In this document: piece after piece, positions 1 through 61,419 of the stretch | How positions within the stretch are numbered: position 1 is the first letter of the stretch | Layout of the letters: the number at the start of each line of letters is the position of its first letter | NCBI GenBank assembly: GCA_964513315.1 | Contig: CAZEMU010000001.1 | Coordinates: 38,047-99,465 of the forward strand | Length of the DNA stretch: 61,419 bases | DNA from: an uncultured Acidimicrobiaceae bacterium | GTDB lineage: Bacteria; Actinomycetota; Acidimicrobiia; Acidimicrobiales; UBA10347 | Direction: 5' to 3' | Position numbers and translations under genes: made by a program | Notes under the pieces: generated by a model | Database searches by the model: none | The model's input: the letters and a program-made list of their open reading frames with translations, nothing else | What the model was told of the DNA's origin: nothing

Positions 1-87
1 GTCGGAGACGGCGCCGCGGACGGTGATCGCACCGTCGCGCTGGTACTGCGCGACCTGCTCATCGGTGATGACTGGCCCCTCGCTCAC
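1..87 (-). CDS. 5' end of a gene that runs off the left edge; the N-terminus resembles phytanoyl-CoA dioxygenase (PhyH) family proteins
   Basis: My translation of the reverse strand from GTG at 87..85 gives (M)SEGPVITDEQVAQYQRDGAITVRGAVSD, preceded by GAGG. Only 29 codons are visible, so the family call is weak. Confidence 0.3.
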   Translation of the reverse strand, partial: MSEGPVITDEQVAQYQRDGAITVRGAVSD

Positions 88-147
88 GCCTCGAAAGGTA
101 GTCGCGATGCCGGCCGAGACACGAAGCTGCGAGGACCGTTCGCTTGT

Positions 148-1353
148 CTAGGTAAGGGCCTGGGCCAGGTCGTCCCAGAGGTCCTCGGTGTCTTCGAGGC
201 CGACCGACAAGCGGACCATGCCGTCGCCGATGCCGACGGTGGCACGGGCATCGGCGCCGATACGCCGATGCGTAGTCGTTGCCGGATGGGTGGCCAGGCT
301 CTTCGAGTCGCCGACGTTGTTCGAGATGTCGAAGAGCGACAGTCGATCCATGAACGCAAACGCCGAGGCCTTGTCGCCGACATCGACGGTCAACACGGTG
401 CCGCCAGCCGACATCTGCTGCTTGGCCAAGTCGTACTGCGGGTGGCTGGCGAGGTGGGGATAGCCAACGTTTGAGATGCCCGGGTGCTCCTGCAACCGGG
501 CGGCGAGTTCGAGTGCGCTTTGGGCCGCAGCGTCGACACGCAGACGCAAGGTCTCGAGACCCTTGGCCAGCGTCCACGCATTGAACGGGCTCAGGCTCGG
601 TCCCGTGTGGCGAGCGAACGGCATGAGGTAGTCGGCCTTGTACGCCTCGGTGCCAAGGACAGCTCCGCCGAGCACTCGTCCCTGTCCGTCGATGTGTTTC
701 GTCGCCGAGTACACGACGACATCGGCGCCGAGCTCAAGCGGCTTCTGCAACACGGGGCTTGCGAACACGTTGTCCACGATCACGATGGCGCCCGCAGCAT
801 GGGCCAGTTCGCTCACGGCGGCGAGGTCGATGATGTCGAGCCCGGGATTGGACGGCGTCTCGAGGAAGACGGCACGGGCCCCGTTGGCGAGTGCGGCTTC
901 CCATGCGTCGAGCGAGCGGCCGTCGACGAGTTCGGTTTCGACACCCCACCTCGGCAGGATTTCGGTCAGGACGACGTGGCAGGATCCGAAGAGCGCCCGC
1001 GAGCCCACGACCCGGTCACCGGCGCGAACCACCGACGCGAGCGAAGCGAAGACTGCGGCCATGCCGCTTGCTGTCGCCATACACGCTTCGGCACCTTCGA
1101 GCAGGCGGAGCCGCTCCTCGAACACCGAGACCGTCGGGTTGCCGTAGCGGCTGTAGATGTAGCGATCGTGCTCGCCGGCGAACGCGGCCTCGGCCTCGGC
1201 GGCGGAGCCGTAGACGTAGCCCGAGGTGAGATAGAGCGCTTCGGCGGTTTCGTCGAAGCCTGAGCGTTCGACACCGCCACGCACCAAGTTGGTTTGCTCC
1301 CGCCACGAGCCCGACCCGACTGGCTCGTCTACATGCATGTCGCTATGCACCAT
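148..1353 (-). CDS. metZ: O-succinylhomoserine sulfhydrylase / cystathionine gamma-synthase family PLP enzyme
   Basis: 401-aa ORF. Cys/Met-metabolism PLP family signatures are present: YSRYGNPTV, ASGMAAV, FLETPSNP, and SATKHIDGQGR containing the PLP lysine. It is the last gene of the sulfite-reductase operon. Confidence 0.8.
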   Translation of the reverse strand: MVHSDMHVDEPVGSGSWREQTNLVRGGVERSGFDETAEALYLTSGYVYGSAAEAEAAFAGEHDRYIYSRYGNPTVSVFEERLRLLEGAEACMATASGMAAVFASLASVVRAGDRVVGSRALFGSCHVVLTEILPRWGVETELVDGRSLDAWEAALANGARAVFLETPSNPGLDIIDLAAVSELAHAAGAIVIVDNVFASPVLQKPLELGADVVVYSATKHIDGQGRVLGGAVLGTEAYKADYLMPFARHTGPSLSPFNAWTLAKGLETLRLRVDAAAQSALELAARLQEHPGISNVGYPHLASHPQYDLAKQQMSAGGTVLTVDVGDKASAFAFMDRLSLFDISNNVGDSKSLATHPATTTHRRIGADARATVGIGDGMVRLSVGLEDTEDLWDDLAQALT

Positions 1354-1966
1354 CTCCGTCGTCCTGGCTCAGCGTCAGCACGGCATCTTCGATCACCTGT
1401 TGACCGGCCGCGTTCAACGGCAGTGTGCCCGCCGCCTCGACGCCCTCAGAACTCATTTTCCGCAGTGTCTTTGCGACAATCGTCACCATGTGATCGTGCT
1501 CGGTGCGCTCGACCATGGGCGCAAACTGGGTTTCGAGGAACACGAGACAGGCCACGTCCTCGAGCAGCTGGGTCTCGGCATCGGTGCGTAGGCGCGTGCG
1601 ACTGAGCAGCTGGCGCACACGGTCGATGCTGTCTGCTTGCCAGCCTGCTTCGGTCAGGATCGAGGCTGCGGACTCAGCCTGATGGGCCTTGTTGTCGCGG
1701 CGCCACTGGAGATAGCCGGCTCGGCCCTCGGGGTAGTCGGTGCGCGCCAGCTCCCAACGCCGCAGGTGGTGAGCCCGAGAAGCGACCTGGAGTTCGGCAG
1801 ACGCGTCGGGCGCAAGCCGCGCCAGCCACTCGGTCGCCAAGCGTCCCTGTATCTGAGCCAGCGGCCCCGAGGTGTCGGGACCAGCAGTCAGCAGGTTCGG
1901 GTCGCTCGCATTCGCCTCGTCGATCGCCGCGAACACATCGCCCAAGGATTGGGTCAGGTCGCGCAT
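1343..1966 (-). CDS. DUF4202-family protein of unknown function
   Basis: 207-aa ORF. It resembles DUF4202 proteins as I recall them (HHLRRWE..R.DYPEGRAGYLQWRR region). It overlaps sir by 13 nt and metZ by 11 nt. Confidence 0.55.
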   Translation of the reverse strand: MRDLTQSLGDVFAAIDEANASDPNLLTAGPDTSGPLAQIQGRLATEWLARLAPDASAELQVASRAHHLRRWELARTDYPEGRAGYLQWRRDNKAHQAESAASILTEAGWQADSIDRVRQLLSRTRLRTDAETQLLEDVACLVFLETQFAPMVERTEHDHMVTIVAKTLRKMSSEGVEAAGTLPLNAAGQQVIEDAVLTLSQDDGDGA

Positions 1967-3780
1967 TCGCTTTGCCCAACCTCGGCGACATACGGCCCGG
2001 TCTCGGCGTAGTCGATGTAGAAGTCAGGACGTTCCTCGGGGGTAGGGAACACGTCGAACTCCTTGAGACCCTTCGCAATCTCACGAGCGCCGCCGACACG
2101 ATCCATCCAGGTCCGGAACGCCTCGCCCGCGACCCGCTCGGCAACGAAGCGACGCAGCACTGCGGCCGCAGCGTGCGGCGCGCTCTTGGCTGGCAAACGT
2201 AGTGCCTTGTCGCCGAAGTGGATCTGCTGTTGTCCGACGTAGCCGCCGAGCAGCATCTGGTAGCCGGGAGCCGACTGACCGTGTGCGCGTCGCTCGATCC
2301 CGAAGAAGCCGATGTCGGCCACGTGATGCTGCCCACACGAGTTCATGCAGCCTGAGATGTTGATCCGCACGCCACCCACTTCGGCGAGGCCTTCTTCTTC
2401 GAGCGCTTCGCCGATCGCTTCGGCAAGACCGCGAGACTGAGTCACGGCGAGGCCACAGGTATCCGCACCGGGGCAGGACACGACATCGCGCGACAACTCG
2501 GCGCCAGGCTGGGCCATGTCGAGCGCGACAAGGCGTTCGTACAGGGTCGGCAACTGGTCATCGGTCAGGCCGCGGATGATGAAGTTCTGCCGGTTCGAAA
2601 CCCGAACCTCGACGCCGAACTCGCGAATGATTGAAGCCAGGCCACGGAACTGTTCGCCGGTGACATCGCCGAGCGCACACCATGCATAGGCCGACACGGT
2701 CGGCTTCGCGAGGCCACGAACGACGTTGGCGCGGTCCCACCGGGCGTACGGCGAGCTGCCACCGATGGCGACCGAGACGCCTTGTCCGACGGGGGTCGCC
2801 TGGACGGTCGCGTCGCGACCCGCTGGCTCGTCGCCGCGCTCGAGCACGATCTGGGGGATACCGCCCGGCCAAGTGGCCGAGGCAGGCAGCAGTCGTCGCT
2901 GATTGAGGATGCGCCGTTGCGTCTCTTCGAAGCCCAGTTCGTCGACGACCCACTTCATGCGGGCCCGCAGCTTGTTGTCGCGATTACCGGTCTGCTCGAA
3001 CACGCGCAGGATCGCTTCGACGGTCGGCAGAAGATCCTCACGAGCCGTGAAGTCCTCGAGCGCCAGCGCCGGGTGTGGCGAGGCGCCAAGGCCGCCTGCG
3101 ATGAACACTCGGAAACCGGCCTCGATGCGGCCATCGTCACGGGTACGGGTCACAGCGATCACACCCGCATCGTTGAACATCGCCTGACCACAGTCGGTCT
3201 CGCAGCCCGAGAAGTTGATCTTGAACTTGCGCGCCAGTCGCTGGCCGATGGGATTGCGCAGGAGGTACTCGTTGGTCGCCTCGGCCCAGGCGCTGATGTC
3301 GATGACCTCGAACGGGCAGGCGCCAGCCAAGTGGCAACCCTGCACGTTGCGGACGGTGTCGCCACACGCCTCGCGGCTCGTCATGCCAACCGCCCCGAGC
3401 TCTTCGAGGATCTCGGGGATCTGGCGAAGCTGCGCGTAGTGGAACTGAATGTTCTGACGCGTCGTGATGTGGCCCCAGCCGCGGCTGTACTGCTCGACAA
3501 CGCGACCGAGCGTGTCGAGCTGCTCGGCGCTGATGGCGCCGTAGGGGATACGGACGCGCACCATGTGGTTCTCGCCACCTTGGCGCTGGCCGTAGATCCC
3601 GTTGGTCAGGCGGAACACCCGGAAGACGTCTTCTTCGATGTCTCCGGCCAGGTAGCCGTCGAGCATGGTTTGGAACTTGTCGATGTCGGCCCGGATCGCG
3701 GGGTCGATCACCAGCTCGTCGCCCGGTTGGGGCAGGGTGAGGGGTTGGGTGCCGTCAGAGGTGATGGTGAGCGGGCTCAT
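1954..3780 (-). CDS. sir: Ferredoxin-dependent sulfite reductase (nitrite/sulfite reductase family, siroheme/4Fe-4S)
   Basis: 608-aa ORF with two NiR/SiR repeats and Cys cluster motifs (CPGADTCG, SGCMNSCGQHH). It is flanked by siroheme biosynthesis genes and metZ. Confidence 0.85.
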   Translation of the reverse strand: MSPLTITSDGTQPLTLPQPGDELVIDPAIRADIDKFQTMLDGYLAGDIEEDVFRVFRLTNGIYGQRQGGENHMVRVRIPYGAISAEQLDTLGRVVEQYSRGWGHITTRQNIQFHYAQLRQIPEILEELGAVGMTSREACGDTVRNVQGCHLAGACPFEVIDISAWAEATNEYLLRNPIGQRLARKFKINFSGCETDCGQAMFNDAGVIAVTRTRDDGRIEAGFRVFIAGGLGASPHPALALEDFTAREDLLPTVEAILRVFEQTGNRDNKLRARMKWVVDELGFEETQRRILNQRRLLPASATWPGGIPQIVLERGDEPAGRDATVQATPVGQGVSVAIGGSSPYARWDRANVVRGLAKPTVSAYAWCALGDVTGEQFRGLASIIREFGVEVRVSNRQNFIIRGLTDDQLPTLYERLVALDMAQPGAELSRDVVSCPGADTCGLAVTQSRGLAEAIGEALEEEGLAEVGGVRINISGCMNSCGQHHVADIGFFGIERRAHGQSAPGYQMLLGGYVGQQQIHFGDKALRLPAKSAPHAAAAVLRRFVAERVAGEAFRTWMDRVGGAREIAKGLKEFDVFPTPEERPDFYIDYAETGPYVAEVGQSECAT

Positions 3781-4550
3781 GCGAGGGTTCCTTCGAGGTC
3801 GGGGAATGAGGAGGCGGCAGAGAAGTCGATTGCGTTGGTTGATGGGAGAACGGGCTGGCCCGCTACGGCACCGATGACGATGACTGACGGGTTCGCGACG
3901 GGCTCGATGCCGAGCTCGTCGAGCTCGAGAGAGCGGACGTGCTGGCGCGGGGTGGTCGCTTCGGTGACGATCGCAACGGGGGTCGACCCGGCCATGCCAG
4001 CTTCGAGCAGCCGACCTCGGATCTTCTCGGCGCGTCGGGCGCCCATGAGCACCACGAGGGTTGTGCCGAGGTCGGCGAGGGCGTGCCAGTTGAGTCCGTC
4101 CGGCTTGGTCGGGTCTTCGTGCGCAGTCACCACGGTGAAGGCACTGGAAACGCCGCGGTGAGTCACGGGCACGCCAGCCATGGCGGGACCCGCGATCGAT
4201 GAGGTGATGCCGGGGACAACCTCGACCGCGATGCCTTCGCCGGCGAGCGCGATGGCTTCTTCACCGCCGCGTCCGAAGACGAAGGGGTCGCCACCTTTGA
4301 GTCGGACGACTGTGTTGTGACCGCGGCCGCGGTCGATCAGGATTTCGTTGATGCGCGCTTGCGTCGTGCGGCGACCGTTCGGGTCTTTGCCCACGTCGAC
4401 GAGCTCGGCCCAGGGGGCGGCCATCGCCAGTATTTCTGAGGAGACGAGGCGGTCATGGACAACCACGTCGGCGCTTCCAAGAAGACGTGCGGCTTTGAGG
4501 GTGAGGAGTTCGGGATCGCCAGGTCCTGCGCCGACGAGGTGCACGGTCAT
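3777..4550 (-). CDS. cobA: Uroporphyrinogen-III C-methyltransferase (SUMT)
   Basis: 257 aa. N-terminal VHLVGAGPGDPELLTLKA motif of tetrapyrrole methylases. ATGA overlaps with both neighbouring genes. Confidence 0.85.
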   Translation of the reverse strand: MTVHLVGAGPGDPELLTLKAARLLGSADVVVHDRLVSSEILAMAAPWAELVDVGKDPNGRRTTQARINEILIDRGRGHNTVVRLKGGDPFVFGRGGEEAIALAGEGIAVEVVPGITSSIAGPAMAGVPVTHRGVSSAFTVVTAHEDPTKPDGLNWHALADLGTTLVVLMGARRAEKIRGRLLEAGMAGSTPVAIVTEATTPRQHVRSLELDELGIEPVANPSVIVIGAVAGQPVLPSTNAIDFSAASSFPDLEGTLA

Positions 4551-5212
4551 GCGCTGACCTCTTCGAGCTGGCTGGCGTCCTCGAATCCGAGCGCATGGCG
4601 GAGGACAGCGCGGGCTTCGTCGACGCGTGCGTCGGCGATCAGGTCGAAGAGCCCGCGCTCCCCAGTGCCGTCGAGCGCTTCGTTCCAGCCGCGGATCTCG
4701 CTGGTTCCGAAGTGCGCTCGTGCTTCGGCACGCACCTCGGCCAGCAGATCCAACAGCTCGGTGTAGCGCTCGTCGAATTCGGCTTGGAACCGGCGCCGCA
4801 ACCAGCTCGCCATCGCCGGGCTACGACCATTGGTCGAGGCGGTGATGGTGAGGTCGCCGTTGCGGGCGACCGACGGCAGGATCCAGGCGCAGTTGTCAGG
4901 GTCGTCAGCAGAGTTGACCCAGATGCCCGCCGCTTCGCCCTCGACGTAGACCTGATGGTTGACGGCCGGGTCATCGGTGCAGGCGATCGCAAGTCGATAG
5001 TCGGCGACTTCGCCCTCTCGATACGGGCGCGCCTCGATCGTCACCGGCATATGCCGGAAATCTGGATGGACCCACGGGCCGACGACGGTGACGTCGGCCC
5101 CGGCGTCAACGAGCCCAGCGGCTTTGCGCAACGCAATGTTTCCCGCGCCAACAACGAGGCAAGGTCGCCCCTGCAAAAGGAGGTGGACGGGGTAGCTGTG
5201 GTGGGTCGTCAT
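4547..5212 (-). CDS. Precorrin-2 dehydrogenase / sirohydrochlorin ferrochelatase (CysG N-terminal / Met8-like)
   Basis: Rossmann motif VVGAGNIALRKAAGLVDAGADVTVV. The track ORF starts at a TTG (5239). I prefer ATG at 5212, which is preceded by GGAAAG. Confidence 0.7.
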   Translation of the reverse strand: MTTHHSYPVHLLLQGRPCLVVGAGNIALRKAAGLVDAGADVTVVGPWVHPDFRHMPVTIEARPYREGEVADYRLAIACTDDPAVNHQVYVEGEAAGIWVNSADDPDNCAWILPSVARNGDLTITASTNGRSPAMASWLRRRFQAEFDERYTELLDLLAEVRAEARAHFGTSEIRGWNEALDGTGERGLFDLIADARVDEARAVLRHALGFEDASQLEEVSA

Positions 5213-5247
5213 GGGTATCTTTCCAGTGAATCCCGACAAATCTGGTA

Positions 5248-5261
5248 AATCCGATCGGATT
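5248..5261. promoter_or_regulatory. Perfect 14-bp palindrome AATCCGATCGGATT in an AT-rich patch upstream of the siroheme/sulfite-reductase operon; candidate operator
   Basis: Read directly from the sequence. Related half-sites GAATCCCGAC (5229-5238) and AGTCGGAATT (5262-5271) flank it. It lies 36-49 nt upstream of the preferred ATG at 5212. Confidence 0.35.
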
Positions 5262-5382
5262 AGTCGGAATTAGGAAGATACGCACGCGTCAGGCCCAGGT
5301 CAACCCACCAGGACCGATTTCACATTTGCGTGCTCGCGATCGCGAGCCTCTTTTCGCTGAGCTGAGCTGCGCTGAGTTGGAC

Positions 5383-6294
5383 TCAGTTGAGCTGGCTGGT
5401 GAGTACCGCTCGCGTGCGGGCGATCTCATCGGGGTTGCCGCCCATAGGTACCGCCGTGAAGTCGGTCGCTCCGGACTGGGCGATCTCGCCGAGTCGTTCG
5501 GTCACCTCAGCCTCGCTGCCGACCAGCGAGAGATCCCCGAGGCCATGGAGCCCTTCGATGTCGAGCATGGCGCGATAGCTCGGCAGCTCGGCGTAGATCG
5601 AAAGAATCTGCGCGATGAAGTCGCGCGCCGGCTGCGGATCATCGGTGACCCAGACCGGAATCGAGCAGACGATCGAAGGCTGATTGCGTCCGGCAGCCTC
5701 GGCGGCGTCATTGAGAACAGGAGCGATGTGATCCTTGATCGTCTTCGGGCCAACGCACCACAGAATGGTGCCGTCGGTGCGTCGTCCGGCGAGCTTGAGC
5801 ATCTGCTCGCCGAGCGCCGCGACCATGACCTTGGGTCGCTCACCTTCGAAGTGGGGGATCTCGCTCTCGAGGCTCCAGAAGTGGCCGTCGTGTGATGCCT
5901 TGCCGTCTTCGATGAGCGGCTGCAGCACAGACAAGAAGTCCATCATCTGACGCACCGGCTTTTCCCACGTCATCTTCCAGCGATCGACCACCGCAGGTTC
6001 GTGTGACAAGCCGATGCCAAGAACGAGGCGGCCACCGATCGCGGCCTGGGTAGTCAGCGCCTGGCCTGCGAGCACGTACGGATGCACGGTCCAGGTCGGG
6101 ATCACGGCCGTGCCGAGCTCCATGGTCGAACCTGTGTTGCCATGCGCCGCCATCACGGTGAGCGCATCGACGCCACCCGTTTGGGCCAGCCACCACGACG
6201 AAAACCCGTCAGCCTCGGCCGCAGCGATGTCGCTTGTCATCGCTCCCAGATTGGGGTTCGCGAGCAGTCCTGAGCCATTGATTCCGATGCGCAT
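5383..6294 (-). CDS. LLM-class (luciferase-like) F420/flavin-dependent oxidoreductase
   Basis: 303 aa with typical LLM features (MRIGI..., GFSSWWLAQ, GRLVLGIGLSH). Confidence 0.7.
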   Translation of the reverse strand: MRIGINGSGLLANPNLGAMTSDIAAAEADGFSSWWLAQTGGVDALTVMAAHGNTGSTMELGTAVIPTWTVHPYVLAGQALTTQAAIGGRLVLGIGLSHEPAVVDRWKMTWEKPVRQMMDFLSVLQPLIEDGKASHDGHFWSLESEIPHFEGERPKVMVAALGEQMLKLAGRRTDGTILWCVGPKTIKDHIAPVLNDAAEAAGRNQPSIVCSIPVWVTDDPQPARDFIAQILSIYAELPSYRAMLDIEGLHGLGDLSLVGSEAEVTERLGEIAQSGATDFTAVPMGGNPDEIARTRAVLTSQLN

Positions 6295-6336
6295 CGCCTG
6301 AGCCTAGGTGCGGGTGCACGTGGGCTGGTGATCGGA

Positions 6337-7515
6337 CTAGTTCTCGTTGAGTTCTGCCGCGGTGATCGTGACGGGGAACTGTGCCCGATTGTTCGTCTCG
6401 TCGGACTCGAGCAGAACATTGTCGGGGTCGGCGATGATCTCGACCAAGTAGTCGCCCGGCGCAACTCCAGTGATATCGATCCACTGGTCAGGGAGTCCCG
6501 CACCGTAGTAGTCCGCCCATCCGGGGTTCAGCGCTTGCTGGGCGCCAGCCTGCTCACACACGGCATCAAGAAAGATGCCTTGGCCGCGGGTCTGGGCGCT
6601 CGGCGATGCGGCGAGCGCGTCAATGAGACAGAACGAGACCTTCTCGCCCGTTGCCACGACCTCACCCTCGAGGCCGAGCAATCGATAGTGCTCGAAGCCG
6701 TCGAGGTGGAAGTGGTCGTGGTCCTCGTGGAAGACGAAGGAACCGGTTCGTTGATCGACAAACCGGTTCTCGTCGGTCCAGAGGCGCTGCCACGTCGGGA
6801 TGCGCCCGTTCGTTGGCGCACGCTCCGGAATCATGTGCAGTGGACCAGCACCGAGATTTGCTGTTGCGGATGCAAATCGCAGCAGCGGTGTTCCGGGCAG
6901 GGTTGTCGTGTCGACTCGAGCTGATCGAGTTGCGATCGGCTGTGTAGGTGGTTGCCCGAAGTCTTCGACGAGCGGCACGAGGTCGGGGAGTTGTGCGTTG
7001 CCGCACTCGCTCGAACCGGCCAACAAGGCATCGAGTTCAGCCGCGCAACGCGTGGGTTGCAGAACTGGGATCTCCACATCGACATCGCCAGGTCGGGCGG
7101 GCCGACGCACCTGAACCTCGATGTCTTTGCCCGCAGGCCCTTCGACCGGAAACGTGATCTGCACGAACAGTTCCGCGGCTGCTGCGGCGTCCAGCTCGGG
7201 CACGTCGAGCACGAATCCACCCCGGTTGTCGGTCCTAACCTCGCTCGGGGACTGAAGAATCTGAGTCCCGAGGCCCAGGTGGGATACAAGCTTTTCCGCC
7301 GGCCGTTCCCCTGGGCCGATCGACTCATCTCCGTCATCGAACCATGCAACACCGGCCACGAGATCCGGGCTCGGGTCGATCTTGGGTGCCGCAGGAGAAT
7401 CGCTGGAACAGCTTGCAAATCCGCCAAGAACCAAGGCGGCGAGTACCGCAACTCTCGACCTCAACTTGAGGTTAACGAACCACGGATACCGGATTGGGCC
7501 GAATTGCTCACCCAT
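6337..7515 (-). CDS. Lysyl oxidase (LOX)-like copper amine oxidase, predicted lipoprotein
   Basis: 392 aa. N-terminal KLRSRVAVLAALVLGGFASC looks like a signal peptide plus lipobox. The C-terminal half aligns by eye to the animal LOX catalytic domain: LPDLVP; LLRFASATANLGAGPL; HEDHDHFH (HxHxH Cu site); GEKVSFCLIDA; NPGWADYYGAGLPDQWIDITGVAPGDY; ESDETNN. Confidence 0.75.
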   Translation of the reverse strand: MGEQFGPIRYPWFVNLKLRSRVAVLAALVLGGFASCSSDSPAAPKIDPSPDLVAGVAWFDDGDESIGPGERPAEKLVSHLGLGTQILQSPSEVRTDNRGGFVLDVPELDAAAAAELFVQITFPVEGPAGKDIEVQVRRPARPGDVDVEIPVLQPTRCAAELDALLAGSSECGNAQLPDLVPLVEDFGQPPTQPIATRSARVDTTTLPGTPLLRFASATANLGAGPLHMIPERAPTNGRIPTWQRLWTDENRFVDQRTGSFVFHEDHDHFHLDGFEHYRLLGLEGEVVATGEKVSFCLIDALAASPSAQTRGQGIFLDAVCEQAGAQQALNPGWADYYGAGLPDQWIDITGVAPGDYLVEIIADPDNVLLESDETNNRAQFPVTITAAELNEN

Positions 7516-7610
7516 GGATCCTCAGAGCTAGGTCGAACGAGCCGACAACTCCAGTGTCGTCTGACGGGTCGTAGGCCGTCGCCTGACTGCACGCATCCGG
7601 GGAGGAAGCA

Positions 7611-7718
7611 ATGAGAAACGAACCACAAAGAACTCGACGATCAACTGCTGTGGCAACGGTCGTCTCGGCCGTCCTCGTCTCGACTTTATTATTCATCTCA
7701 CCCCGTCCGGTTCAAGCC
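7611..7718 (+). other. Sec signal peptide of the giant protein
   Basis: MRNEPQRTRRSTAVATVVSAVLVSTLLFISPRPVQA/ANG has a basic n-region, a hydrophobic core and a VQA-A cleavage motif. Confidence 0.7.
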
Positions 7719-10700
7719 GCCAACGGGATCGTCAACAGCTACCAGGTCGCAACGGTTGTCGGCACCACGCCGGACTCGTCCGGCCTGAACAGTAGTGACT
7801 GCGCACTCGTGATTCAGATGACGGGCACGATCGCCAACGGCCTCGGCACCTACGAGATCCTCGACCCGGCAACCACGACGCCAGTCCGGAGCTACGCCGC
7901 AGCTGAGGCAGTGCAGTTCGTGATCCTGCCTGGGGGTTGTTCCAGCGCACAGACCGTCGACGCTGCAGGGGTACAGGCGCAAGCGTGGAACGGTTCGACG
8001 GGTGGCGTGATCTTTCTCGGTGGCTCCAGCCTGACGATGAACGGGGACATCGACGCAAGTGGCACGGGCTTCACCCAAACGGCTCCGCCGACGACAACGG
8101 TCAGCGACGGTGGCGACGGCATCCTGACCATGGATCCGACACGTAGCTTCCCCGACACGGTCTTTACCGGTGCTGGCGGTGGCGGCGGCATTCTCGGTGG
8201 TGGTGGCGGCGGCGGTTCGTCCAACTACACCACCTTCAATTCCAATAACGCTGCTCCTGGTGAGGGCGGTTCGCTCGTTGCGGGTGGCGCGGGTGGCGTG
8301 ACATCCGGCGTTTGGGCCGCCGGTGACGGCGGCGATCCAGCCGTCCCCGGCAACGGCGGCAGTGGTGCCGTCCTTGTGACGGGCTCCGATGTGAACAGGG
8401 TCGGCGCTGGTGGCGCTGGCGGGGGTTCGTATGGCGGCGGTGGAGGCTCGTGCGGAACGCACTTCTCGACCGCGTACTCGGCAGGCGGCGGCGGTGGCGC
8501 ATCCTGGACCGGCGGTGGCACCGGTGGTCTCGGCGGCACGAGCACTGGGCCTCCGGCTGATCTGGCAGACGGCGGACCGGGCGCCAACAACTTTGGCGCC
8601 GCAATACCTCTCGAAGGCGCCGTCGCGAATGAGCACTACCTCCACGACGATGATCCCCGACTGATGATGGGCGGCGCGGGTGGTAACCACCGCAATAACG
8701 CCGGTGGCGGTGCCGGTGGCGGCATCGTCGTCCTCGACTTCGACAATATCTCGGGCAACGGCAACGACATCGTGTCGAACGGTGGCGCTGGAGCGCCCCT
8801 TCTCAGTGCACCCGCTTCGGGCGCCGGCGGCGGCGGCGGTGGCCAGGTGTACGTCCGGGCCTACGAGGTCAACTCCGTCGATACAGCCGCCAACGGCGGC
8901 GTCGGTGGAAACAACACTGTCGGTCCTACCCACTCGGCTGTGGCCGGAAGCGGTGGTGGCGCTGGCGCCATCTGGTTCGATGGAGCGGGCTCCGATGGCA
9001 CCAACACCGGGGCGAATGACGGTGCGACGTCAGACGCATCGGCCCTCGCCCCGAGTGGCTTCAGCTCGGTGAGCTGGCAGGTCACCGGCGGCGGCCCAGG
9101 TACGACCAGCAGTGGCGTCACGATCGGCGGCTTCACCTACACCGCTCTGGCCTGGAACACGCTCTACAACACGGCTGGCAACAACTCGATCCTCAACGGC
9201 ACGACACACCTTTCCGAGGCTGCACTGCTTGCCGGCGTGAGTGAAGCTGCGATCATCGAGGCATTCCCAGCCTTTACCCAGGTCGATAACCCGAAGAATG
9301 CTGGCGCCAGCTGCATGGCCGCTGCTGGTGGTAACGGACTTGTGCGTGTCTCGCCTCCGCCTCCGGCATCGCTCGAGTTAGAGAAGGCCACCAACGGTCT
9401 TGACTCTGATGTCGCTCCCGGTCAGACCTTGACGGTGGGCGAATCGGTCACGTGGACCTATGACGTCACCGTTGGCGGCTGGGGAGCGGTCGACAACGTC
9501 ACCGTCACCGACAGCCTCGTACCAGCGGGCGATATCGAGTGCGACGTGGACTCCGACGGGACCTACGAGAGCGGCAACAACGTCGGCTCAATTGATGCTC
9601 CGGCGAGCTTCTCCTGTCGGGCCAGCAGCACCGCAGTCGCGGGCCAGTACATGAACACCGGCACGGTGACTGGCAGCGAGGGCGGCAATCCGCTCGATGA
9701 CACCGACCCGTCTCACTACGTCGGCGAGACGCCAGCGATCACGGTTGAAAAGCAGACCAATGCGGCCGAAGCAGACTCCGACACGTTGAATGACGGCTCG
9801 GAATCCCCGGCCTCGACCAGCAACGGTGCGTCGAACCCGGCGCCGATCGCGAGCGCGGTTAGCTGGACCTTCCAGATTCGCAACAACGGCGCGGTCCCGC
9901 TGACCAACGTGGCGATCTCAGACGTTACGACCACCGCCAATGACCAGAACCATGTGATCACGATCGCGTGTGACTGGGCGAGCAGCTCCGACGCGACGAC
10001 GGCAGCGCTGAATCTCTCCGTCGGCGAGACCGTGAACTGCACCGCATCCGGCACGGCCGGCACCGGCCTGCACGAGAACACGGCTACCGCGACGGGTGAT
10101 GCTGCTGGCCCACAATCGCTCGATGTGAACGGGGACCCGGTCTACGACCTGGCTGGCGATCCAGTCTTTGCCCCTAACCCTGGTGGCACGTTCACCGCAA
10201 CCGTCGACTCGCTGGGCGCCGCGATCGAAGTCGTCGATGCGGATGCATCGGGGTACGTGGGATTGCCGCCTGCGATTTCCATCGTCAAGACAGTCGTTGG
10301 CACCGCTGATGGCGATGTCGCTTCGGTGGTCGAAGGTCAAGCGGTTGCTTGGGAATTCCTTGTGACCAACACCGGCGCAGGAGCACTCGACAACGTTTCG
10401 ATCAGCGACCCGATTCTCACTGGACTTGGAGTGAGCATCTCCTGCCCGGTGACCAGCCTCGCCCAAGGCGCGGCAATGACCTGCACCGCCGCTTCGCCTG
10501 CTGGCGCGGGGGACCTCGTAAATGCGGCAACCGTCACCGGCGACCCGGCCGGCGGTGGCTCATCGGTGACCGACAACGACGATGCTGAATACACCGTTGG
10601 CGTGCCTGCAATCCAAGTCGTCAAGACAACCTGCACCGATCCGTTGGCGATACCGGCATCGTGCAGCGACGGCCCGCTCATCCCTGTTGGTGATGCGCTT

Positions 10701-13700
10701 GCATGGAACTACGTCATCACCAACACCGGTGAAGTCACGTTGGTCAACGTCTCCCTCGACGATGACATCGAGGCATCGGTTGATGCAACGAACTGCGACT
10801 GGGCGTCGAGCAGCGATGCTGCGACGGCCGCCAATGTTCTTTCCGTTGGCGAAACCGTCAGCTGTACCCAGACCGGGACGGCTGCTGTTTCGGGCTACGA
10901 CAACGTCGGCTCGGTTACCGGCGTTCCCGGCATTGATGATGGAACGCCATCGGAAGATCCGTCGGGAGACCCGCTCACACCGGTTGTCGATGATGACCCG
11001 TCCGACTACTTCGGTGTCGCCGTGCCGAGCGTTGACATCGAGAAGACGACCAACGGCGTCCAGGCCGACACGGGCACAGGCCCACTCGTCCTCGAAGGCG
11101 ACCCGGTCGACTGGGTCTTCGTCGTCACGAACAACGGCAACGTCGATCTGAGCGACGTCGTCGTGACCGATGTCGTGACGACCGACAACGGTACGGCTGA
11201 TGATCCTGACGGCGTGGTGTGCGACTGGGCGAACAGCTCTGACGCCGCAACGCCAGCCCGGAACCTCTCGGTCAACGAAACCGTGACCTGCACGGCTTCG
11301 TCCACCGCCGAGTTTGGCCAGTACACAAACGACTCATCCGTGACCGGTACGCCGGTCGCCGATGCCGAGACGGCAGACCCTGACAGCCCGGTCCGTCTGA
11401 CCGACGTCGACGGCAATCCTGTCGGCGATGTCAATGACGACGACCCGTCGGCCTACTTCGGCCCGAATGCGTCGATCGATATTGAGAAGGACACGAACGG
11501 CAACCAGGCCGACGTCCTCGCTGACCAAGACACGTACTCCATCGGTGACGCCATCGACTGGACCTTCGTCGTCCGCAACGACGGCAACGTCGACTTGGCC
11601 GACGTGACCGTGTCGGACACTGTCACGATCGACAACGGCACCGCTGCTGATCCTGACGGTGTGGTGTGCGACTGGGCGAACAGCTCCGATGGCGCAACGC
11701 CGGCCCGGAACCTCTCGGTCGGTGAGACCGTGACCTGCACCGCGAGCTCGTCGGCCGAAGCGGGTCAGTACCGCAACGTCGGCGACGTCGTCGGCACGCC
11801 GGTGGACGACGCCGTGACCGCTGATCCCGATGCTCCGACACCGCTCCAAGACGAGAGCGGCACCAATCTTGCGAACGTGGTCGACGATGACCCCTCGCAC
11901 TACTACGGCGAACCAGCCCCTTCGATCGACATCGAGAAGGACACGAACGGCACCCAAGCCGACCTCGTGAGCGACCAGGACTACATCGCCATCGACGATC
12001 CGGTCACGTGGACGTTCGCGGTCCGCAATGACGGCAACGTCGACCTCGCTGACGTCGTCGTGACCGACAGTGTCACGATCGACAACGGCACGGCTGCTGA
12101 TCCCGACGGTGTGGTGTGCGATTGGGCGAACAGCTCTGACTCGGCGACGCCTGCCCGGAACCTCTCGGTGAACGAAACGGTGACCTGTACCTCGTCGTCG
12201 ATCGCCGAACCAGGCCAGTACGGCAACCTGTCCAACGTCAGCGGCACACCAGTCGCAGACGCAACGACCGCTGACCCGGACGCACCGGTTGCGCTCCAGG
12301 GCATCAACGGTGTCGACCTGGTCGACGTCACCGATGCTGACCCCTCGCACTACTTCGGTCTCGTCCTCCCCGCGGTCGACATCGAGAAGGACACGAACGG
12401 TTTCCAGGCCGACACTGGCACGGGCCCGTTGGTGTTCGAGAACGATCCGGTTCTGTGGACCTTTGAGGTTGAGAACACCGGCAACGTCGCCCTCGGCAAT
12501 GTGACCGTGACCGATGTCGTCACAACCGACAACGGCACAGCTGATGATCCAGATGGTGTGGTGTGCGATTGGGCGAACAGCTCCGATGCAACCACGCCGG
12601 CCCGGGTCCTCTCGGTCGACGAGACCGTGACCTGTACTTCGTCCTCGACGGCCGAGCTCGGTCAATACCGCAATAACTCGAATGTCGTTGGTGCACCCCT
12701 CGCCAATGACGGCTCGGCCTTGCTGGGCGACGATGGCAACCCCATGCCGAACGTCACCGACCAGGACCCATCGGGTTACTTCGGTCCGAATGCGTCGATC
12801 GATATTGAGAAGGACACGAACGGCACCCAGGCCGACGTCATCGGCGACCAAGACACCTTGGCGGTCGGCGATGCGATCACGTGGAACTTCGTCGTCACCA
12901 ACGACGGCAATGTCGATCTGGCCGATGTGACCGTCAACGACACCGTCACCATCGACAACGGCACCGGCGCCGACCCGTTCGGCGTGCAGTGCGATTGGGC
13001 GGACAGCTCCGACCCTGCGACGCCCGCGCGGAACTTGTCCGTGGGCGAGTCCGTCGAATGCTTCTCCACCAGCGTCGCTGCACCGGGCCAGTACCGCAAT
13101 GTCGGTGACGTCGTCGGTACTCCAGTCGCTGATGCGGTGACCGCTGATCCGAACTCGCCGACGCCATTGCAGGACGAGAATGGCACTGATCTGGCTGACG
13201 TGGTCGATGACGATCCGTCGCACTACTACGCAGCTCCACAGCCTGCGATCGACATCGAGAAGGACACGAACGGCAACCAGGCTGACGTGCTTGGTGACCA
13301 GGACTACCTGGCGATCGGCGCAGCTGTCACCTGGACCTTCGAGGTCGAGAACACCGGCGACGTTGATCTCGCTGATGTCGTCGTCACCGACAGCGTCACG
13401 ATCGACAATGGCACGGCTGCCGATCCCGACGGTGTGGTGTGCGATTGGGCGAACAGCTCCGACTCGGCAACGCCCGCTCGGAACCTCTCGGTGAACGAGA
13501 CGGTGACCTGCACGTCGTCGTCCATCGCGGTCGCGGGCCAGTACCGCAACAATTCGACCGTGGTCGGTACGCCCGTCGCCGACGCGGAGACCGCCGACCC
13601 GGACGCACCGGTTGCGCTGCAGGACATCGACGGTGTCGATCTGGTCGACGTCACCGACGCCGATCCCTCGCACTACTACGGCCTCGCGATTCCGGCGATC

Positions 13701-16700
13701 GATATTGAGAAGGACACGAACGGGTTCCAGGCCGACACCGGCACCGGCCCCGTCGTGTTCGAGGGTGACGCCGTCGTCTGGACCTTCGAGGTGCAGAACA
13801 CCGGCAACGTTGCCCTCGGCAATGTGACCGTGACCGATGCCGTCACAACGGACAACGGCACGGCTGCTGATCCTGCTGGTGTGGTGTGTGACTGGGCGAA
13901 TAGCTCCGACGCCGCCACCCCGGCCCAGGTCCTCTCGGTGAACGAGACCGTGACCTGCACCGCAGCTTCGACCGCCGAGCTCGGCCAGTACAACAACAAC
14001 TCCAACGTCGTCGGAACGCCGCTCGCAGTTGACGGCAGCCCACTGCTCGACGATGCCGGCATGCCGGTCCCGAACGTGGTCGATCAAGATCCGTCCGGCT
14101 ACTTCGGTCCGGACGCATCGATCGATATTGAGAAGGACACGAACGGCAACCAGGCTGACCTGCTCGCCGACCAGGACTCCTATTCCATCGGTGACGCCAT
14201 CGACTGGACCTTCGTTGTCCGCAATGACGGCAATGTCGACCTCGCCGACGTGACGGTGGCGGACACCGTGACCATCGACAACGGCACCGCTGCTGATCCA
14301 GCCGGTGTGGTGTGTGATTGGCCGAATAGCTCTGACGCTGCGACGTCTGCTCGCAACCTCTCGGTCGGCGAGACTGTGACCTGTACCTCGAGCTCCGCGG
14401 CTGAAGCGGGCCAGTACCGCAATGTCGGTGACGTCGTTGGTACGCCGGTCGCCGACGCGGTGACCGCTGATCCGAACTCGCCGACGCCGCTCCAGGACGA
14501 GAACGGCACTGATCTGGCTGACGTGGTCGATGACGATCCGTCGCACTACTACGCAGCACCGCAGCCTGCGATCGACATCGAGAAGGACACCAACGGCAAC
14601 CAGGCCGACACCCTCGCCACCCAAGACATCTTGGCCATCGGCGATGCGGTCGTGTGGACCTTCGTCGTCGAGAACACCGGTGACGTTGATCTCGCTGACG
14701 TCGTCGTGACCGACAGCGTCACGATCGACAATGGCACGGCTGCTGATCCTGCTGGTGTGGTGTGTGATTGGGCGAACAGCTCCGATGCTGCGACGCCTGC
14801 TCGCAACCTCTCGGTCGGCGAGACCGTGGAGTGCACCTCTGGCTCTGTTGCGGAAGCGGGCCAGTACGCCAACCTCGCCGACGTCGTCGGTACCCCCGTC
14901 GCCGACGCGGTGACCGCCGATCCAGACGCACCAGTTGCGCTGCAAGACATCAACGGCGTGGACCTTGCCGACGTCGTCGATGACGACCCGTCGCACTACT
15001 ACGCACAGGCCGTCCCTGCGATCGACATCGAGAAAGACACCAACGGGTTCCAGGCCGACACCGGCACCGGCCCCGTCGTGTTCGAGGGTGACGCCGTCGT
15101 CTGGACCTTCGAGGTGCAGAACACCGGCAACGTTGCCCTCGGCAGCGTGACCGTGACCGATGCGGTCACCACCGACAACGGCACCGCTGCTGACCCCGAC
15201 GGTGTGGTGTGTGACTGGGCGAATAGCTCCGACGCCGCCACCCCGGACCAGGTCCTCTCGGTGAACGAGACCGTGACCTGCACCGCAGCTTCGACTGCCG
15301 AGCTCGGCCAGTACAACAACAATTCCAACGTCGTCGGCGCTCCGCTCGCTGACGATGGCTCAGCGCTGCTGGGTGACGATGGTGTTCCTCTTCCGAACGT
15401 CACCGATCAAGACCCGTCCGGCTACTTCGGTCCGACCGCGTCGATCGACATTGAGAAGGACACGAACGGCAACCAGGCCGACGTGCTCGCCGATCAAGAT
15501 GTCATCGCCATCGGCGACGCCGTGGTCTGGACCTTCGAGGTCGAGAACACCGGCAACGTCGACCTCGCTGCCGTCACGGTGTCGGACACCGTGACGACCG
15601 ACAACGGCACGGCCGCCGACCCGAACGGTGTCGTCTGTGACTGGGCGAACTCGTCCGACCCTGCAACGCCTGCCGGCAACCTGAGCGTCGATGAGACCGT
15701 CACCTGCGTATCGATGTCGACCGCAGCCGCTGGTCAGTACCGCAACGACGTCGACGTGGTCGGCACTCCCGTTGCCGATGCTGTCGGTGCGGACCCGCTC
15801 GCTCCATCGCCGCTGACCGACTTCAACGGCACGCCGATGAGCAACGTCACCGATGCTGATCCGTCGCACTACTACGGCGACCCGCAGCCTTCGATCGACA
15901 TCGAGAAGGACACGAACGGCAACCAGGCCGACGTGCTCGCCGACCAGGACATCATCCCGATCGGTGCACCAGTGACATGGACGTTCGTCGTCGTCAACGA
16001 TGGCAACGTCGACCTGTCTGACGTGACCGTCGTGGACAGCGTCACCGTCGACAACGGCACCGTCGCCGATCCCGACGGTGTGGTGTGCGATTGGGCGAAC
16101 AGCTCCGACGCAGCGACACCAGCTCGGAACCTGGCCGTGAACGAGACGGTGACCTGCACGTCGACTTCGACTGCGGAAGCTGGTCAGTACCGCAACGACA
16201 GCGATGTCGTCGGTACGCCAGTTGCGGACGCAACGACCGCTGACCCGGACGCACCGGTTGCGCTCCAGGACATTGACGGCAACGACCTTGCCGACGTCAT
16301 CGACGCTGATCCGTCGCACTACTACGGCGACGCGATCCCCGGCATCGACATCGAGAAGGACACCAACGGGTTCCAAGCCGATACTGGCACCGGCCCACTC
16401 GTCCTCGAAGGCGACGCCGTGACGTGGACCTACGTCGTCACGAACATCGGCACCTCGGCACTTGCCGACGTCGTCGTCACCGACACGGTGACCCTCGATA
16501 ACGGCACCGCCGCTGATCCTGACGGCGTGGTGTGCGATTGGGCGAACAGCACCGATGCTGCGACTCCAGCGGGCACCCTCGCCCGAGGCGAGCAAGTCAC
16601 CTGCACCGCTTCTTCGGTCGCCGAACTCGGCCAGTACCGCAACGACGCAGACGTGGTCGCGATGCCAATCGCAGCCAACGGCAGCCGATTGCTCGACGAA

Positions 16701-19700
16701 GACGGCGCCCCGTTTGCGGACGTCACCGACGAGGACCCGTCGGCCTACTTCGGTCCAAGTGCCTCGATCGACATTGAGAAGGACACGAACGGCACCCAAG
16801 CCGATGTGCTCGTCGACCAAGACACCTTGTCGATTGGTGCGCCCGTCACCTGGACCTTCGTGGTCACCAACGACGGCAACGTCGACCTGGCCGACGTCAC
16901 CGTGTCAGACACGGTGACGATCGACAACGGCACCGCCGCTGATCTCAACGGTGTGGTCTGCGACTGGGCGAGCAGCTCCGACGCAGCAACGCCCGCTCGC
17001 AACCTGAGCGTCGGCGAAACTGTGAGCTGTACTTCCAACTCGGTCGCAGTCGCTGGTCAGTACCGCAACGACAGCGATGTCGTTGGTACGCCCGTCGCCG
17101 ATGCGACGACCGCTGATCCGAACGCCCCGACGCCACTCCAAGACGAGAACGGCAACACGCTGACTGACGTCACCGACGCCGACCCGTCTCACTACTACGC
17201 ACAGCCACAGCCTTCGATCGACATCGAGAAGGACACGAACGGCAATCAGGCCGATGTGCTCGCCGACCAGGACACCCTGGCCATCGGGTCGCCCGTCACC
17301 TGGACGTTCGATGTCGTGAACGATGGCAACGTCGATCTCGCTGACGTCCTGGTCACCGACACGGTGACCGTCGACAACGGCACGATCGCTGACCCTGATG
17401 GCGTGGTGTGTGATTGGGCGAACAGTTCTGACGCGACGACGCCAGCTCGCAACCTTTCGGTCGGCGAGACGGTGACCTGCACGTCGAGCTCGATCGCCGA
17501 AGCCGGCCAGTACCGCAACGACTCCAACGTGACCGGTACGCCGGTCGCAGACGCAACGACCGCTGACCCGGACGCACCGGTTGCGCTCCAGGACATCGAC
17601 GGCAATGACCTTGCCGACGTGACCGACGACGATCCGTCGCACTACTACGGCGACGCCATTCCTCAGATCGATATCGAGAAGGACACCAACGGCTTCCAAG
17701 CCGACACCGGCACCGGCCCACTCGTCTTCCTCGGAGACACGGTGACGTGGACCTTCGTGGTCACCAACACGGGCACGGCAACGCTGAGCGACGTCACGGT
17801 CACGGACACTGTGACGACCGATAACGGCACCGCTGTTGACCCCGACGGTGTGGTGTGCGACTGGGCGAACAGCTCTGACGTCGATACCCCGGCCGACACC
17901 CTCGCTCCGCTCGAGACGGTCACCTGCACCGCTTCGTCGAGCGCTGAGCTCGGGCAGTACAACAACGTCGCCGACGTTGTCGGAACGCCCGTTGGTTCCG
18001 ATGGCAGTCCGCTGCTCGATCCGGATGGCAACGCCCTCCCGAATGTCACCGACGATGACCCGTCGGCCTACTTCGGACCCGATGCGTCTATTGACATCGA
18101 GAAGGACACGAACGGCAACCAGGCCGACGTCATCGCTGACCAGGACATCGTCCCGGTCGGAAGCGCCGTCGTCTGGACCTTCGTGGTCGAGAACACGGGC
18201 AACGTCGACCTGGCCAACGTTGACGTCACCGACGTGGCGACGATCGACAACGGCACCGCTGCTGATCCTGCCGGCGTGGTGTGCGACTGGGCGAACAGCT
18301 CTGACGCCGACACCCCAGCTCGCAACCTGAGCATCGGCGAAACCGTCACGTGCACCTCGGCCAGCCAGGCCGAAGCCGGTCAGTACGGCAACCTGTCTGC
18401 CGTCGTCGGCACCCCGGTCGCTGACGCAATAACCGCTGACCCGTTCGCACCGACTCCACTGGTTGATGAGACGGGCACCGAGCTACCTGCGGTCAGCGAC
18501 AGCGATCCGTCCCACTACTTCGGCGAGGCCACGCCAGCGATCGACATCGAGAAGGACACGAACGGCAACCAGGCCGACGTGCTCGAGGACCAGAGCAACC
18601 TGGCGCTCGGCGACGACGTCGTCTGGACCTTCGTGGTCACCAACACGGGCGACACCGATCTCTCCGACGTCACCGTGGTGGACACGGTGACCATCGACAA
18701 CGGCACCGCTCCCGACCCGGACGGCGTCGTGTGCGATTGGGCGAACAGCTCTGACGCTGCGACCCCAGCCCGCAACCTGTCCGTCGGCGAAACGGTGACG
18801 TGCACGTCGAGCTCGACGGTTGAGAACGGCCAGTACCGCAACGACTCCGATGTGACCGGCACGCCGGTCGCTGATGCGATCACTGCAGATCCGGACGCAC
18901 CCGTTGCGCTTCAAGACATTGACGGCGCGGACCTCGCTGATGTCACCGACGAGGACCCTTCGCACTACTTCGGTGCGCAGTCGGCGATCGTCATCGAGAA
19001 GGACACGAACGGCAACCAGGCCGACGTGCTCGGCGGCCAAGACAACATCGAAGCTGGCGCCCCTGTCGTCTGGACCTTCGTCGTGACGAACACCGGCAAC
19101 GTCGATCTCGCCGATGTCATCGTCACCGACACGGTCACGATCGACAATGGCACGGCTGCTGATCCCGCAGGTGTGGTGTGCGATTGGGCGAACAGCTCTG
19201 ACGCAGCGACGCCAGCCCGCAACTTGTCCATCGACGAGACGGTCACCTGCACGGCGTCTTCGACAGCTGTTGCCGGTCAGTACCGCAACGATGCTGACGT
19301 GATCGGCACACCTGTTGCCGATGCGACGACCGCTGACCCCGACAACCCAACGCCGATCGACGGACCGGATGGCCAGCCGATCCCGAAGCCGACCGACGCT
19401 GATCCGTCGCACTACTTCGGCGTTGACGCTTCGATCGACATCGAGAAGGACACGAACGGCAACCAGGCCGATGTTGCCGCAGACCAAGACGTCTTGGCGA
19501 TCGCGACACCAATCACCTGGACCTTCGATGTCCTGAACGATGGCAATGTCGATCTCGCAGACGTCGTGGTCACCGACACCGTGACGATCGACAATGGCAC
19601 CGCCGTGGATCCTGCCGGTGTCGTATGCGACTGGGCGAACAGCTCCGATGCGTTCACCCCGGCCGGCAACCTGTCCGTGGGCGAGACGGTCCGCTGTACC

Positions 19701-22397
19701 TCGACCTCGATGGCTGCTGCTGGCCAGTACGCAAACCTCGGCGATGTCGTCGGTACTCCGGTCGACGATGCAACCGACCCAGCGCCGACCCCGCTCGTTG
19801 ACGGCGACGACCAGCCACTTCCGGCGGTCACCGATGACGACCCGTCGCACTACTTCGGTGGCGCCCAGGCCGCGATCGATATCGAGAAGGACACGAACGG
19901 CAACCAGGCCGACACGATCTCGGCTCAGGACTCGATCCCTGTCGGGGCACCGATCACCTGGACGTACGTGGTCACCAACATCGGCGACGTCGACCTCATC
20001 AACGTCGTCGTCACCGACACGGTGGCCATCGACAACGGCACGGTCGCCCCGGACACGGTCGTCTGCGACTGGGAGAACAGCTCGGACGCTGCGACCCCGA
20101 TCGAGGCGCTGTCCGTCGGCGAAACCGTGACCTGTCTCGCCAGCTCCACCGCCGCACCCGGCCAATACCGCAATGACGGCGACGTCGTCGGCACCCCGGT
20201 GCTCGACGCCACCGTGGCGAACCCGGAACCGGTCCTCGACGGTGCGGGCGATCCGCTCGCCGACGTGACCGACACGGACCCATCGCACTATATGGGTGCA
20301 GCCCCGTCGATCGACGTCGAGAAGGACACGAACGGCAACCAGGCCGACCTCATCGGCGAGCAACAGCAACTCGCGATTGGCGAGGCCGTCACGTGGACGT
20401 ACGTCCTGACCAACGATGGCAACACCGACCTCGCTGACGTGTCGCTCGTCGACGATGTCGTCATCGACAACGGCACCGCAAGCTCCGCAATCACCTGTGA
20501 TTGGGATGCCAGCACCAACGAAGCAACGCCAGATGGAGCGCTCGCCATGGGCGAGTCCGTGATCTGCACCGCTACAGGCACCGCAGTCGTCGGCCAGTAC
20601 GGCAACCTCGCCGAGGTCGTCGGAACGCCGGTTGATGATGCAACGCTTGACACCCCCGAACCAGTCATCGTCGACGGCGAACCACTGCCGCCCGTCGATG
20701 ACGCTGACCCGTCGCACTACTTCGGTCGTGCGAACCCATCGATCGGCATCGAGAAGGACACCAACGGCGTCCAGGCCGACACGATCGCCGACCAAGGTGG
20801 CGTCGACACGGGAGCGGGTCTGCTCTGGACCTTCGTTGTCACCAACGATGGCGATGTCGACCTTGCCGAAGTCGCTCTCGGCGACACGGTGACGATTGAC
20901 AACGGCACGACCCACGACTCCGAAGGCATCGTCTGCGACTGGGCGAACAGCTCCGACGCAGCGACGCCCGCTGACCGTCTGTCGGTCGGCGAGACCGTCA
21001 CGTGCACGCTGCAGGGCGTCGCAGGAGCCGGTCAGTACGGCAACCTCGCCGATGTCGTCGCCACGCCAGTCACGACCGCGGTGGGCGTACCTGAGCTGCT
21101 GCTCGACCCAAGTGGCACGCCGCTCGCCGACGTCGTCGACGAAGACCCGTCGCATGTCTTCGCCGGGTTCTTCCCAGCGATCGACATCGAGAAGGCCACC
21201 AACGGCATCGACGCCGACACGACGGAAGACCAGCCGTTCATCGATCCAAGCGGCGCTGTGCTGTGGACCTTCGAGGTCCGCAACACCGGCAACGTCGACC
21301 TGGCTGGTGTCGAGGTCGAAGATGCGATGACGATCGACAACGGCACGGTCACACCAGCTGTCGTATGCGACTGGGACACGAGCAGCGATCCGGCCACGCC
21401 GGCCCGCAATCTGTCCGTCGGGGAAACCGTCAGCTGCACCTCCTCGGCGACCGCCGAGTCTGGCCAGTACGCCAACGTGAGCTCGGTCACTGCAACGCCA
21501 GTGCTCGATGCCACCACCGCCGACCCAGATGCTCCGACGCCGCTGCGTGACATCGATGACCAGCCGGTCGCCGACGTCTCCGACGACGACCCGTCGCACT
21601 ACTTCGGTCCGGTCTTCGACCTCGCCCTGCGCAAGCAGCTGAGCGACGGTACGAACTTGGGTAAGACCAAGATCGGCGAAACGGTCACCTTCACGATCAC
21701 GTTGTTCAACCAGGGCAATGTCCCGGCCAGCAACATCGAGGTCGTCGACTACCTGCCGTCAAACCTTGAGCTTGCTGATCCGGCGTGGGTTGCTGTCCAA
21801 GGTGGAGCACTCATCGCCCTCGACGGCACCATCCTGCAACCGGGTGACACGACGACGGTGGACATCACGGTCAAGGTGATTGCCGGCGGCGAGCGCCTCG
21901 ACACTGAGATCGACGTCGAGGCGGAGATCTCAAAGGCTGACGGCGTCGACGACGATGGTGAGCCGATCATGCTGCAAGGCGTGAACGGTGTGCCGCTTGC
22001 GTTGCTCGACGTTGACTCGGTGCCCGACGCCAACAACGACGAGGCTCCGGTCGAGGACGAAATCGACAATGCCGACGGCGACGAAGACGATCACGACCGT
22101 GTTGGTCTGATCATCGAAGCTGACCCGGTCGACGTTGTCGATCCGCCCGAGCCGACGCCAACGACGCCGAGCACCCCGAACACGCCAGCTCCCGAGCTGC
22201 CGACCATCACCAATCCTCCAGCAGGGCCTGCGCCAACCCCGCAGACACCGGAGCCATCGGGGCCGCTCGCCTTCACCGGTGCGGACTCAGCCCATCTCGC
22301 AGCGATCGCAGCGATGCTGATCACTGCCGGTGGAGCGTTGATGATCCTGGGTCGCCGACACGACGAGGACGACCAGGCAGCGGGCGAGTTCGGCTGA
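7611..22397 (+). CDS. Giant (4,928 aa) secreted, sortase-anchored cell-surface repeat protein (adhesin-like)
   Basis: Single uninterrupted ORF. GGGGAGGAAGCA precedes the ATG. It has a signal peptide, a Gly-rich head, 28 tandem DUF11/DUF7507-like Ig-fold units, a terminal DUF11-like domain, an acidic segment, a Pro/Thr linker, and LAFTG followed by a TM helix and an RRH tail. Confidence 0.9.
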   Translation: MRNEPQRTRRSTAVATVVSAVLVSTLLFISPRPVQAANGIVNSYQVATVVGTTPDSSGLNSSDCALVIQMTGTIANGLGTYEILDPATTTPVRSYAAAEAVQFVILPGGCSSAQTVDAAGVQAQAWNGSTGGVIFLGGSSLTMNGDIDASGTGFTQTAPPTTTVSDGGDGILTMDPTRSFPDTVFTGAGGGGGILGGGGGGGSSNYTTFNSNNAAPGEGGSLVAGGAGGVTSGVWAAGDGGDPAVPGNGGSGAVLVTGSDVNRVGAGGAGGGSYGGGGGSCGTHFSTAYSAGGGGGASWTGGGTGGLGGTSTGPPADLADGGPGANNFGAAIPLEGAVANEHYLHDDDPRLMMGGAGGNHRNNAGGGAGGGIVVLDFDNISGNGNDIVSNGGAGAPLLSAPASGAGGGGGGQVYVRAYEVNSVDTAANGGVGGNNTVGPTHSAVAGSGGGAGAIWFDGAGSDGTNTGANDGATSDASALAPSGFSSVSWQVTGGGPGTTSSGVTIGGFTYTALAWNTLYNTAGNNSILNGTTHLSEAALLAGVSEAAIIEAFPAFTQVDNPKNAGASCMAAAGGNGLVRVSPPPPASLELEKATNGLDSDVAPGQTLTVGESVTWTYDVTVGGWGAVDNVTVTDSLVPAGDIECDVDSDGTYESGNNVGSIDAPASFSCRASSTAVAGQYMNTGTVTGSEGGNPLDDTDPSHYVGETPAITVEKQTNAAEADSDTLNDGSESPASTSNGASNPAPIASAVSWTFQIRNNGAVPLTNVAISDVTTTANDQNHVITIACDWASSSDATTAALNLSVGETVNCTASGTAGTGLHENTATATGDAAGPQSLDVNGDPVYDLAGDPVFAPNPGGTFTATVDSLGAAIEVVDADASGYVGLPPAISIVKTVVGTADGDVASVVEGQAVAWEFLVTNTGAGALDNVSISDPILTGLGVSISCPVTSLAQGAAMTCTAASPAGAGDLVNAATVTGDPAGGGSSVTDNDDAEYTVGVPAIQVVKTTCTDPLAIPASCSDGPLIPVGDALAWNYVITNTGEVTLVNVSLDDDIEASVDATNCDWASSSDAATAANVLSVGETVSCTQTGTAAVSGYDNVGSVTGVPGIDDGTPSEDPSGDPLTPVVDDDPSDYFGVAVPSVDIEKTTNGVQADTGTGPLVLEGDPVDWVFVVTNNGNVDLSDVVVTDVVTTDNGTADDPDGVVCDWANSSDAATPARNLSVNETVTCTASSTAEFGQYTNDSSVTGTPVADAETADPDSPVRLTDVDGNPVGDVNDDDPSAYFGPNASIDIEKDTNGNQADVLADQDTYSIGDAIDWTFVVRNDGNVDLADVTVSDTVTIDNGTAADPDGVVCDWANSSDGATPARNLSVGETVTCTASSSAEAGQYRNVGDVVGTPVDDAVTADPDAPTPLQDESGTNLANVVDDDPSHYYGEPAPSIDIEKDTNGTQADLVSDQDYIAIDDPVTWTFAVRNDGNVDLADVVVTDSVTIDNGTAADPDGVVCDWANSSDSATPARNLSVNETVTCTSSSIAEPGQYGNLSNVSGTPVADATTADPDAPVALQGINGVDLVDVTDADPSHYFGLVLPAVDIEKDTNGFQADTGTGPLVFENDPVLWTFEVENTGNVALGNVTVTDVVTTDNGTADDPDGVVCDWANSSDATTPARVLSVDETVTCTSSSTAELGQYRNNSNVVGAPLANDGSALLGDDGNPMPNVTDQDPSGYFGPNASIDIEKDTNGTQADVIGDQDTLAVGDAITWNFVVTNDGNVDLADVTVNDTVTIDNGTGADPFGVQCDWADSSDPATPARNLSVGESVECFSTSVAAPGQYRNVGDVVGTPVADAVTADPNSPTPLQDENGTDLADVVDDDPSHYYAAPQPAIDIEKDTNGNQADVLGDQDYLAIGAAVTWTFEVENTGDVDLADVVVTDSVTIDNGTAADPDGVVCDWANSSDSATPARNLSVNETVTCTSSSIAVAGQYRNNSTVVGTPVADAETADPDAPVALQDIDGVDLVDVTDADPSHYYGLAIPAIDIEKDTNGFQADTGTGPVVFEGDAVVWTFEVQNTGNVALGNVTVTDAVTTDNGTAADPAGVVCDWANSSDAATPAQVLSVNETVTCTAASTAELGQYNNNSNVVGTPLAVDGSPLLDDAGMPVPNVVDQDPSGYFGPDASIDIEKDTNGNQADLLADQDSYSIGDAIDWTFVVRNDGNVDLADVTVADTVTIDNGTAADPAGVVCDWPNSSDAATSARNLSVGETVTCTSSSAAEAGQYRNVGDVVGTPVADAVTADPNSPTPLQDENGTDLADVVDDDPSHYYAAPQPAIDIEKDTNGNQADTLATQDILAIGDAVVWTFVVENTGDVDLADVVVTDSVTIDNGTAADPAGVVCDWANSSDAATPARNLSVGETVECTSGSVAEAGQYANLADVVGTPVADAVTADPDAPVALQDINGVDLADVVDDDPSHYYAQAVPAIDIEKDTNGFQADTGTGPVVFEGDAVVWTFEVQNTGNVALGSVTVTDAVTTDNGTAADPDGVVCDWANSSDAATPDQVLSVNETVTCTAASTAELGQYNNNSNVVGAPLADDGSALLGDDGVPLPNVTDQDPSGYFGPTASIDIEKDTNGNQADVLADQDVIAIGDAVVWTFEVENTGNVDLAAVTVSDTVTTDNGTAADPNGVVCDWANSSDPATPAGNLSVDETVTCVSMSTAAAGQYRNDVDVVGTPVADAVGADPLAPSPLTDFNGTPMSNVTDADPSHYYGDPQPSIDIEKDTNGNQADVLADQDIIPIGAPVTWTFVVVNDGNVDLSDVTVVDSVTVDNGTVADPDGVVCDWANSSDAATPARNLAVNETVTCTSTSTAEAGQYRNDSDVVGTPVADATTADPDAPVALQDIDGNDLADVIDADPSHYYGDAIPGIDIEKDTNGFQADTGTGPLVLEGDAVTWTYVVTNIGTSALADVVVTDTVTLDNGTAADPDGVVCDWANSTDAATPAGTLARGEQVTCTASSVAELGQYRNDADVVAMPIAANGSRLLDEDGAPFADVTDEDPSAYFGPSASIDIEKDTNGTQADVLVDQDTLSIGAPVTWTFVVTNDGNVDLADVTVSDTVTIDNGTAADLNGVVCDWASSSDAATPARNLSVGETVSCTSNSVAVAGQYRNDSDVVGTPVADATTADPNAPTPLQDENGNTLTDVTDADPSHYYAQPQPSIDIEKDTNGNQADVLADQDTLAIGSPVTWTFDVVNDGNVDLADVLVTDTVTVDNGTIADPDGVVCDWANSSDATTPARNLSVGETVTCTSSSIAEAGQYRNDSNVTGTPVADATTADPDAPVALQDIDGNDLADVTDDDPSHYYGDAIPQIDIEKDTNGFQADTGTGPLVFLGDTVTWTFVVTNTGTATLSDVTVTDTVTTDNGTAVDPDGVVCDWANSSDVDTPADTLAPLETVTCTASSSAELGQYNNVADVVGTPVGSDGSPLLDPDGNALPNVTDDDPSAYFGPDASIDIEKDTNGNQADVIADQDIVPVGSAVVWTFVVENTGNVDLANVDVTDVATIDNGTAADPAGVVCDWANSSDADTPARNLSIGETVTCTSASQAEAGQYGNLSAVVGTPVADAITADPFAPTPLVDETGTELPAVSDSDPSHYFGEATPAIDIEKDTNGNQADVLEDQSNLALGDDVVWTFVVTNTGDTDLSDVTVVDTVTIDNGTAPDPDGVVCDWANSSDAATPARNLSVGETVTCTSSSTVENGQYRNDSDVTGTPVADAITADPDAPVALQDIDGADLADVTDEDPSHYFGAQSAIVIEKDTNGNQADVLGGQDNIEAGAPVVWTFVVTNTGNVDLADVIVTDTVTIDNGTAADPAGVVCDWANSSDAATPARNLSIDETVTCTASSTAVAGQYRNDADVIGTPVADATTADPDNPTPIDGPDGQPIPKPTDADPSHYFGVDASIDIEKDTNGNQADVAADQDVLAIATPITWTFDVLNDGNVDLADVVVTDTVTIDNGTAVDPAGVVCDWANSSDAFTPAGNLSVGETVRCTSTSMAAAGQYANLGDVVGTPVDDATDPAPTPLVDGDDQPLPAVTDDDPSHYFGGAQAAIDIEKDTNGNQADTISAQDSIPVGAPITWTYVVTNIGDVDLINVVVTDTVAIDNGTVAPDTVVCDWENSSDAATPIEALSVGETVTCLASSTAAPGQYRNDGDVVGTPVLDATVANPEPVLDGAGDPLADVTDTDPSHYMGAAPSIDVEKDTNGNQADLIGEQQQLAIGEAVTWTYVLTNDGNTDLADVSLVDDVVIDNGTASSAITCDWDASTNEATPDGALAMGESVICTATGTAVVGQYGNLAEVVGTPVDDATLDTPEPVIVDGEPLPPVDDADPSHYFGRANPSIGIEKDTNGVQADTIADQGGVDTGAGLLWTFVVTNDGDVDLAEVALGDTVTIDNGTTHDSEGIVCDWANSSDAATPADRLSVGETVTCTLQGVAGAGQYGNLADVVATPVTTAVGVPELLLDPSGTPLADVVDEDPSHVFAGFFPAIDIEKATNGIDADTTEDQPFIDPSGAVLWTFEVRNTGNVDLAGVEVEDAMTIDNGTVTPAVVCDWDTSSDPATPARNLSVGETVSCTSSATAESGQYANVSSVTATPVLDATTADPDAPTPLRDIDDQPVADVSDDDPSHYFGPVFDLALRKQLSDGTNLGKTKIGETVTFTITLFNQGNVPASNIEVVDYLPSNLELADPAWVAVQGGALIALDGTILQPGDTTTVDITVKVIAGGERLDTEIDVEAEISKADGVDDDGEPIMLQGVNGVPLALLDVDSVPDANNDEAPVEDEIDNADGDEDDHDRVGLIIEADPVDVVDPPEPTPTTPSTPNTPAPELPTITNPPAGPAPTPQTPEPSGPLAFTGADSAHLAAIAAMLITAGGALMILGRRHDEDDQAAGEFG
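8160..9000 (+). other. Glycine-rich head region with multiple G5-G7 runs
   Basis: Runs such as GAGGGGGILGGGGGGGSSNY, GAGGAGGGSYGGGGGSCG, GGGGGASWTGGGTGGLGG, GGGAGGGIVVLD, GAGGGGGGQVYVRA and GSGGGAGAIWFDG are separated by short beta-like segments. Boundaries are approximate. Confidence 0.5.
9366..21607 (+). repeat. Array of 28 tandem repeat units, mostly 141-150 aa (the four N-terminal units are divergent and vary in length); Ig-like TIGR01451/DUF11 plus DUF7507-type fold by motif resemblance
   Basis: Each unit starts with (I/V)D(I/V)EK(D/T)TNG and ends with D(D/A)DPSHY(Y/F)G. Consensus core: W(T/V)F.V.N.GNVDL..V.V.D.V..DNGTA.DP.GVVCDWANSSDA.TPARNLSVGETVTC. Confidence 0.85.
11475..18089 (+). 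repeat. Five complete copies of a 1,323-bp (441-codon) A-B-C super-repeat (A 450 bp, B 450 bp, C 423 bp)
   Basis: The A-unit ATCGA(T/C)ATTGAG / ATTGACATCGAG motif recurs at 11475, 12798, 14121, 15444, 16767 and 18090, spaced exactly 1,323 bp apart. In copy 1 the B unit starts at 11925 and the C unit at 12375. C units carry FQADTGTGP. Confidence 0.9.
22266..22394 (+). other. C-terminal cell-wall sorting signal (LAFTG, hydrophobic helix, charged tail)
   Basis: P-LAFTG-ADSAHLAAIAAMLITAGGALMILG-RRHDEDD. The LAxTG motif is the recognition type of class E sortases in Actinobacteria (established knowledge). Confidence 0.75.
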
Positions 22398-22443
22398 TAC
22401 GCATTCCTTCCATGGCGGCCGGTCGCAGTAGCGTCGGCCGTCA

Positions 22444-23553
22444 ATGGAGGATGTACGTGCCGACTTCCGTGCCGGGGTAGCTGCGTTTCTCGACGCGTCG
22501 ATTGCGGACGGCTCCGCCTGCCCGGCCTTTGGGTCGATCATGCCGCCGGACATGTTCGAGCCCGCTCGCCGCTGGCAGCGCTACATCTTCGATCACGGAT
22601 ATGCGGGCCTCCACTGGCCGACGGAGTTCGGCGGCCAAGGCAAGACCGTCGAGCATCATCACATCTGGACCGAGGAATGCGCTCGGCGCCAGCTCGCTTC
22701 GTACATGAACTTCCAAGGCTTTGTCTTGGCTGGGCCTGCGATCCTGAAGTTCGGTACTGACGAGCAGAAGGACCAGTATCTGCGGGCCACGTTGGCGGCC
22801 GAGATCGTGTGGTGCCAGCTCTTTAGTGAGCCAGGGAGTGGCTCCGACCTCGTCAGTTTGACGACGCGAGCCGAAGCGGACGGCGACGGATGGCTAGTTA
22901 CTGGTCAAAAGGTCTGGTCGTCGACCGCGCAACTCGCCCAGTTCGGGATTCTGCTGGCCCGCACCAATCCCGAAGATCCGGGTCACGGAGGCATCTCGTT
23001 CTTCTTGTTCGACATGGCAGCCCCAGGCGTCGAGGTGCGGCCGCTCAAACAGATGACCGGCGACGAAGAGTTCTGCGAGGTGTTTCTCGACGCCGCGCCG
23101 ATTGCTCAGGCAGACCTGCTCGGTCCGCTCCACGGCGGTTGGCGAGTCGCAACGTCAGTGCTGGCCGACGAGCGCTCAGCTGTCGGAGCGGCGGGCATCG
23201 GGCTCGAGCAACGCACGTCGGACCTGCTCGAACAGGCGAGCGCACTGGGCCCCGTCGCACGCGACCGAGTTGTCGACATCGCCGTCGCCGCGGGAGCGAC
23301 GCGTCGGCTGCTGGATCGAAGCGCCGGCGATCCGTTCCTGGGTCCCTTGGTCAAGCTCGCAATGACCGAGTTCGAGACCACGCGCACCCGCGCCACCGTT
23401 GACCTGCTCGGGCCAGCTGGTACGGGGGAGGGCGACGAGCAGACCGACTTCCTTTACGCCCCCGGCATGCGAGTCGCCGGTGGCACGAGCGAGATTCAGC
23501 GCAACTTGATCGGCGAGCGGCTCCTCGGCCTGCCCCGCGAGCCCAGGGCCTGA
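22444..23553 (+). CDS. Acyl-CoA dehydrogenase family protein
   Basis: 369 aa with ACAD motifs (CQLFSEPGSGSDL, GDGWLVTGQKVWSS, GISFFLFD). Confidence 0.75.
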   Translation: MEDVRADFRAGVAAFLDASIADGSACPAFGSIMPPDMFEPARRWQRYIFDHGYAGLHWPTEFGGQGKTVEHHHIWTEECARRQLASYMNFQGFVLAGPAILKFGTDEQKDQYLRATLAAEIVWCQLFSEPGSGSDLVSLTTRAEADGDGWLVTGQKVWSSTAQLAQFGILLARTNPEDPGHGGISFFLFDMAAPGVEVRPLKQMTGDEEFCEVFLDAAPIAQADLLGPLHGGWRVATSVLADERSAVGAAGIGLEQRTSDLLEQASALGPVARDRVVDIAVAAGATRRLLDRSAGDPFLGPLVKLAMTEFETTRTRATVDLLGPAGTGEGDEQTDFLYAPGMRVAGGTSEIQRNLIGERLLGLPREPRA

Positions 23554-23570
23554 TCAGTCGGTAGCGGTGA

Positions 23571-24620
23571 TCAGTCGTTTGGCGACGAGCTGGTCTCGTC
23601 GGTCAGCGGATTGAGCAGCTGGGTAGCCTCGCTCGAAGCGTCACGCACATGCACGACGCGTTGCGGGAACGGAATGTCGATGCCGGCCCCTTCGAACGCT
23701 TCTTTGAGTCGCAACCGAAGTTCTCGTTGGACCCGCCATTGGGCCGAGGGGTCCGTCTTGACGACCATACGAAGCGTGATCCCGTTGTCATCGAGGGCTT
23801 GCACGCCAAGCACTGAGGGATCTTCGATGATGTCGCCGGCAAGCCCATCGACATGGGTTTCTCGCCAGTACGTATCGGCGGTGTCGTTCATGAGCGACAT
23901 GGCGGCTCGCAAATCGGTGTCGTAACCAACGCTGACGTCGACGACCGCGTTCGACCACAACTGGGAGTGGTTGCCGACCTTGCGGATCGATCCGTTCGGG
24001 ATATGCCACACCGTGCCGGAGAGATCGCGGAGTTTCGTTGTGCGCAGCGTGATGTTCTCAACTTCGCCGGTGACACCTTCGACTTCGATGACGTCGCCGA
24101 CGCCGTACTGGTCTTCGATGAGCATGAACGTGCCCGAGAGGAAGTCGCTGACGACGGACTGAGCGCCGAAACCGATCGCGATACCGACCACACCGGCACC
24201 GGCGAGCAGGGGTGCAAGGTTGATGTCGAATTCGCCGAGCACCAGCAACGTGGCGACCGAGAACGTCACGACGGTTACCAGGCTCTTGAGCACCGACTCG
24301 ATGGCTTCGGCTCTGGCTGGAGCACGGTCGGCTTCGGACCGGTTCATCTCGGAGCCTCCAGGCCCAAGACTTCGCAAGACCATCAGCCGAGGATGTGATG
24401 GTGTGGTGCGGATCTGATCGCTGAGCGCACCGATCGTTCGGCGAGCCAGCCGGTTCACGCACCAGGCGACGAGGACGATGATCAGGACACGGACGGGGCG
24501 GTCGATCACCCATTCGGTCAGGCCAGCAATCGTCTCATTGCCGGTCCACTCGTAGACCCGGGTGCAGACCCGGCTTGGGTCTTGAAAGCCGCAGGCCCCG
24601 ATCTCACCACTCGTTTGCAC
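23571..24620 (-). CDS. Mechanosensitive ion channel (MscS family)
   Basis: TM helices are followed by the MscS beta-domain (FMLIEDQYGVGDVIEVEGVTGEVENITLRTTKLRDLSGTVWHIPNG). The track ORF begins at a TTG (24719). I placed the start at GTG 24620; the start is uncertain. Confidence 0.75.
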   Translation of the reverse strand: MQTSGEIGACGFQDPSRVCTRVYEWTGNETIAGLTEWVIDRPVRVLIIVLVAWCVNRLARRTIGALSDQIRTTPSHPRLMVLRSLGPGGSEMNRSEADRAPARAEAIESVLKSLVTVVTFSVATLLVLGEFDINLAPLLAGAGVVGIAIGFGAQSVVSDFLSGTFMLIEDQYGVGDVIEVEGVTGEVENITLRTTKLRDLSGTVWHIPNGSIRKVGNHSQLWSNAVVDVSVGYDTDLRAAMSLMNDTADTYWRETHVDGLAGDIIEDPSVLGVQALDDNGITLRMVVKTDPSAQWRVQRELRLRLKEAFEGAGIDIPFPQRVVHVRDASSEATQLLNPLTDETSSSPND

Positions 24621-24766
24621 CGACTGATTGTGCCATGGAGAACGAAAATGACACCCGGATACGAGGCGAACGGGACTTGGGGGTGAACTGGCCCGGCCAC
24701 TGCTGAGCGATGCGGCCAAAACGTGTCGCCAAACACTGCCCTGCCGACAGACGGCCTACGCCCTAT

Positions 24767-24877
24767 CCGCAGAGCCGGCGGGCTTGTGGCGATTGCGAGG
24801 ATTCCGCAGAGCCGGCGGGCTTGTGGCGATTGCGAGGATTCCGCAGAGCCGGCGGGCTTGTGGCGATTGCGAGGATT
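24767..24877. repeat. Three perfect tandem copies of a 37-bp unit (CCGCAGAGCCGGCGGGCTTGTGGCGATTGCGAGGATT)
   Basis: Copies at 24767-24803, 24804-24840 and 24841-24877 are 100 percent identical with no spacers. The array abuts the TAA stop of the EEP gene (24876-24878) and lies upstream of the MscS gene on the same strand. Confidence 0.95.
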
Positions 24878-25664
24878 ACGTATGCATGTCGACGGCGATG
24901 CCGTAGTGGTCGCTTGGGACCTTGCCGTCGACAGCGTCGGTGCCGAAGAGGGTGGCCGATTGGGGGTTGCCTCGTGGTCGGTCCTTGCGGGGCCAGCCGA
25001 TGAGCACATAGTCCAGACGACGGTTCGGCCAGGCCGAGGTGTTTACGTACGGGTTGTCTGATGACCAGGTGATGCCGTCACCGTCACCGCATTGCTCCCA
25101 GCAGTCGGTCCAGATTCGGCCCTTCACGTAGGGCTTCGAGCGTCCGTTGAGGCGGCGGAACTCGTCGCTGTCGGGCACGGTGTTGAGGTCACCGACCAGT
25201 ACCGGTGGCATGTCGCCGACGTTGAGGGTTTCGATGAACTCGGAGACGTCTTGGAGCTGGTCCATTCGGATCTCGGACTCGTCGTAGCCGAAGTTCAAGT
25301 GGGTCGTGAAGAAGGGGAGCACACCCTCTGGTGTGGCGATGAGGGTGCCGAGCACGGTGCGGTACTTGCGGCCCCGGCCGTCATCGAGGAACCGGTGTTC
25401 AGCGTCGAGGATCGGCCAGCGCGAGAGCACCGCATTGCCCATGCCCTTTTCGGGGTCATCGGGTGCTTCCTCGGGGCGATTGCCGACCCAGGACTGTTCG
25501 AAGCTCAGTGCTTCGGCGAGCCGCTCGACCTGACCGGGCCAGCTCTCTTGTACCCCGATCACGTCAGCAGCGACCGTTTCGAGTGTCTTGAGAATGCCTG
25601 GCTGGCGTGCTTCGTATTCGCCGAACTGCCAGCGAAGATTCCAAGTTGCCAAGCGGATCGTCAT
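24876..25664 (-). CDS. Endonuclease/exonuclease/phosphatase (EEP) family protein
   Basis: 262 aa counted from ATG 25664 (MTIRLATWNLRW..., GVQE, VGDLN, SDHYGI). The 442-aa track ORF has an Arg/His-rich N-terminal extension that overlaps the MFS gene and is probably not translated. Confidence 0.75.
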   Translation of the reverse strand: MTIRLATWNLRWQFGEYEARQPGILKTLETVAADVIGVQESWPGQVERLAEALSFEQSWVGNRPEEAPDDPEKGMGNAVLSRWPILDAEHRFLDDGRGRKYRTVLGTLIATPEGVLPFFTTHLNFGYDESEIRMDQLQDVSEFIETLNVGDMPPVLVGDLNTVPDSDEFRRLNGRSKPYVKGRIWTDCWEQCGDGDGITWSSDNPYVNTSAWPNRRLDYVLIGWPRKDRPRGNPQSATLFGTDAVDGKVPSDHYGIAVDMHT

Positions 25665-25717
25665 GCGTCGAGTTTGGCGGCCGCCGTGGTCTTCGACACA
25701 GCCCAGAGCGGCAGGAT

Positions 25718-26935
25718 CTATGCGATGGCCTCGACCGGGTCCTGCTCGTCGACCGAGTGAATGGACCAGGCTTGGGGCCCGGCGACCAACATGCCGATCG
25801 TGCCCATGATGAGCACCGTTCCAGCACCGACCCAATACGCGGTCTGTTGCCCGTAGGTCTCGTAGGTCCAGCCGGCGATCGGCGCCATGATGCCAGCGCC
25901 GAGTGCTTGCATGCCGCCGAGGATGCCTTGGGCGCCCGCTTGGCGATGCTCGGGAACCGTGATGCCAACGGCGACGCCGCTGGCAGCGAAGGTGAGTCCA
26001 TCGGTGATCGCGTGGCCCATCGTGAACGCAAAGATGATGGCGCCGACCGTCAAGAGCCCGTACAGGCCCATGAACAGCGATGCGGCAACGAGTCCGATGA
26101 TGGCGATGCGGAACGGACCCCGACGCTGCGCCAACTTGCCAGCGAAGGGGCCGAGCAACACAAGCGGGATTGCGAACAGAGCAATGCCGAGGTTGGCCAT
26201 CCACTCAGGAGTGTCGAGGTCGCTATGCACGACGTCCCACAGCGCATCAAAGCAACCGATCATCACGAAGGTCGCCGTGCCAAGTATCACGGCGCCAGCG
26301 AATGGTCGAATGCGAAGTAGATCGAAGGCGAACCGGCTCGGTTCGATGTCGAGGTCTTGGTTCTCTTCGACCTTGGTGAGCACGAGCACTGCGGCGATGA
26401 CGTTGGCCGCGGCGACGACGACGAAGGGGCCGGGGATGCCGAGTGGGCCGACAAGAATCGCGGAGATCACGGGGCCGATCGCGAAACCGGCGACGTCGGT
26501 CGAGAACAAGATGCCGAGGTTGCGGCCCACATCTTCTCGCGATTGCACGACGACGAATCGTTTGAGCGGCGGGATGGCTGCACCGATACCGAGACCGGAG
26601 ATGACGCGCCCGATGAGGAGCACTGTTGTCGTCGTGCCGAACCCGAGCATGAGGAGACCGATGACGTTCGCGGCGGTGCCTCCAACGATCATGAGCTTGG
26701 CCCGACCTCGATCGCCCAAGGGGCCGAGCAGTGTCTGCGCGACGAAGGCGACGAGGAACCCGACGCCGATGATCAGACCGATCATTGACTCGCTAATTCC
26801 GTACTCGTCGCGATAGTCGCCGACGAGCGTGAACAGCGTGCCGTAGCCCGACGACAGGGCCGCGGACATCGCAAACAGCGACCAGTGAACCTGGGTTCCC
26901 TGTTCTGCGCTTGTCTCGGCGTCGCCCTCGGTCAC
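25718..26935 (-). CDS. MFS transporter
   Basis: 405 aa, roughly 12 hydrophobic segments, loop motif GPLGDRGRAK. GTG start. Confidence 0.75.
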   Translation of the reverse strand: MTEGDAETSAEQGTQVHWSLFAMSAALSSGYGTLFTLVGDYRDEYGISESMIGLIIGVGFLVAFVAQTLLGPLGDRGRAKLMIVGGTAANVIGLLMLGFGTTTTVLLIGRVISGLGIGAAIPPLKRFVVVQSREDVGRNLGILFSTDVAGFAIGPVISAILVGPLGIPGPFVVVAAANVIAAVLVLTKVEENQDLDIEPSRFAFDLLRIRPFAGAVILGTATFVMIGCFDALWDVVHSDLDTPEWMANLGIALFAIPLVLLGPFAGKLAQRRGPFRIAIIGLVAASLFMGLYGLLTVGAIIFAFTMGHAITDGLTFAASGVAVGITVPEHRQAGAQGILGGMQALGAGIMAPIAGWTYETYGQQTAYWVGAGTVLIMGTIGMLVAGPQAWSIHSVDEQDPVEAIA

Positions 26936-26961
26936 CGGGGCAGGCTACGCCGCTCGCTCGG

Positions 26962-29622
26962 CTAGACCGCGATCGTTTGGTCGATCTGCACCTTGCGGCG
27001 CCACGGCGTGCGGATCTTGTCCCGCAGCCATTCGAACGCCAGGTAGTAGTACGGGAACGACACGAGCACGAGCAGCGTGCTCGAGAGCAAGCCGAAGATG
27101 ATCGTGAAGCCCAGTGCTTCCCAGAACGGATCCGACAACGCGAGCGGAAGCACACCGGCCACGGTCGTCAGCGTCGTGGCAATAAGTGGGCGGAATCGGC
27201 GACGAACGGCCTCGGCGATCGCTTCTTGACGAGTTGCGCCGAGCGCTCGTTCCTGGTTGGCGAAGTCGGTCAGCAGGATCGTGTTGTTGACCGCGATGCC
27301 GATCAGGCCGAGTAGGCCGAGCATCACGAAGAAGCTGATCTGGTTGTTGGTGAGTAGCAGGCCACCGAACACGCCGAAGAAGCTGAACGGGATCGCCAAG
27401 AACACCAGTAGCCACTGGATCGAGCTGCGGAACTGGATGACCAACAGGATCAGCATGAGGCCGAGAGCGATCATGAATGCCCGAGGCATCGAGCTGAACG
27501 ACTCTTGGTTGTCGCTCTCAAGGCCGAAGTCAAAGCCGAGCGCATCAGCTTCGAGTCCGAGGCCAGCGAGTGCGGCCGTGTCGAACTCTTGCTCGATGAA
27601 CGCCTGCGTTTCGGCGGTGACCGTGGTGATGTCATCGGCGTCGAATCGCGCTTGGACCTCGACGTAACGACGACCGTCTTGGCGGGTGATCGAATCGAGC
27701 AGCGTGATCTGGGTCTCGACGACCTGGAACGTCGTGTTGTTCGGGCGGGCGATCTCGGCGCCATCGATCGCTGTCCGAATCGCTTCTGCGCCGTTCAACA
27801 ACGATGCATCATCGTTTGCGAAGAGCTGCATCGTGAACGGGAACAGCAGTTCAGGTGGGCCTGCCGATTGCTGGTTGAACACCACGCGCGCGCCGTCGAT
27901 CTCGTCGGCGAGGGGCTGCAACACGTCTTCGACGATGATCGGAGCGCGGTCGCGTCCACCCATTGGGGTGAGTTCGAACTGGGCGCTCGCTCCCCGGCTG
28001 GTACCGAGATACGTATAGACCCGTTCGAGGTCGCCGCCGAGCGCGTCGGCCGCGGCCTGGTTGGTCGCACGGGCGATCGCCTCGGCTTCTTCGGTCGTCG
28101 TACCGGGATCGAAGGTGTATTCGACCGCAACGAAGTTCGAGTCCTTCTGTGGCGGGAAGATGTTGAAGCCGACGTTCGGTGCGAACACGAACAAGCCGAT
28201 GCCGGTCAGCAAGATGCTGAACAGGAACCCAGCCATGCCGATCGCGATGCCCGTGCCGCCGGTCTTGAGCGGAAGCGAGGCGGTCGCGTCGGCCATGCGG
28301 TCTTGGAACCGGGCGATCGGACCGGCCGCAGGCGGCGCAGGCAACACCAGGTAGCGGGCGGCCAGCGGGATGATGATCAGTGACAGCAGCAGCGAAACGG
28401 AAAGGGCGATGATCACCGAGATCGGCAGGATGCGGATGAAGTCGCCGAGCACGCCGCTGATCGCGAGCATCGGCGCGAACACGAGAAGCGTCGTGATGGT
28501 GCCAGACACCGAGGCGGCGCCGACACGCTTGATCGCGTGCCCGATGATGTCGATCGCGTCGTCGCCGTCTCTGAACGCGTCAATGGCCTCGGTGATCACG
28601 ATCGAGTCATCGACAAAGAGACCGAGCGCCAAGATCACGCCGAACAGCGAAATGGTGGACAGGCTGATGCCGACGATCCAGAGCACACCCATCGTGACGG
28701 CGATGACCGTGAGAAGGAAGACGGCGGTGATGATCGAGGCTCGCCACGAGATCAGTAGCAGCGCGATCAAGGCGACCGCGATGACACCGGTCAACACGTT
28801 GGACTGCAACGAGCTGATCTGCTGACGAATCAGGGTTGCTTGGTCGAGTGCGACGACCGCATCGAAGCCAGCGGGCAGAGCGCCCGCGTTGTCGATGGTG
28901 CTGATGACCGAGTCGGTCGCATCGCGAATGCCGAGTGAGTCGACGCCCTCGGCAGACACGAGGCCGATTGCAATGCTCGGTACCAGCTCGGCGTCAGCCC
29001 CTGTGCCCACGCTCAGCTGGTTGAAGCGGGCGACACGTGACACGGCTTCGCCCGTCGCCGGGTCGATGCCACGATCGCTGAGGTCGAGGACCTCGACACG
29101 CGCGATGTCGCCGTTGTCTGCGAAGAAGGGAACGAGGTCTTCGGCCGCAGCTTGAAGATCAGCAGGCGTTGCCGTGCCATCGCTATGTACGCCGACGAGC
29201 AAGTCGAACTCGTTGAGGAATCGAGCTGCGTCGACGGGCTCAGCGGAGAAGTCGACCTCGGTGGGGATATTGGCGCGGGCGACAGCCTCGTCAATGAGCG
29301 CAGCGCCTTCGGCTGAGGTGACGGTCTCTTCGAACTCGCCAACGATCGTGAAGATGCTCGGACGAGCGATCGTCGTGACGGTGGTGACCCGTTCGTCTTC
29401 GAGAAGATCTTCGGCGATCGGCGTCACGAGCGCATCGACCTGCTCTTCGTCATCGACGAACCACACACCATTGCCGAGCGCAATCGGAATGTCGACTGGT
29501 GGGAAACCCTCGCGTGGCAGTAGGGACAGGTACGAGACCGTGCCGAAGATGAAGAGGCCGATCCACAGGATCAGGGTCACTGCAGAACGGCGGGCGAAAA
29601 ACTGGACGAACCTACTGAGCAT
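26962..29622 (-). CDS. RND-superfamily efflux transporter permease (AcrB/AcrD/AcrF-like)
   Basis: 886 aa. It has an AcrB-like N-terminus (FARRSAVTLILWIGLFIFG...LPREGFPPVDIP), two large loop regions and two TM bundles. No adaptor or outer-membrane factor gene is adjacent. Confidence 0.7.
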   Translation of the reverse strand: MLSRFVQFFARRSAVTLILWIGLFIFGTVSYLSLLPREGFPPVDIPIALGNGVWFVDDEEQVDALVTPIAEDLLEDERVTTVTTIARPSIFTIVGEFEETVTSAEGAALIDEAVARANIPTEVDFSAEPVDAARFLNEFDLLVGVHSDGTATPADLQAAAEDLVPFFADNGDIARVEVLDLSDRGIDPATGEAVSRVARFNQLSVGTGADAELVPSIAIGLVSAEGVDSLGIRDATDSVISTIDNAGALPAGFDAVVALDQATLIRQQISSLQSNVLTGVIAVALIALLLISWRASIITAVFLLTVIAVTMGVLWIVGISLSTISLFGVILALGLFVDDSIVITEAIDAFRDGDDAIDIIGHAIKRVGAASVSGTITTLLVFAPMLAISGVLGDFIRILPISVIIALSVSLLLSLIIIPLAARYLVLPAPPAAGPIARFQDRMADATASLPLKTGGTGIAIGMAGFLFSILLTGIGLFVFAPNVGFNIFPPQKDSNFVAVEYTFDPGTTTEEAEAIARATNQAAADALGGDLERVYTYLGTSRGASAQFELTPMGGRDRAPIIVEDVLQPLADEIDGARVVFNQQSAGPPELLFPFTMQLFANDDASLLNGAEAIRTAIDGAEIARPNNTTFQVVETQITLLDSITRQDGRRYVEVQARFDADDITTVTAETQAFIEQEFDTAALAGLGLEADALGFDFGLESDNQESFSSMPRAFMIALGLMLILLVIQFRSSIQWLLVFLAIPFSFFGVFGGLLLTNNQISFFVMLGLLGLIGIAVNNTILLTDFANQERALGATRQEAIAEAVRRRFRPLIATTLTTVAGVLPLALSDPFWEALGFTIIFGLLSSTLLVLVSFPYYYLAFEWLRDKIRTPWRRKVQIDQTIAV

Positions 29623-29771
29623 CGGGGCGAACTCCGTGGATGCACGCGCACCGAGGGGGCAGACGCGCGGGATGGCGGGGGGTGTCCCGAACGGTAGTCA
29701 GGTGTCCCTAGGTCCGCGATGCTGAACAGCATCGGTGTGACCGATGCCCGGCCGTCTGCCACCATGGTCGA

Positions 29772-30395
29772 GTGCTGTTTGTTTTTGGCTGGCGCCCGCG
29801 CTCGAAGACGGTCGACACCGGGGTTTTCCACTGCCCTCGCGAAGGCGGGGACCGTGGCTACGAGTTCAAGGAGTCGCGCCGTTGGTTCACGCTGTTCTTC
29901 GTCCCGGTGATTCCGCTCAACGAGCTGGGCGACTACGTCGAGTGCACGAGCTGCAACTCGACCTTCTACCCGTCAGTGCTCGAGGAACGAACGACGGGAC
30001 AGATCCAGGACATCACGACGATCGCGATCCGTCACGTGGCGGTGGCGATGCTGCATGCTGACGGAGGCGTGGACCGGCGCGAGCGGGAGGCTGCATTGGC
30101 CGTCGTGCAGCGTTTCGCATCCACGCCGTACGGCGAACATGACCTCGAGGCAGACCTCGGTTCGCTTGCGGCGAGTGATCTCACCGATCACCTCCAAGAA
30201 CTCGGCTCCATCTTGAGCCCCGACGGTCGTGAGAACGTTCTGACGAGCGCTGTGTACCTGGCCGGCTCCGATGGCCATATCGACCCCGAGGAAATGGCAG
30301 TCGCCCGGCGGATCGGACGAGCGCTCACCATGAGTAGCGCCCACATCGAAGGAACCGTGCAGCAGGAACTGGGCCGCCTCGGCCTCACGAACTAG
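29772..30395 (+). CDS. Zinc-ribbon plus TerB-like domain protein
   Basis: 207 aa. N-terminal CP....C.SC zinc-ribbon module with FTLFFVPVIPL, and a C-terminal TerB-like helical region (VAVAMLHADGGVDRREREA, AGSDGHIDPEEMAV). GTG start. Confidence 0.5.
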   Translation: MLFVFGWRPRSKTVDTGVFHCPREGGDRGYEFKESRRWFTLFFVPVIPLNELGDYVECTSCNSTFYPSVLEERTTGQIQDITTIAIRHVAVAMLHADGGVDRREREAALAVVQRFASTPYGEHDLEADLGSLAASDLTDHLQELGSILSPDGRENVLTSAVYLAGSDGHIDPEEMAVARRIGRALTMSSAHIEGTVQQELGRLGLTN

Positions 30396-30434
30396 CGGGA
30401 CAGCCAGGCTCAGGCTCCTCGCTACGGTGACGTC

Positions 30435-31553
30435 ATGAAGATAGAGCCGTTCGGCGTCGAGCTGTGGATGAACGAGTATGAGAACCACTGCGCGCACAAC
30501 CTGGCCGAAACCTGCGTGGCTTCGCTCACCGTCAACCAGCTGCTCGAGCTGACCGGCGTGGGCCCAGCTGCATTCGCCGAGATCGCGAACATGAAGCTGA
30601 CCTACGGCGCCATCCAAGGTTCGGACCGGCTCCGCGCCGCGATCGCTGCGCTTTACGACACCGTCGAGCCATCGAACGTTGTCGTCACGCATGGCGCCAT
30701 CGGCGCAAACAAGCTGGTGCACGAGACGCTCGTGGAGCCGGGCGATCGAGTGATCTCCGTGCAACCGACCTACCAGCAGCACTACTCGATCCCCGCGAGC
30801 TACGGCGCCGACGTGCAGATCCTCACGCTTCGAGCGGACAACTCGTTTCTGCCCGACCTCGACGAGCTTCGCGAGCTTGCGACGGCCAACACAAAACTGA
30901 TTGCGATCAACAACCCGAACAACCCGACCGGTTCACTGATGGACGCAGCGATGTTGGCCGAGATCGGCCAGATCGCCGCAACCGTCGGCGCACGGGTCCT
31001 GTGTGACGAGGTCTACCGAGGCATGAACCAAGAGGGCGATGGAACCGGAGCTTCGGTTGCCGACGTCATCCCAGGAGCCATCAGCACTGGCAGTATGTCC
31101 AAAGCGTTCTCGCTGGCCGGGCTGCGGCTTGGCTGGATCGCGGCGCCGGTCGACACGATCGAGGCGATCAGCTTCCATCGCGACTACAGCACGATCAGCG
31201 TTGGGATGATCGACGACTACCTGGCTGCCATCGCGCTCGAACACGCGCCCGCGATCCTCGAACGCAGCCGGTCGATCACTCGGAAGAACCTCGCGATTCT
31301 GAGCGACTGGGTCGACGCCGAACCGCGCATCTCCTGGGTGAAGCCCAAGGCGGGGACCACTGCGCTCCTGCGCTACGACATCGACCTGCCGTCACGCGAC
31401 TTCTGCGTCCAGCTGCTCGACCAGACCGGCGTGATGTTCACGCCCGGCAGCGCGTTGGCGATCGAGGGTCACGTGCGGGTCGGCTACGCCAACACCGACG
31501 ATGTCCTCAGCGCGGGCCTTCCAAAGGTCTCCGAGTTCCTCCGCCAGTTCTGA
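30435..31553 (+). CDS. Class I/II PLP-dependent aminotransferase
   Basis: 372 aa. NNPNNPTG and SMSKAFSLAGLRLGW (PLP lysine) motifs. Confidence 0.8.
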   Translation: MKIEPFGVELWMNEYENHCAHNLAETCVASLTVNQLLELTGVGPAAFAEIANMKLTYGAIQGSDRLRAAIAALYDTVEPSNVVVTHGAIGANKLVHETLVEPGDRVISVQPTYQQHYSIPASYGADVQILTLRADNSFLPDLDELRELATANTKLIAINNPNNPTGSLMDAAMLAEIGQIAATVGARVLCDEVYRGMNQEGDGTGASVADVIPGAISTGSMSKAFSLAGLRLGWIAAPVDTIEAISFHRDYSTISVGMIDDYLAAIALEHAPAILERSRSITRKNLAILSDWVDAEPRISWVKPKAGTTALLRYDIDLPSRDFCVQLLDQTGVMFTPGSALAIEGHVRVGYANTDDVLSAGLPKVSEFLRQF

Positions 31554-31559
31554 TCCCGG

Positions 31560-32048
31560 TTACAGGGGCTTTTCGAAGAAGCGGACGACGTACCCGGGTT
31601 CGTGTTCGACATCCTCGATGCCGCTCCAACCGCTGGCTTCGTGGAAGGCGACGGATTGTGGGTTCGGCGGTTCGACGTTGACCTCACACGTCAAGCGATC
31701 CCAGCCTTTGGTGCGGGCATGGTCGGCGAACGTGTCGTAGAGCTTGCCGGCGATGCCCATGCGGCGATGGGTCGGCGCGGCGATGATGCGATCGACGTAG
31801 CCGAAGTTGTCGTAGCGGTCGTCGAGCCAGCCGTAGTTGCGTGACGTGTAGTCGGCGCCGGGCGCCATAGTGACGAGCAGTCCGCCGATGACGCCCTCGT
31901 CGTCGACGGCGACCCAGGCCTTCTCACACCACTCGATGAGCTGGACGAACGAGTCCGCATCGTGTGGGTTCACCGCCGGCACGGCTGCGTTATTCAGCTC
32001 GATCAGCGCCGCGTGGTCGGCAGGCTCGACTTCACGGATCTCGATCAT
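31560..32048 (-). CDS. GNAT family N-acetyltransferase
   Basis: 162 aa. Acetyl-CoA binding motif HRRMGIAGKLY. Confidence 0.7.
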   Translation of the reverse strand: MIEIREVEPADHAALIELNNAAVPAVNPHDADSFVQLIEWCEKAWVAVDDEGVIGGLLVTMAPGADYTSRNYGWLDDRYDNFGYVDRIIAAPTHRRMGIAGKLYDTFADHARTKGWDRLTCEVNVEPPNPQSVAFHEASGWSGIEDVEHEPGYVVRFFEKPL

Positions 32049-32083
32049 GGCCGCAGCCTACGAGGGCTCTAGACGAGGTCGCC

Positions 32084-32995
32084 CTAAACGAGGTCACGCA
32101 GCTTCTTCTTGTCGACCGAGTGCTGCCAGTCCGCAAGGATCGCCCGCACCGCGGCGATGAGCGCGAGCGGCTGATCGAGTGGCACATGGTGGTACGCCTG
32201 CGGGATCTCGACCATGGGCACGGCTCGTCCGGTGAGCGTTTCCATGTGCTCTTGGACTTCGGGCGTGACGAGATCGCTGAGCTGGCCGTGCATCAACGCC
32301 AGGCGACATGTGACACGTTCGAGATAGTTCTGCTCGCTGTCGCGGTAACGCTCTGGCGAGAAGACGTTGCGGTCGAACTTCCAGGTCCACCCGTCGGCGG
32401 TTTCCTTGAGTGAGTTGCGCGCGATGTGTTCGACGATGAAGGTGTTCTCACACGGCTGGGGCGGCATGAGGAAGAAGTGCTCCATCGCCGTCTCGAGGTC
32501 GGGATACACCTTGGGGTTCTTGAACATGCGGCCCCGCTGACCCTCTTCGGATTCGGGATCGGGAGCGCGCACGGGCGAGTCGAGCACGATGGCGCCCGCA
32601 AGCTCGTGTCCGTGGCGGGCCGCCATGGCAATGGCCACGTGTCCGCCCATCGAGTGACCGACGACGATCGGGTTGGGCTGGCTGTTCGCTGCCGCCGCGA
32701 CGGCCATGACCTCGTCGGACCAGCGCTCCATCGAATAGTTGTCGCGATGAGCGCTATCACCGTGGCCCGACAAGTCGGGTGCGATGACGAAGTACTTCTG
32801 GGTGAACTGGGGCGCGATGAAGGACCACCACTGGGCGTGCGCGGCGCCGCCGTGCAACAAGATCAGGCACGGCTTGTCGACCTCGCCCCACGTCAGGTAG
32901 CTGATCGTCGCGCCTTCGAAGTCGACCGTGCTCGTCGTCGGGCGGTTGGCAATGGCCCCGGTGAACCAAGTCGGTGGTCGCGTCACAGGCGCCAC
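32084..32995 (-). CDS. Alpha/beta hydrolase
   Basis: 303 aa. HGGAAH oxyanion region and GHSMGG nucleophile elbow. GTG start. Confidence 0.75.
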   Translation of the reverse strand: MAPVTRPPTWFTGAIANRPTTSTVDFEGATISYLTWGEVDKPCLILLHGGAAHAQWWSFIAPQFTQKYFVIAPDLSGHGDSAHRDNYSMERWSDEVMAVAAAANSQPNPIVVGHSMGGHVAIAMAARHGHELAGAIVLDSPVRAPDPESEEGQRGRMFKNPKVYPDLETAMEHFFLMPPQPCENTFIVEHIARNSLKETADGWTWKFDRNVFSPERYRDSEQNYLERVTCRLALMHGQLSDLVTPEVQEHMETLTGRAVPMVEIPQAYHHVPLDQPLALIAAVRAILADWQHSVDKKKLRDLV

Positions 32996-33013
32996 GCTAG
33001 ACGCACCGGCGAC

Positions 33014-33997
33014 TTAGAGGCCCTTTCGCTTCTTGATCTCGGCGGTGATGGCGGGCACGACCTTGTGCAGGTCAGCAATGACCGCGTAGTCAGCCTTGAC
33101 GACCATGTTCGCCTCGGCGTCGGTGTTGATCGCCAGGATCCGCTTCGACGCCATGGCGCCCACCCAGTGCTGGATGGCGCCGCTGATGCCGGTCGCGATG
33201 TAGATCTCCGGAGCGATCCGGGTACCCGTCTGGCCGACCTGGTCGGTGTGGTTGCGCCAACCGAGGTTGGTCACCGCGCGGCTGCAGCCAACGCGGCCAC
33301 CGAGCAGTCCGGCGAGCTCTTCGAGCTGCTCGAAACCCTCGGCGGAACCCACGCCTCGTCCACCGGACACGACGACGGGGGCGGTCGACAAGGTCACGCC
33401 GGCCTCTTGGACATCGCGACCGCGCACGATAGTGCGGGCGAGCGAGTCGTCGAGCGTCGGCGAGAAGTCCCGCACGGTGCCAGCACCCGGCGCTGCGGCC
33501 ACTTCAGCCGCAACGGCATGGTGGCCGAAGCTGAGCAGCTTCGGGCCGTCGCCGCTGTCGAGCGTCGAGTCCTCGAGGAGCGAGCCGCCCCACTGGATGC
33601 GAGTCATTGACCACTGGCCGTCGCCGGGCGTGACCGTCATGCAGTTCGCGACGAACGGAAGATCCATCCGTGCGGCGACCTGGGCCATGACTTCGTTGCC
33701 TCGGCTCGTCCCGACCGCCATGACGGCAGTCGGCGATGCGGCTGCAATCAGCTGGACGACACTTTCGCCGTAGGCCTCGGGGCCGAAGTCGGTGAGCATC
33801 GGCGCCGTGACGTTGTGCACGACGGCGGCACCGCCAGCGGCTGCCTGGCCAGCGAGGTCGAGTGCGCCCTCGCCGATGAGTGCGGCGTGGATGTCGGCAC
33901 CCATGTCGCCGGCGAGCGTGCGAGCCGCAGTGAGCGCCTCGTCGTTCGCTTCGGACCACTTGCCGCGGTCGTGTTCGAGGATTACAAGCAGTGTCAC
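33014..33997 (-). CDS. etfA: Electron transfer flavoprotein, alpha subunit
   Basis: FAD-binding C-terminal region (GISGAIQHWVGM-like: TGISGAIQHWVGAMASKRILAINTD). I moved the start to GTG 33997 ((M)TLLVILEHD), which is preceded by GGAGA. The longer track ORF overlaps etfB. Confidence 0.85.
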   Translation of the reverse strand: MTLLVILEHDRGKWSEANDEALTAARTLAGDMGADIHAALIGEGALDLAGQAAAGGAAVVHNVTAPMLTDFGPEAYGESVVQLIAAASPTAVMAVGTSRGNEVMAQVAARMDLPFVANCMTVTPGDGQWSMTRIQWGGSLLEDSTLDSGDGPKLLSFGHHAVAAEVAAAPGAGTVRDFSPTLDDSLARTIVRGRDVQEAGVTLSTAPVVVSGGRGVGSAEGFEQLEELAGLLGGRVGCSRAVTNLGWRNHTDQVGQTGTRIAPEIYIATGISGAIQHWVGAMASKRILAINTDAEANMVVKADYAVIADLHKVVPAITAEIKKRKGL

Positions 33998-34082
33998 GAT
34001 GCTTCTCCAGGGAGCGAGGGACGAGCGACCGGGCTGAGGTGTCCGCAGAGCAGCCCGAGCGCAGCGAAGCTGCGATTGCGAA

Positions 34083-34859
34083 TCAAGACAGCACTCCGAT
34101 CTCTTCGAGGAGATCAACGATGGCAACGGCGGCCGATTCGTCGGTGCCGAGGATCTCGGTGTTGCTCGCCTGTTCAGGTGGGCGATGCAGCGTGACGAGA
34201 CCTTGGCCGCCGGCGGCGGCGTCGATCTCGGCGCTGTTCATCTCGACCTTCTTCGAGGCGAGACGGCCCTTCATCGTGGGGTAGCGAGGCAGGTTGATGC
34301 CTTCGAGGATGCCGAGCACCGCCGGGGTGGGAACCTCGTACACCTCGAAGCCACCGTCGATGGCGCGCTTGGCGGTCACCGAACCTTCGCCGGGTTCGAT
34401 GCCCTTGATGCCGTTGACGATCGGACGGCTCAGCTTGTGGGCGACGCGGACGCCGACCTGGAAGCCGCCGCTGTCGGCGCTCTCGTTGCCCATGAAGATG
34501 AGGTCGAACGGCGCGCCGTTGGCTTCCTCAGCCTGCTGGATTGCCTCGGTGAGTGCGGTGGCGGTGCGCTGGGGGTCCCAAGCGCTGCCATCGGTCGGTA
34601 CGAGGATGATGTTGTGGGCGCCGACGCTGGCGGCGTAGCGCAGCTGCTCTTCGGCTTCGACCGGACCGAGCGTCAGCACGGTGACTTCGCCACCGTCGCG
34701 TTCGCTGATCTGGACGGCTTCTTCGAGTGCGCACTCTTCGTGCGGGCTCGTGGTGAAGCCGAGGTGCGCCGCATCGACGGCCAGGCCATCGTCGGTCACA
34801 TTGATCTTGGCGCCCGGAGCGGGCACCCGCTTGACGCATACGAGAATCTTCATGCTCAT
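34083..34859 (-). CDS. etfB: Electron transfer flavoprotein, beta subunit
   Basis: 258 aa, MKILVCVKRVP N-terminus. Its start overlaps the stop of the upstream dehydrogenase (ATGA). Confidence 0.85.
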   Translation of the reverse strand: MSMKILVCVKRVPAPGAKINVTDDGLAVDAAHLGFTTSPHEECALEEAVQISERDGGEVTVLTLGPVEAEEQLRYAASVGAHNIILVPTDGSAWDPQRTATALTEAIQQAEEANGAPFDLIFMGNESADSGGFQVGVRVAHKLSRPIVNGIKGIEPGEGSVTAKRAIDGGFEVYEVPTPAVLGILEGINLPRYPTMKGRLASKKVEMNSAEIDAAAGGQGLVTLHRPPEQASNTEILGTDESAAVAIVDLLEEIGVLS

Positions 34860-37405
34860 CCCTTGAGACGGGTGTCTTCGGGGTCGAACGCCGAGCCGGT
34901 GGTGGCGACGATCGTGGCGGGGAACATCTCGTTCATGTACATGACCTTGAACGTGTTACCGATCTCGGCCATCTCGACGGGCAGGTAACCCAGGCACAGG
35001 AACTTGCCGTAGCTCGGACCGTTGCCGGCCGTCGTCACGACGCTCACGCGGCCATGGCTGTCGGTGATGCGCTCGCCGTCGTCGGTGAGGATCGGAGCGT
35101 TGCCGCCCTGGATGTAGCGCTTGCGGCCCTGGCTGTCGGTGAGATCCTCGATGGCGAGGGTGCACATGACGGCGGCGGGGCCGGCTTCGCGTGCGGCCAG
35201 GTAGGCCTCCTTGCCGATGAAGTCCGCAGCCTTGACCTTGGGGCGAGCCAGGCCAGCTTCGACCGGGTTGTACTCGGACTCGAGCTCGGCGCCCATCAAG
35301 CGGTAGCCCTTCTCGACGCGACCACCGACGGCGTAGACGCCAGCACCGGTCGGGCGCAAGCCGTGACCTTCGCCGGCAGCGGCGATGGCTTCCCAGACAG
35401 CGGGGCCGTCGGCCCAGGGGATGTAGATCTCCCAGCCGGTGTCGCCGACATAGCTGATGCGGAAGATGTCCGTGCTCACGTCGCCACCTGCGGTGGCGAT
35501 CGTCACCGACCGAACACTGCCATACGGCGAGCCCTCGTGGCTGAGGTCGGCGTCGGTGAGCTGGCCGAGGATCGCCGGAGCGTTGGGGCCCCAGAGACCG
35601 ATGGTGACGTAGTCCTCGGTCGCGTTGTGGAAGGTCACCGAACCGTCGGTCGGCATGTACTTCTTGACCCACGCTTCGTCGCGGCCGCCGTCGAAGGCGC
35701 CGGTCACGACTCGGATGTGATCCTCGCCGAGGCGCAGCATCGTGAGGTCGGAGTGGAAGCCACCGTCTGGCGTGAGCCACGGGGTGTAGGTGCTGGTGCC
35801 GACGGGCTTGTCGACCTTGTTGACCGAGAGGTACTCGGCGAAGGCAACGGCGCCTGGACCGGTGAGGTCGAAGATCTGGAAGGCGGTGAGGTCGATCATG
35901 CCGGCGTTCTCACGCAGGTTGAGGTGCTCGGCGTCGATGATCGGGCTCCACCAGCGGTTGTCCCACTCGACTTCGCGTTCGGTCAGGCCGTACTTCTCAA
36001 CGAGGTCAGCGTTGCTCGTGTACCAGTGCGGGCGCTCCCAGACACGGGCGGTGAAGTACTCGGCGCCAGCGCCATCGGTGAGTGCCTTGAGGCTGGATTC
36101 CTTGAGGCCGCGGCGGCTTTCCCACTGCTCGCTCGGGTGGACGATGCCATAGGTCTTGATGAAGTGCTCGTCGGCGCGGGCCCAGATGTGCTCGTCGCTC
36201 TTCTCGTCGGCGTAGAAGCGGCTGATGTCGCTGGCGTGTGGGTCGATGACTCGGGGGTAGCCGTAGGTCATCCACTCGGCGACGACCTGGGCCATGCCGG
36301 GACCTTCCTTGACCCAGACGGCTGCGGCCGACCACAGGTTGCGGACGTCGGGCAGCTCGCCCAGGCATGGCATTGCGTCGGGGGTGAGCGACAACAGACC
36401 GTTGATGGCGTACTTGATCTCAGCGTCGCCGAGCATGTCCATCAGCTCGATGGCGGTTTCCATCTGCGGGTCGAAGTCGTCCTGGGTGAACGGCATCTCG
36501 GTGGGGGAGAGGGCGGCCTCTTCGTTCGACGGGATCTCGTCGGGGTGGTGCAGGATCGCACGGTGGCCATAGGAGCCGACTTCCATCGAGCCAGCCGACT
36601 GGCGCTCGTAGCAGAAGGTGTCCATGTCACGAACGATCGGGTAGCCGATCTCGTTGTTCGTTTCGACGAGCACGTCCATCGGGCCGACGTCGGCCATCTG
36701 GTGCACGGCGGGGACGAGGGGGATGTAGGTGTCGGCCATGTTGGCGATGCGGTTCGACCAGACGCCGCAGGCGATGACGACGTATTCGGCTTCGATCGTG
36801 CCCTTGTCGGTGACGACGGCCTTGATCTGGCTCATGCCCGGGACGGGATCGTCTTCGGTGATGAGGTCGAGGACCTCGGTGTTGGCGAAGGTCTGGAGGC
36901 CGGCCTTTTCGGCGGCTTCCTTGCGCATCACCGTGCCGGTCTCGAGTGAGTCAACGACCGAAACGGTCGGGCAGTGGAAGCCGCCCATGATGACTTCTTC
37001 GTTGATGAACGGAACGAGTTCCTTGACCTCGGCGGGGGTCAGCATCTTGGCTTCGACGCCCCATGCCATGGCCGAGGTCATGCGGCGCTGGAGTTCGTCC
37101 ATGCGCTCCTGGGTGCGAGCGACTTCGATACCGCCAGAGTCGACCGACATGTTGAGGTCGCGGTACTGGTTGGCGCTCTGGACGCCGAGCAGTGCCATTT
37201 CCTTGTTGTGGTCAACCGGGAAGATGAAGTTCGACGCGTGGCCGGTCGAACCGCCTGGGTTGGGCAGTGGCCCCTTTTCGATGAGGACGATGTCCTCCCA
37301 GCCCAGACGGGCCAGGTGGCCGACGAGACAGTTGCCGACAATGCCGGCACCGATGACGACGACCTTGGCCGACGTGGGGAACGTTCCTGAGTCAGTGGCA
37401 CTCAT
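34856..37405 (-). CDS. FAD-dependent oxidoreductase fused to a GcvT-type folate-binding domain (dimethylglycine/sarcosine dehydrogenase family)
   Basis: N-terminal VVVIGAGIVGN dinucleotide fold and STGHASNF. C-terminal aminomethyltransferase-like domain. Start taken as ATG 37405 (MSATDSG), preceded by GGAGA. Coupled to etfBA. Confidence 0.8.
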   Translation of the reverse strand: MSATDSGTFPTSAKVVVIGAGIVGNCLVGHLARLGWEDIVLIEKGPLPNPGGSTGHASNFIFPVDHNKEMALLGVQSANQYRDLNMSVDSGGIEVARTQERMDELQRRMTSAMAWGVEAKMLTPAEVKELVPFINEEVIMGGFHCPTVSVVDSLETGTVMRKEAAEKAGLQTFANTEVLDLITEDDPVPGMSQIKAVVTDKGTIEAEYVVIACGVWSNRIANMADTYIPLVPAVHQMADVGPMDVLVETNNEIGYPIVRDMDTFCYERQSAGSMEVGSYGHRAILHHPDEIPSNEEAALSPTEMPFTQDDFDPQMETAIELMDMLGDAEIKYAINGLLSLTPDAMPCLGELPDVRNLWSAAAVWVKEGPGMAQVVAEWMTYGYPRVIDPHASDISRFYADEKSDEHIWARADEHFIKTYGIVHPSEQWESRRGLKESSLKALTDGAGAEYFTARVWERPHWYTSNADLVEKYGLTEREVEWDNRWWSPIIDAEHLNLRENAGMIDLTAFQIFDLTGPGAVAFAEYLSVNKVDKPVGTSTYTPWLTPDGGFHSDLTMLRLGEDHIRVVTGAFDGGRDEAWVKKYMPTDGSVTFHNATEDYVTIGLWGPNAPAILGQLTDADLSHEGSPYGSVRSVTIATAGGDVSTDIFRISYVGDTGWEIYIPWADGPAVWEAIAAAGEGHGLRPTGAGVYAVGGRVEKGYRLMGAELESEYNPVEAGLARPKVKAADFIGKEAYLAAREAGPAAVMCTLAIEDLTDSQGRKRYIQGGNAPILTDDGERITDSHGRVSVVTTAGNGPSYGKFLCLGYLPVEMAEIGNTFKVMYMNEMFPATIVATTGSAFDPEDTRLKG

Positions 37406-37462
37406 GGGGCTATCTCCGAGGTGTTGCGGATTGCGCAGCCGATGGTTGCGCTTGTGATCGAC

Positions 37463-37478
37463 GAGTGATATATCACTC
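37463..37478. promoter_or_regulatory. Perfect 16-bp palindrome GAGTGATATATCACTC; candidate GntR operator in the divergent promoter region
   Basis: Read directly from the sequence. It is an AT-rich island in the 37406-37566 intergenic region and has a GT..AC core of the kind typical for GntR/FadR-type operators. Confidence 0.5.
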
Positions 37479-37566
37479 ATGTATCAGAGGAGCCTACGCT
37501 CCGACCCGGGCACCGGGCAACCCCCAATTTCTCCCAATTTCTTTCGAACGGCGAACCACACCAGCG

Positions 37567-38217
37567 ATGTCTGAATCACTGAGCGAGCAGGCCTACGACC
37601 AGTTGCGCGAGAAGATCGTGCGGCTCGAGTTCGCGCCGGGTGCTGTGCTGCGCGAAGACGCGCTGCGCGACGAGCTCGGCATCGGCCGCACGCCTATCCG
37701 CGAGGCACTGCAGCGACTTGAGCGGGATCACTTCGTGACCGTCGTGCCTCGCCAGGGCATCTTCGTGACCGGCATCGACGTTGACGAGCTCGCCATGCTG
37801 TTCGAGACCCGACTGGTGCTTGAGCCATACGCCGCTCGACTGGCTGCGCTGCGCGGACAGCCGAGCCAGTGGGATGCGATGGAAGCAGCACTGGCTCGAA
37901 CCGCCGACGCGGTTGATGGCAACGAGTTGTTGGCGATCGACCGCCAATGCCATGAGCTCATGTGGCAAGCCGCAGGGAACCGGTTCCTACTCGACACGCT
38001 CGACATGCTCTACGCCCAGAGCGACCGGCTCTGGCACCAGTACCTGTCTGATGTCGCTGAGCCTGAACACGCCGTCGACGAGCACGTCGCGATCCTCGAC
38101 GCGCTTCGCAGCGGCAGCGCAGACCGCGCCGCCAAGCTCGTCGACGAACACGTCGCTGTGTTCGATGCCGAGATTCGCGCCGCAGTCACGGCGCGACTCA
38201 CCGCACCGCTTGGCTAG
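37567..38217 (+). CDS. GntR family transcriptional regulator (FCD/FadR-type C-terminal domain)
   Basis: 216 aa from ATG 37567. wHTH region LREDALRDELGIGRTPIREALQRLERDHFV, and a helical FCD-like C-terminus with His residues. Confidence 0.8.
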   Translation: MSESLSEQAYDQLREKIVRLEFAPGAVLREDALRDELGIGRTPIREALQRLERDHFVTVVPRQGIFVTGIDVDELAMLFETRLVLEPYAARLAALRGQPSQWDAMEAALARTADAVDGNELLAIDRQCHELMWQAAGNRFLLDTLDMLYAQSDRLWHQYLSDVAEPEHAVDEHVAILDALRSGSADRAAKLVDEHVAVFDAEIRAAVTARLTAPLG

Positions 38218-38235
38218 AGGTTGCAGCTAAACCGC

Positions 38236-38250
38236 CCGCTCAGCGAGCGG
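38236..38250. terminator. Short GC hairpin (CCGCTC-AGC-GAGCGG) between convergent genes; weak bidirectional terminator candidate
   Basis: 6-bp stem and 3-nt loop, read directly from the sequence. No U-tract. Confidence 0.25.
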
Positions 38251-38256
38251 CCTGGG

Positions 38257-39186
38257 TTAGCGGATGCGGCGGCGTCCGCTGACGACGAAGCTGCCGCCGA
38301 GTGCGAAGAGGCCAACGGCAACCGCAAAGGCTGCTTCGCTGGATGAACCCGTCACGGCGAGTCCGGCCGAGGCGTCGCCGCCACCGGTGCCGCCGGTTTG
38401 GCCGCCTGCAGCAGGAACCACGGTGCTCGCTTCGCCGGCCGTGGCGATGATGCCGAAGCCAAAGGCGCCGTCGACATCAACGCTCGGCGCGTTGGCGAAG
38501 TCGCCAGGCAACTCAAGCCGCTCGGCCGTCGGTTCTTCGGCGGCGGGGGACACGGTTGGGGTCGGAGCCGGCTCGGGGGCGACAACGGGGTCCACAGCGA
38601 TGGGCAGCATCACGCGGTTCACGAAGTGGAGCACGCCGTTGCACACAACGATGTCTTGACCAACGATGGTTGCGTCCGTGATCGCCGGAGCGTTGTCGAC
38701 GAGCGTGAAGCCGCTCACCGTAAGGGTCCCGCCCTGAAGCGTCGTCAACGTGGTCGCAGCGGTTACCTGGGCTGCGGTCTGGGTGGTGTCCAGCACGTGG
38801 TACTTGAGGATCGCGTCGAGCGTCGGGATGGGATCGCCACCGCCGAGATCGGTGAGCACAGCGACGATTGCGGTGAATGCGCCGGCTTCGTCGGAGCCGT
38901 CGTAGCCGAGGTCCTGGGCGAGGGCAACGAATGCGGCATCGTTCGGAGCGAAGACCGTGAAGCTGCCGTCACCGTCGAGAATGCTCGTGAGGCCGGCGGC
39001 GTTGAGCGCCTGGGTCAGCAGTTCGAAGTCGGAGGAGGCTCCGGCGACGTCGACGGCTGACTGGGCTCCAGCTGCGCTGCAATCAGCGGCTTGCGCAGAT
39101 GCAGGGCTCGATGCCGAGAAGCCAGCAATGGTTGCCACGAGGGCGAGAAGAGTTGCGGCGAACGCAACACGAATCAAACGGCTCAT
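38257..39186 (-). CDS. Secreted fasciclin (FAS1) domain protein with an LAVTG wall-sorting signal
   Basis: 309 aa. Signal peptide; FAS1 motifs (FTVFAPNDAAF, ILKYHV, NGVLHFVNRVMLP); C-terminal LAVTG (38347-38361), hydrophobic helix, then RRRIR. Confidence 0.8.
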   Translation of the reverse strand: MSRLIRVAFAATLLALVATIAGFSASSPASAQAADCSAAGAQSAVDVAGASSDFELLTQALNAAGLTSILDGDGSFTVFAPNDAAFVALAQDLGYDGSDEAGAFTAIVAVLTDLGGGDPIPTLDAILKYHVLDTTQTAAQVTAATTLTTLQGGTLTVSGFTLVDNAPAITDATIVGQDIVVCNGVLHFVNRVMLPIAVDPVVAPEPAPTPTVSPAAEEPTAERLELPGDFANAPSVDVDGAFGFGIIATAGEASTVVPAAGGQTGGTGGGDASAGLAVTGSSSEAAFAVAVGLFALGGSFVVSGRRRIR

Positions 39187-39275
39187 TGTCTACTCCCAAA
39201 CATGAACGCTGTGAACGCGACACTCTAGGCAGATTAAGCGGCCAATGGTTCATCGAATCCCAAACGTGTTGGTTG

Positions 39276-39713
39276 ATGCGTGCGCAGCATGGCAGCGTCA
39301 CCCATTCCCTGAGACGTTCTACGATCCTGGGCGTGTCCGAAGAACGCTGTCCCTGCGGTCGAGTTCGCTTCTACGAAGCCTGCTGCGGTCGTGTGCATGA
39401 GAAGGGTGCGGGCGTCGGTGTCACGGCCGAGGATCTGATGCGCGCTCGCTACAGCGCGTACGTGCTCGGCGACACGGGCTTCTTGCTGCGGTCGTGGCAT
39501 CCCGATGTGCGTCCGACGACGGTCAGCTTCGATCCCGATCTTGAATGGCTCGGTCTCGACGTGGAACGCACCGAAGACGGTGGCGGTTTTGACACTGAAG
39601 GTGTCGTCGAGTTTCGGGCCCGGTTCCGTCGAGGCGACGATCACCTTGAGCTGCACGAGGTGAGCACGTTCACCCGCGTCGACGGGTTGTGGGTCTACGT
39701 CGCGGGCGACTAG
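39276..39713 (+). CDS. YchJ-family (UPF0225, SEC-C motif) protein
   Basis: CPCGRVRFYEACCG metal-binding motif and RARYSAYV. The start is ambiguous: ATG 39276 or GTG 39333. Confidence 0.6.
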   Translation: MRAQHGSVTHSLRRSTILGVSEERCPCGRVRFYEACCGRVHEKGAGVGVTAEDLMRARYSAYVLGDTGFLLRSWHPDVRPTTVSFDPDLEWLGLDVERTEDGGGFDTEGVVEFRARFRRGDDHLELHEVSTFTRVDGLWVYVAGD

Positions 39714-39752
39714 CCGAAGTCGGTGCCCAAGCAAGGGGGCCGCAAGTGCGAA

Positions 39753-40334
39753 TCAGGTTCCTTGCTGGGGAGGGCAGAGGATGATGTCTTCGCACCGTCG
39801 CAGGCCGATTTCGAGATCGCCGGCGTTGCGGTAGCGGGCCCAGTTGAGCCAGATGCCGTTCGTAAGCGCGATCGCGTCGACGCTGCGGCTCCGAACTTCG
39901 ACCTCGTCGAGTTCGGGGCGGGCAGTCGTGATCAGTCCGCGCAGAGCGGTTGCGTACTCTTCGAAGAAGCGAGCGTCGACCGCAGCGATCGCGGGGTCGG
40001 TCAGCGCGACGGCCCACAACGAGATGCGGAGCCGCAGGTAGTCGCCGTCGAGAAACTCTTCGTCGAACGAGCTGCGCAAGAAGGCCCGTACGCGCTCTTC
40101 GGGATCGTCGACATGTTCGATCGATTGCTCCGACGCTTCGCGGAGGCGTGCAGTCGCTCGTTCGAACGCGGCCACGATCAAGGTCTCTTTGTCGTCGAAG
40201 TGATAGCTGATCAGGCCGAGGCTGACGTCGGCCTCTTCGGCTACCTGGCGCATCGATGCGCCGCGCACGCCGTCTCGCACGATCACGGCCTGCACCGCGT
40301 CGAGGATGGTCTGCTGGGTTTCGCCGCCGCTCAT
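39753..40334 (-). CDS. TetR family transcriptional regulator
   Basis: 193 aa. N-terminal HTH (GVRGASMRQVAEEADVSLGLISYHF). Divergent from the 40435 operon. Confidence 0.85.
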   Translation of the reverse strand: MSGGETQQTILDAVQAVIVRDGVRGASMRQVAEEADVSLGLISYHFDDKETLIVAAFERATARLREASEQSIEHVDDPEERVRAFLRSSFDEEFLDGDYLRLRISLWAVALTDPAIAAVDARFFEEYATALRGLITTARPELDEVEVRSRSVDAIALTNGIWLNWARYRNAGDLEIGLRRCEDIILCPPQQGT

Positions 40335-40390
40335 CTGGATCCGACCGTAGTCGGCGCCGGTTCGAGCTCCAGCATGGCTGCTTCGGCCGC

Positions 40391-40422
40391 GTTCACAACT
40401 GAACGATCGTTCAGTTGTGAAC
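40391..40422. promoter_or_regulatory. Perfect 32-bp palindrome GTTCACAACTGAACGA|TCGTTCAGTTGTGAAC; very likely the TetR operator
   Basis: Both arms were checked base by base. It ends 12 nt upstream of the ATG at 40435, inside the 100-bp TetR/operon intergenic region. Confidence 0.7.
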
Positions 40423-40434
40423 TAGCATGTCGCC

Positions 40435-41292
40435 ATGCAGGCACTCGAGGCGCTCGAGGCGGTTGTCGACCTCGACGCCTATCCGATCCACCGACTCGAA
40501 TCGCCCGCTCGCCAGGAGCTGGTCGCAGAGACACGAGCCCAGATGGACAGTGTCGGCTGTTGCCGGCTGAGCGACTTCGTTCGTCCTGAAGCGATCGAGC
40601 AGATGTTGGCCGAAGTCAAAGAGCTCCATGCGCAAGCCTTCTGGGCGCAGCAGACGCATAACCCGTATGCGTCGCCGCCTGATCCTGACCTGCCCGAGTC
40701 GCATCCGCGCAACGTGATGCAGCATCGCATGAGCGGCTTCATCAACAGCGATATCTTGCCGGCCACCTCGCTGTTGAACCAGGTCTACGACAGCAATGTG
40801 ATGACCCACTTCGTGTGGGACTCGCTCGGCACCGACCGCCCGATCTATCAGTGGGCGGATCCGCTCGGCCGAAACCCGTACGGGGTAATGGAGACCGACC
40901 ACTACTTCCCGTGGCACTTCGACGGGAACGAGTTCACCGTCTCGATCCTCGTCCAGAAGGCCGACGAAGGCGGCGTGTTCGAATACGTGCCCGACATCCG
41001 CGAACCGAACAACGAGAACTACGAACACGTGCAGCACATCCTCGAAGGCGGCCGCGACGGTGTCCGCGAGCTCGACCTGGTGCCCGGTGACCTGCAGCTG
41101 TTCAAGGGCCGCTTCTCGATGCATCGCGTGACCAAGATCGTCGGGCCGAACACCCGCTACATCGCGCTACCGACCTACGTCTATGACCCCTGGCGCATGA
41201 ACAAGCCGCACCACTCCGAGCAGTACTACGGCCGAGCGACCGAGGCCCACCATGCGCGTGCCGCCGCCATGGTCGACGGCCTCGTCGACTGA
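40435..41292 (+). CDS. Fe(II)/2-oxoglutarate-dependent oxygenase (HalD/BesD-like family by resemblance; HxD triad, so hydroxylase-type)
   Basis: 285 aa. WHFDGNEF (His-x-Asp) and a distal FSMHRV His. The family assignment is from memory of similar proteins annotated 'arpA protein' and is not verified. Confidence 0.5.
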   Translation: MQALEALEAVVDLDAYPIHRLESPARQELVAETRAQMDSVGCCRLSDFVRPEAIEQMLAEVKELHAQAFWAQQTHNPYASPPDPDLPESHPRNVMQHRMSGFINSDILPATSLLNQVYDSNVMTHFVWDSLGTDRPIYQWADPLGRNPYGVMETDHYFPWHFDGNEFTVSILVQKADEGGVFEYVPDIREPNNENYEHVQHILEGGRDGVRELDLVPGDLQLFKGRFSMHRVTKIVGPNTRYIALPTYVYDPWRMNKPHHSEQYYGRATEAHHARAAAMVDGLVD

Positions 41293-41298
41293 CCACTC

Positions 41299-42201
41299 GT
41301 GTCTCGTTCGCTCGCGGTCATTGGACTCGGCAACATCGGCGGCGGCGTCGCCCGCAACCTGGTCGCCGCTGGTCACCAAGTCACCGTCGTTGATCTCGAT
41401 GCCGACAAGGTCGCGACGCTGGTCGCGCTCGGCGCGTCCGCAGCGGCTTCGCCAGCCGAGGCTGCTGCGTCGGTCGATGTGGTGTTCACGTCGCTGCCCG
41501 GACCAACGCAGATCGCAGCCGTCGGCGCCGACATCGTTCCCGCCATGCGACCCGGCACGATCTGGGTCGAGATGTCGACGAACGACCTCGACACGGCTCG
41601 ATCGCTTGGCGACCAGTGCGCAACCGTCGGGGTCCGCCTCATCGATGCGCCGGTCTCGGGCGGCCCCGAGGGCGCTGCTGCCGGCACGCTTTCGATCTTC
41701 GTCGGCGGCGATGACGATGCGGTCGCCGACGTGTTGCCGCTGCTCCACGACATCGGATCCAAAGTCGATCACCTCGGGCCGACCGGTGCCGGCATCGTCG
41801 CCAAAATCGCCCAAGTCACGCTCTGCTACACCCAGACCGTCACCTTGATCGAAGCGCTTCTGCTCGGGGTCAAGGGCGGCGTCGCTCCCCACAAGATGCT
41901 CGACCTCATCCAGAACTCGGCCGGCACGAGCTACTGCGCAACCACGTACGGTCCCGAAATTCTCGCCGGCACCTACGACGCCAGCTTTCCGCTAAGCCAT
42001 GCAGCAAAGGACATGCGTCTGGCGATGGAGATGGCCGACACGATGGGTGTCGAGCTGCCGTTCACTCGCGATGTCGCGGCCCTTTACGCTGAGGCCGAAG
42101 CGACCTTCGGGTCCGACGCCGCGCACTGCCTGGCTGCCCAACTGATCGAACGCAAGAACCACCTGCTCCTGCACGAGCACAAACAAGGGGATCGAACATG
42201 A
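41299..42201 (+). CDS. NAD(P)-dependent dehydrogenase of the 3-hydroxyisobutyrate / 6-phosphogluconate dehydrogenase family
   Basis: 300 aa. VIGLGNIGGGVARNL Rossmann motif and DAPVSGG motif. GTG start. Confidence 0.75.
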   Translation: MSRSLAVIGLGNIGGGVARNLVAAGHQVTVVDLDADKVATLVALGASAAASPAEAAASVDVVFTSLPGPTQIAAVGADIVPAMRPGTIWVEMSTNDLDTARSLGDQCATVGVRLIDAPVSGGPEGAAAGTLSIFVGGDDDAVADVLPLLHDIGSKVDHLGPTGAGIVAKIAQVTLCYTQTVTLIEALLLGVKGGVAPHKMLDLIQNSAGTSYCATTYGPEILAGTYDASFPLSHAAKDMRLAMEMADTMGVELPFTRDVAALYAEAEATFGSDAAHCLAAQLIERKNHLLLHEHKQGDRT

Positions 42202-43019
42202 GCCAGTCCGCAGACCAGCCTGAGTCAAGCGAAGCTGCGAGTGCGCACCAGAACCGCGAGGTCGTCGCCGATGATTTCGAGGCCGCGAATGCAGGGAGCT
42301 TCACGGGTGAGGAATGGGAAGCACGCCAGGACCTCGCCGCTATGTATCGGCTGTCGGCCCACTACGGCTACGACGACACCGTCTGGAACCACATCACGAT
42401 GCGGGTGCCCGGCAGCGACCACGACTTCTTCCTCAACAAGTTTGGGCTGCTCTACAACGAGGTCACAGCCTCGAACCTGATCAAGGTCGACAGCGATGGC
42501 ACGGTGCTCGAAGGCCCTGCCGACGTGAACACCGCTGGCTTCGTGATCCACTCGGCGATCCACAACGACTTCCCCGAGTGGAAGGTCGTGTTCCACGCGC
42601 ACGTGCCCGACGCGCTCGCCGTCACGGCACTCAAGGACGGCTTCCAGCACATCGTCCAAGACACCTCGATGCTCTACGGCGAGATTGGCTACCACGACTG
42701 GGAAGGCCTCTCGCTCACCCTCGAAGAGCGCGAACGCCTGGCCAAGAACATGGACGGCAACCGTGCGCTCATCATGCGCAACCACGGCTTCTTGACCGTC
42801 GGACGCACTGCGGGCGAAGCGTTCATGGTCATGCACTATCTGATCCGCGGCTGCCGAGCGATGCTCGCTGCCTATGGGACCGGCCTCGAAGTCGATCCTG
42901 GGCCACGCGATATCTGGGAGCTGTCGAAGCGACAGTATGACCACTTCCCGTTAGGCGAGAATGAGTGGCCGGCGCTGCGCCGCATGCTGGATCAGATCGA
43001 CCCGTCCTACAAGCACTAG
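42198..43019 (+). CDS. Class II aldolase/adducin family protein
   Basis: 273 aa. Metal-binding His pattern (HSAIH...FHAH). ATGA overlap with the upstream gene. Confidence 0.7.
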   Translation: MSQSADQPESSEAASAHQNREVVADDFEAANAGSFTGEEWEARQDLAAMYRLSAHYGYDDTVWNHITMRVPGSDHDFFLNKFGLLYNEVTASNLIKVDSDGTVLEGPADVNTAGFVIHSAIHNDFPEWKVVFHAHVPDALAVTALKDGFQHIVQDTSMLYGEIGYHDWEGLSLTLEERERLAKNMDGNRALIMRNHGFLTVGRTAGEAFMVMHYLIRGCRAMLAAYGTGLEVDPGPRDIWELSKRQYDHFPLGENEWPALRRMLDQIDPSYKH

Positions 43020-43048
43020 CTGGCACCCCACCCCTGCCCGGAGGGCGC

Positions 43049-44110
43049 ATGAGCACCGTTGCATCGATCTCCACTCGCATCGTCGAGGTTGACCTGGCCA
43101 AGCCGGTCGGCACCGCGATCCATGCCATGAGCTCGGTCGGTTGCGTGCTGGTGCAAGTGCGAACGAGTGACGGTGTCGTCGGCCAGGGCTACGTTTTTGC
43201 CCTCAACGGTGATCGGGTGAAGTCACTCGATGAGCAAATTGTCGGACTCGCCGAGCAGGTCCGCGGTCGTTCGATTTTCGAAACCGAGGGCATCTGGCAC
43301 GACCTGTGGGGCCGCATCAATGCGATGGGTCACAAGGGCGTGACCATCTCCGCGATGTCGGCGATCGATGTGGCTCTTTGGGATGCCGTTGGTCGAACCC
43401 TCGGCCAACCCCTGCATCGGCTATGGGGCTCGTGCCGTGACGACGTGGCGACGTACGCAACATCAGGCCTGTGGCTGTCCCAGTCGATCGACGAACTCGT
43501 CGCGCAAGCGGCTGCGTTTGTCGAGCAGGGCTTCGTATCGATGAAGATCCGCCTCGGAAGCATCAAGCCCGCGTCCGACGTCGCTCGAGTCGCCGCCGTT
43601 CGCGACGCCATCGGTCCCGACATCGAACTGCTCAGCGACGTCAACCAGGGTCTGACCCCCAAAGCTGCGATCAAACTCGGGCGCATGCTCGAGCCGTACG
43701 ACCTCGGGTGGATCGAAGAACCAGTATCGGCCTACGACCTCGACGGGCATGCGCAGGTGCGATCCGCACTGGATACGCCAATCGCGTCGGGCGAGACCGA
43801 GTACACCCGCCACGGGATGCAGGCCATGCTTCGAGCGGGCGCCTGCGACGTGCTGATGCCGGATCTGCAACGAATCGGTGGTTACAGCGAGTTCCGCAAG
43901 GCCGACGCCGTTGCGTCGGCGTGGAACATCCCGACGTCGAGCCACTTCTTCACCGAGCACAGCCTGTGCCTGGCCGGCTCGCTCGCGAACCTGATCTCAG
44001 TCGAGCACTGCGACTGGTTCGCTCCGCTGTTCAACGAAGACATGGAGTTACGCAACGGGCGCCTTGTCGTGCCGGATCGTCCCGGCACCGGGTTCACCTT
44101 CGCTCGCTAG
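43049..44110 (+). CDS. Enolase-superfamily enzyme (mandelate racemase/muconate lactonizing enzyme family)
   Basis: 353 aa from ATG 43049 (GGAGGG upstream). Motifs MKIRLG, SDVNQG, WIEEP, SGETEY and SSHFF correspond to the metal ligands and acid/base residues. Confidence 0.75.
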   Translation: MSTVASISTRIVEVDLAKPVGTAIHAMSSVGCVLVQVRTSDGVVGQGYVFALNGDRVKSLDEQIVGLAEQVRGRSIFETEGIWHDLWGRINAMGHKGVTISAMSAIDVALWDAVGRTLGQPLHRLWGSCRDDVATYATSGLWLSQSIDELVAQAAAFVEQGFVSMKIRLGSIKPASDVARVAAVRDAIGPDIELLSDVNQGLTPKAAIKLGRMLEPYDLGWIEEPVSAYDLDGHAQVRSALDTPIASGETEYTRHGMQAMLRAGACDVLMPDLQRIGGYSEFRKADAVASAWNIPTSSHFFTEHSLCLAGSLANLISVEHCDWFAPLFNEDMELRNGRLVVPDRPGTGFTFAR

Positions 44111-44115
44111 CGAGT

Positions 44116-46524
44116 TCAGCAGCCGAGCACGGTGGCGGCCATCTTGTCCGACAGTTCGCGCAGACCGGCGTTGCCGTTCGCCGTGAACGTCATGGCGATG
44201 GCGTAGCCGAAGTCGGGAATGACATAGGTCGCCGACAACGAGTTCGCGTTCTCGGTGATGCCGAACACGACCGTGCGGTCGGCGATGTCGCGCCGGTTGG
44301 CGTTATCGAGCGTGATCCCGAGCTGGGTCAGGTCTTCGCGAACTTGCTCGGGCGTGTCGTTCATCGTGAAGTCACCCGGCCAGATCGCGTACGTGACTCT
44401 CGGAACGAACCCGCTGGCCCCGGCAGGGCCATCGGCGAAGACAACGCCGCCTTGGTCGACGATCTCTTCGAGCGCCTCAAGAGCGGCGGCGCTGTCGGTC
44501 GGACGTGCGAGGCGGGCGATCTCGTCGAGATCGCCCGTGAGGTCGAACCATCGCCAGTCGCTGGGGATGACTCCGGTGACGCCGAGCCCACAGGTCCCGG
44601 CATAGATGCCTTCGTTGAGGCTGTTCAGGAGCCGGACTTCGTGGGTCGGATCGCTGCCGATGAAGGGGCTGGCGCAGTTGCCCGATCCGGGAATCGCTCG
44701 CTGTTCGGCATCGGCGACGATCACGCACACGTTGCGCCCTTCTGCGGCGAGGAACTCGCTGCCGGTGAACAGCGTGCGCCCGTTCTCTCCATTGAACGAG
44801 GTTGCCGGGAACGGCGTGTCCCACAGTCGGTAGGAGCCGCCTGGGGTCTCGCTGCCGGCCTTGGTCTCGTCGCCACCGAGCACGTTGTCGATGTAGAAGT
44901 GCAGGTGGTAGTCGGCCGGTTCGAGCTCGGGGAAGAAGCCTTCGACCCAGTAAAGGATCGTCATTTCGTCGGTGTCCTCGTCGACGACGATGGCGTAGAT
45001 GCAGGCGGCGCGTTCCTGGTTCTCGGGGCAGGGTCGAGGGGCGCCGTAGAACCCGGCTTGGGTCAGATCGATGCCTTCGGGTTGCTCGGTTGGTTCGAAG
45101 CGGATCGCGGTCGGCTCGGGGGCAGGCGTCGGCGTGGCTTCGGGCTGGTTGTCGGCAGTGGGTTCCGGCACGGCCGTGGGTTCAGCTTCGGGCACTGCGG
45201 TCGGCTCGGTGTCGTCCGGGTCGCCCGACGTGGCGGCAACCGCGGTCGGCTCCGGCTCGTCGGCGGGGATCGCGGTCGGCGTAGGAATCGGTGTCGATGC
45301 CGATTCGTCACCACCGCCACTCATGACGACGATGCCGGCAATGAGCGCGACGAGGGCTGCGGCGACAACACCGATCATTGCCCATGGCGGCTTCTTCGCT
45401 TCGGGTGCGGCGGGCGGTTGCGAGATCGCCACCGCGGGTGTCTCAAGGCTCGTGGGCTCGGCTTGCGGATTGGCGGCGACCTGGGCAACCGCCTGTGGCG
45501 CTGGACTCGCGGGCGCAGCGACGGGCGGCGGGGTGGGTTCGAAGTCGAACGTCGCTTCGCCGGCCTTGACCATGATCGTGCCGGTGCGGGGTGAGTTGTC
45601 CGAGGGCTGCTCGGTCTCGGCGATGATCTCGGGCCAGTGGAGGACGAAACGCCGACGACGCAGCCAGCCGGAACCGAACGCGGTGACACAGGCTCGAGCG
45701 AGCTCGCGAGCGAACTGCTCGGCAGTCGACTGGCGGACGTTGAGGTCCTTCGACAATGAACGGTCGATGACCTCGCCGATTGCGCCGGGGAGCTCGGGGC
45801 GAGCTTGCAGCAGGGGAAGCGGTTCGGTGACGAGGTGGTGGGCGAGTAGCCCGTTCACCGAATCGGAATCGGGAAACGGCAGACCGCCGGTCAACAGCTC
45901 GTAGGCCATCATGCCGACGCTGTACACATCGCTCGCCGCCGTCAGCTCGTCGCCACGGCATTGCTCGGGACTCATGTAGGCAGGGGTGCCGACGATCATG
46001 CCGGTCGCAGTGCGGCGAGTGTCTGCTTCGGTGTCGCGGGCGATGCCGAAGTCCGCCAGCTTGACGACACCTTTGGCGTCGTACATGAGATTCTCGGGCT
46101 TGACGTCGCGATGGAGCAGACCCTTGGCGTGAGCGACATCGAGTCCAGCGAGGCAGGCGAGGACTGCAGCGCACGCTTCGTCGGTCACGATGCCGTCGGC
46201 GCGGAACCGATCCGAGATCGACCCTTCGCAGCGCTCCATGATCAGGAAACGGGAGCCCTCGGATTCGACGAAGTCGTAGACGGGCACGATGTGGGGATGT
46301 TCGAGCGATGCCACCATTTGGGCTTCGGCGACGAACCGCTCGCGCACGCTGTCATCGGACGCGTAGACCTGGGGCAGCTGCTTGATCGCCACGAGGCGGC
46401 CGAGCTGGGTGTGGCGGGCCTCGTACACCACGCCGAAGGCGCCTTGGCCGAGCTGTCCCGCAATGTCATAGGCAGGTAGCGCCCGTTCGAGTGACGTCCG
46501 CGCCTCGTCAGTCATGTCTCCCAC
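44116..46524 (-). CDS. Transmembrane Ser/Thr protein kinase with a Pro/Thr/Glu-rich linker and an uncharacterised ectodomain of about 330 aa
   Basis: Hanks kinase motifs GQGAFGVV, AIK, HRDVKPEN, DFGIA and GTPAYMSPE. TM helix WAMIGVVAAALVALIAGIVVM. EPTAVPE-type repeats. The start could be GTG 46524 or ATG 46515. Confidence 0.85.
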   Translation of the reverse strand: MGDMTDEARTSLERALPAYDIAGQLGQGAFGVVYEARHTQLGRLVAIKQLPQVYASDDSVRERFVAEAQMVASLEHPHIVPVYDFVESEGSRFLIMERCEGSISDRFRADGIVTDEACAAVLACLAGLDVAHAKGLLHRDVKPENLMYDAKGVVKLADFGIARDTEADTRRTATGMIVGTPAYMSPEQCRGDELTAASDVYSVGMMAYELLTGGLPFPDSDSVNGLLAHHLVTEPLPLLQARPELPGAIGEVIDRSLSKDLNVRQSTAEQFARELARACVTAFGSGWLRRRRFVLHWPEIIAETEQPSDNSPRTGTIMVKAGEATFDFEPTPPPVAAPASPAPQAVAQVAANPQAEPTSLETPAVAISQPPAAPEAKKPPWAMIGVVAAALVALIAGIVVMSGGGDESASTPIPTPTAIPADEPEPTAVAATSGDPDDTEPTAVPEAEPTAVPEPTADNQPEATPTPAPEPTAIRFEPTEQPEGIDLTQAGFYGAPRPCPENQERAACIYAIVVDEDTDEMTILYWVEGFFPELEPADYHLHFYIDNVLGGDETKAGSETPGGSYRLWDTPFPATSFNGENGRTLFTGSEFLAAEGRNVCVIVADAEQRAIPGSGNCASPFIGSDPTHEVRLLNSLNEGIYAGTCGLGVTGVIPSDWRWFDLTGDLDEIARLARPTDSAAALEALEEIVDQGGVVFADGPAGASGFVPRVTYAIWPGDFTMNDTPEQVREDLTQLGITLDNANRRDIADRTVVFGITENANSLSATYVIPDFGYAIAMTFTANGNAGLRELSDKMAATVLGC

Positions 46525-46715
46525 TTTTGTGTGTTGATCGGTGAACGTCGCACAGTGTCTGGACGTTCAACCACAACCGCCGTTACGGATTTCAGAGTAT
46601 TGTTGTCCAACCGGGCGAGGCGAGCGAGGGGGAACCGTCCTCAAGCCGCTCATTCGGGCCAGGGCGGGATCGTGTCGAAGCAGGTACCGTTTTGGGGAAT
46701 CCGTCGTGAGGGCTG

Positions 46716-47321
46716 ATGAGACAGAACAGCTTGTCGCAACTTGTGGGTGCCCTAGGCGGTTGGTTGCAGGAGCGGCCGTACAAGGTTGACCCAGACGCGC
46801 GGGATCGCGCCGCTCGCATCATCTTGGACATGAAGCTCCTCGGCGTCAGCATCGACGACGTTGATGCGCCCGAACTCATCGCGCTCGATCCAGAGGATCG
46901 CGAGGTCGTCGAGCAGGCTCGAGTCTGGGCGCTGGCCCGACGTGAAGAAGCCAGTCGACGCGAACGGGCTGAGGAACGAGCCGTGGCACATCGGCGCCAG
47001 GCCGAACGCAACGCCAGCGCAAACGCAAGCGAGACCTCCGCGCGGCCTGCGCTTTCACCAGAGCCCATTGTTGATGTCCGAGACGTTGAGCAGCCAGACA
47101 ACGACCGACAAGAAGGCCAGTCACAGGACACACCTCTCGCATTCGAGTTAGCGGAGCCAGCCGATCACGAATTATTCACGGTGCCACCACTGAACGCCGT
47201 CCCTGCGTTGACGCGATTGCGCCGCATTAAGCCCGATGCCGCATTCAAGGTCGTCATCGTGGTTTGGGGCATCGCCGCACTCGGCATGGTCGTCGTCGTC
47301 GTGCGGCTGATCTTGGGCTGA
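46716..47321 (+). CDS. Hypothetical protein with a C-terminal TM anchor
   Basis: 201-aa ORF. It has a charged helical region (ARREEASRRERAEERAVAHRRQAE) and a C-terminal helix (VVIVVWGIAALGMVVVVVRLILG). I recognise no family. Confidence 0.4.
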   Translation: MRQNSLSQLVGALGGWLQERPYKVDPDARDRAARIILDMKLLGVSIDDVDAPELIALDPEDREVVEQARVWALARREEASRRERAEERAVAHRRQAERNASANASETSARPALSPEPIVDVRDVEQPDNDRQEGQSQDTPLAFELAEPADHELFTVPPLNAVPALTRLRRIKPDAAFKVVIVVWGIAALGMVVVVVRLILG

Positions 47322-47322
47322 T

Positions 47323-48489
47323 TCAGCCAATAGGCACCGTGGTGCGGAACAGCGTGCCGTGACCCTCGACGACCCACTCCGGGTCGATCGCATCGATCCA
47401 CACCGGGGTGCCCGCTTCGATGCCGAACGCGACATCGCCGCAGCTCAGTCGAAAGCCACCTGAGGTCGCGATCAGAATCTCGGGCCCGTCGCCCGTTGCG
47501 CCATAGCCCTCGTCGATCACGAGGCGAGTGAGTGAGAACTCGCGAACCGGCGAATCGAACGTGTGCTCGTTGCTCGTCGGTTGTTGCACCGGCGGATCGA
47601 TCGGCGTGGTGTCGACGACCGCCGACAGCTCGGCGACATCGATGTGCTTGGGGGTGAGGCCACCACGGATCACATTGTCGCTGTTCGCCATGATCTCGAT
47701 GCCAGCACCTTGCACATAGGCATGGAGCACGCCGGCTTCGAGAAACAGGGCCTCGCCTGGCTCGAGCGTGAAGTGGTTCAAGAGCAGCGCCACGATGACA
47801 CCGGGGTCGCCGGGGTAGAGCGCCTGCAACCGATGGGTCCACATGATCTCGGTCAGCCATGCGCCGTCGCCGACGGTCGTGGCCGCGTCGACCACGGCGT
47901 TCGTCAACCGGCTCGCGTCCTCGGGGCTCATCGTGAGCAGCCACTGCAGGACATCGGCCAGAACGTCTGCGTCATCGCCTTGCTGCGCGAGGCGCGCGGC
48001 CAGCGGCGCAACTGCTGGCGAGTCGAGGCGGGCGACGAGTTCACGGCTCTGTTCGACTCGGCGGAACCCGCACTTGGCGTCGAACGGGGTGAGTGCACAG
48101 ATCAGCTCGGGCTTGTGGTTCGGGTCCCGGTAGGTGCGCGTCGGCGAGTCGAGGGGCACGCCCGCGTCGTTCTCGCGAGCGAATCCGTTCTCGGCCTGGG
48201 CGATGTTCGGATGCGTCTGGATCGACAGCGGTTGAGCAGCGGCCAAGACCTTCTTGAGGAAGGGAAGCTGGCCGAAGGAAGCTGCGGCTCCGAGCGCGGC
48301 ACGGGGGCTGGTTGCGACGTGGTGGTCGAGCCCCACCCCGGTGGAGCGAAGCTGGCTTGGCGCCTTGGGGTGGGCGCCCATCCACAGTTCAGCCTCGGGG
48401 TGGCCGGTCGGTGTCCGTTGCTGGAGCTCCGGAATGAAGGCAGGGTCGCCCCATCCATAGTCCTGGATAGCAGCGGCCAAGAGATCCAT
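47323..48489 (-). CDS. manA: Mannose-6-phosphate isomerase, class I
   Basis: YGWG, ELWMGAHP, LPFLKKVL.A..PLSIQTHP and AGVLHAY motifs. I prefer ATG 48489 over the TTG at 48495 used in the track. Confidence 0.8.
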   Translation of the reverse strand: MDLLAAAIQDYGWGDPAFIPELQQRTPTGHPEAELWMGAHPKAPSQLRSTGVGLDHHVATSPRAALGAAASFGQLPFLKKVLAAAQPLSIQTHPNIAQAENGFARENDAGVPLDSPTRTYRDPNHKPELICALTPFDAKCGFRRVEQSRELVARLDSPAVAPLAARLAQQGDDADVLADVLQWLLTMSPEDASRLTNAVVDAATTVGDGAWLTEIMWTHRLQALYPGDPGVIVALLLNHFTLEPGEALFLEAGVLHAYVQGAGIEIMANSDNVIRGGLTPKHIDVAELSAVVDTTPIDPPVQQPTSNEHTFDSPVREFSLTRLVIDEGYGATGDGPEILIATSGGFRLSCGDVAFGIEAGTPVWIDAIDPEWVVEGHGTLFRTTVPIG

Positions 48490-48602
48490 ACCCAAACGCT
48501 ACGTGTCGTGGGACACAAGCACAGGGCGTGGTGGGGGAACGGGCCGTTGAACCCAATGGGGTATGCCAATCTTTGGGATCTGTGGTGTGTCGATCGGGGG
48601 GC

Positions 48603-49889
48603 TTAGCTGTCGATGAAAATGGCGAGTTGGTCACCTGCCCCGAAGGCGACTTCGTTCCGCGCAGGCGCAATCGCGATGTTCGTGTGCAATCGGCCGGGCA
48701 GCTCGCGACGTGCCACTTCGTCGACGCCATCGTCAGTGCGGGTCAGGATCGCCAGTTGTTGACGGTCCTTTGACGGGACGATGACGTTCAGCAGGCCGTC
48801 GCCGGTGGCATCGAACACGACGGCGAGGTCGAGGTTGCGGCTGCCGATTTCATGCGAGGTGTAGTTCGGAGCGCTCGCCGCAACGCGCACGAGCTCGCCG
48901 TCTTGTAGGCGGAAGTACTCGACGGTCCCGCCGATGTGTGGGGTGCGGACGTCGATGACCTCGATCTCGCCGCTGGGTCCGACGGGGGCGATCGCCATCT
49001 GGTTGCGCCACCGGTTGCCACGACCGATGGGCGTCGACTCGGCGAGGAGCGTCCCATCTTGGCGCCACGCAACGAGGCGGGCACCGCTGTCTGCGTTGCT
49101 GACGGTCGCAAGAATCTCGTGGATGCCGTCACCGTCGATGTCGCCGAGCATCGGCGAGAGCCCTTCGATGACATCAGGTTCGGCGAGCTCGATCGTGGGG
49201 ACCCGCTCGGCGGTGCAGAGGTCGACGATCTCGATGCCCGCCGCCTCGATGTCATCGCCAAGCACGTTGTGGCGATATCGCCGGGTCGGCTCCGACAGCG
49301 CGAACGCACGGTCCAGGAGATCGTTCGAGCCGCCGAATACGACACGTGCATCGGGCAGTGGATCACGAAACAAGGTTCGGTCCGAGGCGAAGTTCCGAAT
49401 GTCTCCGTTCTCGCCGGTCGTGGGGGTCCCATCGATCGGGTCAGCGGGCGCGACGTTGCCATTGGTCACCGTGACGGCTGAGCCGTCGTTGAGTGTGACA
49501 TGCCAGCCGTCGGCGGTGGCCAAGACCCATGCCGGGCGTCCCGGCAGGGTGACGACCGTCGGTTCCGATGCCAACAGGTCGACCGATGCATCGCTCAGTC
49601 GGTTCCCTGTGGGCTGCACGTCGACCCGGGGGCCGTAGGCCGACGCACTGCAGGTTGTCGGAGCCGGTGTGGGCTCCGCGTCGTGAGTTTCATCGGCCCG
49701 TGGCGTCGGCGCGGGTGTGTCTGGAGAAGGTTCGGCCTCGGCCGCAGCGGTGTCCGTGGCAATCGTGGGCGGGACCGCGGTAGCCGCAGCAGCGACATCG
49801 GCGGCGTCGATCGCTGCCGAGGTGCATCCGGTGGCCAGAAGCAGGGCGACCGCACATGATGCGATCACGCGAATTGGGCTGGTGAACAC
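48603..49889 (-). CDS. Lipoprotein with FG-GAP/VCBS-like repeats
   Basis: 428 aa. Signal peptide plus lipobox (LLLATGCTS). A Pro/Thr/Ala linker. Repeats GDIDGDGIHEI and DATGDGLLNV are typical of FG-GAP beta-propeller blades. GTG start. Confidence 0.5.
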   Translation of the reverse strand: MFTSPIRVIASCAVALLLATGCTSAAIDAADVAAAATAVPPTIATDTAAAEAEPSPDTPAPTPRADETHDAEPTPAPTTCSASAYGPRVDVQPTGNRLSDASVDLLASEPTVVTLPGRPAWVLATADGWHVTLNDGSAVTVTNGNVAPADPIDGTPTTGENGDIRNFASDRTLFRDPLPDARVVFGGSNDLLDRAFALSEPTRRYRHNVLGDDIEAAGIEIVDLCTAERVPTIELAEPDVIEGLSPMLGDIDGDGIHEILATVSNADSGARLVAWRQDGTLLAESTPIGRGNRWRNQMAIAPVGPSGEIEVIDVRTPHIGGTVEYFRLQDGELVRVAASAPNYTSHEIGSRNLDLAVVFDATGDGLLNVIVPSKDRQQLAILTRTDDGVDEVARRELPGRLHTNIAIAPARNEVAFGAGDQLAIFIDS

Positions 49890-49895
49890 CCCCTG

Positions 49896-50873
49896 ATGAT
49901 GGCCGCCAAATCGCTCGGTGACAGGGCAGGTGCCACCTACGCTGCGGCGGTGGCGATTCTGATCAACCCGTACAGCCGAGCCGAGCAGTGGCGCGAGGCG
50001 TTCGAGCAGTTACTCCCCGGCGAAGACGTGCGGTGGTATCCCGACATCGGGGACCCAGCCGAAATCGAGTTCGTCGTCGCGTGGCTCATGTCGCGGAGCG
50101 AACTGGACGAGCTGCCGAACCTGCAAGCGATCCTGTGCCTGGGTGCCGGCACCGAGCAATGGCAGAAGCCAGGCATGCCCGATGTGCCCGTCGTGCGGCT
50201 CGCCGATCCTGCAATGGCCGATCAGATGGCCGCCTATGCCGTGAGCTACGTCGTGCGCCATCAGCGTGGCTTCGCCGGGGTCGAGGCCCTGCAGTCCGAG
50301 CGCAGCTGGACGATTCCGACGACGCCTCCGACCTGGTCGTACAAGATCGGCATCTTGGGATACGGCACGATCGGAGCTCGCATCGGCGAGGCATTCGCCG
50401 CACTCGGGTATCCCATCAATGCGTGGACCCGAAGCCAGCGTGAGATGCCCGGCGTGACCCACTTCGCGGGCACCGACGAGCTCAAAGACTTCCTTGGCGC
50501 CAGCAACGTGGTGATCAACGTGTTGCCAAGTACCGAGTCGACGATCGGTCTGCTCGACCGGGAACGATTCGCTCAGTTCAGCCCCGAGGCGCTGTTCGTC
50601 AATGTCGGTCGCGGCACCGTCGTCGAGTCAGACGCGGCACTCGTCGACGCACTCGACGATGGCCCGCTCGCGGCCGCCATCCTCGACGTGACCAGTCCCG
50701 AACCGCTGGGCGAGGACTCGCCGCTGTGGGATCACGAAGCGGTCACGCTTACCCCGCACCTGTCCGGGGTCACCCAAGTCCGCAGTGCTGCCCAGGTCGT
50801 TGCGGCCAACATCGCTCGCTTCCGGGCCGGCGAGTCGGTAGAACCGCTGCTCGACCGATCCCGGGGCTACTGA
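49896..50873 (+). CDS. D-isomer-specific 2-hydroxyacid dehydrogenase (glyoxylate/hydroxypyruvate reductase A-like)
   Basis: 325 aa. GILGYGTIGARIG NAD-binding motif, NVGRG, and a catalytic LTPHLSG region. Confidence 0.75.
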   Translation: MMAAKSLGDRAGATYAAAVAILINPYSRAEQWREAFEQLLPGEDVRWYPDIGDPAEIEFVVAWLMSRSELDELPNLQAILCLGAGTEQWQKPGMPDVPVVRLADPAMADQMAAYAVSYVVRHQRGFAGVEALQSERSWTIPTTPPTWSYKIGILGYGTIGARIGEAFAALGYPINAWTRSQREMPGVTHFAGTDELKDFLGASNVVINVLPSTESTIGLLDRERFAQFSPEALFVNVGRGTVVESDAALVDALDDGPLAAAILDVTSPEPLGEDSPLWDHEAVTLTPHLSGVTQVRSAAQVVAANIARFRAGESVEPLLDRSRGY

Positions 50874-51013
50874 CCGCTCGACCGGACCACTCCTCGCCTC
50901 TCCTTCCTCGTTCCGGGCCCGCGCTGATAGGCCGGGCGCCTCGAATTTGTCGCAGCGGGTGGCCCTGCGCTGCATGGCGTGAGATCGGGCTGCCCCATAT
51001 CGGGTGATTCCCC

Positions 51014-51070
51014 GTAGGCACTGCGGCCTACCTCCCCTCCTAGGCAAGAATGCCTATGCGGAAGAGGAGG
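51014..51070 (+). promoter_or_regulatory. Two stem-loops in the leader of the 51075 gene. The second places a pyrimidine tract (CCTCCCCTCC) opposite the Shine-Dalgarno tract (GGAAGAGGAGG).
   Basis: GTAGGC-actgcg-GCCTAC (51014-51031) and TAGGCA-agaa-TGCCTA (51041-51056) are perfect 6-bp stems. The outer CU-rich/GA-rich pairing is imperfect (about 9 pairs with bulges). Confidence 0.3.
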
Positions 51071-51074
51071 CATT

Positions 51075-51992
51075 GTGGGAACACACACGAAGGAAAGCTG
51101 TGGGCGGCGACTCGGCGTGCTCGCCGTGGTCCTCGTCATCGGACTCACCCTCCTCGCCGCATTGCCGGCATCTACGAACGGGTCCATTGCCGCGGGATCT
51201 GTGGCAAGTGGCGCCCAGGCCTTCTCAGAGCCTGCCTCTGCGGATCCGGTCGTCGAAGCGACCGGGCTCGGGCGTGACGCCATCGCCTTCCATGCGTTGA
51301 TCGAATACGTCTTGGCGCCGCGACGCTCGGCACCAGTGCTCGAGCCGGAGCGGGCCGAACCGTCAGCTCAGATTGTCGCCGCTGCCGCGCCCGCAACGCC
51401 GCAAACCACGCCCACGACGGTGGTACCGACGCCAGCGCCAGCACAGCCGACGCCGGCTCCTATCCCGACTGCGACGCCAGCAGCTGTGGTTGCAACGCCG
51501 GTGCCAGTGCAGCCCGCGCCGGTCGTCCCCACGCTGGTGCCACCACTGCCAGCGACCAGTGCGACGAGTCGAGGCCAGGCAGCGCTCGCACGCATGCCGC
51601 TACTCCCGGGTTCAGTCGGCTTCACGATCGAGTTCCTTCCGGCCCGAGGCGGGTACGGCGGACTGACCTATCCCGACAGTCGACGCATCGAGATCTATGT
51701 CGACGAGGGATGGAGCGACGCTCGTCTCGCACACGTCGTCGCTCACGAGATCGGGCACGCAGTCGACATGGCGCGCAACTCTCGATCGGATCATGAGCGG
51801 TGGCGGGCAGCTCGCGGCATTCCCTCGACGACCAAGTGGTGGGCAGACCCCTACACGTCGGACTTTGCGACCCCTGGCGGCGACTTCGCCGAGTGCTTTG
51901 CGGCCTGGGCCGTGGGCACCTCGGCTACGCGTTCTGAATTCGGTAGTTGTGCCGGAACAGGCGGTCTCATGGGCGAACTGGTGTGGGGCTAA
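51075..51992 (+). CDS. Secreted protein with a Pro/Thr/Ala-rich linker and a small C-terminal HExxH (zincin-like) domain
   Basis: 305 aa. GTG start 5 nt after GAGGAGG. N-terminal TM/signal region. HEIGHAVD motif. No family recognised. Confidence 0.45.
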   Translation: MGTHTKESCGRRLGVLAVVLVIGLTLLAALPASTNGSIAAGSVASGAQAFSEPASADPVVEATGLGRDAIAFHALIEYVLAPRRSAPVLEPERAEPSAQIVAAAAPATPQTTPTTVVPTPAPAQPTPAPIPTATPAAVVATPVPVQPAPVVPTLVPPLPATSATSRGQAALARMPLLPGSVGFTIEFLPARGGYGGLTYPDSRRIEIYVDEGWSDARLAHVVAHEIGHAVDMARNSRSDHERWRAARGIPSTTKWWADPYTSDFATPGGDFAECFAAWAVGTSATRSEFGSCAGTGGLMGELVWG

Positions 51993-52012
51993 GGACGTCA
52001 CCTCGGCCATAA

Positions 52013-52133
52013 GGGTTCCGCATGGTGGAACCCGTTCCACATGACGGAACGGTTCGCTACGATCCCCTGAGCGCACCAACGCGGTGCGGCCAGCGCACCG
52101 ATGATGCGCCATCGTTCATTGCCAGGGGGCACC
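52013..52133 (+). promoter_or_regulatory. Structured 5' leader of fhs with tandem and mutually exclusive hairpins and a possible anti-SD pairing
   Basis: GGGTTCC-N7-GGAACCC (52013-52033). CCGTTCC-N7-GGAACGG (52032-52052). CGCACC (52072-77) or CGCACC(G) (52094-52100) can each pair with the shared GGTGCG (52083-88). CCCCTG (52064-69) is complementary to CAGGGG (52123-28), which overlaps the SD. Confidence 0.35.
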
Positions 52134-53831
<1,698 letters not shown>

Positions 53832-53910
53832 TCGCTCGTCGCTGCGCTCCTCGCTTACCGAGTTGCTCGCTGCGCTCACAACTCGAGCCCCCGGACCTAA
53901 GGAAATCCCC

Positions 53911-54780
53911 ATGGCACTCTTTGGCAAGAAGTACGACGAATCGGCTGAGGCGCACGCCCACCGCATCGCGCTTACAGAATCGCTGACGTTTGAACTCATC
54001 CCGCTGAAGAGCTTGACCGACGCGGTCGCCGCACTTCCGGCTTCGGCTGAGGTCTCGGTGACGTGCTCACCTGCCAAGGGCATCGATGAGACACAGCGCA
54101 TCACCGCTGAGCTTCTTGCCGAGGGCTTCACCCCGATCCCGCATTTCTCGGCCCGCATGGTGCGCGACAAGGCGCACACCGCCGAACTCGCGGCGTGGTG
54201 CCGTGAGCTTGGTCTGGCCAAGGTGTTCATGGTCGGCGGCGACGCCGAAGAGCCCGGCGACTACGCCGGTGCCGTCGAGTTCCTCGCCGACTTCCTCGAG
54301 ACCGACCACGGTCTCGACACCATCGGCGTGACCGCCTACCCCGATGGGCACGTGTTCCTCTCCGACGAGAAGCTCACCTGGGCGCTTCACGAGAAGCAGC
54401 GCATGCTCAACGACGCTGGCGTCAACGGCTACTGCTCGACCCAGATGTGCTTCGATCCCGACACCATCGCCAAGTGGTTGCGCACCGAACGCGAGCGGGG
54501 CCTGACCCTGCCTGTCCACCTGGGTATCTCGGGCGTTGTCGACAAGGCGAAGCTGCTCAAGATGGGCGCCCGCCTCGGCATCGGTGACTCGCTGAAGTAC
54601 CTGCGCAAGAACGTCGGCGCCGTCGTCAAGATGATGACGACGGTCAACTACGACCCCAACGATCTACTCCTGCCGCTCAGCGATGACCTCGTCACCCTGG
54701 GCGTCGAAGGCATGCACGTCTTCACCTTTAACCAGGTCGCCGCAACCAACGAGTGGCGCGAGGCAACCCTCGCTGGCTAG
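53911..54780 (+). CDS. metF: Methylenetetrahydrofolate reductase
   Basis: 289 aa from ATG 53911 (AAGGAAA upstream). Resembles MTHFR-family proteins (FELIPLKS, GVTAYPDGH, QMCFD). The upstream part of the 552-aa track ORF is an out-of-frame overlap with fhs. Confidence 0.7.
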   Translation: MALFGKKYDESAEAHAHRIALTESLTFELIPLKSLTDAVAALPASAEVSVTCSPAKGIDETQRITAELLAEGFTPIPHFSARMVRDKAHTAELAAWCRELGLAKVFMVGGDAEEPGDYAGAVEFLADFLETDHGLDTIGVTAYPDGHVFLSDEKLTWALHEKQRMLNDAGVNGYCSTQMCFDPDTIAKWLRTERERGLTLPVHLGISGVVDKAKLLKMGARLGIGDSLKYLRKNVGAVVKMMTTVNYDPNDLLLPLSDDLVTLGVEGMHVFTFNQVAATNEWREATLAG

Positions 54781-54891
54781 GAGGGCGCGCCGATCGGCGT
54801 GCCCGTGGCTGAGCGGCCCGCTCGCCGAAGGCGAGCAAGAGCGGAAGCACGGCCCTGCAGACCGACTACCTAAGACCTATCAGTGGACGCT

Positions 54892-55971
54892 CTAGGCGAG
54901 ATTGATCACCGGACGCCCGAGGCTGCGCAGCAGCCGGAAGTGCGAGGCGATCGCGGCCCGCACCGATGGGTGCGACCGGTAGGTGACCCCATGCGCAGCG
55001 CAGAGCGCTTCGACATGTGGACGCAGCTGGTGGTACACGGTGTGCGGAAGTGACGGAGCGAAGTGATGCACGACCTGTAGGTCGAGCCCGCCCGTCATCC
55101 ACCGCACGATGCGACCGCGAACGCCGCGGGTCGTGACGTCGGCGGTGACCTGCGCCTGGAACTCGACGAAGCCGGCGTCGGTTGCGCTCGGGTCGGCGAA
55201 CTGCTCGACGTTGTCGACGGCGTGCGCGATCTGGACGGTGAGCGCGAGCGCGAGCCCAACACACCAGGATGCGACCGCGCTGACAAGTAGCGCCCACGGC
55301 CCGAAGACGGCGACGGGAATTGCGATCGCCCAGGTGACGAATACCAGCTTGCCGAGCAGGAACGCGATCACTTGGAACGTCGTGGGCCGGGCGGGCATCG
55401 GCTGGTTCTTGACCTTTCCTCGGATCAGGTTCGCGAAGTCGGCGACGAAACTCTGCAGCGTGATGAAGCCGTAGAGGACCGGCGCATAGAGGTGCTGGAA
55501 GCGGTGCCACCAGCGTCTGCGCTGGTGGGGGCTGAGGCGAAGGAACGGCGCTTGCTGAATGTCGGTGTCGGTATCGGCGACGTTTGCGAAGTCGTGATGC
55601 ACGCCGTTGTGCTTGAAGCACCACACCATGGAGCTGGCGCCGAACACGTCGAGCCAGTAGCCCACGAGCCGGCTGCGGCGCGGGCTCGACGAGAGGGCTC
55701 CGTGATTGGCGTCGTGCATGACCGCGGCGATCGATGCGTAGAACACCACCATCAGACCGATGACGCCGAGCGCCACGAGGAATAGTGATGAGCGACCCAC
55801 TATGACGAGGAGATACGAGCCGACGAAGCCCGACACCACCGTCGCAGCCTTGTAGCCAAGGCGGCGTCTCCCTCGACGCAGCCCATCGGCACCGAGGCAC
55901 GAGATCAGGTGAGCGCGGACCTCATCGAGGGTGCTCGGAAGGGACGGCGAGCGGACGTCGGTGATGGTCAT
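54892..55971 (-). CDS. Membrane fatty-acid (acyl-CoA/lipid) desaturase, DesA3-like
   Basis: His boxes HDANH, HNGVHH and QVVHH, plus TM segments. Start taken as ATG 55971 (MTITDVRS). Confidence 0.75.
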   Translation of the reverse strand: MTITDVRSPSLPSTLDEVRAHLISCLGADGLRRGRRRLGYKAATVVSGFVGSYLLVIVGRSSLFLVALGVIGLMVVFYASIAAVMHDANHGALSSSPRRSRLVGYWLDVFGASSMVWCFKHNGVHHDFANVADTDTDIQQAPFLRLSPHQRRRWWHRFQHLYAPVLYGFITLQSFVADFANLIRGKVKNQPMPARPTTFQVIAFLLGKLVFVTWAIAIPVAVFGPWALLVSAVASWCVGLALALTVQIAHAVDNVEQFADPSATDAGFVEFQAQVTADVTTRGVRGRIVRWMTGGLDLQVVHHFAPSLPHTVYHQLRPHVEALCAAHGVTYRSHPSVRAAIASHFRLLRSLGRPVINLA

Positions 55972-55995
55972 CTCCGCCCATGCTGCCAGATGGAC

Positions 55996-56025
55996 ACAGT
56001 GTCCAATGAAACAGTGTCCAATGAA
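55996..56025. repeat. Tandem direct repeat, 2 x 15 bp (ACAGTGTCCAATGAA), in the desaturase upstream region
   Basis: Read directly from the sequence. It is an AT-rich island between the desaturase start (55971) and the ABC gene stop (56030). Confidence 0.9.
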
Positions 56026-56029
56026 ATGG

Positions 56030-57853
56030 TTATTCGGTGGACCCGATCCACGCCGCGTGAAGTGCCGTGTAGGGGCCACCCGCGTCGACGAGTTCGTGGT
56101 GGGTGCCGATCTCGGCGATCTCTCCAGCGTCGAAAACGACGACGAGATCGGCGGCCTCTGCAGTCGCCAGGCGGTGGGCGATGCTCACCAAGGTTCGGCC
56201 CTCGGAGAGGCGTCGGATTGCCCGGGTGAGGACTTGGTCGGTCTCGGGGTCGACCGCCGAGGTGGCCTCGTCGAGGATCAGCAGACCAGGATCTGCCAGT
56301 GCTGCTCGCGCAAGCGCCACGAGTTGGCGCTCGCCGACCGAGAGGTTCGTGCCGCGTTCACCGACCTCGGTGTCGAGGCCCTTTGGTAGCCGCTGCACCC
56401 ATTCGGTGAGCGACAGCGTTTCGAGCACGGCGGCAATGTCGGCGTCGGTTGCGCCGATGCGGCCGAAGCCGATGTTCTCGCGCACGGTCGCGTCGAACAG
56501 GAAGCCGTCTTGGGGCACCATCCGCACGGTGGCAAGACGGGCGTCGCCACCGACCTCGGCGAGTGGCACGTCGTTGAGCCGGATCTCGCCGACCTGGGGG
56601 TCAGCGAGTCGACACAACAGCTTGGCGATCGTGCTCTTGCCGGACCCGGTGTGGCCCACGATTGCGGTGCTGGTCCCGGCGGGAATCTGTAGGTCGACGT
56701 CTTTCAAAACCGGATCTGCGCCGCGATAAGAGAAGGTCACACCGTCGACATCGATGGCGACGGGGCCGGTCGGCACGGTGCGTCCGGGCACGGGGTCGAC
56801 GACGTCGACGTTGCGGTCGAGCAGGTTCAGGATCTTGCGCCACGAGGCAACCGCGGTCTGGGTCTGGTCGAGCGTCTCGGCAAGTTCACCGGTCGGTTCG
56901 AGCAGCAGCGTGGTGAGGAACATGATTGCGATCAGATCGCCTGCTCCGATGCCCCATGCGTCTGCTTGCTGGACACCGATCACGGTGACGGCGGCGAGTG
57001 CGAGTGCGCCGAAGAAGTCGCCGACGACGAACACGCCGGACATGTACCGGTTGGCGACGATCGCCCGGTCATAGCGCTCGTCGACGGCATCGCCGACTCG
57101 GCGGCGGCCGAGCTCAGTGGCGCCGTACGCCTGGAGAACAGGCAGACCGTTGATCGTCTCGGAGAAGCTGGCAACCATCTCGGCGACGGCGGTCCGGAGC
57201 CGGTCGTAGGCGGCGAGCTGGTGCTTCTGCAGCCAGCGCAGCAGCGGGATCACTGGCGCGTAACAAATCAGCACGACGATGGTCAGCTGCCACGAGTACC
57301 AAAGCAGGACGAGCAACGTGCCGAGGAGCACCGCGGGGTTCACCGACCACGCGTACAGACCCCACTGGGCGAAACGGGCGAGGCCTTCGACATCGCTCGT
57401 GACGCGAGCGAGCAGCACACCACGTCGGGTCTCGTTGTGATCGGCGATCGAAAGCTGGTGGACCTTGCGGAACGCACGCTGGCGCAGGCCGGCGAGGGTT
57501 CCTTCGGAGGCTTCGACGAGTCGGCGTGTCGTGAGGTACGAGACCATGGCGGCCACGAACACGATGACGGCGATGACCGCGGCCGAGCGCACGACCGTGC
57601 TGGTGTTCACGCCGCCTTCGGCGAGGATGCCGCGGTCGATGGCTCGCTGAAGCAGCACCGGGATCACGAGACGGCTCACGGCGACGCCGAGGCCCATCAT
57701 GACGGTCGCTCGCAAGCCAACGGTGAGTTCGGGACTGGTAGAGATGCCGCGACGCAGGATCTCGATCGCGCCACCTTGTGTTGTTGGCGCGTCGTCGAGG
57801 ATGTCGATCGATTCGCCGTCTGAACCGGTCTGTGGTTCGGTCGTCGCGGTCAT
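56030..57853 (-). CDS. ABC exporter, fused permease/ATPase subunit
   Basis: 607 aa. Six-TM domain, Walker A GHTGSGKST, signature LSVGERQ, Walker B LLILDEATS. ATGA overlap with the upstream partner gene. Confidence 0.85.
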   Translation of the reverse strand: MTATTEPQTGSDGESIDILDDAPTTQGGAIEILRRGISTSPELTVGLRATVMMGLGVAVSRLVIPVLLQRAIDRGILAEGGVNTSTVVRSAAVIAVIVFVAAMVSYLTTRRLVEASEGTLAGLRQRAFRKVHQLSIADHNETRRGVLLARVTSDVEGLARFAQWGLYAWSVNPAVLLGTLLVLLWYSWQLTIVVLICYAPVIPLLRWLQKHQLAAYDRLRTAVAEMVASFSETINGLPVLQAYGATELGRRRVGDAVDERYDRAIVANRYMSGVFVVGDFFGALALAAVTVIGVQQADAWGIGAGDLIAIMFLTTLLLEPTGELAETLDQTQTAVASWRKILNLLDRNVDVVDPVPGRTVPTGPVAIDVDGVTFSYRGADPVLKDVDLQIPAGTSTAIVGHTGSGKSTIAKLLCRLADPQVGEIRLNDVPLAEVGGDARLATVRMVPQDGFLFDATVRENIGFGRIGATDADIAAVLETLSLTEWVQRLPKGLDTEVGERGTNLSVGERQLVALARAALADPGLLILDEATSAVDPETDQVLTRAIRRLSEGRTLVSIAHRLATAEAADLVVVFDAGEIAEIGTHHELVDAGGPYTALHAAWIGSTE

Positions 57854-59598
57854 CGGGCGGCCTCGTAGGCAGTGACGAGTGCTCGGTAGCCGTCTTCAGC
57901 CAGAAGGTCGTCGTGCGCTCCAGCGGCCGCGATGCGTCCTTGGTCGATCCAGATCACTCGGTCGGCCAGGCGGATCGTGGACAGGCGCTGGGCGACGACG
58001 ATGGTCGTAGCCGAGAGTGTTGTGCGCAGCCCGTCGAGGATGCGTTGTTCAATCTGTGGGTCGATAGCGCTGGTCGCGTCGTCGAGCAGGATCACCTGGG
58101 GCTTACGGACGAGCGCCCGGGCAAGGGCGACTCGCTGGCGTTGGCCACCGGAGAGGGTGACGCCGCGCTCGCCGACGATCGTGTCTAGACCCCTGGGGAG
58201 TACGTCGAGGAACTCGCTGACTTGTGCGATGTCGATGGCGCTTTGGAAGTCAGCCTCGGACGCGTCGCCAGGCAGATCGATGTTGGCGCGCAGGCTGTCC
58301 GCGAACAGGAAGCTCTCTTGGAACACGAGCGCAACGGCATTGGTGCGATCTTCGACGCTGATGTTGCGCAACGAGGTGTTGTCGAGCAGGACTTCGCCCG
58401 CGTCCGGGGTCAGAAGACCTGCGAGTAGCTCACAGACCGTTGACTTGCCGGAGCCCGTCGAGCCAACGATGGCGACAATCTCTCCTGCAGGCACGTCGAG
58501 GTCGATGCCATGCAGCACTGGCTCGGCATCGGGCCAGCCGAAGTGCACGTTGCGGGTCGCGACCGGCAACGGGCCAGAGCTGATCGGGCGTACGTCGACC
58601 GGCTCGTCGCCGACGGGAAGTGCGAGCGCATCGGTGATGCGGTCGTAGGCGACCAGTGACGGGGGAAGGGTCTGCAAGAAGAAGCCGAAGACCCGCATCG
58701 GCACGGCCAGCACGGTGAACAACGAGGCGATCTGGACGAGTTCGCCGGGCGTGACTGCGCCCGCTTCGATGCGGAAGACGCCAATGGCGATGACGGCGAC
58801 GATGCCGAGGTACGGCAACGTTCCGATGCCCGAGTCGAATGCAGCTCGCAGGTACCCGACCCGCTTGCGGTGACCCTTGAGGTCCTCGACGGCGACGTCG
58901 AAGCGGGCGGCTTCGTCGTCGGCCCGACCCAGTGTCTTCACGACGAGTGCGCCGTCGAAGCTCTCGTGGGCGATCGAGGAGACGACGCCGACACCGCGCT
59001 GCACGAGCGCGGCCGGCGCCTCGACCCGGCTCGTGTACATGCGATTCAGCAAGACCATCGTCGGGAACACGAGGAACGACAAGATCGCCAGCGGAATGTC
59101 GATGAGCAGTAGGGCGATCGCCGAGAAGATGGCGAGGAACACGACGCCGAGCGAGAACGGCAACGGATGCAGCACGTGCACCATGACATCGGCATCGTTG
59201 TCGGCCCGCGAGATCAGTTCGCCGACGGGGAGGCTGCGGCGCGAGGCGGCAGGAAGCGCCAGGTAACGGTCGCGGAGTCGGTGGCGAAGCGTGCGAGACA
59301 CGCGCTCGCTGAACATGCCGGCGAAGTAGCGGCGGGTCACGATGCCGAGCATGCGAACGATGGCGACACACACGATGGCGGCGCCGGCTAGCACGAGCGA
59401 CCGGGTCGATGGTTCTTCGCCATCAAAGGCAGGTAGGACGACCTGATCGGTCACTCGACCGAAGACGACGGTCGCGCCAACGCCAGCGCCGGCGTAGACC
59501 GCCGCGCCGGTGACGGCGATCGAGAACGGCCCCGGATGCATGCGGATCATCAGCCGAACGAGTTCAAGGCCCGCGCGCACGCCACGTGGTTCCGCCAT
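57850..59598 (-). CDS. ABC exporter, fused permease/ATPase subunit (heterodimer partner)
   Basis: Walker A GSTGSGKST, signature LSGGQRQ, Walker B VILLDDATS. I prefer ATG 59598 (AAGGAG 6 nt upstream) over the TTG at 59619. Confidence 0.85.
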   Translation of the reverse strand: MAEPRGVRAGLELVRLMIRMHPGPFSIAVTGAAVYAGAGVGATVVFGRVTDQVVLPAFDGEEPSTRSLVLAGAAIVCVAIVRMLGIVTRRYFAGMFSERVSRTLRHRLRDRYLALPAASRRSLPVGELISRADNDADVMVHVLHPLPFSLGVVFLAIFSAIALLLIDIPLAILSFLVFPTMVLLNRMYTSRVEAPAALVQRGVGVVSSIAHESFDGALVVKTLGRADDEAARFDVAVEDLKGHRKRVGYLRAAFDSGIGTLPYLGIVAVIAIGVFRIEAGAVTPGELVQIASLFTVLAVPMRVFGFFLQTLPPSLVAYDRITDALALPVGDEPVDVRPISSGPLPVATRNVHFGWPDAEPVLHGIDLDVPAGEIVAIVGSTGSGKSTVCELLAGLLTPDAGEVLLDNTSLRNISVEDRTNAVALVFQESFLFADSLRANIDLPGDASEADFQSAIDIAQVSEFLDVLPRGLDTIVGERGVTLSGGQRQRVALARALVRKPQVILLDDATSAIDPQIEQRILDGLRTTLSATTIVVAQRLSTIRLADRVIWIDQGRIAAAGAHDDLLAEDGYRALVTAYEAAR

Positions 59599-59681
59599 GG
59601 CGCGCTCCTTTTCGAACAATCGGCGTCAGGGGGAGGCTCCACGTTACGGCGTCGAACTCCGCCAGCCGCGGAGATGGACGG

Positions 59682-60941
59682 CTAGATCTCGATCGTTCCG
59701 TAGCGGCGTCGAACCGCGATCGCGGTCACCAAGGTCAGCGCAACCAGCGTCCACGAGATCACGGAGTACTGGACCAAGGTCCGGGGCACGTCGTTCCGGG
59801 CACCCTCGGCGAGGCCAACCAGAATCGACCCCCACACGGCCCGCCCTCCGAGCGAGTTGAGGCTCAGGAAGGTCGCCCGGTGCCGTTGCTCGATGTGCGG
59901 AGCGACCGCAGCCGAGATCAGGATCGGGGCCGAGGCGCCCTGGACCGATCGGAGCACGACGAACAACAAGATGATCACGTGCTGGAACGCTGCCATCATC
60001 GTGACGATCAGCGCCGACAGCGCTCCATAGGCAACCAAGGTTGCTCGCACCCCGAATCGTCGAGCGGTGGTCGTGCTTAGCCGGGCTGCGGCGGCGCCGA
60101 TCAGGCCCATGACGGCGAGTACAAGACCCGAGATCAGGGGCGTAGCGCCGAGGTTGTCTGCGGTCTGCCCGAGCGCGACGGCGAGCCATGGTGTGAACAA
60201 GTTGAAGGCGACGTGTTCGAGCACCACCATGGCGATGCCGTAGCCAAAGATCCATCGCAGCGGCACGTTCGAGAGATAGCTGAGACAGCGTCGTACCTGA
60301 CCGACAACGGACTCGGCTTGGCCGAGGTGCGGCGGCTCCTTGAACTGAAGGCTGACCGCAAACTGCACTGCGGCGAGCACGAACGAGATCAGGAACGGGA
60401 TGCGCAGGTCGATCAGGCCGAGCACGCCGCCGCCGATTGCGCCCAACGTGCCGACAACACGGGCACGGGAAACGATGCGCGCCTGGCGGTCGGCGAACTC
60501 GTCGGGGCGGCCAAGTGCTTCGAGCGTGTCGTAGTGGAAGCTGACGTCGCTTCCGGACAGGCTTGCGTAGCCCGCCGCCACGAGCACGTTGCCGGCAGCC
60601 ATCGCCAGGTAGGCGTCGGAAAGTAGCCAGCAAGCGAAGGCGGCCATCCAGGCGATGCCGACGAATCGGAGCGTCTTGACCCGGCCGAAGCGGTCGCTCG
60701 CCCACCCCGACGGGACCTCGAACACGACCACCGACAGGTAGTAGATGCCGGACAGGGCGATGGCGCCGTCGACGTCGAACCGAGACCAGTTGAACAGCAT
60801 CAACACAACGCCCCAGGGCGCGGTTGACGTCAGAATTTCGAACCACCCAAAGAGGCGGAGGTTGCGTTCGAGGGCGGGCACGAGGGCGACGGCAGATTTT
60901 CTTGGGGCAGCGGGAACTCCATCATGACCTGTGGCGACCAT
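59682..60941 (-). CDS. MFS transporter
   Basis: 419 aa, multiple TM segments, SDRFGR loop motif. The start is uncertain: it lies only 8 bp from the divergent PCu(A)C start, and an internal GTG is possible. Confidence 0.7.
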   Translation of the reverse strand: MVATGHDGVPAAPRKSAVALVPALERNLRLFGWFEILTSTAPWGVVLMLFNWSRFDVDGAIALSGIYYLSVVVFEVPSGWASDRFGRVKTLRFVGIAWMAAFACWLLSDAYLAMAAGNVLVAAGYASLSGSDVSFHYDTLEALGRPDEFADRQARIVSRARVVGTLGAIGGGVLGLIDLRIPFLISFVLAAVQFAVSLQFKEPPHLGQAESVVGQVRRCLSYLSNVPLRWIFGYGIAMVVLEHVAFNLFTPWLAVALGQTADNLGATPLISGLVLAVMGLIGAAAARLSTTTARRFGVRATLVAYGALSALIVTMMAAFQHVIILLFVVLRSVQGASAPILISAAVAPHIEQRHRATFLSLNSLGGRAVWGSILVGLAEGARNDVPRTLVQYSVISWTLVALTLVTAIAVRRRYGTIEI

Positions 60942-60949
60942 GACTGCTG

Positions 60950-61419
60950 ATGACTTTGCTCCGCCGCCTTCTTGTTGCCTTCGCCCTAGTCGCTGCTCTT
61001 GCAGCCTGTGGTGGTGACACCGCGACCTCAGCCGATCTTGAGTTCACCGATGTGTGGACTCGCCAACCTGCCGCCGGTCAGCCGAACGCTGCCGTGTACG
61101 GCACGGTCACGAATACCGGTGGCACCGATGTAACGATCACCGGAGCGTCGGTCGAGATCAGCGATCGGGTCGAGTTGCACGAAGTGCTCATGGACGACGG
61201 CCTGATGACCATGCAGGAGCGAGACGGTGGGTTCGTCGTGCCTGCGGGCGGTTCGATCACGCTGGAACCAGGCGGCCTCCACGTCATGGTGTTCGGCATC
61301 GATGCCGACACCTACCCGACCGATGCGCTCGACGTGACGTTCAGCTTCGATAGCGGCGAGCCCACGTTCGCAAGCGCCGAGGTCCGTGCCATCGACGGCG
61401 ACAGCATGAGCGACATGGA
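60950..61419 (+). CDS. PCu(A)C-family periplasmic/extracytoplasmic copper chaperone lipoprotein (DUF461), 3'-truncated by the window edge
   Basis: My translation gives MTLLRRLLVAFALVAALAACGGD...VWTRQPAAGQPNAAVYGTVTNTGGTDVTITGASVEISDRVELHEVLMDDGLMTMQE...GGLHVMVFG. Lipobox LAAC and the H(x)nM..M motif are present. The ORF is not in the track because no stop codon is reached. Confidence 0.7.
   Translation, partial: MTLLRRLLVAFALVAALAACGGDTATSADLEFTDVWTRQPAAGQPNAAVYGTVTNTGGTDVTITGASVEISDRVELHEVLMDDGLMTMQERDGGFVVPAGGSITLEPGGLHVMVFGIDADTYPTDALDVTFSFDSGEPTFASAEVRAIDGDSMSDM

Follow-up and report, generated by a model that had tools for sequence, protein, structure and literature searches.

What does a bacterial lysyl oxidase (LOX) homolog do when its gene lies beside that of a giant surface adhesin, and which lysine, if any, does it oxidize? 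Actinobacteria are among the prokaryotes in which LOX homologs have been described (Grau-Bove et al. 2015, PMC4448552), and both that paper and a 2019 study of an archaeal enzyme (PMC6452851) call the native function of these proteins unknown or cryptic. We analyzed a stretch of 61,419 nucleotides from an uncultured Acidimicrobiaceae bacterium (hereafter, the window), in which a LOX-family gene on the reverse strand (6337..7515; 392 aa, Pfam PF01186) is divergent from the gene of a giant sortase-anchored fibrillar adhesin on the forward strand (7611..22397; 4,928 aa). A first-pass annotation of this DNA had proposed that the enzyme oxidizes a lysine that recurs at regular spacing along the adhesin. 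The analysis described here supports the pairing of the two genes but directs attention to a different part of the adhesin.

Results

The Gene Pair and Its Surroundings

The start codons of the two genes are separated by an intergenic region of 95 bp (7516..7610). This gap, the coordinates of both open reading frames and the LAFTG anchor of the adhesin had been reported in the first-pass annotation; all were re-checked and are correct. Scanning this gap for promoters gave no consensus sigma-70 site inside it, a result that carries no information for an actinobacterium. On both sides, the flanks in the window consist of metabolic genes that have no relation to the pair. No sortase gene was found adjoining the pair in the window, nor was a pilin or pilus sortase gene found there adjoining the adhesin gene, which encodes a single giant LAFTG protein instead.

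The LOX Protein Is Predicted to Be Active and Membrane-Tethered

The 392-aa protein matched Pfam Lysyl_oxidase (PF01186) with an E-value of 7e-20 and 72 bits (cut-off 20.4), and a profile of 31 LOX orthologs matched human LOXL2 (PDB 5ZE3) with an E-value of 7.6e-24. In the catalytic domain (6367..6744; reverse strand, as for all features of this gene), the Cu-binding motif reads FVFHEDHDHFH and aligns to WIWHDCHRHYH of LOXL2, which gives a copper site of H263-x2-H266-x-H268-x-H270 (nt 6706-6729). The LTQ Lys is K292 (nt 6640-6642), in the sequence GEKVSFCLID that aligns to GHKASFCLED of LOXL2, and the LTQ Tyr is Y337 (nt 6505-6507), in GWADYYG, which aligns to DMY of LOXL2. These four His residues, K292 and Y337 were invariant in the alignment of 31 homologs. 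With every catalytic residue of the family kept, the protein is predicted to be a catalytically competent copper amine oxidase.

The N-terminal signal peptide (7408..7515) ends in a lipobox-like sequence, GFAS-C36, in which position -3 is occupied by a non-canonical Phe. The description of the protein as a LOX-like lipoprotein in the first-pass annotation is reasonable, because C36 is kept in most of the 31 orthologs. In the LOX proteins of the Microbacterium clade, an N-terminal TM segment takes the place of the lipobox Cys. The window protein is probably a lipoprotein or an otherwise membrane-tethered secreted enzyme. An SdrD_B/CnaB-like domain is located at about aa 50-150 (7066..7368, boundaries approximate); PF17210 was matched in several orthologs, and the ortholog profile had a weak match to SdrD (E 2e-4).

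The Adhesin Is a Sortase-Anchored Fibrillar Protein

The giant protein begins with a signal peptide (aa 1-36; 7611..7718, forward strand, as for all features of this gene) with a putative cleavage site at its end, ...PVQA/A. It is followed by a glycine-rich head (aa 37-584; 7719..9362), a stalk of 28 Ig-like DUF7507 (CLIPPER_2) domains (aa 585-4667; 9363..21611) recognized from Pfam, alignments and AF2, and a terminal DUF11 (CLIPPER) domain (aa 4668-4790; 21612..21980), for which the best Pfam stretch was 4670-4780 and TIGR01451 also matched. The remaining C-terminal region (21981..22397) consists of an acidic and then Pro/Thr-rich spacer, the sorting signal, a hydrophobic helix and a positive tail. 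LAFTG occurs at aa 4886-4890 (nt 22266-22280) and is followed by ADSAHLAAIAAMLITAGGALMILG and then by RRHDEDD. The NCBIfam models for LAVTG/LAETG sortase signals matched this C-terminus weakly, with scores below or near their cut-offs; the signal peptide, LAFTG, hydrophobic segment and basic tail are together those of an LPXTG-type surface protein. As judged from its sequence, the adhesin is of the sortase-anchored fibrillar type, with a Sec signal, head, stalk, Pro/Thr spacer and LAFTG anchor.

The adhesin is acidic overall (computed pI near 4) and has 35 Lys residues (0.71%), 28 of which, one per repeat, share a single column of the repeat alignment. The earlier remark that Lys is almost absent from the protein holds in this respect, but the depletion is not specific to Lys, as Arg is likewise low (1.18%, versus 4-8.5% in neighboring genes).

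The Stalk Lysines Are Likely Consumed by Isopeptide Bonds

DUF7507 (PF24346) matched the adhesin over 28 stretches (E 4.4e-210, 683 bits; cut-off 27). The stalk is largely a super-repeat of 150-150-141 aa with two Cys per domain, and TRF reported a period of 450 nt. The repeats are not an assembly artifact, since they are only ~70% identical to each other in DNA. The first-pass annotation had counted 28 occurrences of IDIEKDTNG; the Lys column is present in all 28 repeats, but the exact 9-mer occurs only 18 times. The pattern [IV]x[IV]EKxTN[GA] fits 25 repeats, and the four most N-terminal repeats diverge more.

Nine columns are invariant across the 28 repeats, K8, D51 and N104 among them. DUF7507 is CLIPPER_2, for which an intramolecular isopeptide triad of Lys72, Asp112 and Asn152 has been predicted in a reference domain spanning residues 65-169 (Protein Sci 2025, PMC12617251). 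When the repeat at aa 887-988 was placed on the family profile (positions 2-104), K893 fell at position 8 and D933 at position 48, as in the reference, and N971 lay no more than two positions away from where the reference has its Asn. An AF2 model of a repeat (aa 1286-1435, pLDDT 93) has strands at 5-10, 22-25, 29-37, 43-55, 88-96, 100-113 and 138-149, so that K8 is in the first strand, D51 in the central strand (43-55) and N104 in the penultimate strand. Such a placement of the Lys and the Asn is that of CnaA-like isopeptide geometry.

A structure has been solved only for the sister family DUF11 (9IFR), and none for DUF7507 (PMC12617251). Foldseek with the repeat model gave nothing stronger than Ig-like matches to RrgB pilin and CARDB (best E 7e-4), which are too weak for residue-level transfer, and comparison of the repeat profile and the terminal DUF11 domain with the PDB gave chance-level matches only (azurin, cellulose-binding domain); 9IFR was not retrieved by either search.

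The triad is a property of the family at large. It was complete in 1,189 of the 1,307 (91%) DUF7507 domains from 150 other proteins, and the repeat-type Lys was kept in 1,237 of these domains. Loss of the Lys was accompanied by loss of the Asn (odds ratio 7, p 2e-8), while the control pair, K versus W, had an odds ratio of 1.1. A scan of the sequences of the 150 proteins found no LOX domain within them, and the glycine-rich head was present in one of the 150.

Based on these comparisons and on the AF2 model, the repeat lysines are almost certainly consumed by the predicted intradomain Lys-Asn isopeptide bonds. The Lys would be the nucleophile and the Asp the catalyst of an autocatalytic reaction, and the bond formed in each domain would act as a staple by which the stalk resists force and proteases. 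Lysines engaged in this manner would be buried and consumed, and would for that reason not be LOX substrates. The proposal that LOX oxidizes the spaced repeat lysines is made very unlikely by the K8-D51-N104 triad, which points to this Lys as an isopeptide Lys, and does so in proteins with no LOX domain. The first-pass annotation had itself named a repeat Lys that is buried or held in an intradomain bond as evidence against its proposal, and such a bond is what the family assignment, the invariant columns and the AF2 strands indicate in silico. An invariant Lys that recurs at regular spacing in the Ig-like repeats of a surface protein should be taken, in the first instance, for an isopeptide Lys.

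The Conserved Partner of LOX Is the Head of the Adhesin

A search of 185,579 genomes confirmed 161 places with relatives of the LOX protein. Genes of this LOX subfamily have a surface-protein gene as their neighbor at about 17 diverse loci, from Acidimicrobiia, Microbacterium and a T9SS-type contig. The element common to these surface proteins is a ~550-aa glycine-rich N-terminal head, and their stalks vary, being composed of DUF7507, DUF11, SdrD_B, SpaA_3 or DUF5979 domains, or being almost absent. LOX-linked relatives have stalk domains of other kinds, or DUF7507-like ones whose residue at the Lys position is Thr or Ala. The conserved neighbor of LOX is the head, and not the DUF7507 repeats that the earlier proposal had taken as its partner.

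Searching from the LOX side, the head was found to adjoin LOX in the window and at L002, L003, L004, L005, L006, L009 and L010, and at the further loci L011, L012, L059, L130 and L131. From the head side, LOX was found to adjoin the head at L081-85, L084, L088, L097 and L086/87. The gene orders seen were divergent, LOX before head, head before LOX, and head-pilin-sortase-LOX. LOX identity across the paired loci, which belong to classes of Actinomycetota and to the T9SS-type contig, was 34-74%. In the Microbacterium operons, the head gene precedes a gene for a GramPos_pilinD1/BB major pilin with a VYPKN motif and a sortase gene, and LOX is last; Microbacterium koreense and Microbacterium sp. 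H83 are among the carriers of this operon. No head was found near the Planctomycetota LOX genes or those of other phyla (L013-L080), near L129, which has the same LOX subfamily, or near the second paralogs L007 and L019.

Additional searches were made with the head. A metagenome scan with the whole-head alignment, in which only poly-Gly patterns were used, confirmed nothing, and a scan with the N-terminal module returned 34 loci, most of them distant relatives (90-150 bits) that lacked both LOX and the N-P-K-N region described below. Three loci (L092, L093 and L094) have close head relatives with flanks too short to judge LOX adjacency. In word-index protein searches with the head, Gly-rich words filled up the candidate list, so that few proteins came out and many of the hits were fragments; three hits that were followed up lay in assemblies with too many frameshifts to be informative. 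Overall, this comparative-genomics check, which had been suggested in the first-pass annotation, found LOX beside a sortase-anchored surface protein in numerous distant relatives, with several different gene arrangements, and on the evidence of these gene neighborhoods we consider the LOX-adhesin pairing to be real.

The Head Contains a Single Conserved Lysine

The head has a ~120-aa N-terminal beta module (containing SDCALVIQMTG and EAVQFV), followed by glycine-rich repeats with the motifs DPRLMMGGAGG, GGGIVVLDF, GGQ and IWF. A Pfam search with the head gave no match. Its assignment as an AgmC_N member was rejected (NCBIfam score of 28 bits against a cut-off of 275), as was its assignment as collagen-like, G-X-Y repeats being absent. 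The AF2 model of the head had a mean pLDDT of 61 and was confident only in the first ~120 aa and in parts of 330-400; Foldseek with this model found nothing below an E-value of 0.5. Within the head, the peptide FTQVDNPKNAGAS is the stretch around residue 562.

That residue, K562 (9294..9296, forward strand), is in the motif N-P-K-N and is the single Lys of the 548-aa head in the window (aa 37-584); the aligned head from L002 also has a single Lys. We consider K562 a candidate LOX target. Its column is the only conserved Lys column of the head alignment, with Lys in 13 of the 14 aligned heads, including every head that has a LOX neighbor. Arg is present at this column in L089/L090, the one informative locus that has no LOX. 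M. paraoxydans EaN35-6 (L008) has a tip protein without the head and a LOX gene interrupted by two in-frame stops. The association between K562 and LOX is composed of synteny together with one case of K-to-R at a LOX-less locus and one pseudogene case, both of them anecdotal.

Discussion

A Proposed Role for LOX in Maturation of the Adhesin Head

From the gene neighborhoods and alignments above, we infer that LOX acts on or with the head of the adhesin, with K562 as a possible site. We think it probable that the locus encodes an adhesin with a stapled stalk and a competent LOX that is functionally coupled to it through the head and not through the stalk, oxidation of K562 being the most likely mechanism. 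Points against this mechanism are that a membrane-tethered LOX can reach the head only during export and that no head lies near the LOX genes L129, L007 and L019. The head would leave the Sec channel beside the lipoprotein LOX, which would oxidize K562 in N-P-K-N to allysine. The aldehyde of allysine could then form a Schiff-base or aldol link to a partner amine, which might belong to a second adhesin, to the wall or matrix, or to the surface of a substrate. A broader hypothesis, which we put forward tentatively and which may well not hold, is that the enzymes of this LOX subfamily are devoted to maturing sortase-dependent adhesins and pilus tips, in which they would convert the single invariant Lys at the base of the head (K562) to allysine.

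A somewhat unlikely alternative is that LOX and the adhesin cooperate while the adhesin itself is unmodified. The head would bind a target that bears an amine, such as a polyamine, an aminoglycoside-like compound, a side chain of peptidoglycan or a protein of the host or matrix, and LOX would oxidize that target or produce H2O2 and aldehyde locally. The conserved synteny of the head is consistent with such cooperation, as is the relaxed specificity of the characterized archaeal LOX for many free amines and polymers (PMC6452851). However, cooperation of this kind leaves unexplained why a nearly Lys-free head has one invariant Lys and why that Lys is Arg in a LOX-less relative, and the lipoprotein and a tip on a long stalk would be far apart after assembly.

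K562 could also be kept for a reason unrelated to LOX, which would then be linked to the adhesin by co-regulation or envelope biogenesis only. The Lys might form an isopeptide bond in the head, between a C-terminal strand and the N-terminal module, and the Asn, Asp and Glu residues that are invariant in the heads (N19, D40 and E76, A3 numbering) could serve such a bond. It might otherwise be a pilin-motif-like sortase nucleophile, as N-P-K-N resembles the YPKN pilin motif and true VYPKN pilins are encoded in the Microbacterium operons. We regard this explanation as improbable. The tip subunit of a sortase pilus needs no nucleophile Lys, and the tip pilin gene usually precedes that of the major pilin; the Microbacterium head protein is in the tip-pilin gene position and its Lys is kept nonetheless. 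A weaker argument is that, in the AF2 head model, N-P-K-N falls in a predicted coil of the lowest confidence and not in a core strand. The coincidence of K-to-R with the absence of LOX would also be unexplained.

Oxidation of the repeat lysines (IDIEK) to allysine, by which the fiber would be cross-linked to itself, its neighbors, the wall or the matrix, was an attractive proposal in view of the adjacent divergent genes, the intact LOX and the one strictly conserved Lys per repeat. That these lysines are the LOX substrate is now very unlikely. The residue is the family-wide CLIPPER_2 isopeptide Lys, co-conserved with Asp and Asn, and triads of this type are buried in the solved examples (rASA below 0.05). 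It is kept throughout a set of LOX-domain-free proteins that, with one exception, have no such head, while LOX-linked relatives have other stalks or Thr/Ala at its position. In addition, the assembled 28-domain stalk would be out of reach of a membrane-anchored lipoprotein. That the adjacency is fortuitous or merely inherited, with the two genes functionally unrelated, could be argued from the metabolic flanks in the window and from the LOX genes without a head at L007, L019 and L129, but is scarcely credible given that the pairing recurs at such divergent LOX identities across Actinomycetota classes and the T9SS-type contig, in at least four gene orders and with differing stalks, and that both families are rare.

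With a conserved partner gene and one candidate residue, the question of prokaryotic LOX function is open to direct experiment. If maturation of K562 proves true, it would assign the first physiological role and substrate to a prokaryotic LOX, and the system would be a bacterial counterpart of LOX-driven cross-linking of the animal matrix. It would also represent a new enzyme-dependent covalent chemistry at the Gram-positive cell surface, in which an aldehyde tip is used for attachment or cross-linking, and would bear on how the pairing of LOX with structural-protein substrates arose before animals.

Comparison with Known Systems

The stalk of the window adhesin belongs to the same family as those of CLIPPER_2/CLIPPER (PF24346/PF01345) adhesins, with the same triad positions and the same placement of a tandem stalk between an N-terminal head and a sorting signal (PMC12617251). 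The isopeptide bond is predicted in both, but the window repeat is ~145-150 aa long whereas CLIPPER_2 is ~105 aa, the extra length coming from a long loop ahead of the last strand and from an acidic insertion in which a pair of Cys is conserved.

Among prokaryotic LOX proteins, HTU-LOX of Haloterrigena turkmenica is a true BAPN-sensitive amine oxidase that is active on peptidyl Lys (PMC6452851), and it is the only one of these homologs for which such activity has been shown. The subfamily described here differs in having a conserved partner gene; the accessible portions of the two papers on prokaryotic LOX (PMC4448552, PMC6452851) mention no neighborhood link.

The head gene of Microbacterium is in the position of the tip-adhesin gene in SpaA-type pilus operons of Corynebacterium, likewise before the pilin and sortase genes. 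We know of no pilus cluster that has been described to close with a LOX gene. The TED adhesins of Gram-positive bacteria have a conceptual likeness only, as by analogy they too would carry a chemical warhead at the tip for covalent binding of a target. To our knowledge, TED and the glycine-rich head have no sequence relationship. TED makes its Cys-Gln thioester autocatalytically, while a LOX-made aldehyde would need a separate enzyme.

Animal LOX and LOXL1-4 (e.g., LOXL2, 5ZE3) are extracellular and have a homologous catalytic domain, with the Cu His triad and the LTQ Lys and Tyr. Unlike these enzymes, the window LOX is without SRCR domains or a propeptide and has a lipoprotein signal and an SdrD_B-like domain, and its partner is neither collagen nor elastin, the head being without G-X-Y repeats. 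Even so, the pairing of an enzyme with a glycine-rich structural protein in animals resembles, by analogy, the relationship that we propose between LOX and the adhesin head.

Gene Pair and Giant Adhesin

The LOX gene (6337-7515, minus strand) is an ORF of 392 aa matching Pfam Lysyl_oxidase (E 7e-20), and the adhesin gene (7611-22397, plus strand) is an ORF of 4,928 aa with 28 Pfam DUF7507 matches and a DUF11 match at its end. The start codons of the two genes are 95 bp apart, and G+C content is ~64% across the whole window. The adhesin comprises, in order, a signal peptide, the 28 DUF7507 matches, one DUF11, a Pro/Thr spacer, LAFTG (aa 4886-4890), a hydrophobic helix and a basic tail. Our ORF list and translations bore out the genes, coordinates, gap and LAFTG anchor described in the first-pass annotation, which had also reported that the adhesin nearly lacks Lys except for one per repeat. 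Lys is indeed scarce (35 residues, 0.71%), and 28 of the 35 fall in a single column of the 28 aligned repeats, although the motif IDIEKDTNG occurs exactly 18 times and not 28. The scarcity is not specific to Lys, but part of a general shortage of basic residues (Arg is 1.2%, versus 4-8.5% in neighboring genes, whose Lys content is 0.6-2.3%).

The repeats are genuinely diverged copies, as they are ~70% identical in DNA. TRF detected a 450-nt period in the stalk (the repeats plus DUF11) at 68-71% identity, indicating old, diverged copies, and the spacing of the repeat Lys reveals a super-repeat of three domains (150-150-141 aa) at 11162-20202. A second sortase-substrate candidate, a 310-aa Fasciclin-domain protein ending in LAVTG, is encoded at 38260-39189 (minus strand).

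The LOX Enzyme

Six residues (H263, H266, H268, H270, K292 and Y337) are invariant in 31 full-length LOX homologues of 34-74% identity. The profile of these homologues aligned to the crystal structure of human LOXL2 (E 8e-24), with the six residues falling on what we take, from established LOX knowledge, to be its Cu-binding His and LTQ-forming Lys and Tyr. Retention of the catalytic residues is thus strongly supported by alignment. The N-terminal part of LOX resembles an SdrD_B/CnaB-like domain and its signal peptide ends in GFAS-Cys36; this lipobox-like Cys is kept in most orthologues, with a TM anchor instead in the Microbacterium clade. Based on the invariant catalytic residues and the lipobox-like Cys or TM anchor, LOX is very probably active as an amine oxidase outside the cytoplasm, tethered to the membrane.

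Synteny of LOX and the Glycine-Rich Head

Scanning a single genome from each species for LOX confirmed 161 relatives, of which 80 loci were retrieved (retrieved loci are designated by L numbers). In the actinobacterial-type LOX subfamily, a large sortase-anchored protein adjoins LOX at nearly all loci; within the 80 retrieved loci, those of Planctomycetota, Verrucomicrobiota, Myxococcota and others had no comparable neighbor. Alignment revealed that these neighbors share with the window protein its N-terminal ~550 aa, the head, which consists of a ~120-aa beta module (SDCALVIQMTG, EAVQFV) and, after it, repeats rich in glycine (DPRLMMGGAGG, GGGIVVLDF, GGQ, IWF). A head HMM placed the head beside LOX in the window, in Acidimicrobiales and one Acidobacteriota-labelled MAG (L002, L003, L004, L005, L059 and L011), in an Actinomycetota MAG (L010), in Aquihabitans (L012), in Microbacterium (L006 and L009) and at metagenomic loci L130 and L131. 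Starting from head homologues, LOX was found adjacent and divergent at L081-L085, L084 and L088, and 65 nt downstream of the head at L097; at L086/87, a T9SS-type LOX protein comes immediately after the second member of a pair of head proteins. The two genes were divergent at some loci, while at others LOX preceded the head or the head preceded LOX; in Microbacterium the order was head-adhesin, major pilin, sortase and LOX. The stalks of LOX-linked head proteins varied from DUF7507, DUF11, SdrD_B (10 copies), SpaA_3 or DUF5979/DUF7927 to almost none in 825-aa proteins, and Thr or Ala occupied the repeat-Lys position in the two DUF7507-like domains of L004, L005 and L059. Overall, our data strongly support synteny of LOX and the glycine-rich head across wide distances, and the conserved partner of LOX is the head, not the stalk.

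The exceptions among the LOX loci of this subfamily were L129, L007 and L019; L001 and L018 were too short to judge. L007 and L019 are second LOX paralogues and share their MAGs with L001 and L002: two Acidimicrobiales MAGs, CALKPY01 (L001/L007) and CALDYC01 (L002/L019), carry two LOX paralogues each. At L002 the LOX gene has a head protein as its partner, the L007 and L019 paralogues have no such neighbor, and at L001 a truncated LAVTG protein of the DUF11/DUF7617 type is convergent to LOX.

Several other loci merit description. L006 (3804-11074, Microbacterium koreense) and L009 (2-5290, Microbacterium sp. H83) encode a glycine-rich-head adhesin (LPXTG), a VYPKN major pilin, a sortase and LOX; the major pilin of the Microbacterium operon is of the GramPos_pilinD1/BB type with a YPKN motif. 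We know of no description of a LOX gene inside a sortase-pilus cluster. On JGI metagenome contigs, L086 (7833-18274) and L087, two head-bearing CLIPPER proteins precede a protein of 689 aa that carries a weak LOX domain, Ig_7 and a Por_Secre_tail (T9SS) signal, and the pairing there seems to extend beyond Gram-positives, using another route of export and anchoring. The L003 head protein (843-9669, minus strand) is split into a pair of overlapping ORFs (5371-9669 and 843-5951), probably a single gene of ~2,900 aa interrupted by a frameshift or an error of assembly; 10 SdrD_B domains form its stalk, the protein ends in LAFTG, and the Acidobacteriota label of the MAG is odd beside a sortase signal. 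The L131 head protein (1-1968, minus strand) has N-P-K-S as its head motif and is cut short on the contig within a first stalk domain reading PAIDVEKDTNGNQA, with the motif as in the window repeats. Of the proteins found, it probably comes nearest to the window protein in architecture; the LOX at this locus has 42% identity.

K562 as a Candidate Target

The window head contains exactly one Lys, K562, which lies in an N-P-K-N motif ~20 residues N-terminal to the start of the stalk, and the aligned L002 head likewise has a single Lys. The K562 column is the only conserved Lys column of 14 aligned heads (Lys in 13/14), with Lys present in every head that has the motif region and a LOX neighbor. 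The motif reads N-P-R-G in L089/L090, the sole locus with ample flanks and no LOX. This only informative LOX-less head homologue (L089 8001-10622, and L090) has 28 Arg in its head, and its gene follows those for a sigma-70-family factor, a CHAT protein and a subtilase. In the pilus operon of Microbacterium paraoxydans EaN35-6 (L008), the tip protein lacks a glycine-rich head and the LOX gene at the operon end (9809-11035) has two in-frame stops (GGEE*PPP and GRFV*HAEH), one directly preceding the first His of the Cu-site motif, which may represent co-loss. The L089/L090 Arg and the L008 pseudogene are single instances and could be coincidence.

No Pfam family was found for the head, and its only NCBIfam match (window 7719-9362), far below threshold (E 1e-6, 28 bits versus a cut-off of 275), was to AgmC_N, an N-terminal domain named after AgmC, a gliding-motility protein of Myxococcus; the match may reflect glycine-rich composition only. 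The AlphaFold model of the head was poor (pLDDT 61) and gave no structural match; K562 lies in its least confident, coil-predicted stretch.

We infer that LOX acts on or with the head. In the most economical version, tethered LOX would oxidize K562 to allysine as the N-terminal head leaves the adjacent Sec channel, and the aldehyde so formed could provide for covalent attachment or for cross-linking. This oxidation step is proposed from synteny and two anecdotal cases of co-variation. Less probably, the LOX target might be a ligand or wall amine and not the adhesin, a reading that fits the synteny with the head but does not explain the invariant Lys. Less probably still, K562 might serve a sortase-type linkage or an isopeptide bond within the head, which would leave the Arg at the LOX-less locus unexplained. 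Chance pairing of LOX and adhesin is very improbable: the pairing, which the first-pass annotation had noted in the window, is conserved in relatives, with many LOX-adjacent heads in several gene orders found from both the LOX and the head side.

The Repeat Lysine and the Isopeptide Triad

A 2025 isopeptide-bond survey derived DUF7507 from AlphaFold models in which a Lys-Asn isopeptide bond was predicted, renamed it CLIPPER_2 and placed its triad at Lys72, Asp112 and Asn152 within domain residues 65-169 (PMC12617251). The sister domain DUF11/CLIPPER has been solved with its intramolecular isopeptide bond present (9IFR); in CnaA-like domains the bond links the first and penultimate strands with an Asp catalyst, and isopeptide triads are buried (rASA < 0.05) (PMC12617251).

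A MAFFT alignment of the 28 repeats had nine invariant columns (K8, W32, G40, V47, D51, C91, N104, D140 and D142). Repeat 887-988 aligned to DUF7507 profile positions 2-104, placing K893 at position 8 and D933 at position 48, both as in the reference, with N971 at most two positions from the reference Asn. In the AlphaFold2 model of repeat 1286-1435 (pLDDT 93, seven strands), K8 was on the first strand, N104 on the penultimate and D51 on the long central strand. A repeat-profile search of 1.84 billion representative proteins yielded 12,065 proteins, and the K/D/N triad was complete in 1,189 of 1,307 domains (91%) taken from the best 150. In these domains Lys loss accompanied Asn loss (odds ratio 7; p 2e-8, indicative only because the domains are phylogenetically non-independent), whereas the control pair, Lys and the conserved Trp, was uncoupled (odds ratio 1.1). 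Among these best 150 DUF7507-type proteins, a LOX domain was found within none of the protein sequences and a glycine-rich head in only one.

These data strongly support that the stalk is a CLIPPER_2 array with its Lys part of an isopeptide triad. Based on triad positions, strand placement, and family-wide conservation and coupling of K/D/N, the repeat Lys is a structural residue throughout the family, with burial and consumption in a covalent bond predicted for it. The first-pass proposal that LOX oxidizes these regularly spaced lysines to cross-link the fiber has very low probability, the predicted burial and bonding of the Lys being the outcome that its author had named as refuting it.

Each stalk repeat also has two conserved Cys (columns C68 and C91; VVCDW ... 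ETVTCT; 62 Cys in total; 9363-21611), located inside or beside an acidic insertion (DNGTAADPDG, SSD) that is missing from the canonical 105-aa DUF7507 and in which the pLDDT of the repeat model falls to 70-79. These features point to a disulfide and perhaps also to loops that bind Ca2+.

Comparison with Known Systems

Literature searches on LOX with sortase, LOX with a fibrillar adhesin, and prokaryotic lysyl oxidase gave nothing relevant, and no description was found of a conserved LOX-head module or of its place at the end of a pilus operon. The window LOX belongs to the prokaryotic LOX enzymes already known, the native role of which is called unknown or cryptic in two papers (PMC4448552, PMC6452851); through the LOX-head pairing, what LOX does in bacteria becomes open to direct testing. 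Apart from its great length, the stalk of the adhesin is ordinary for the 2025 family to which it belongs. Neither the enzyme family nor the architecture of the adhesin is new; what has not been described, to our knowledge, is their pairing, with a candidate target residue.
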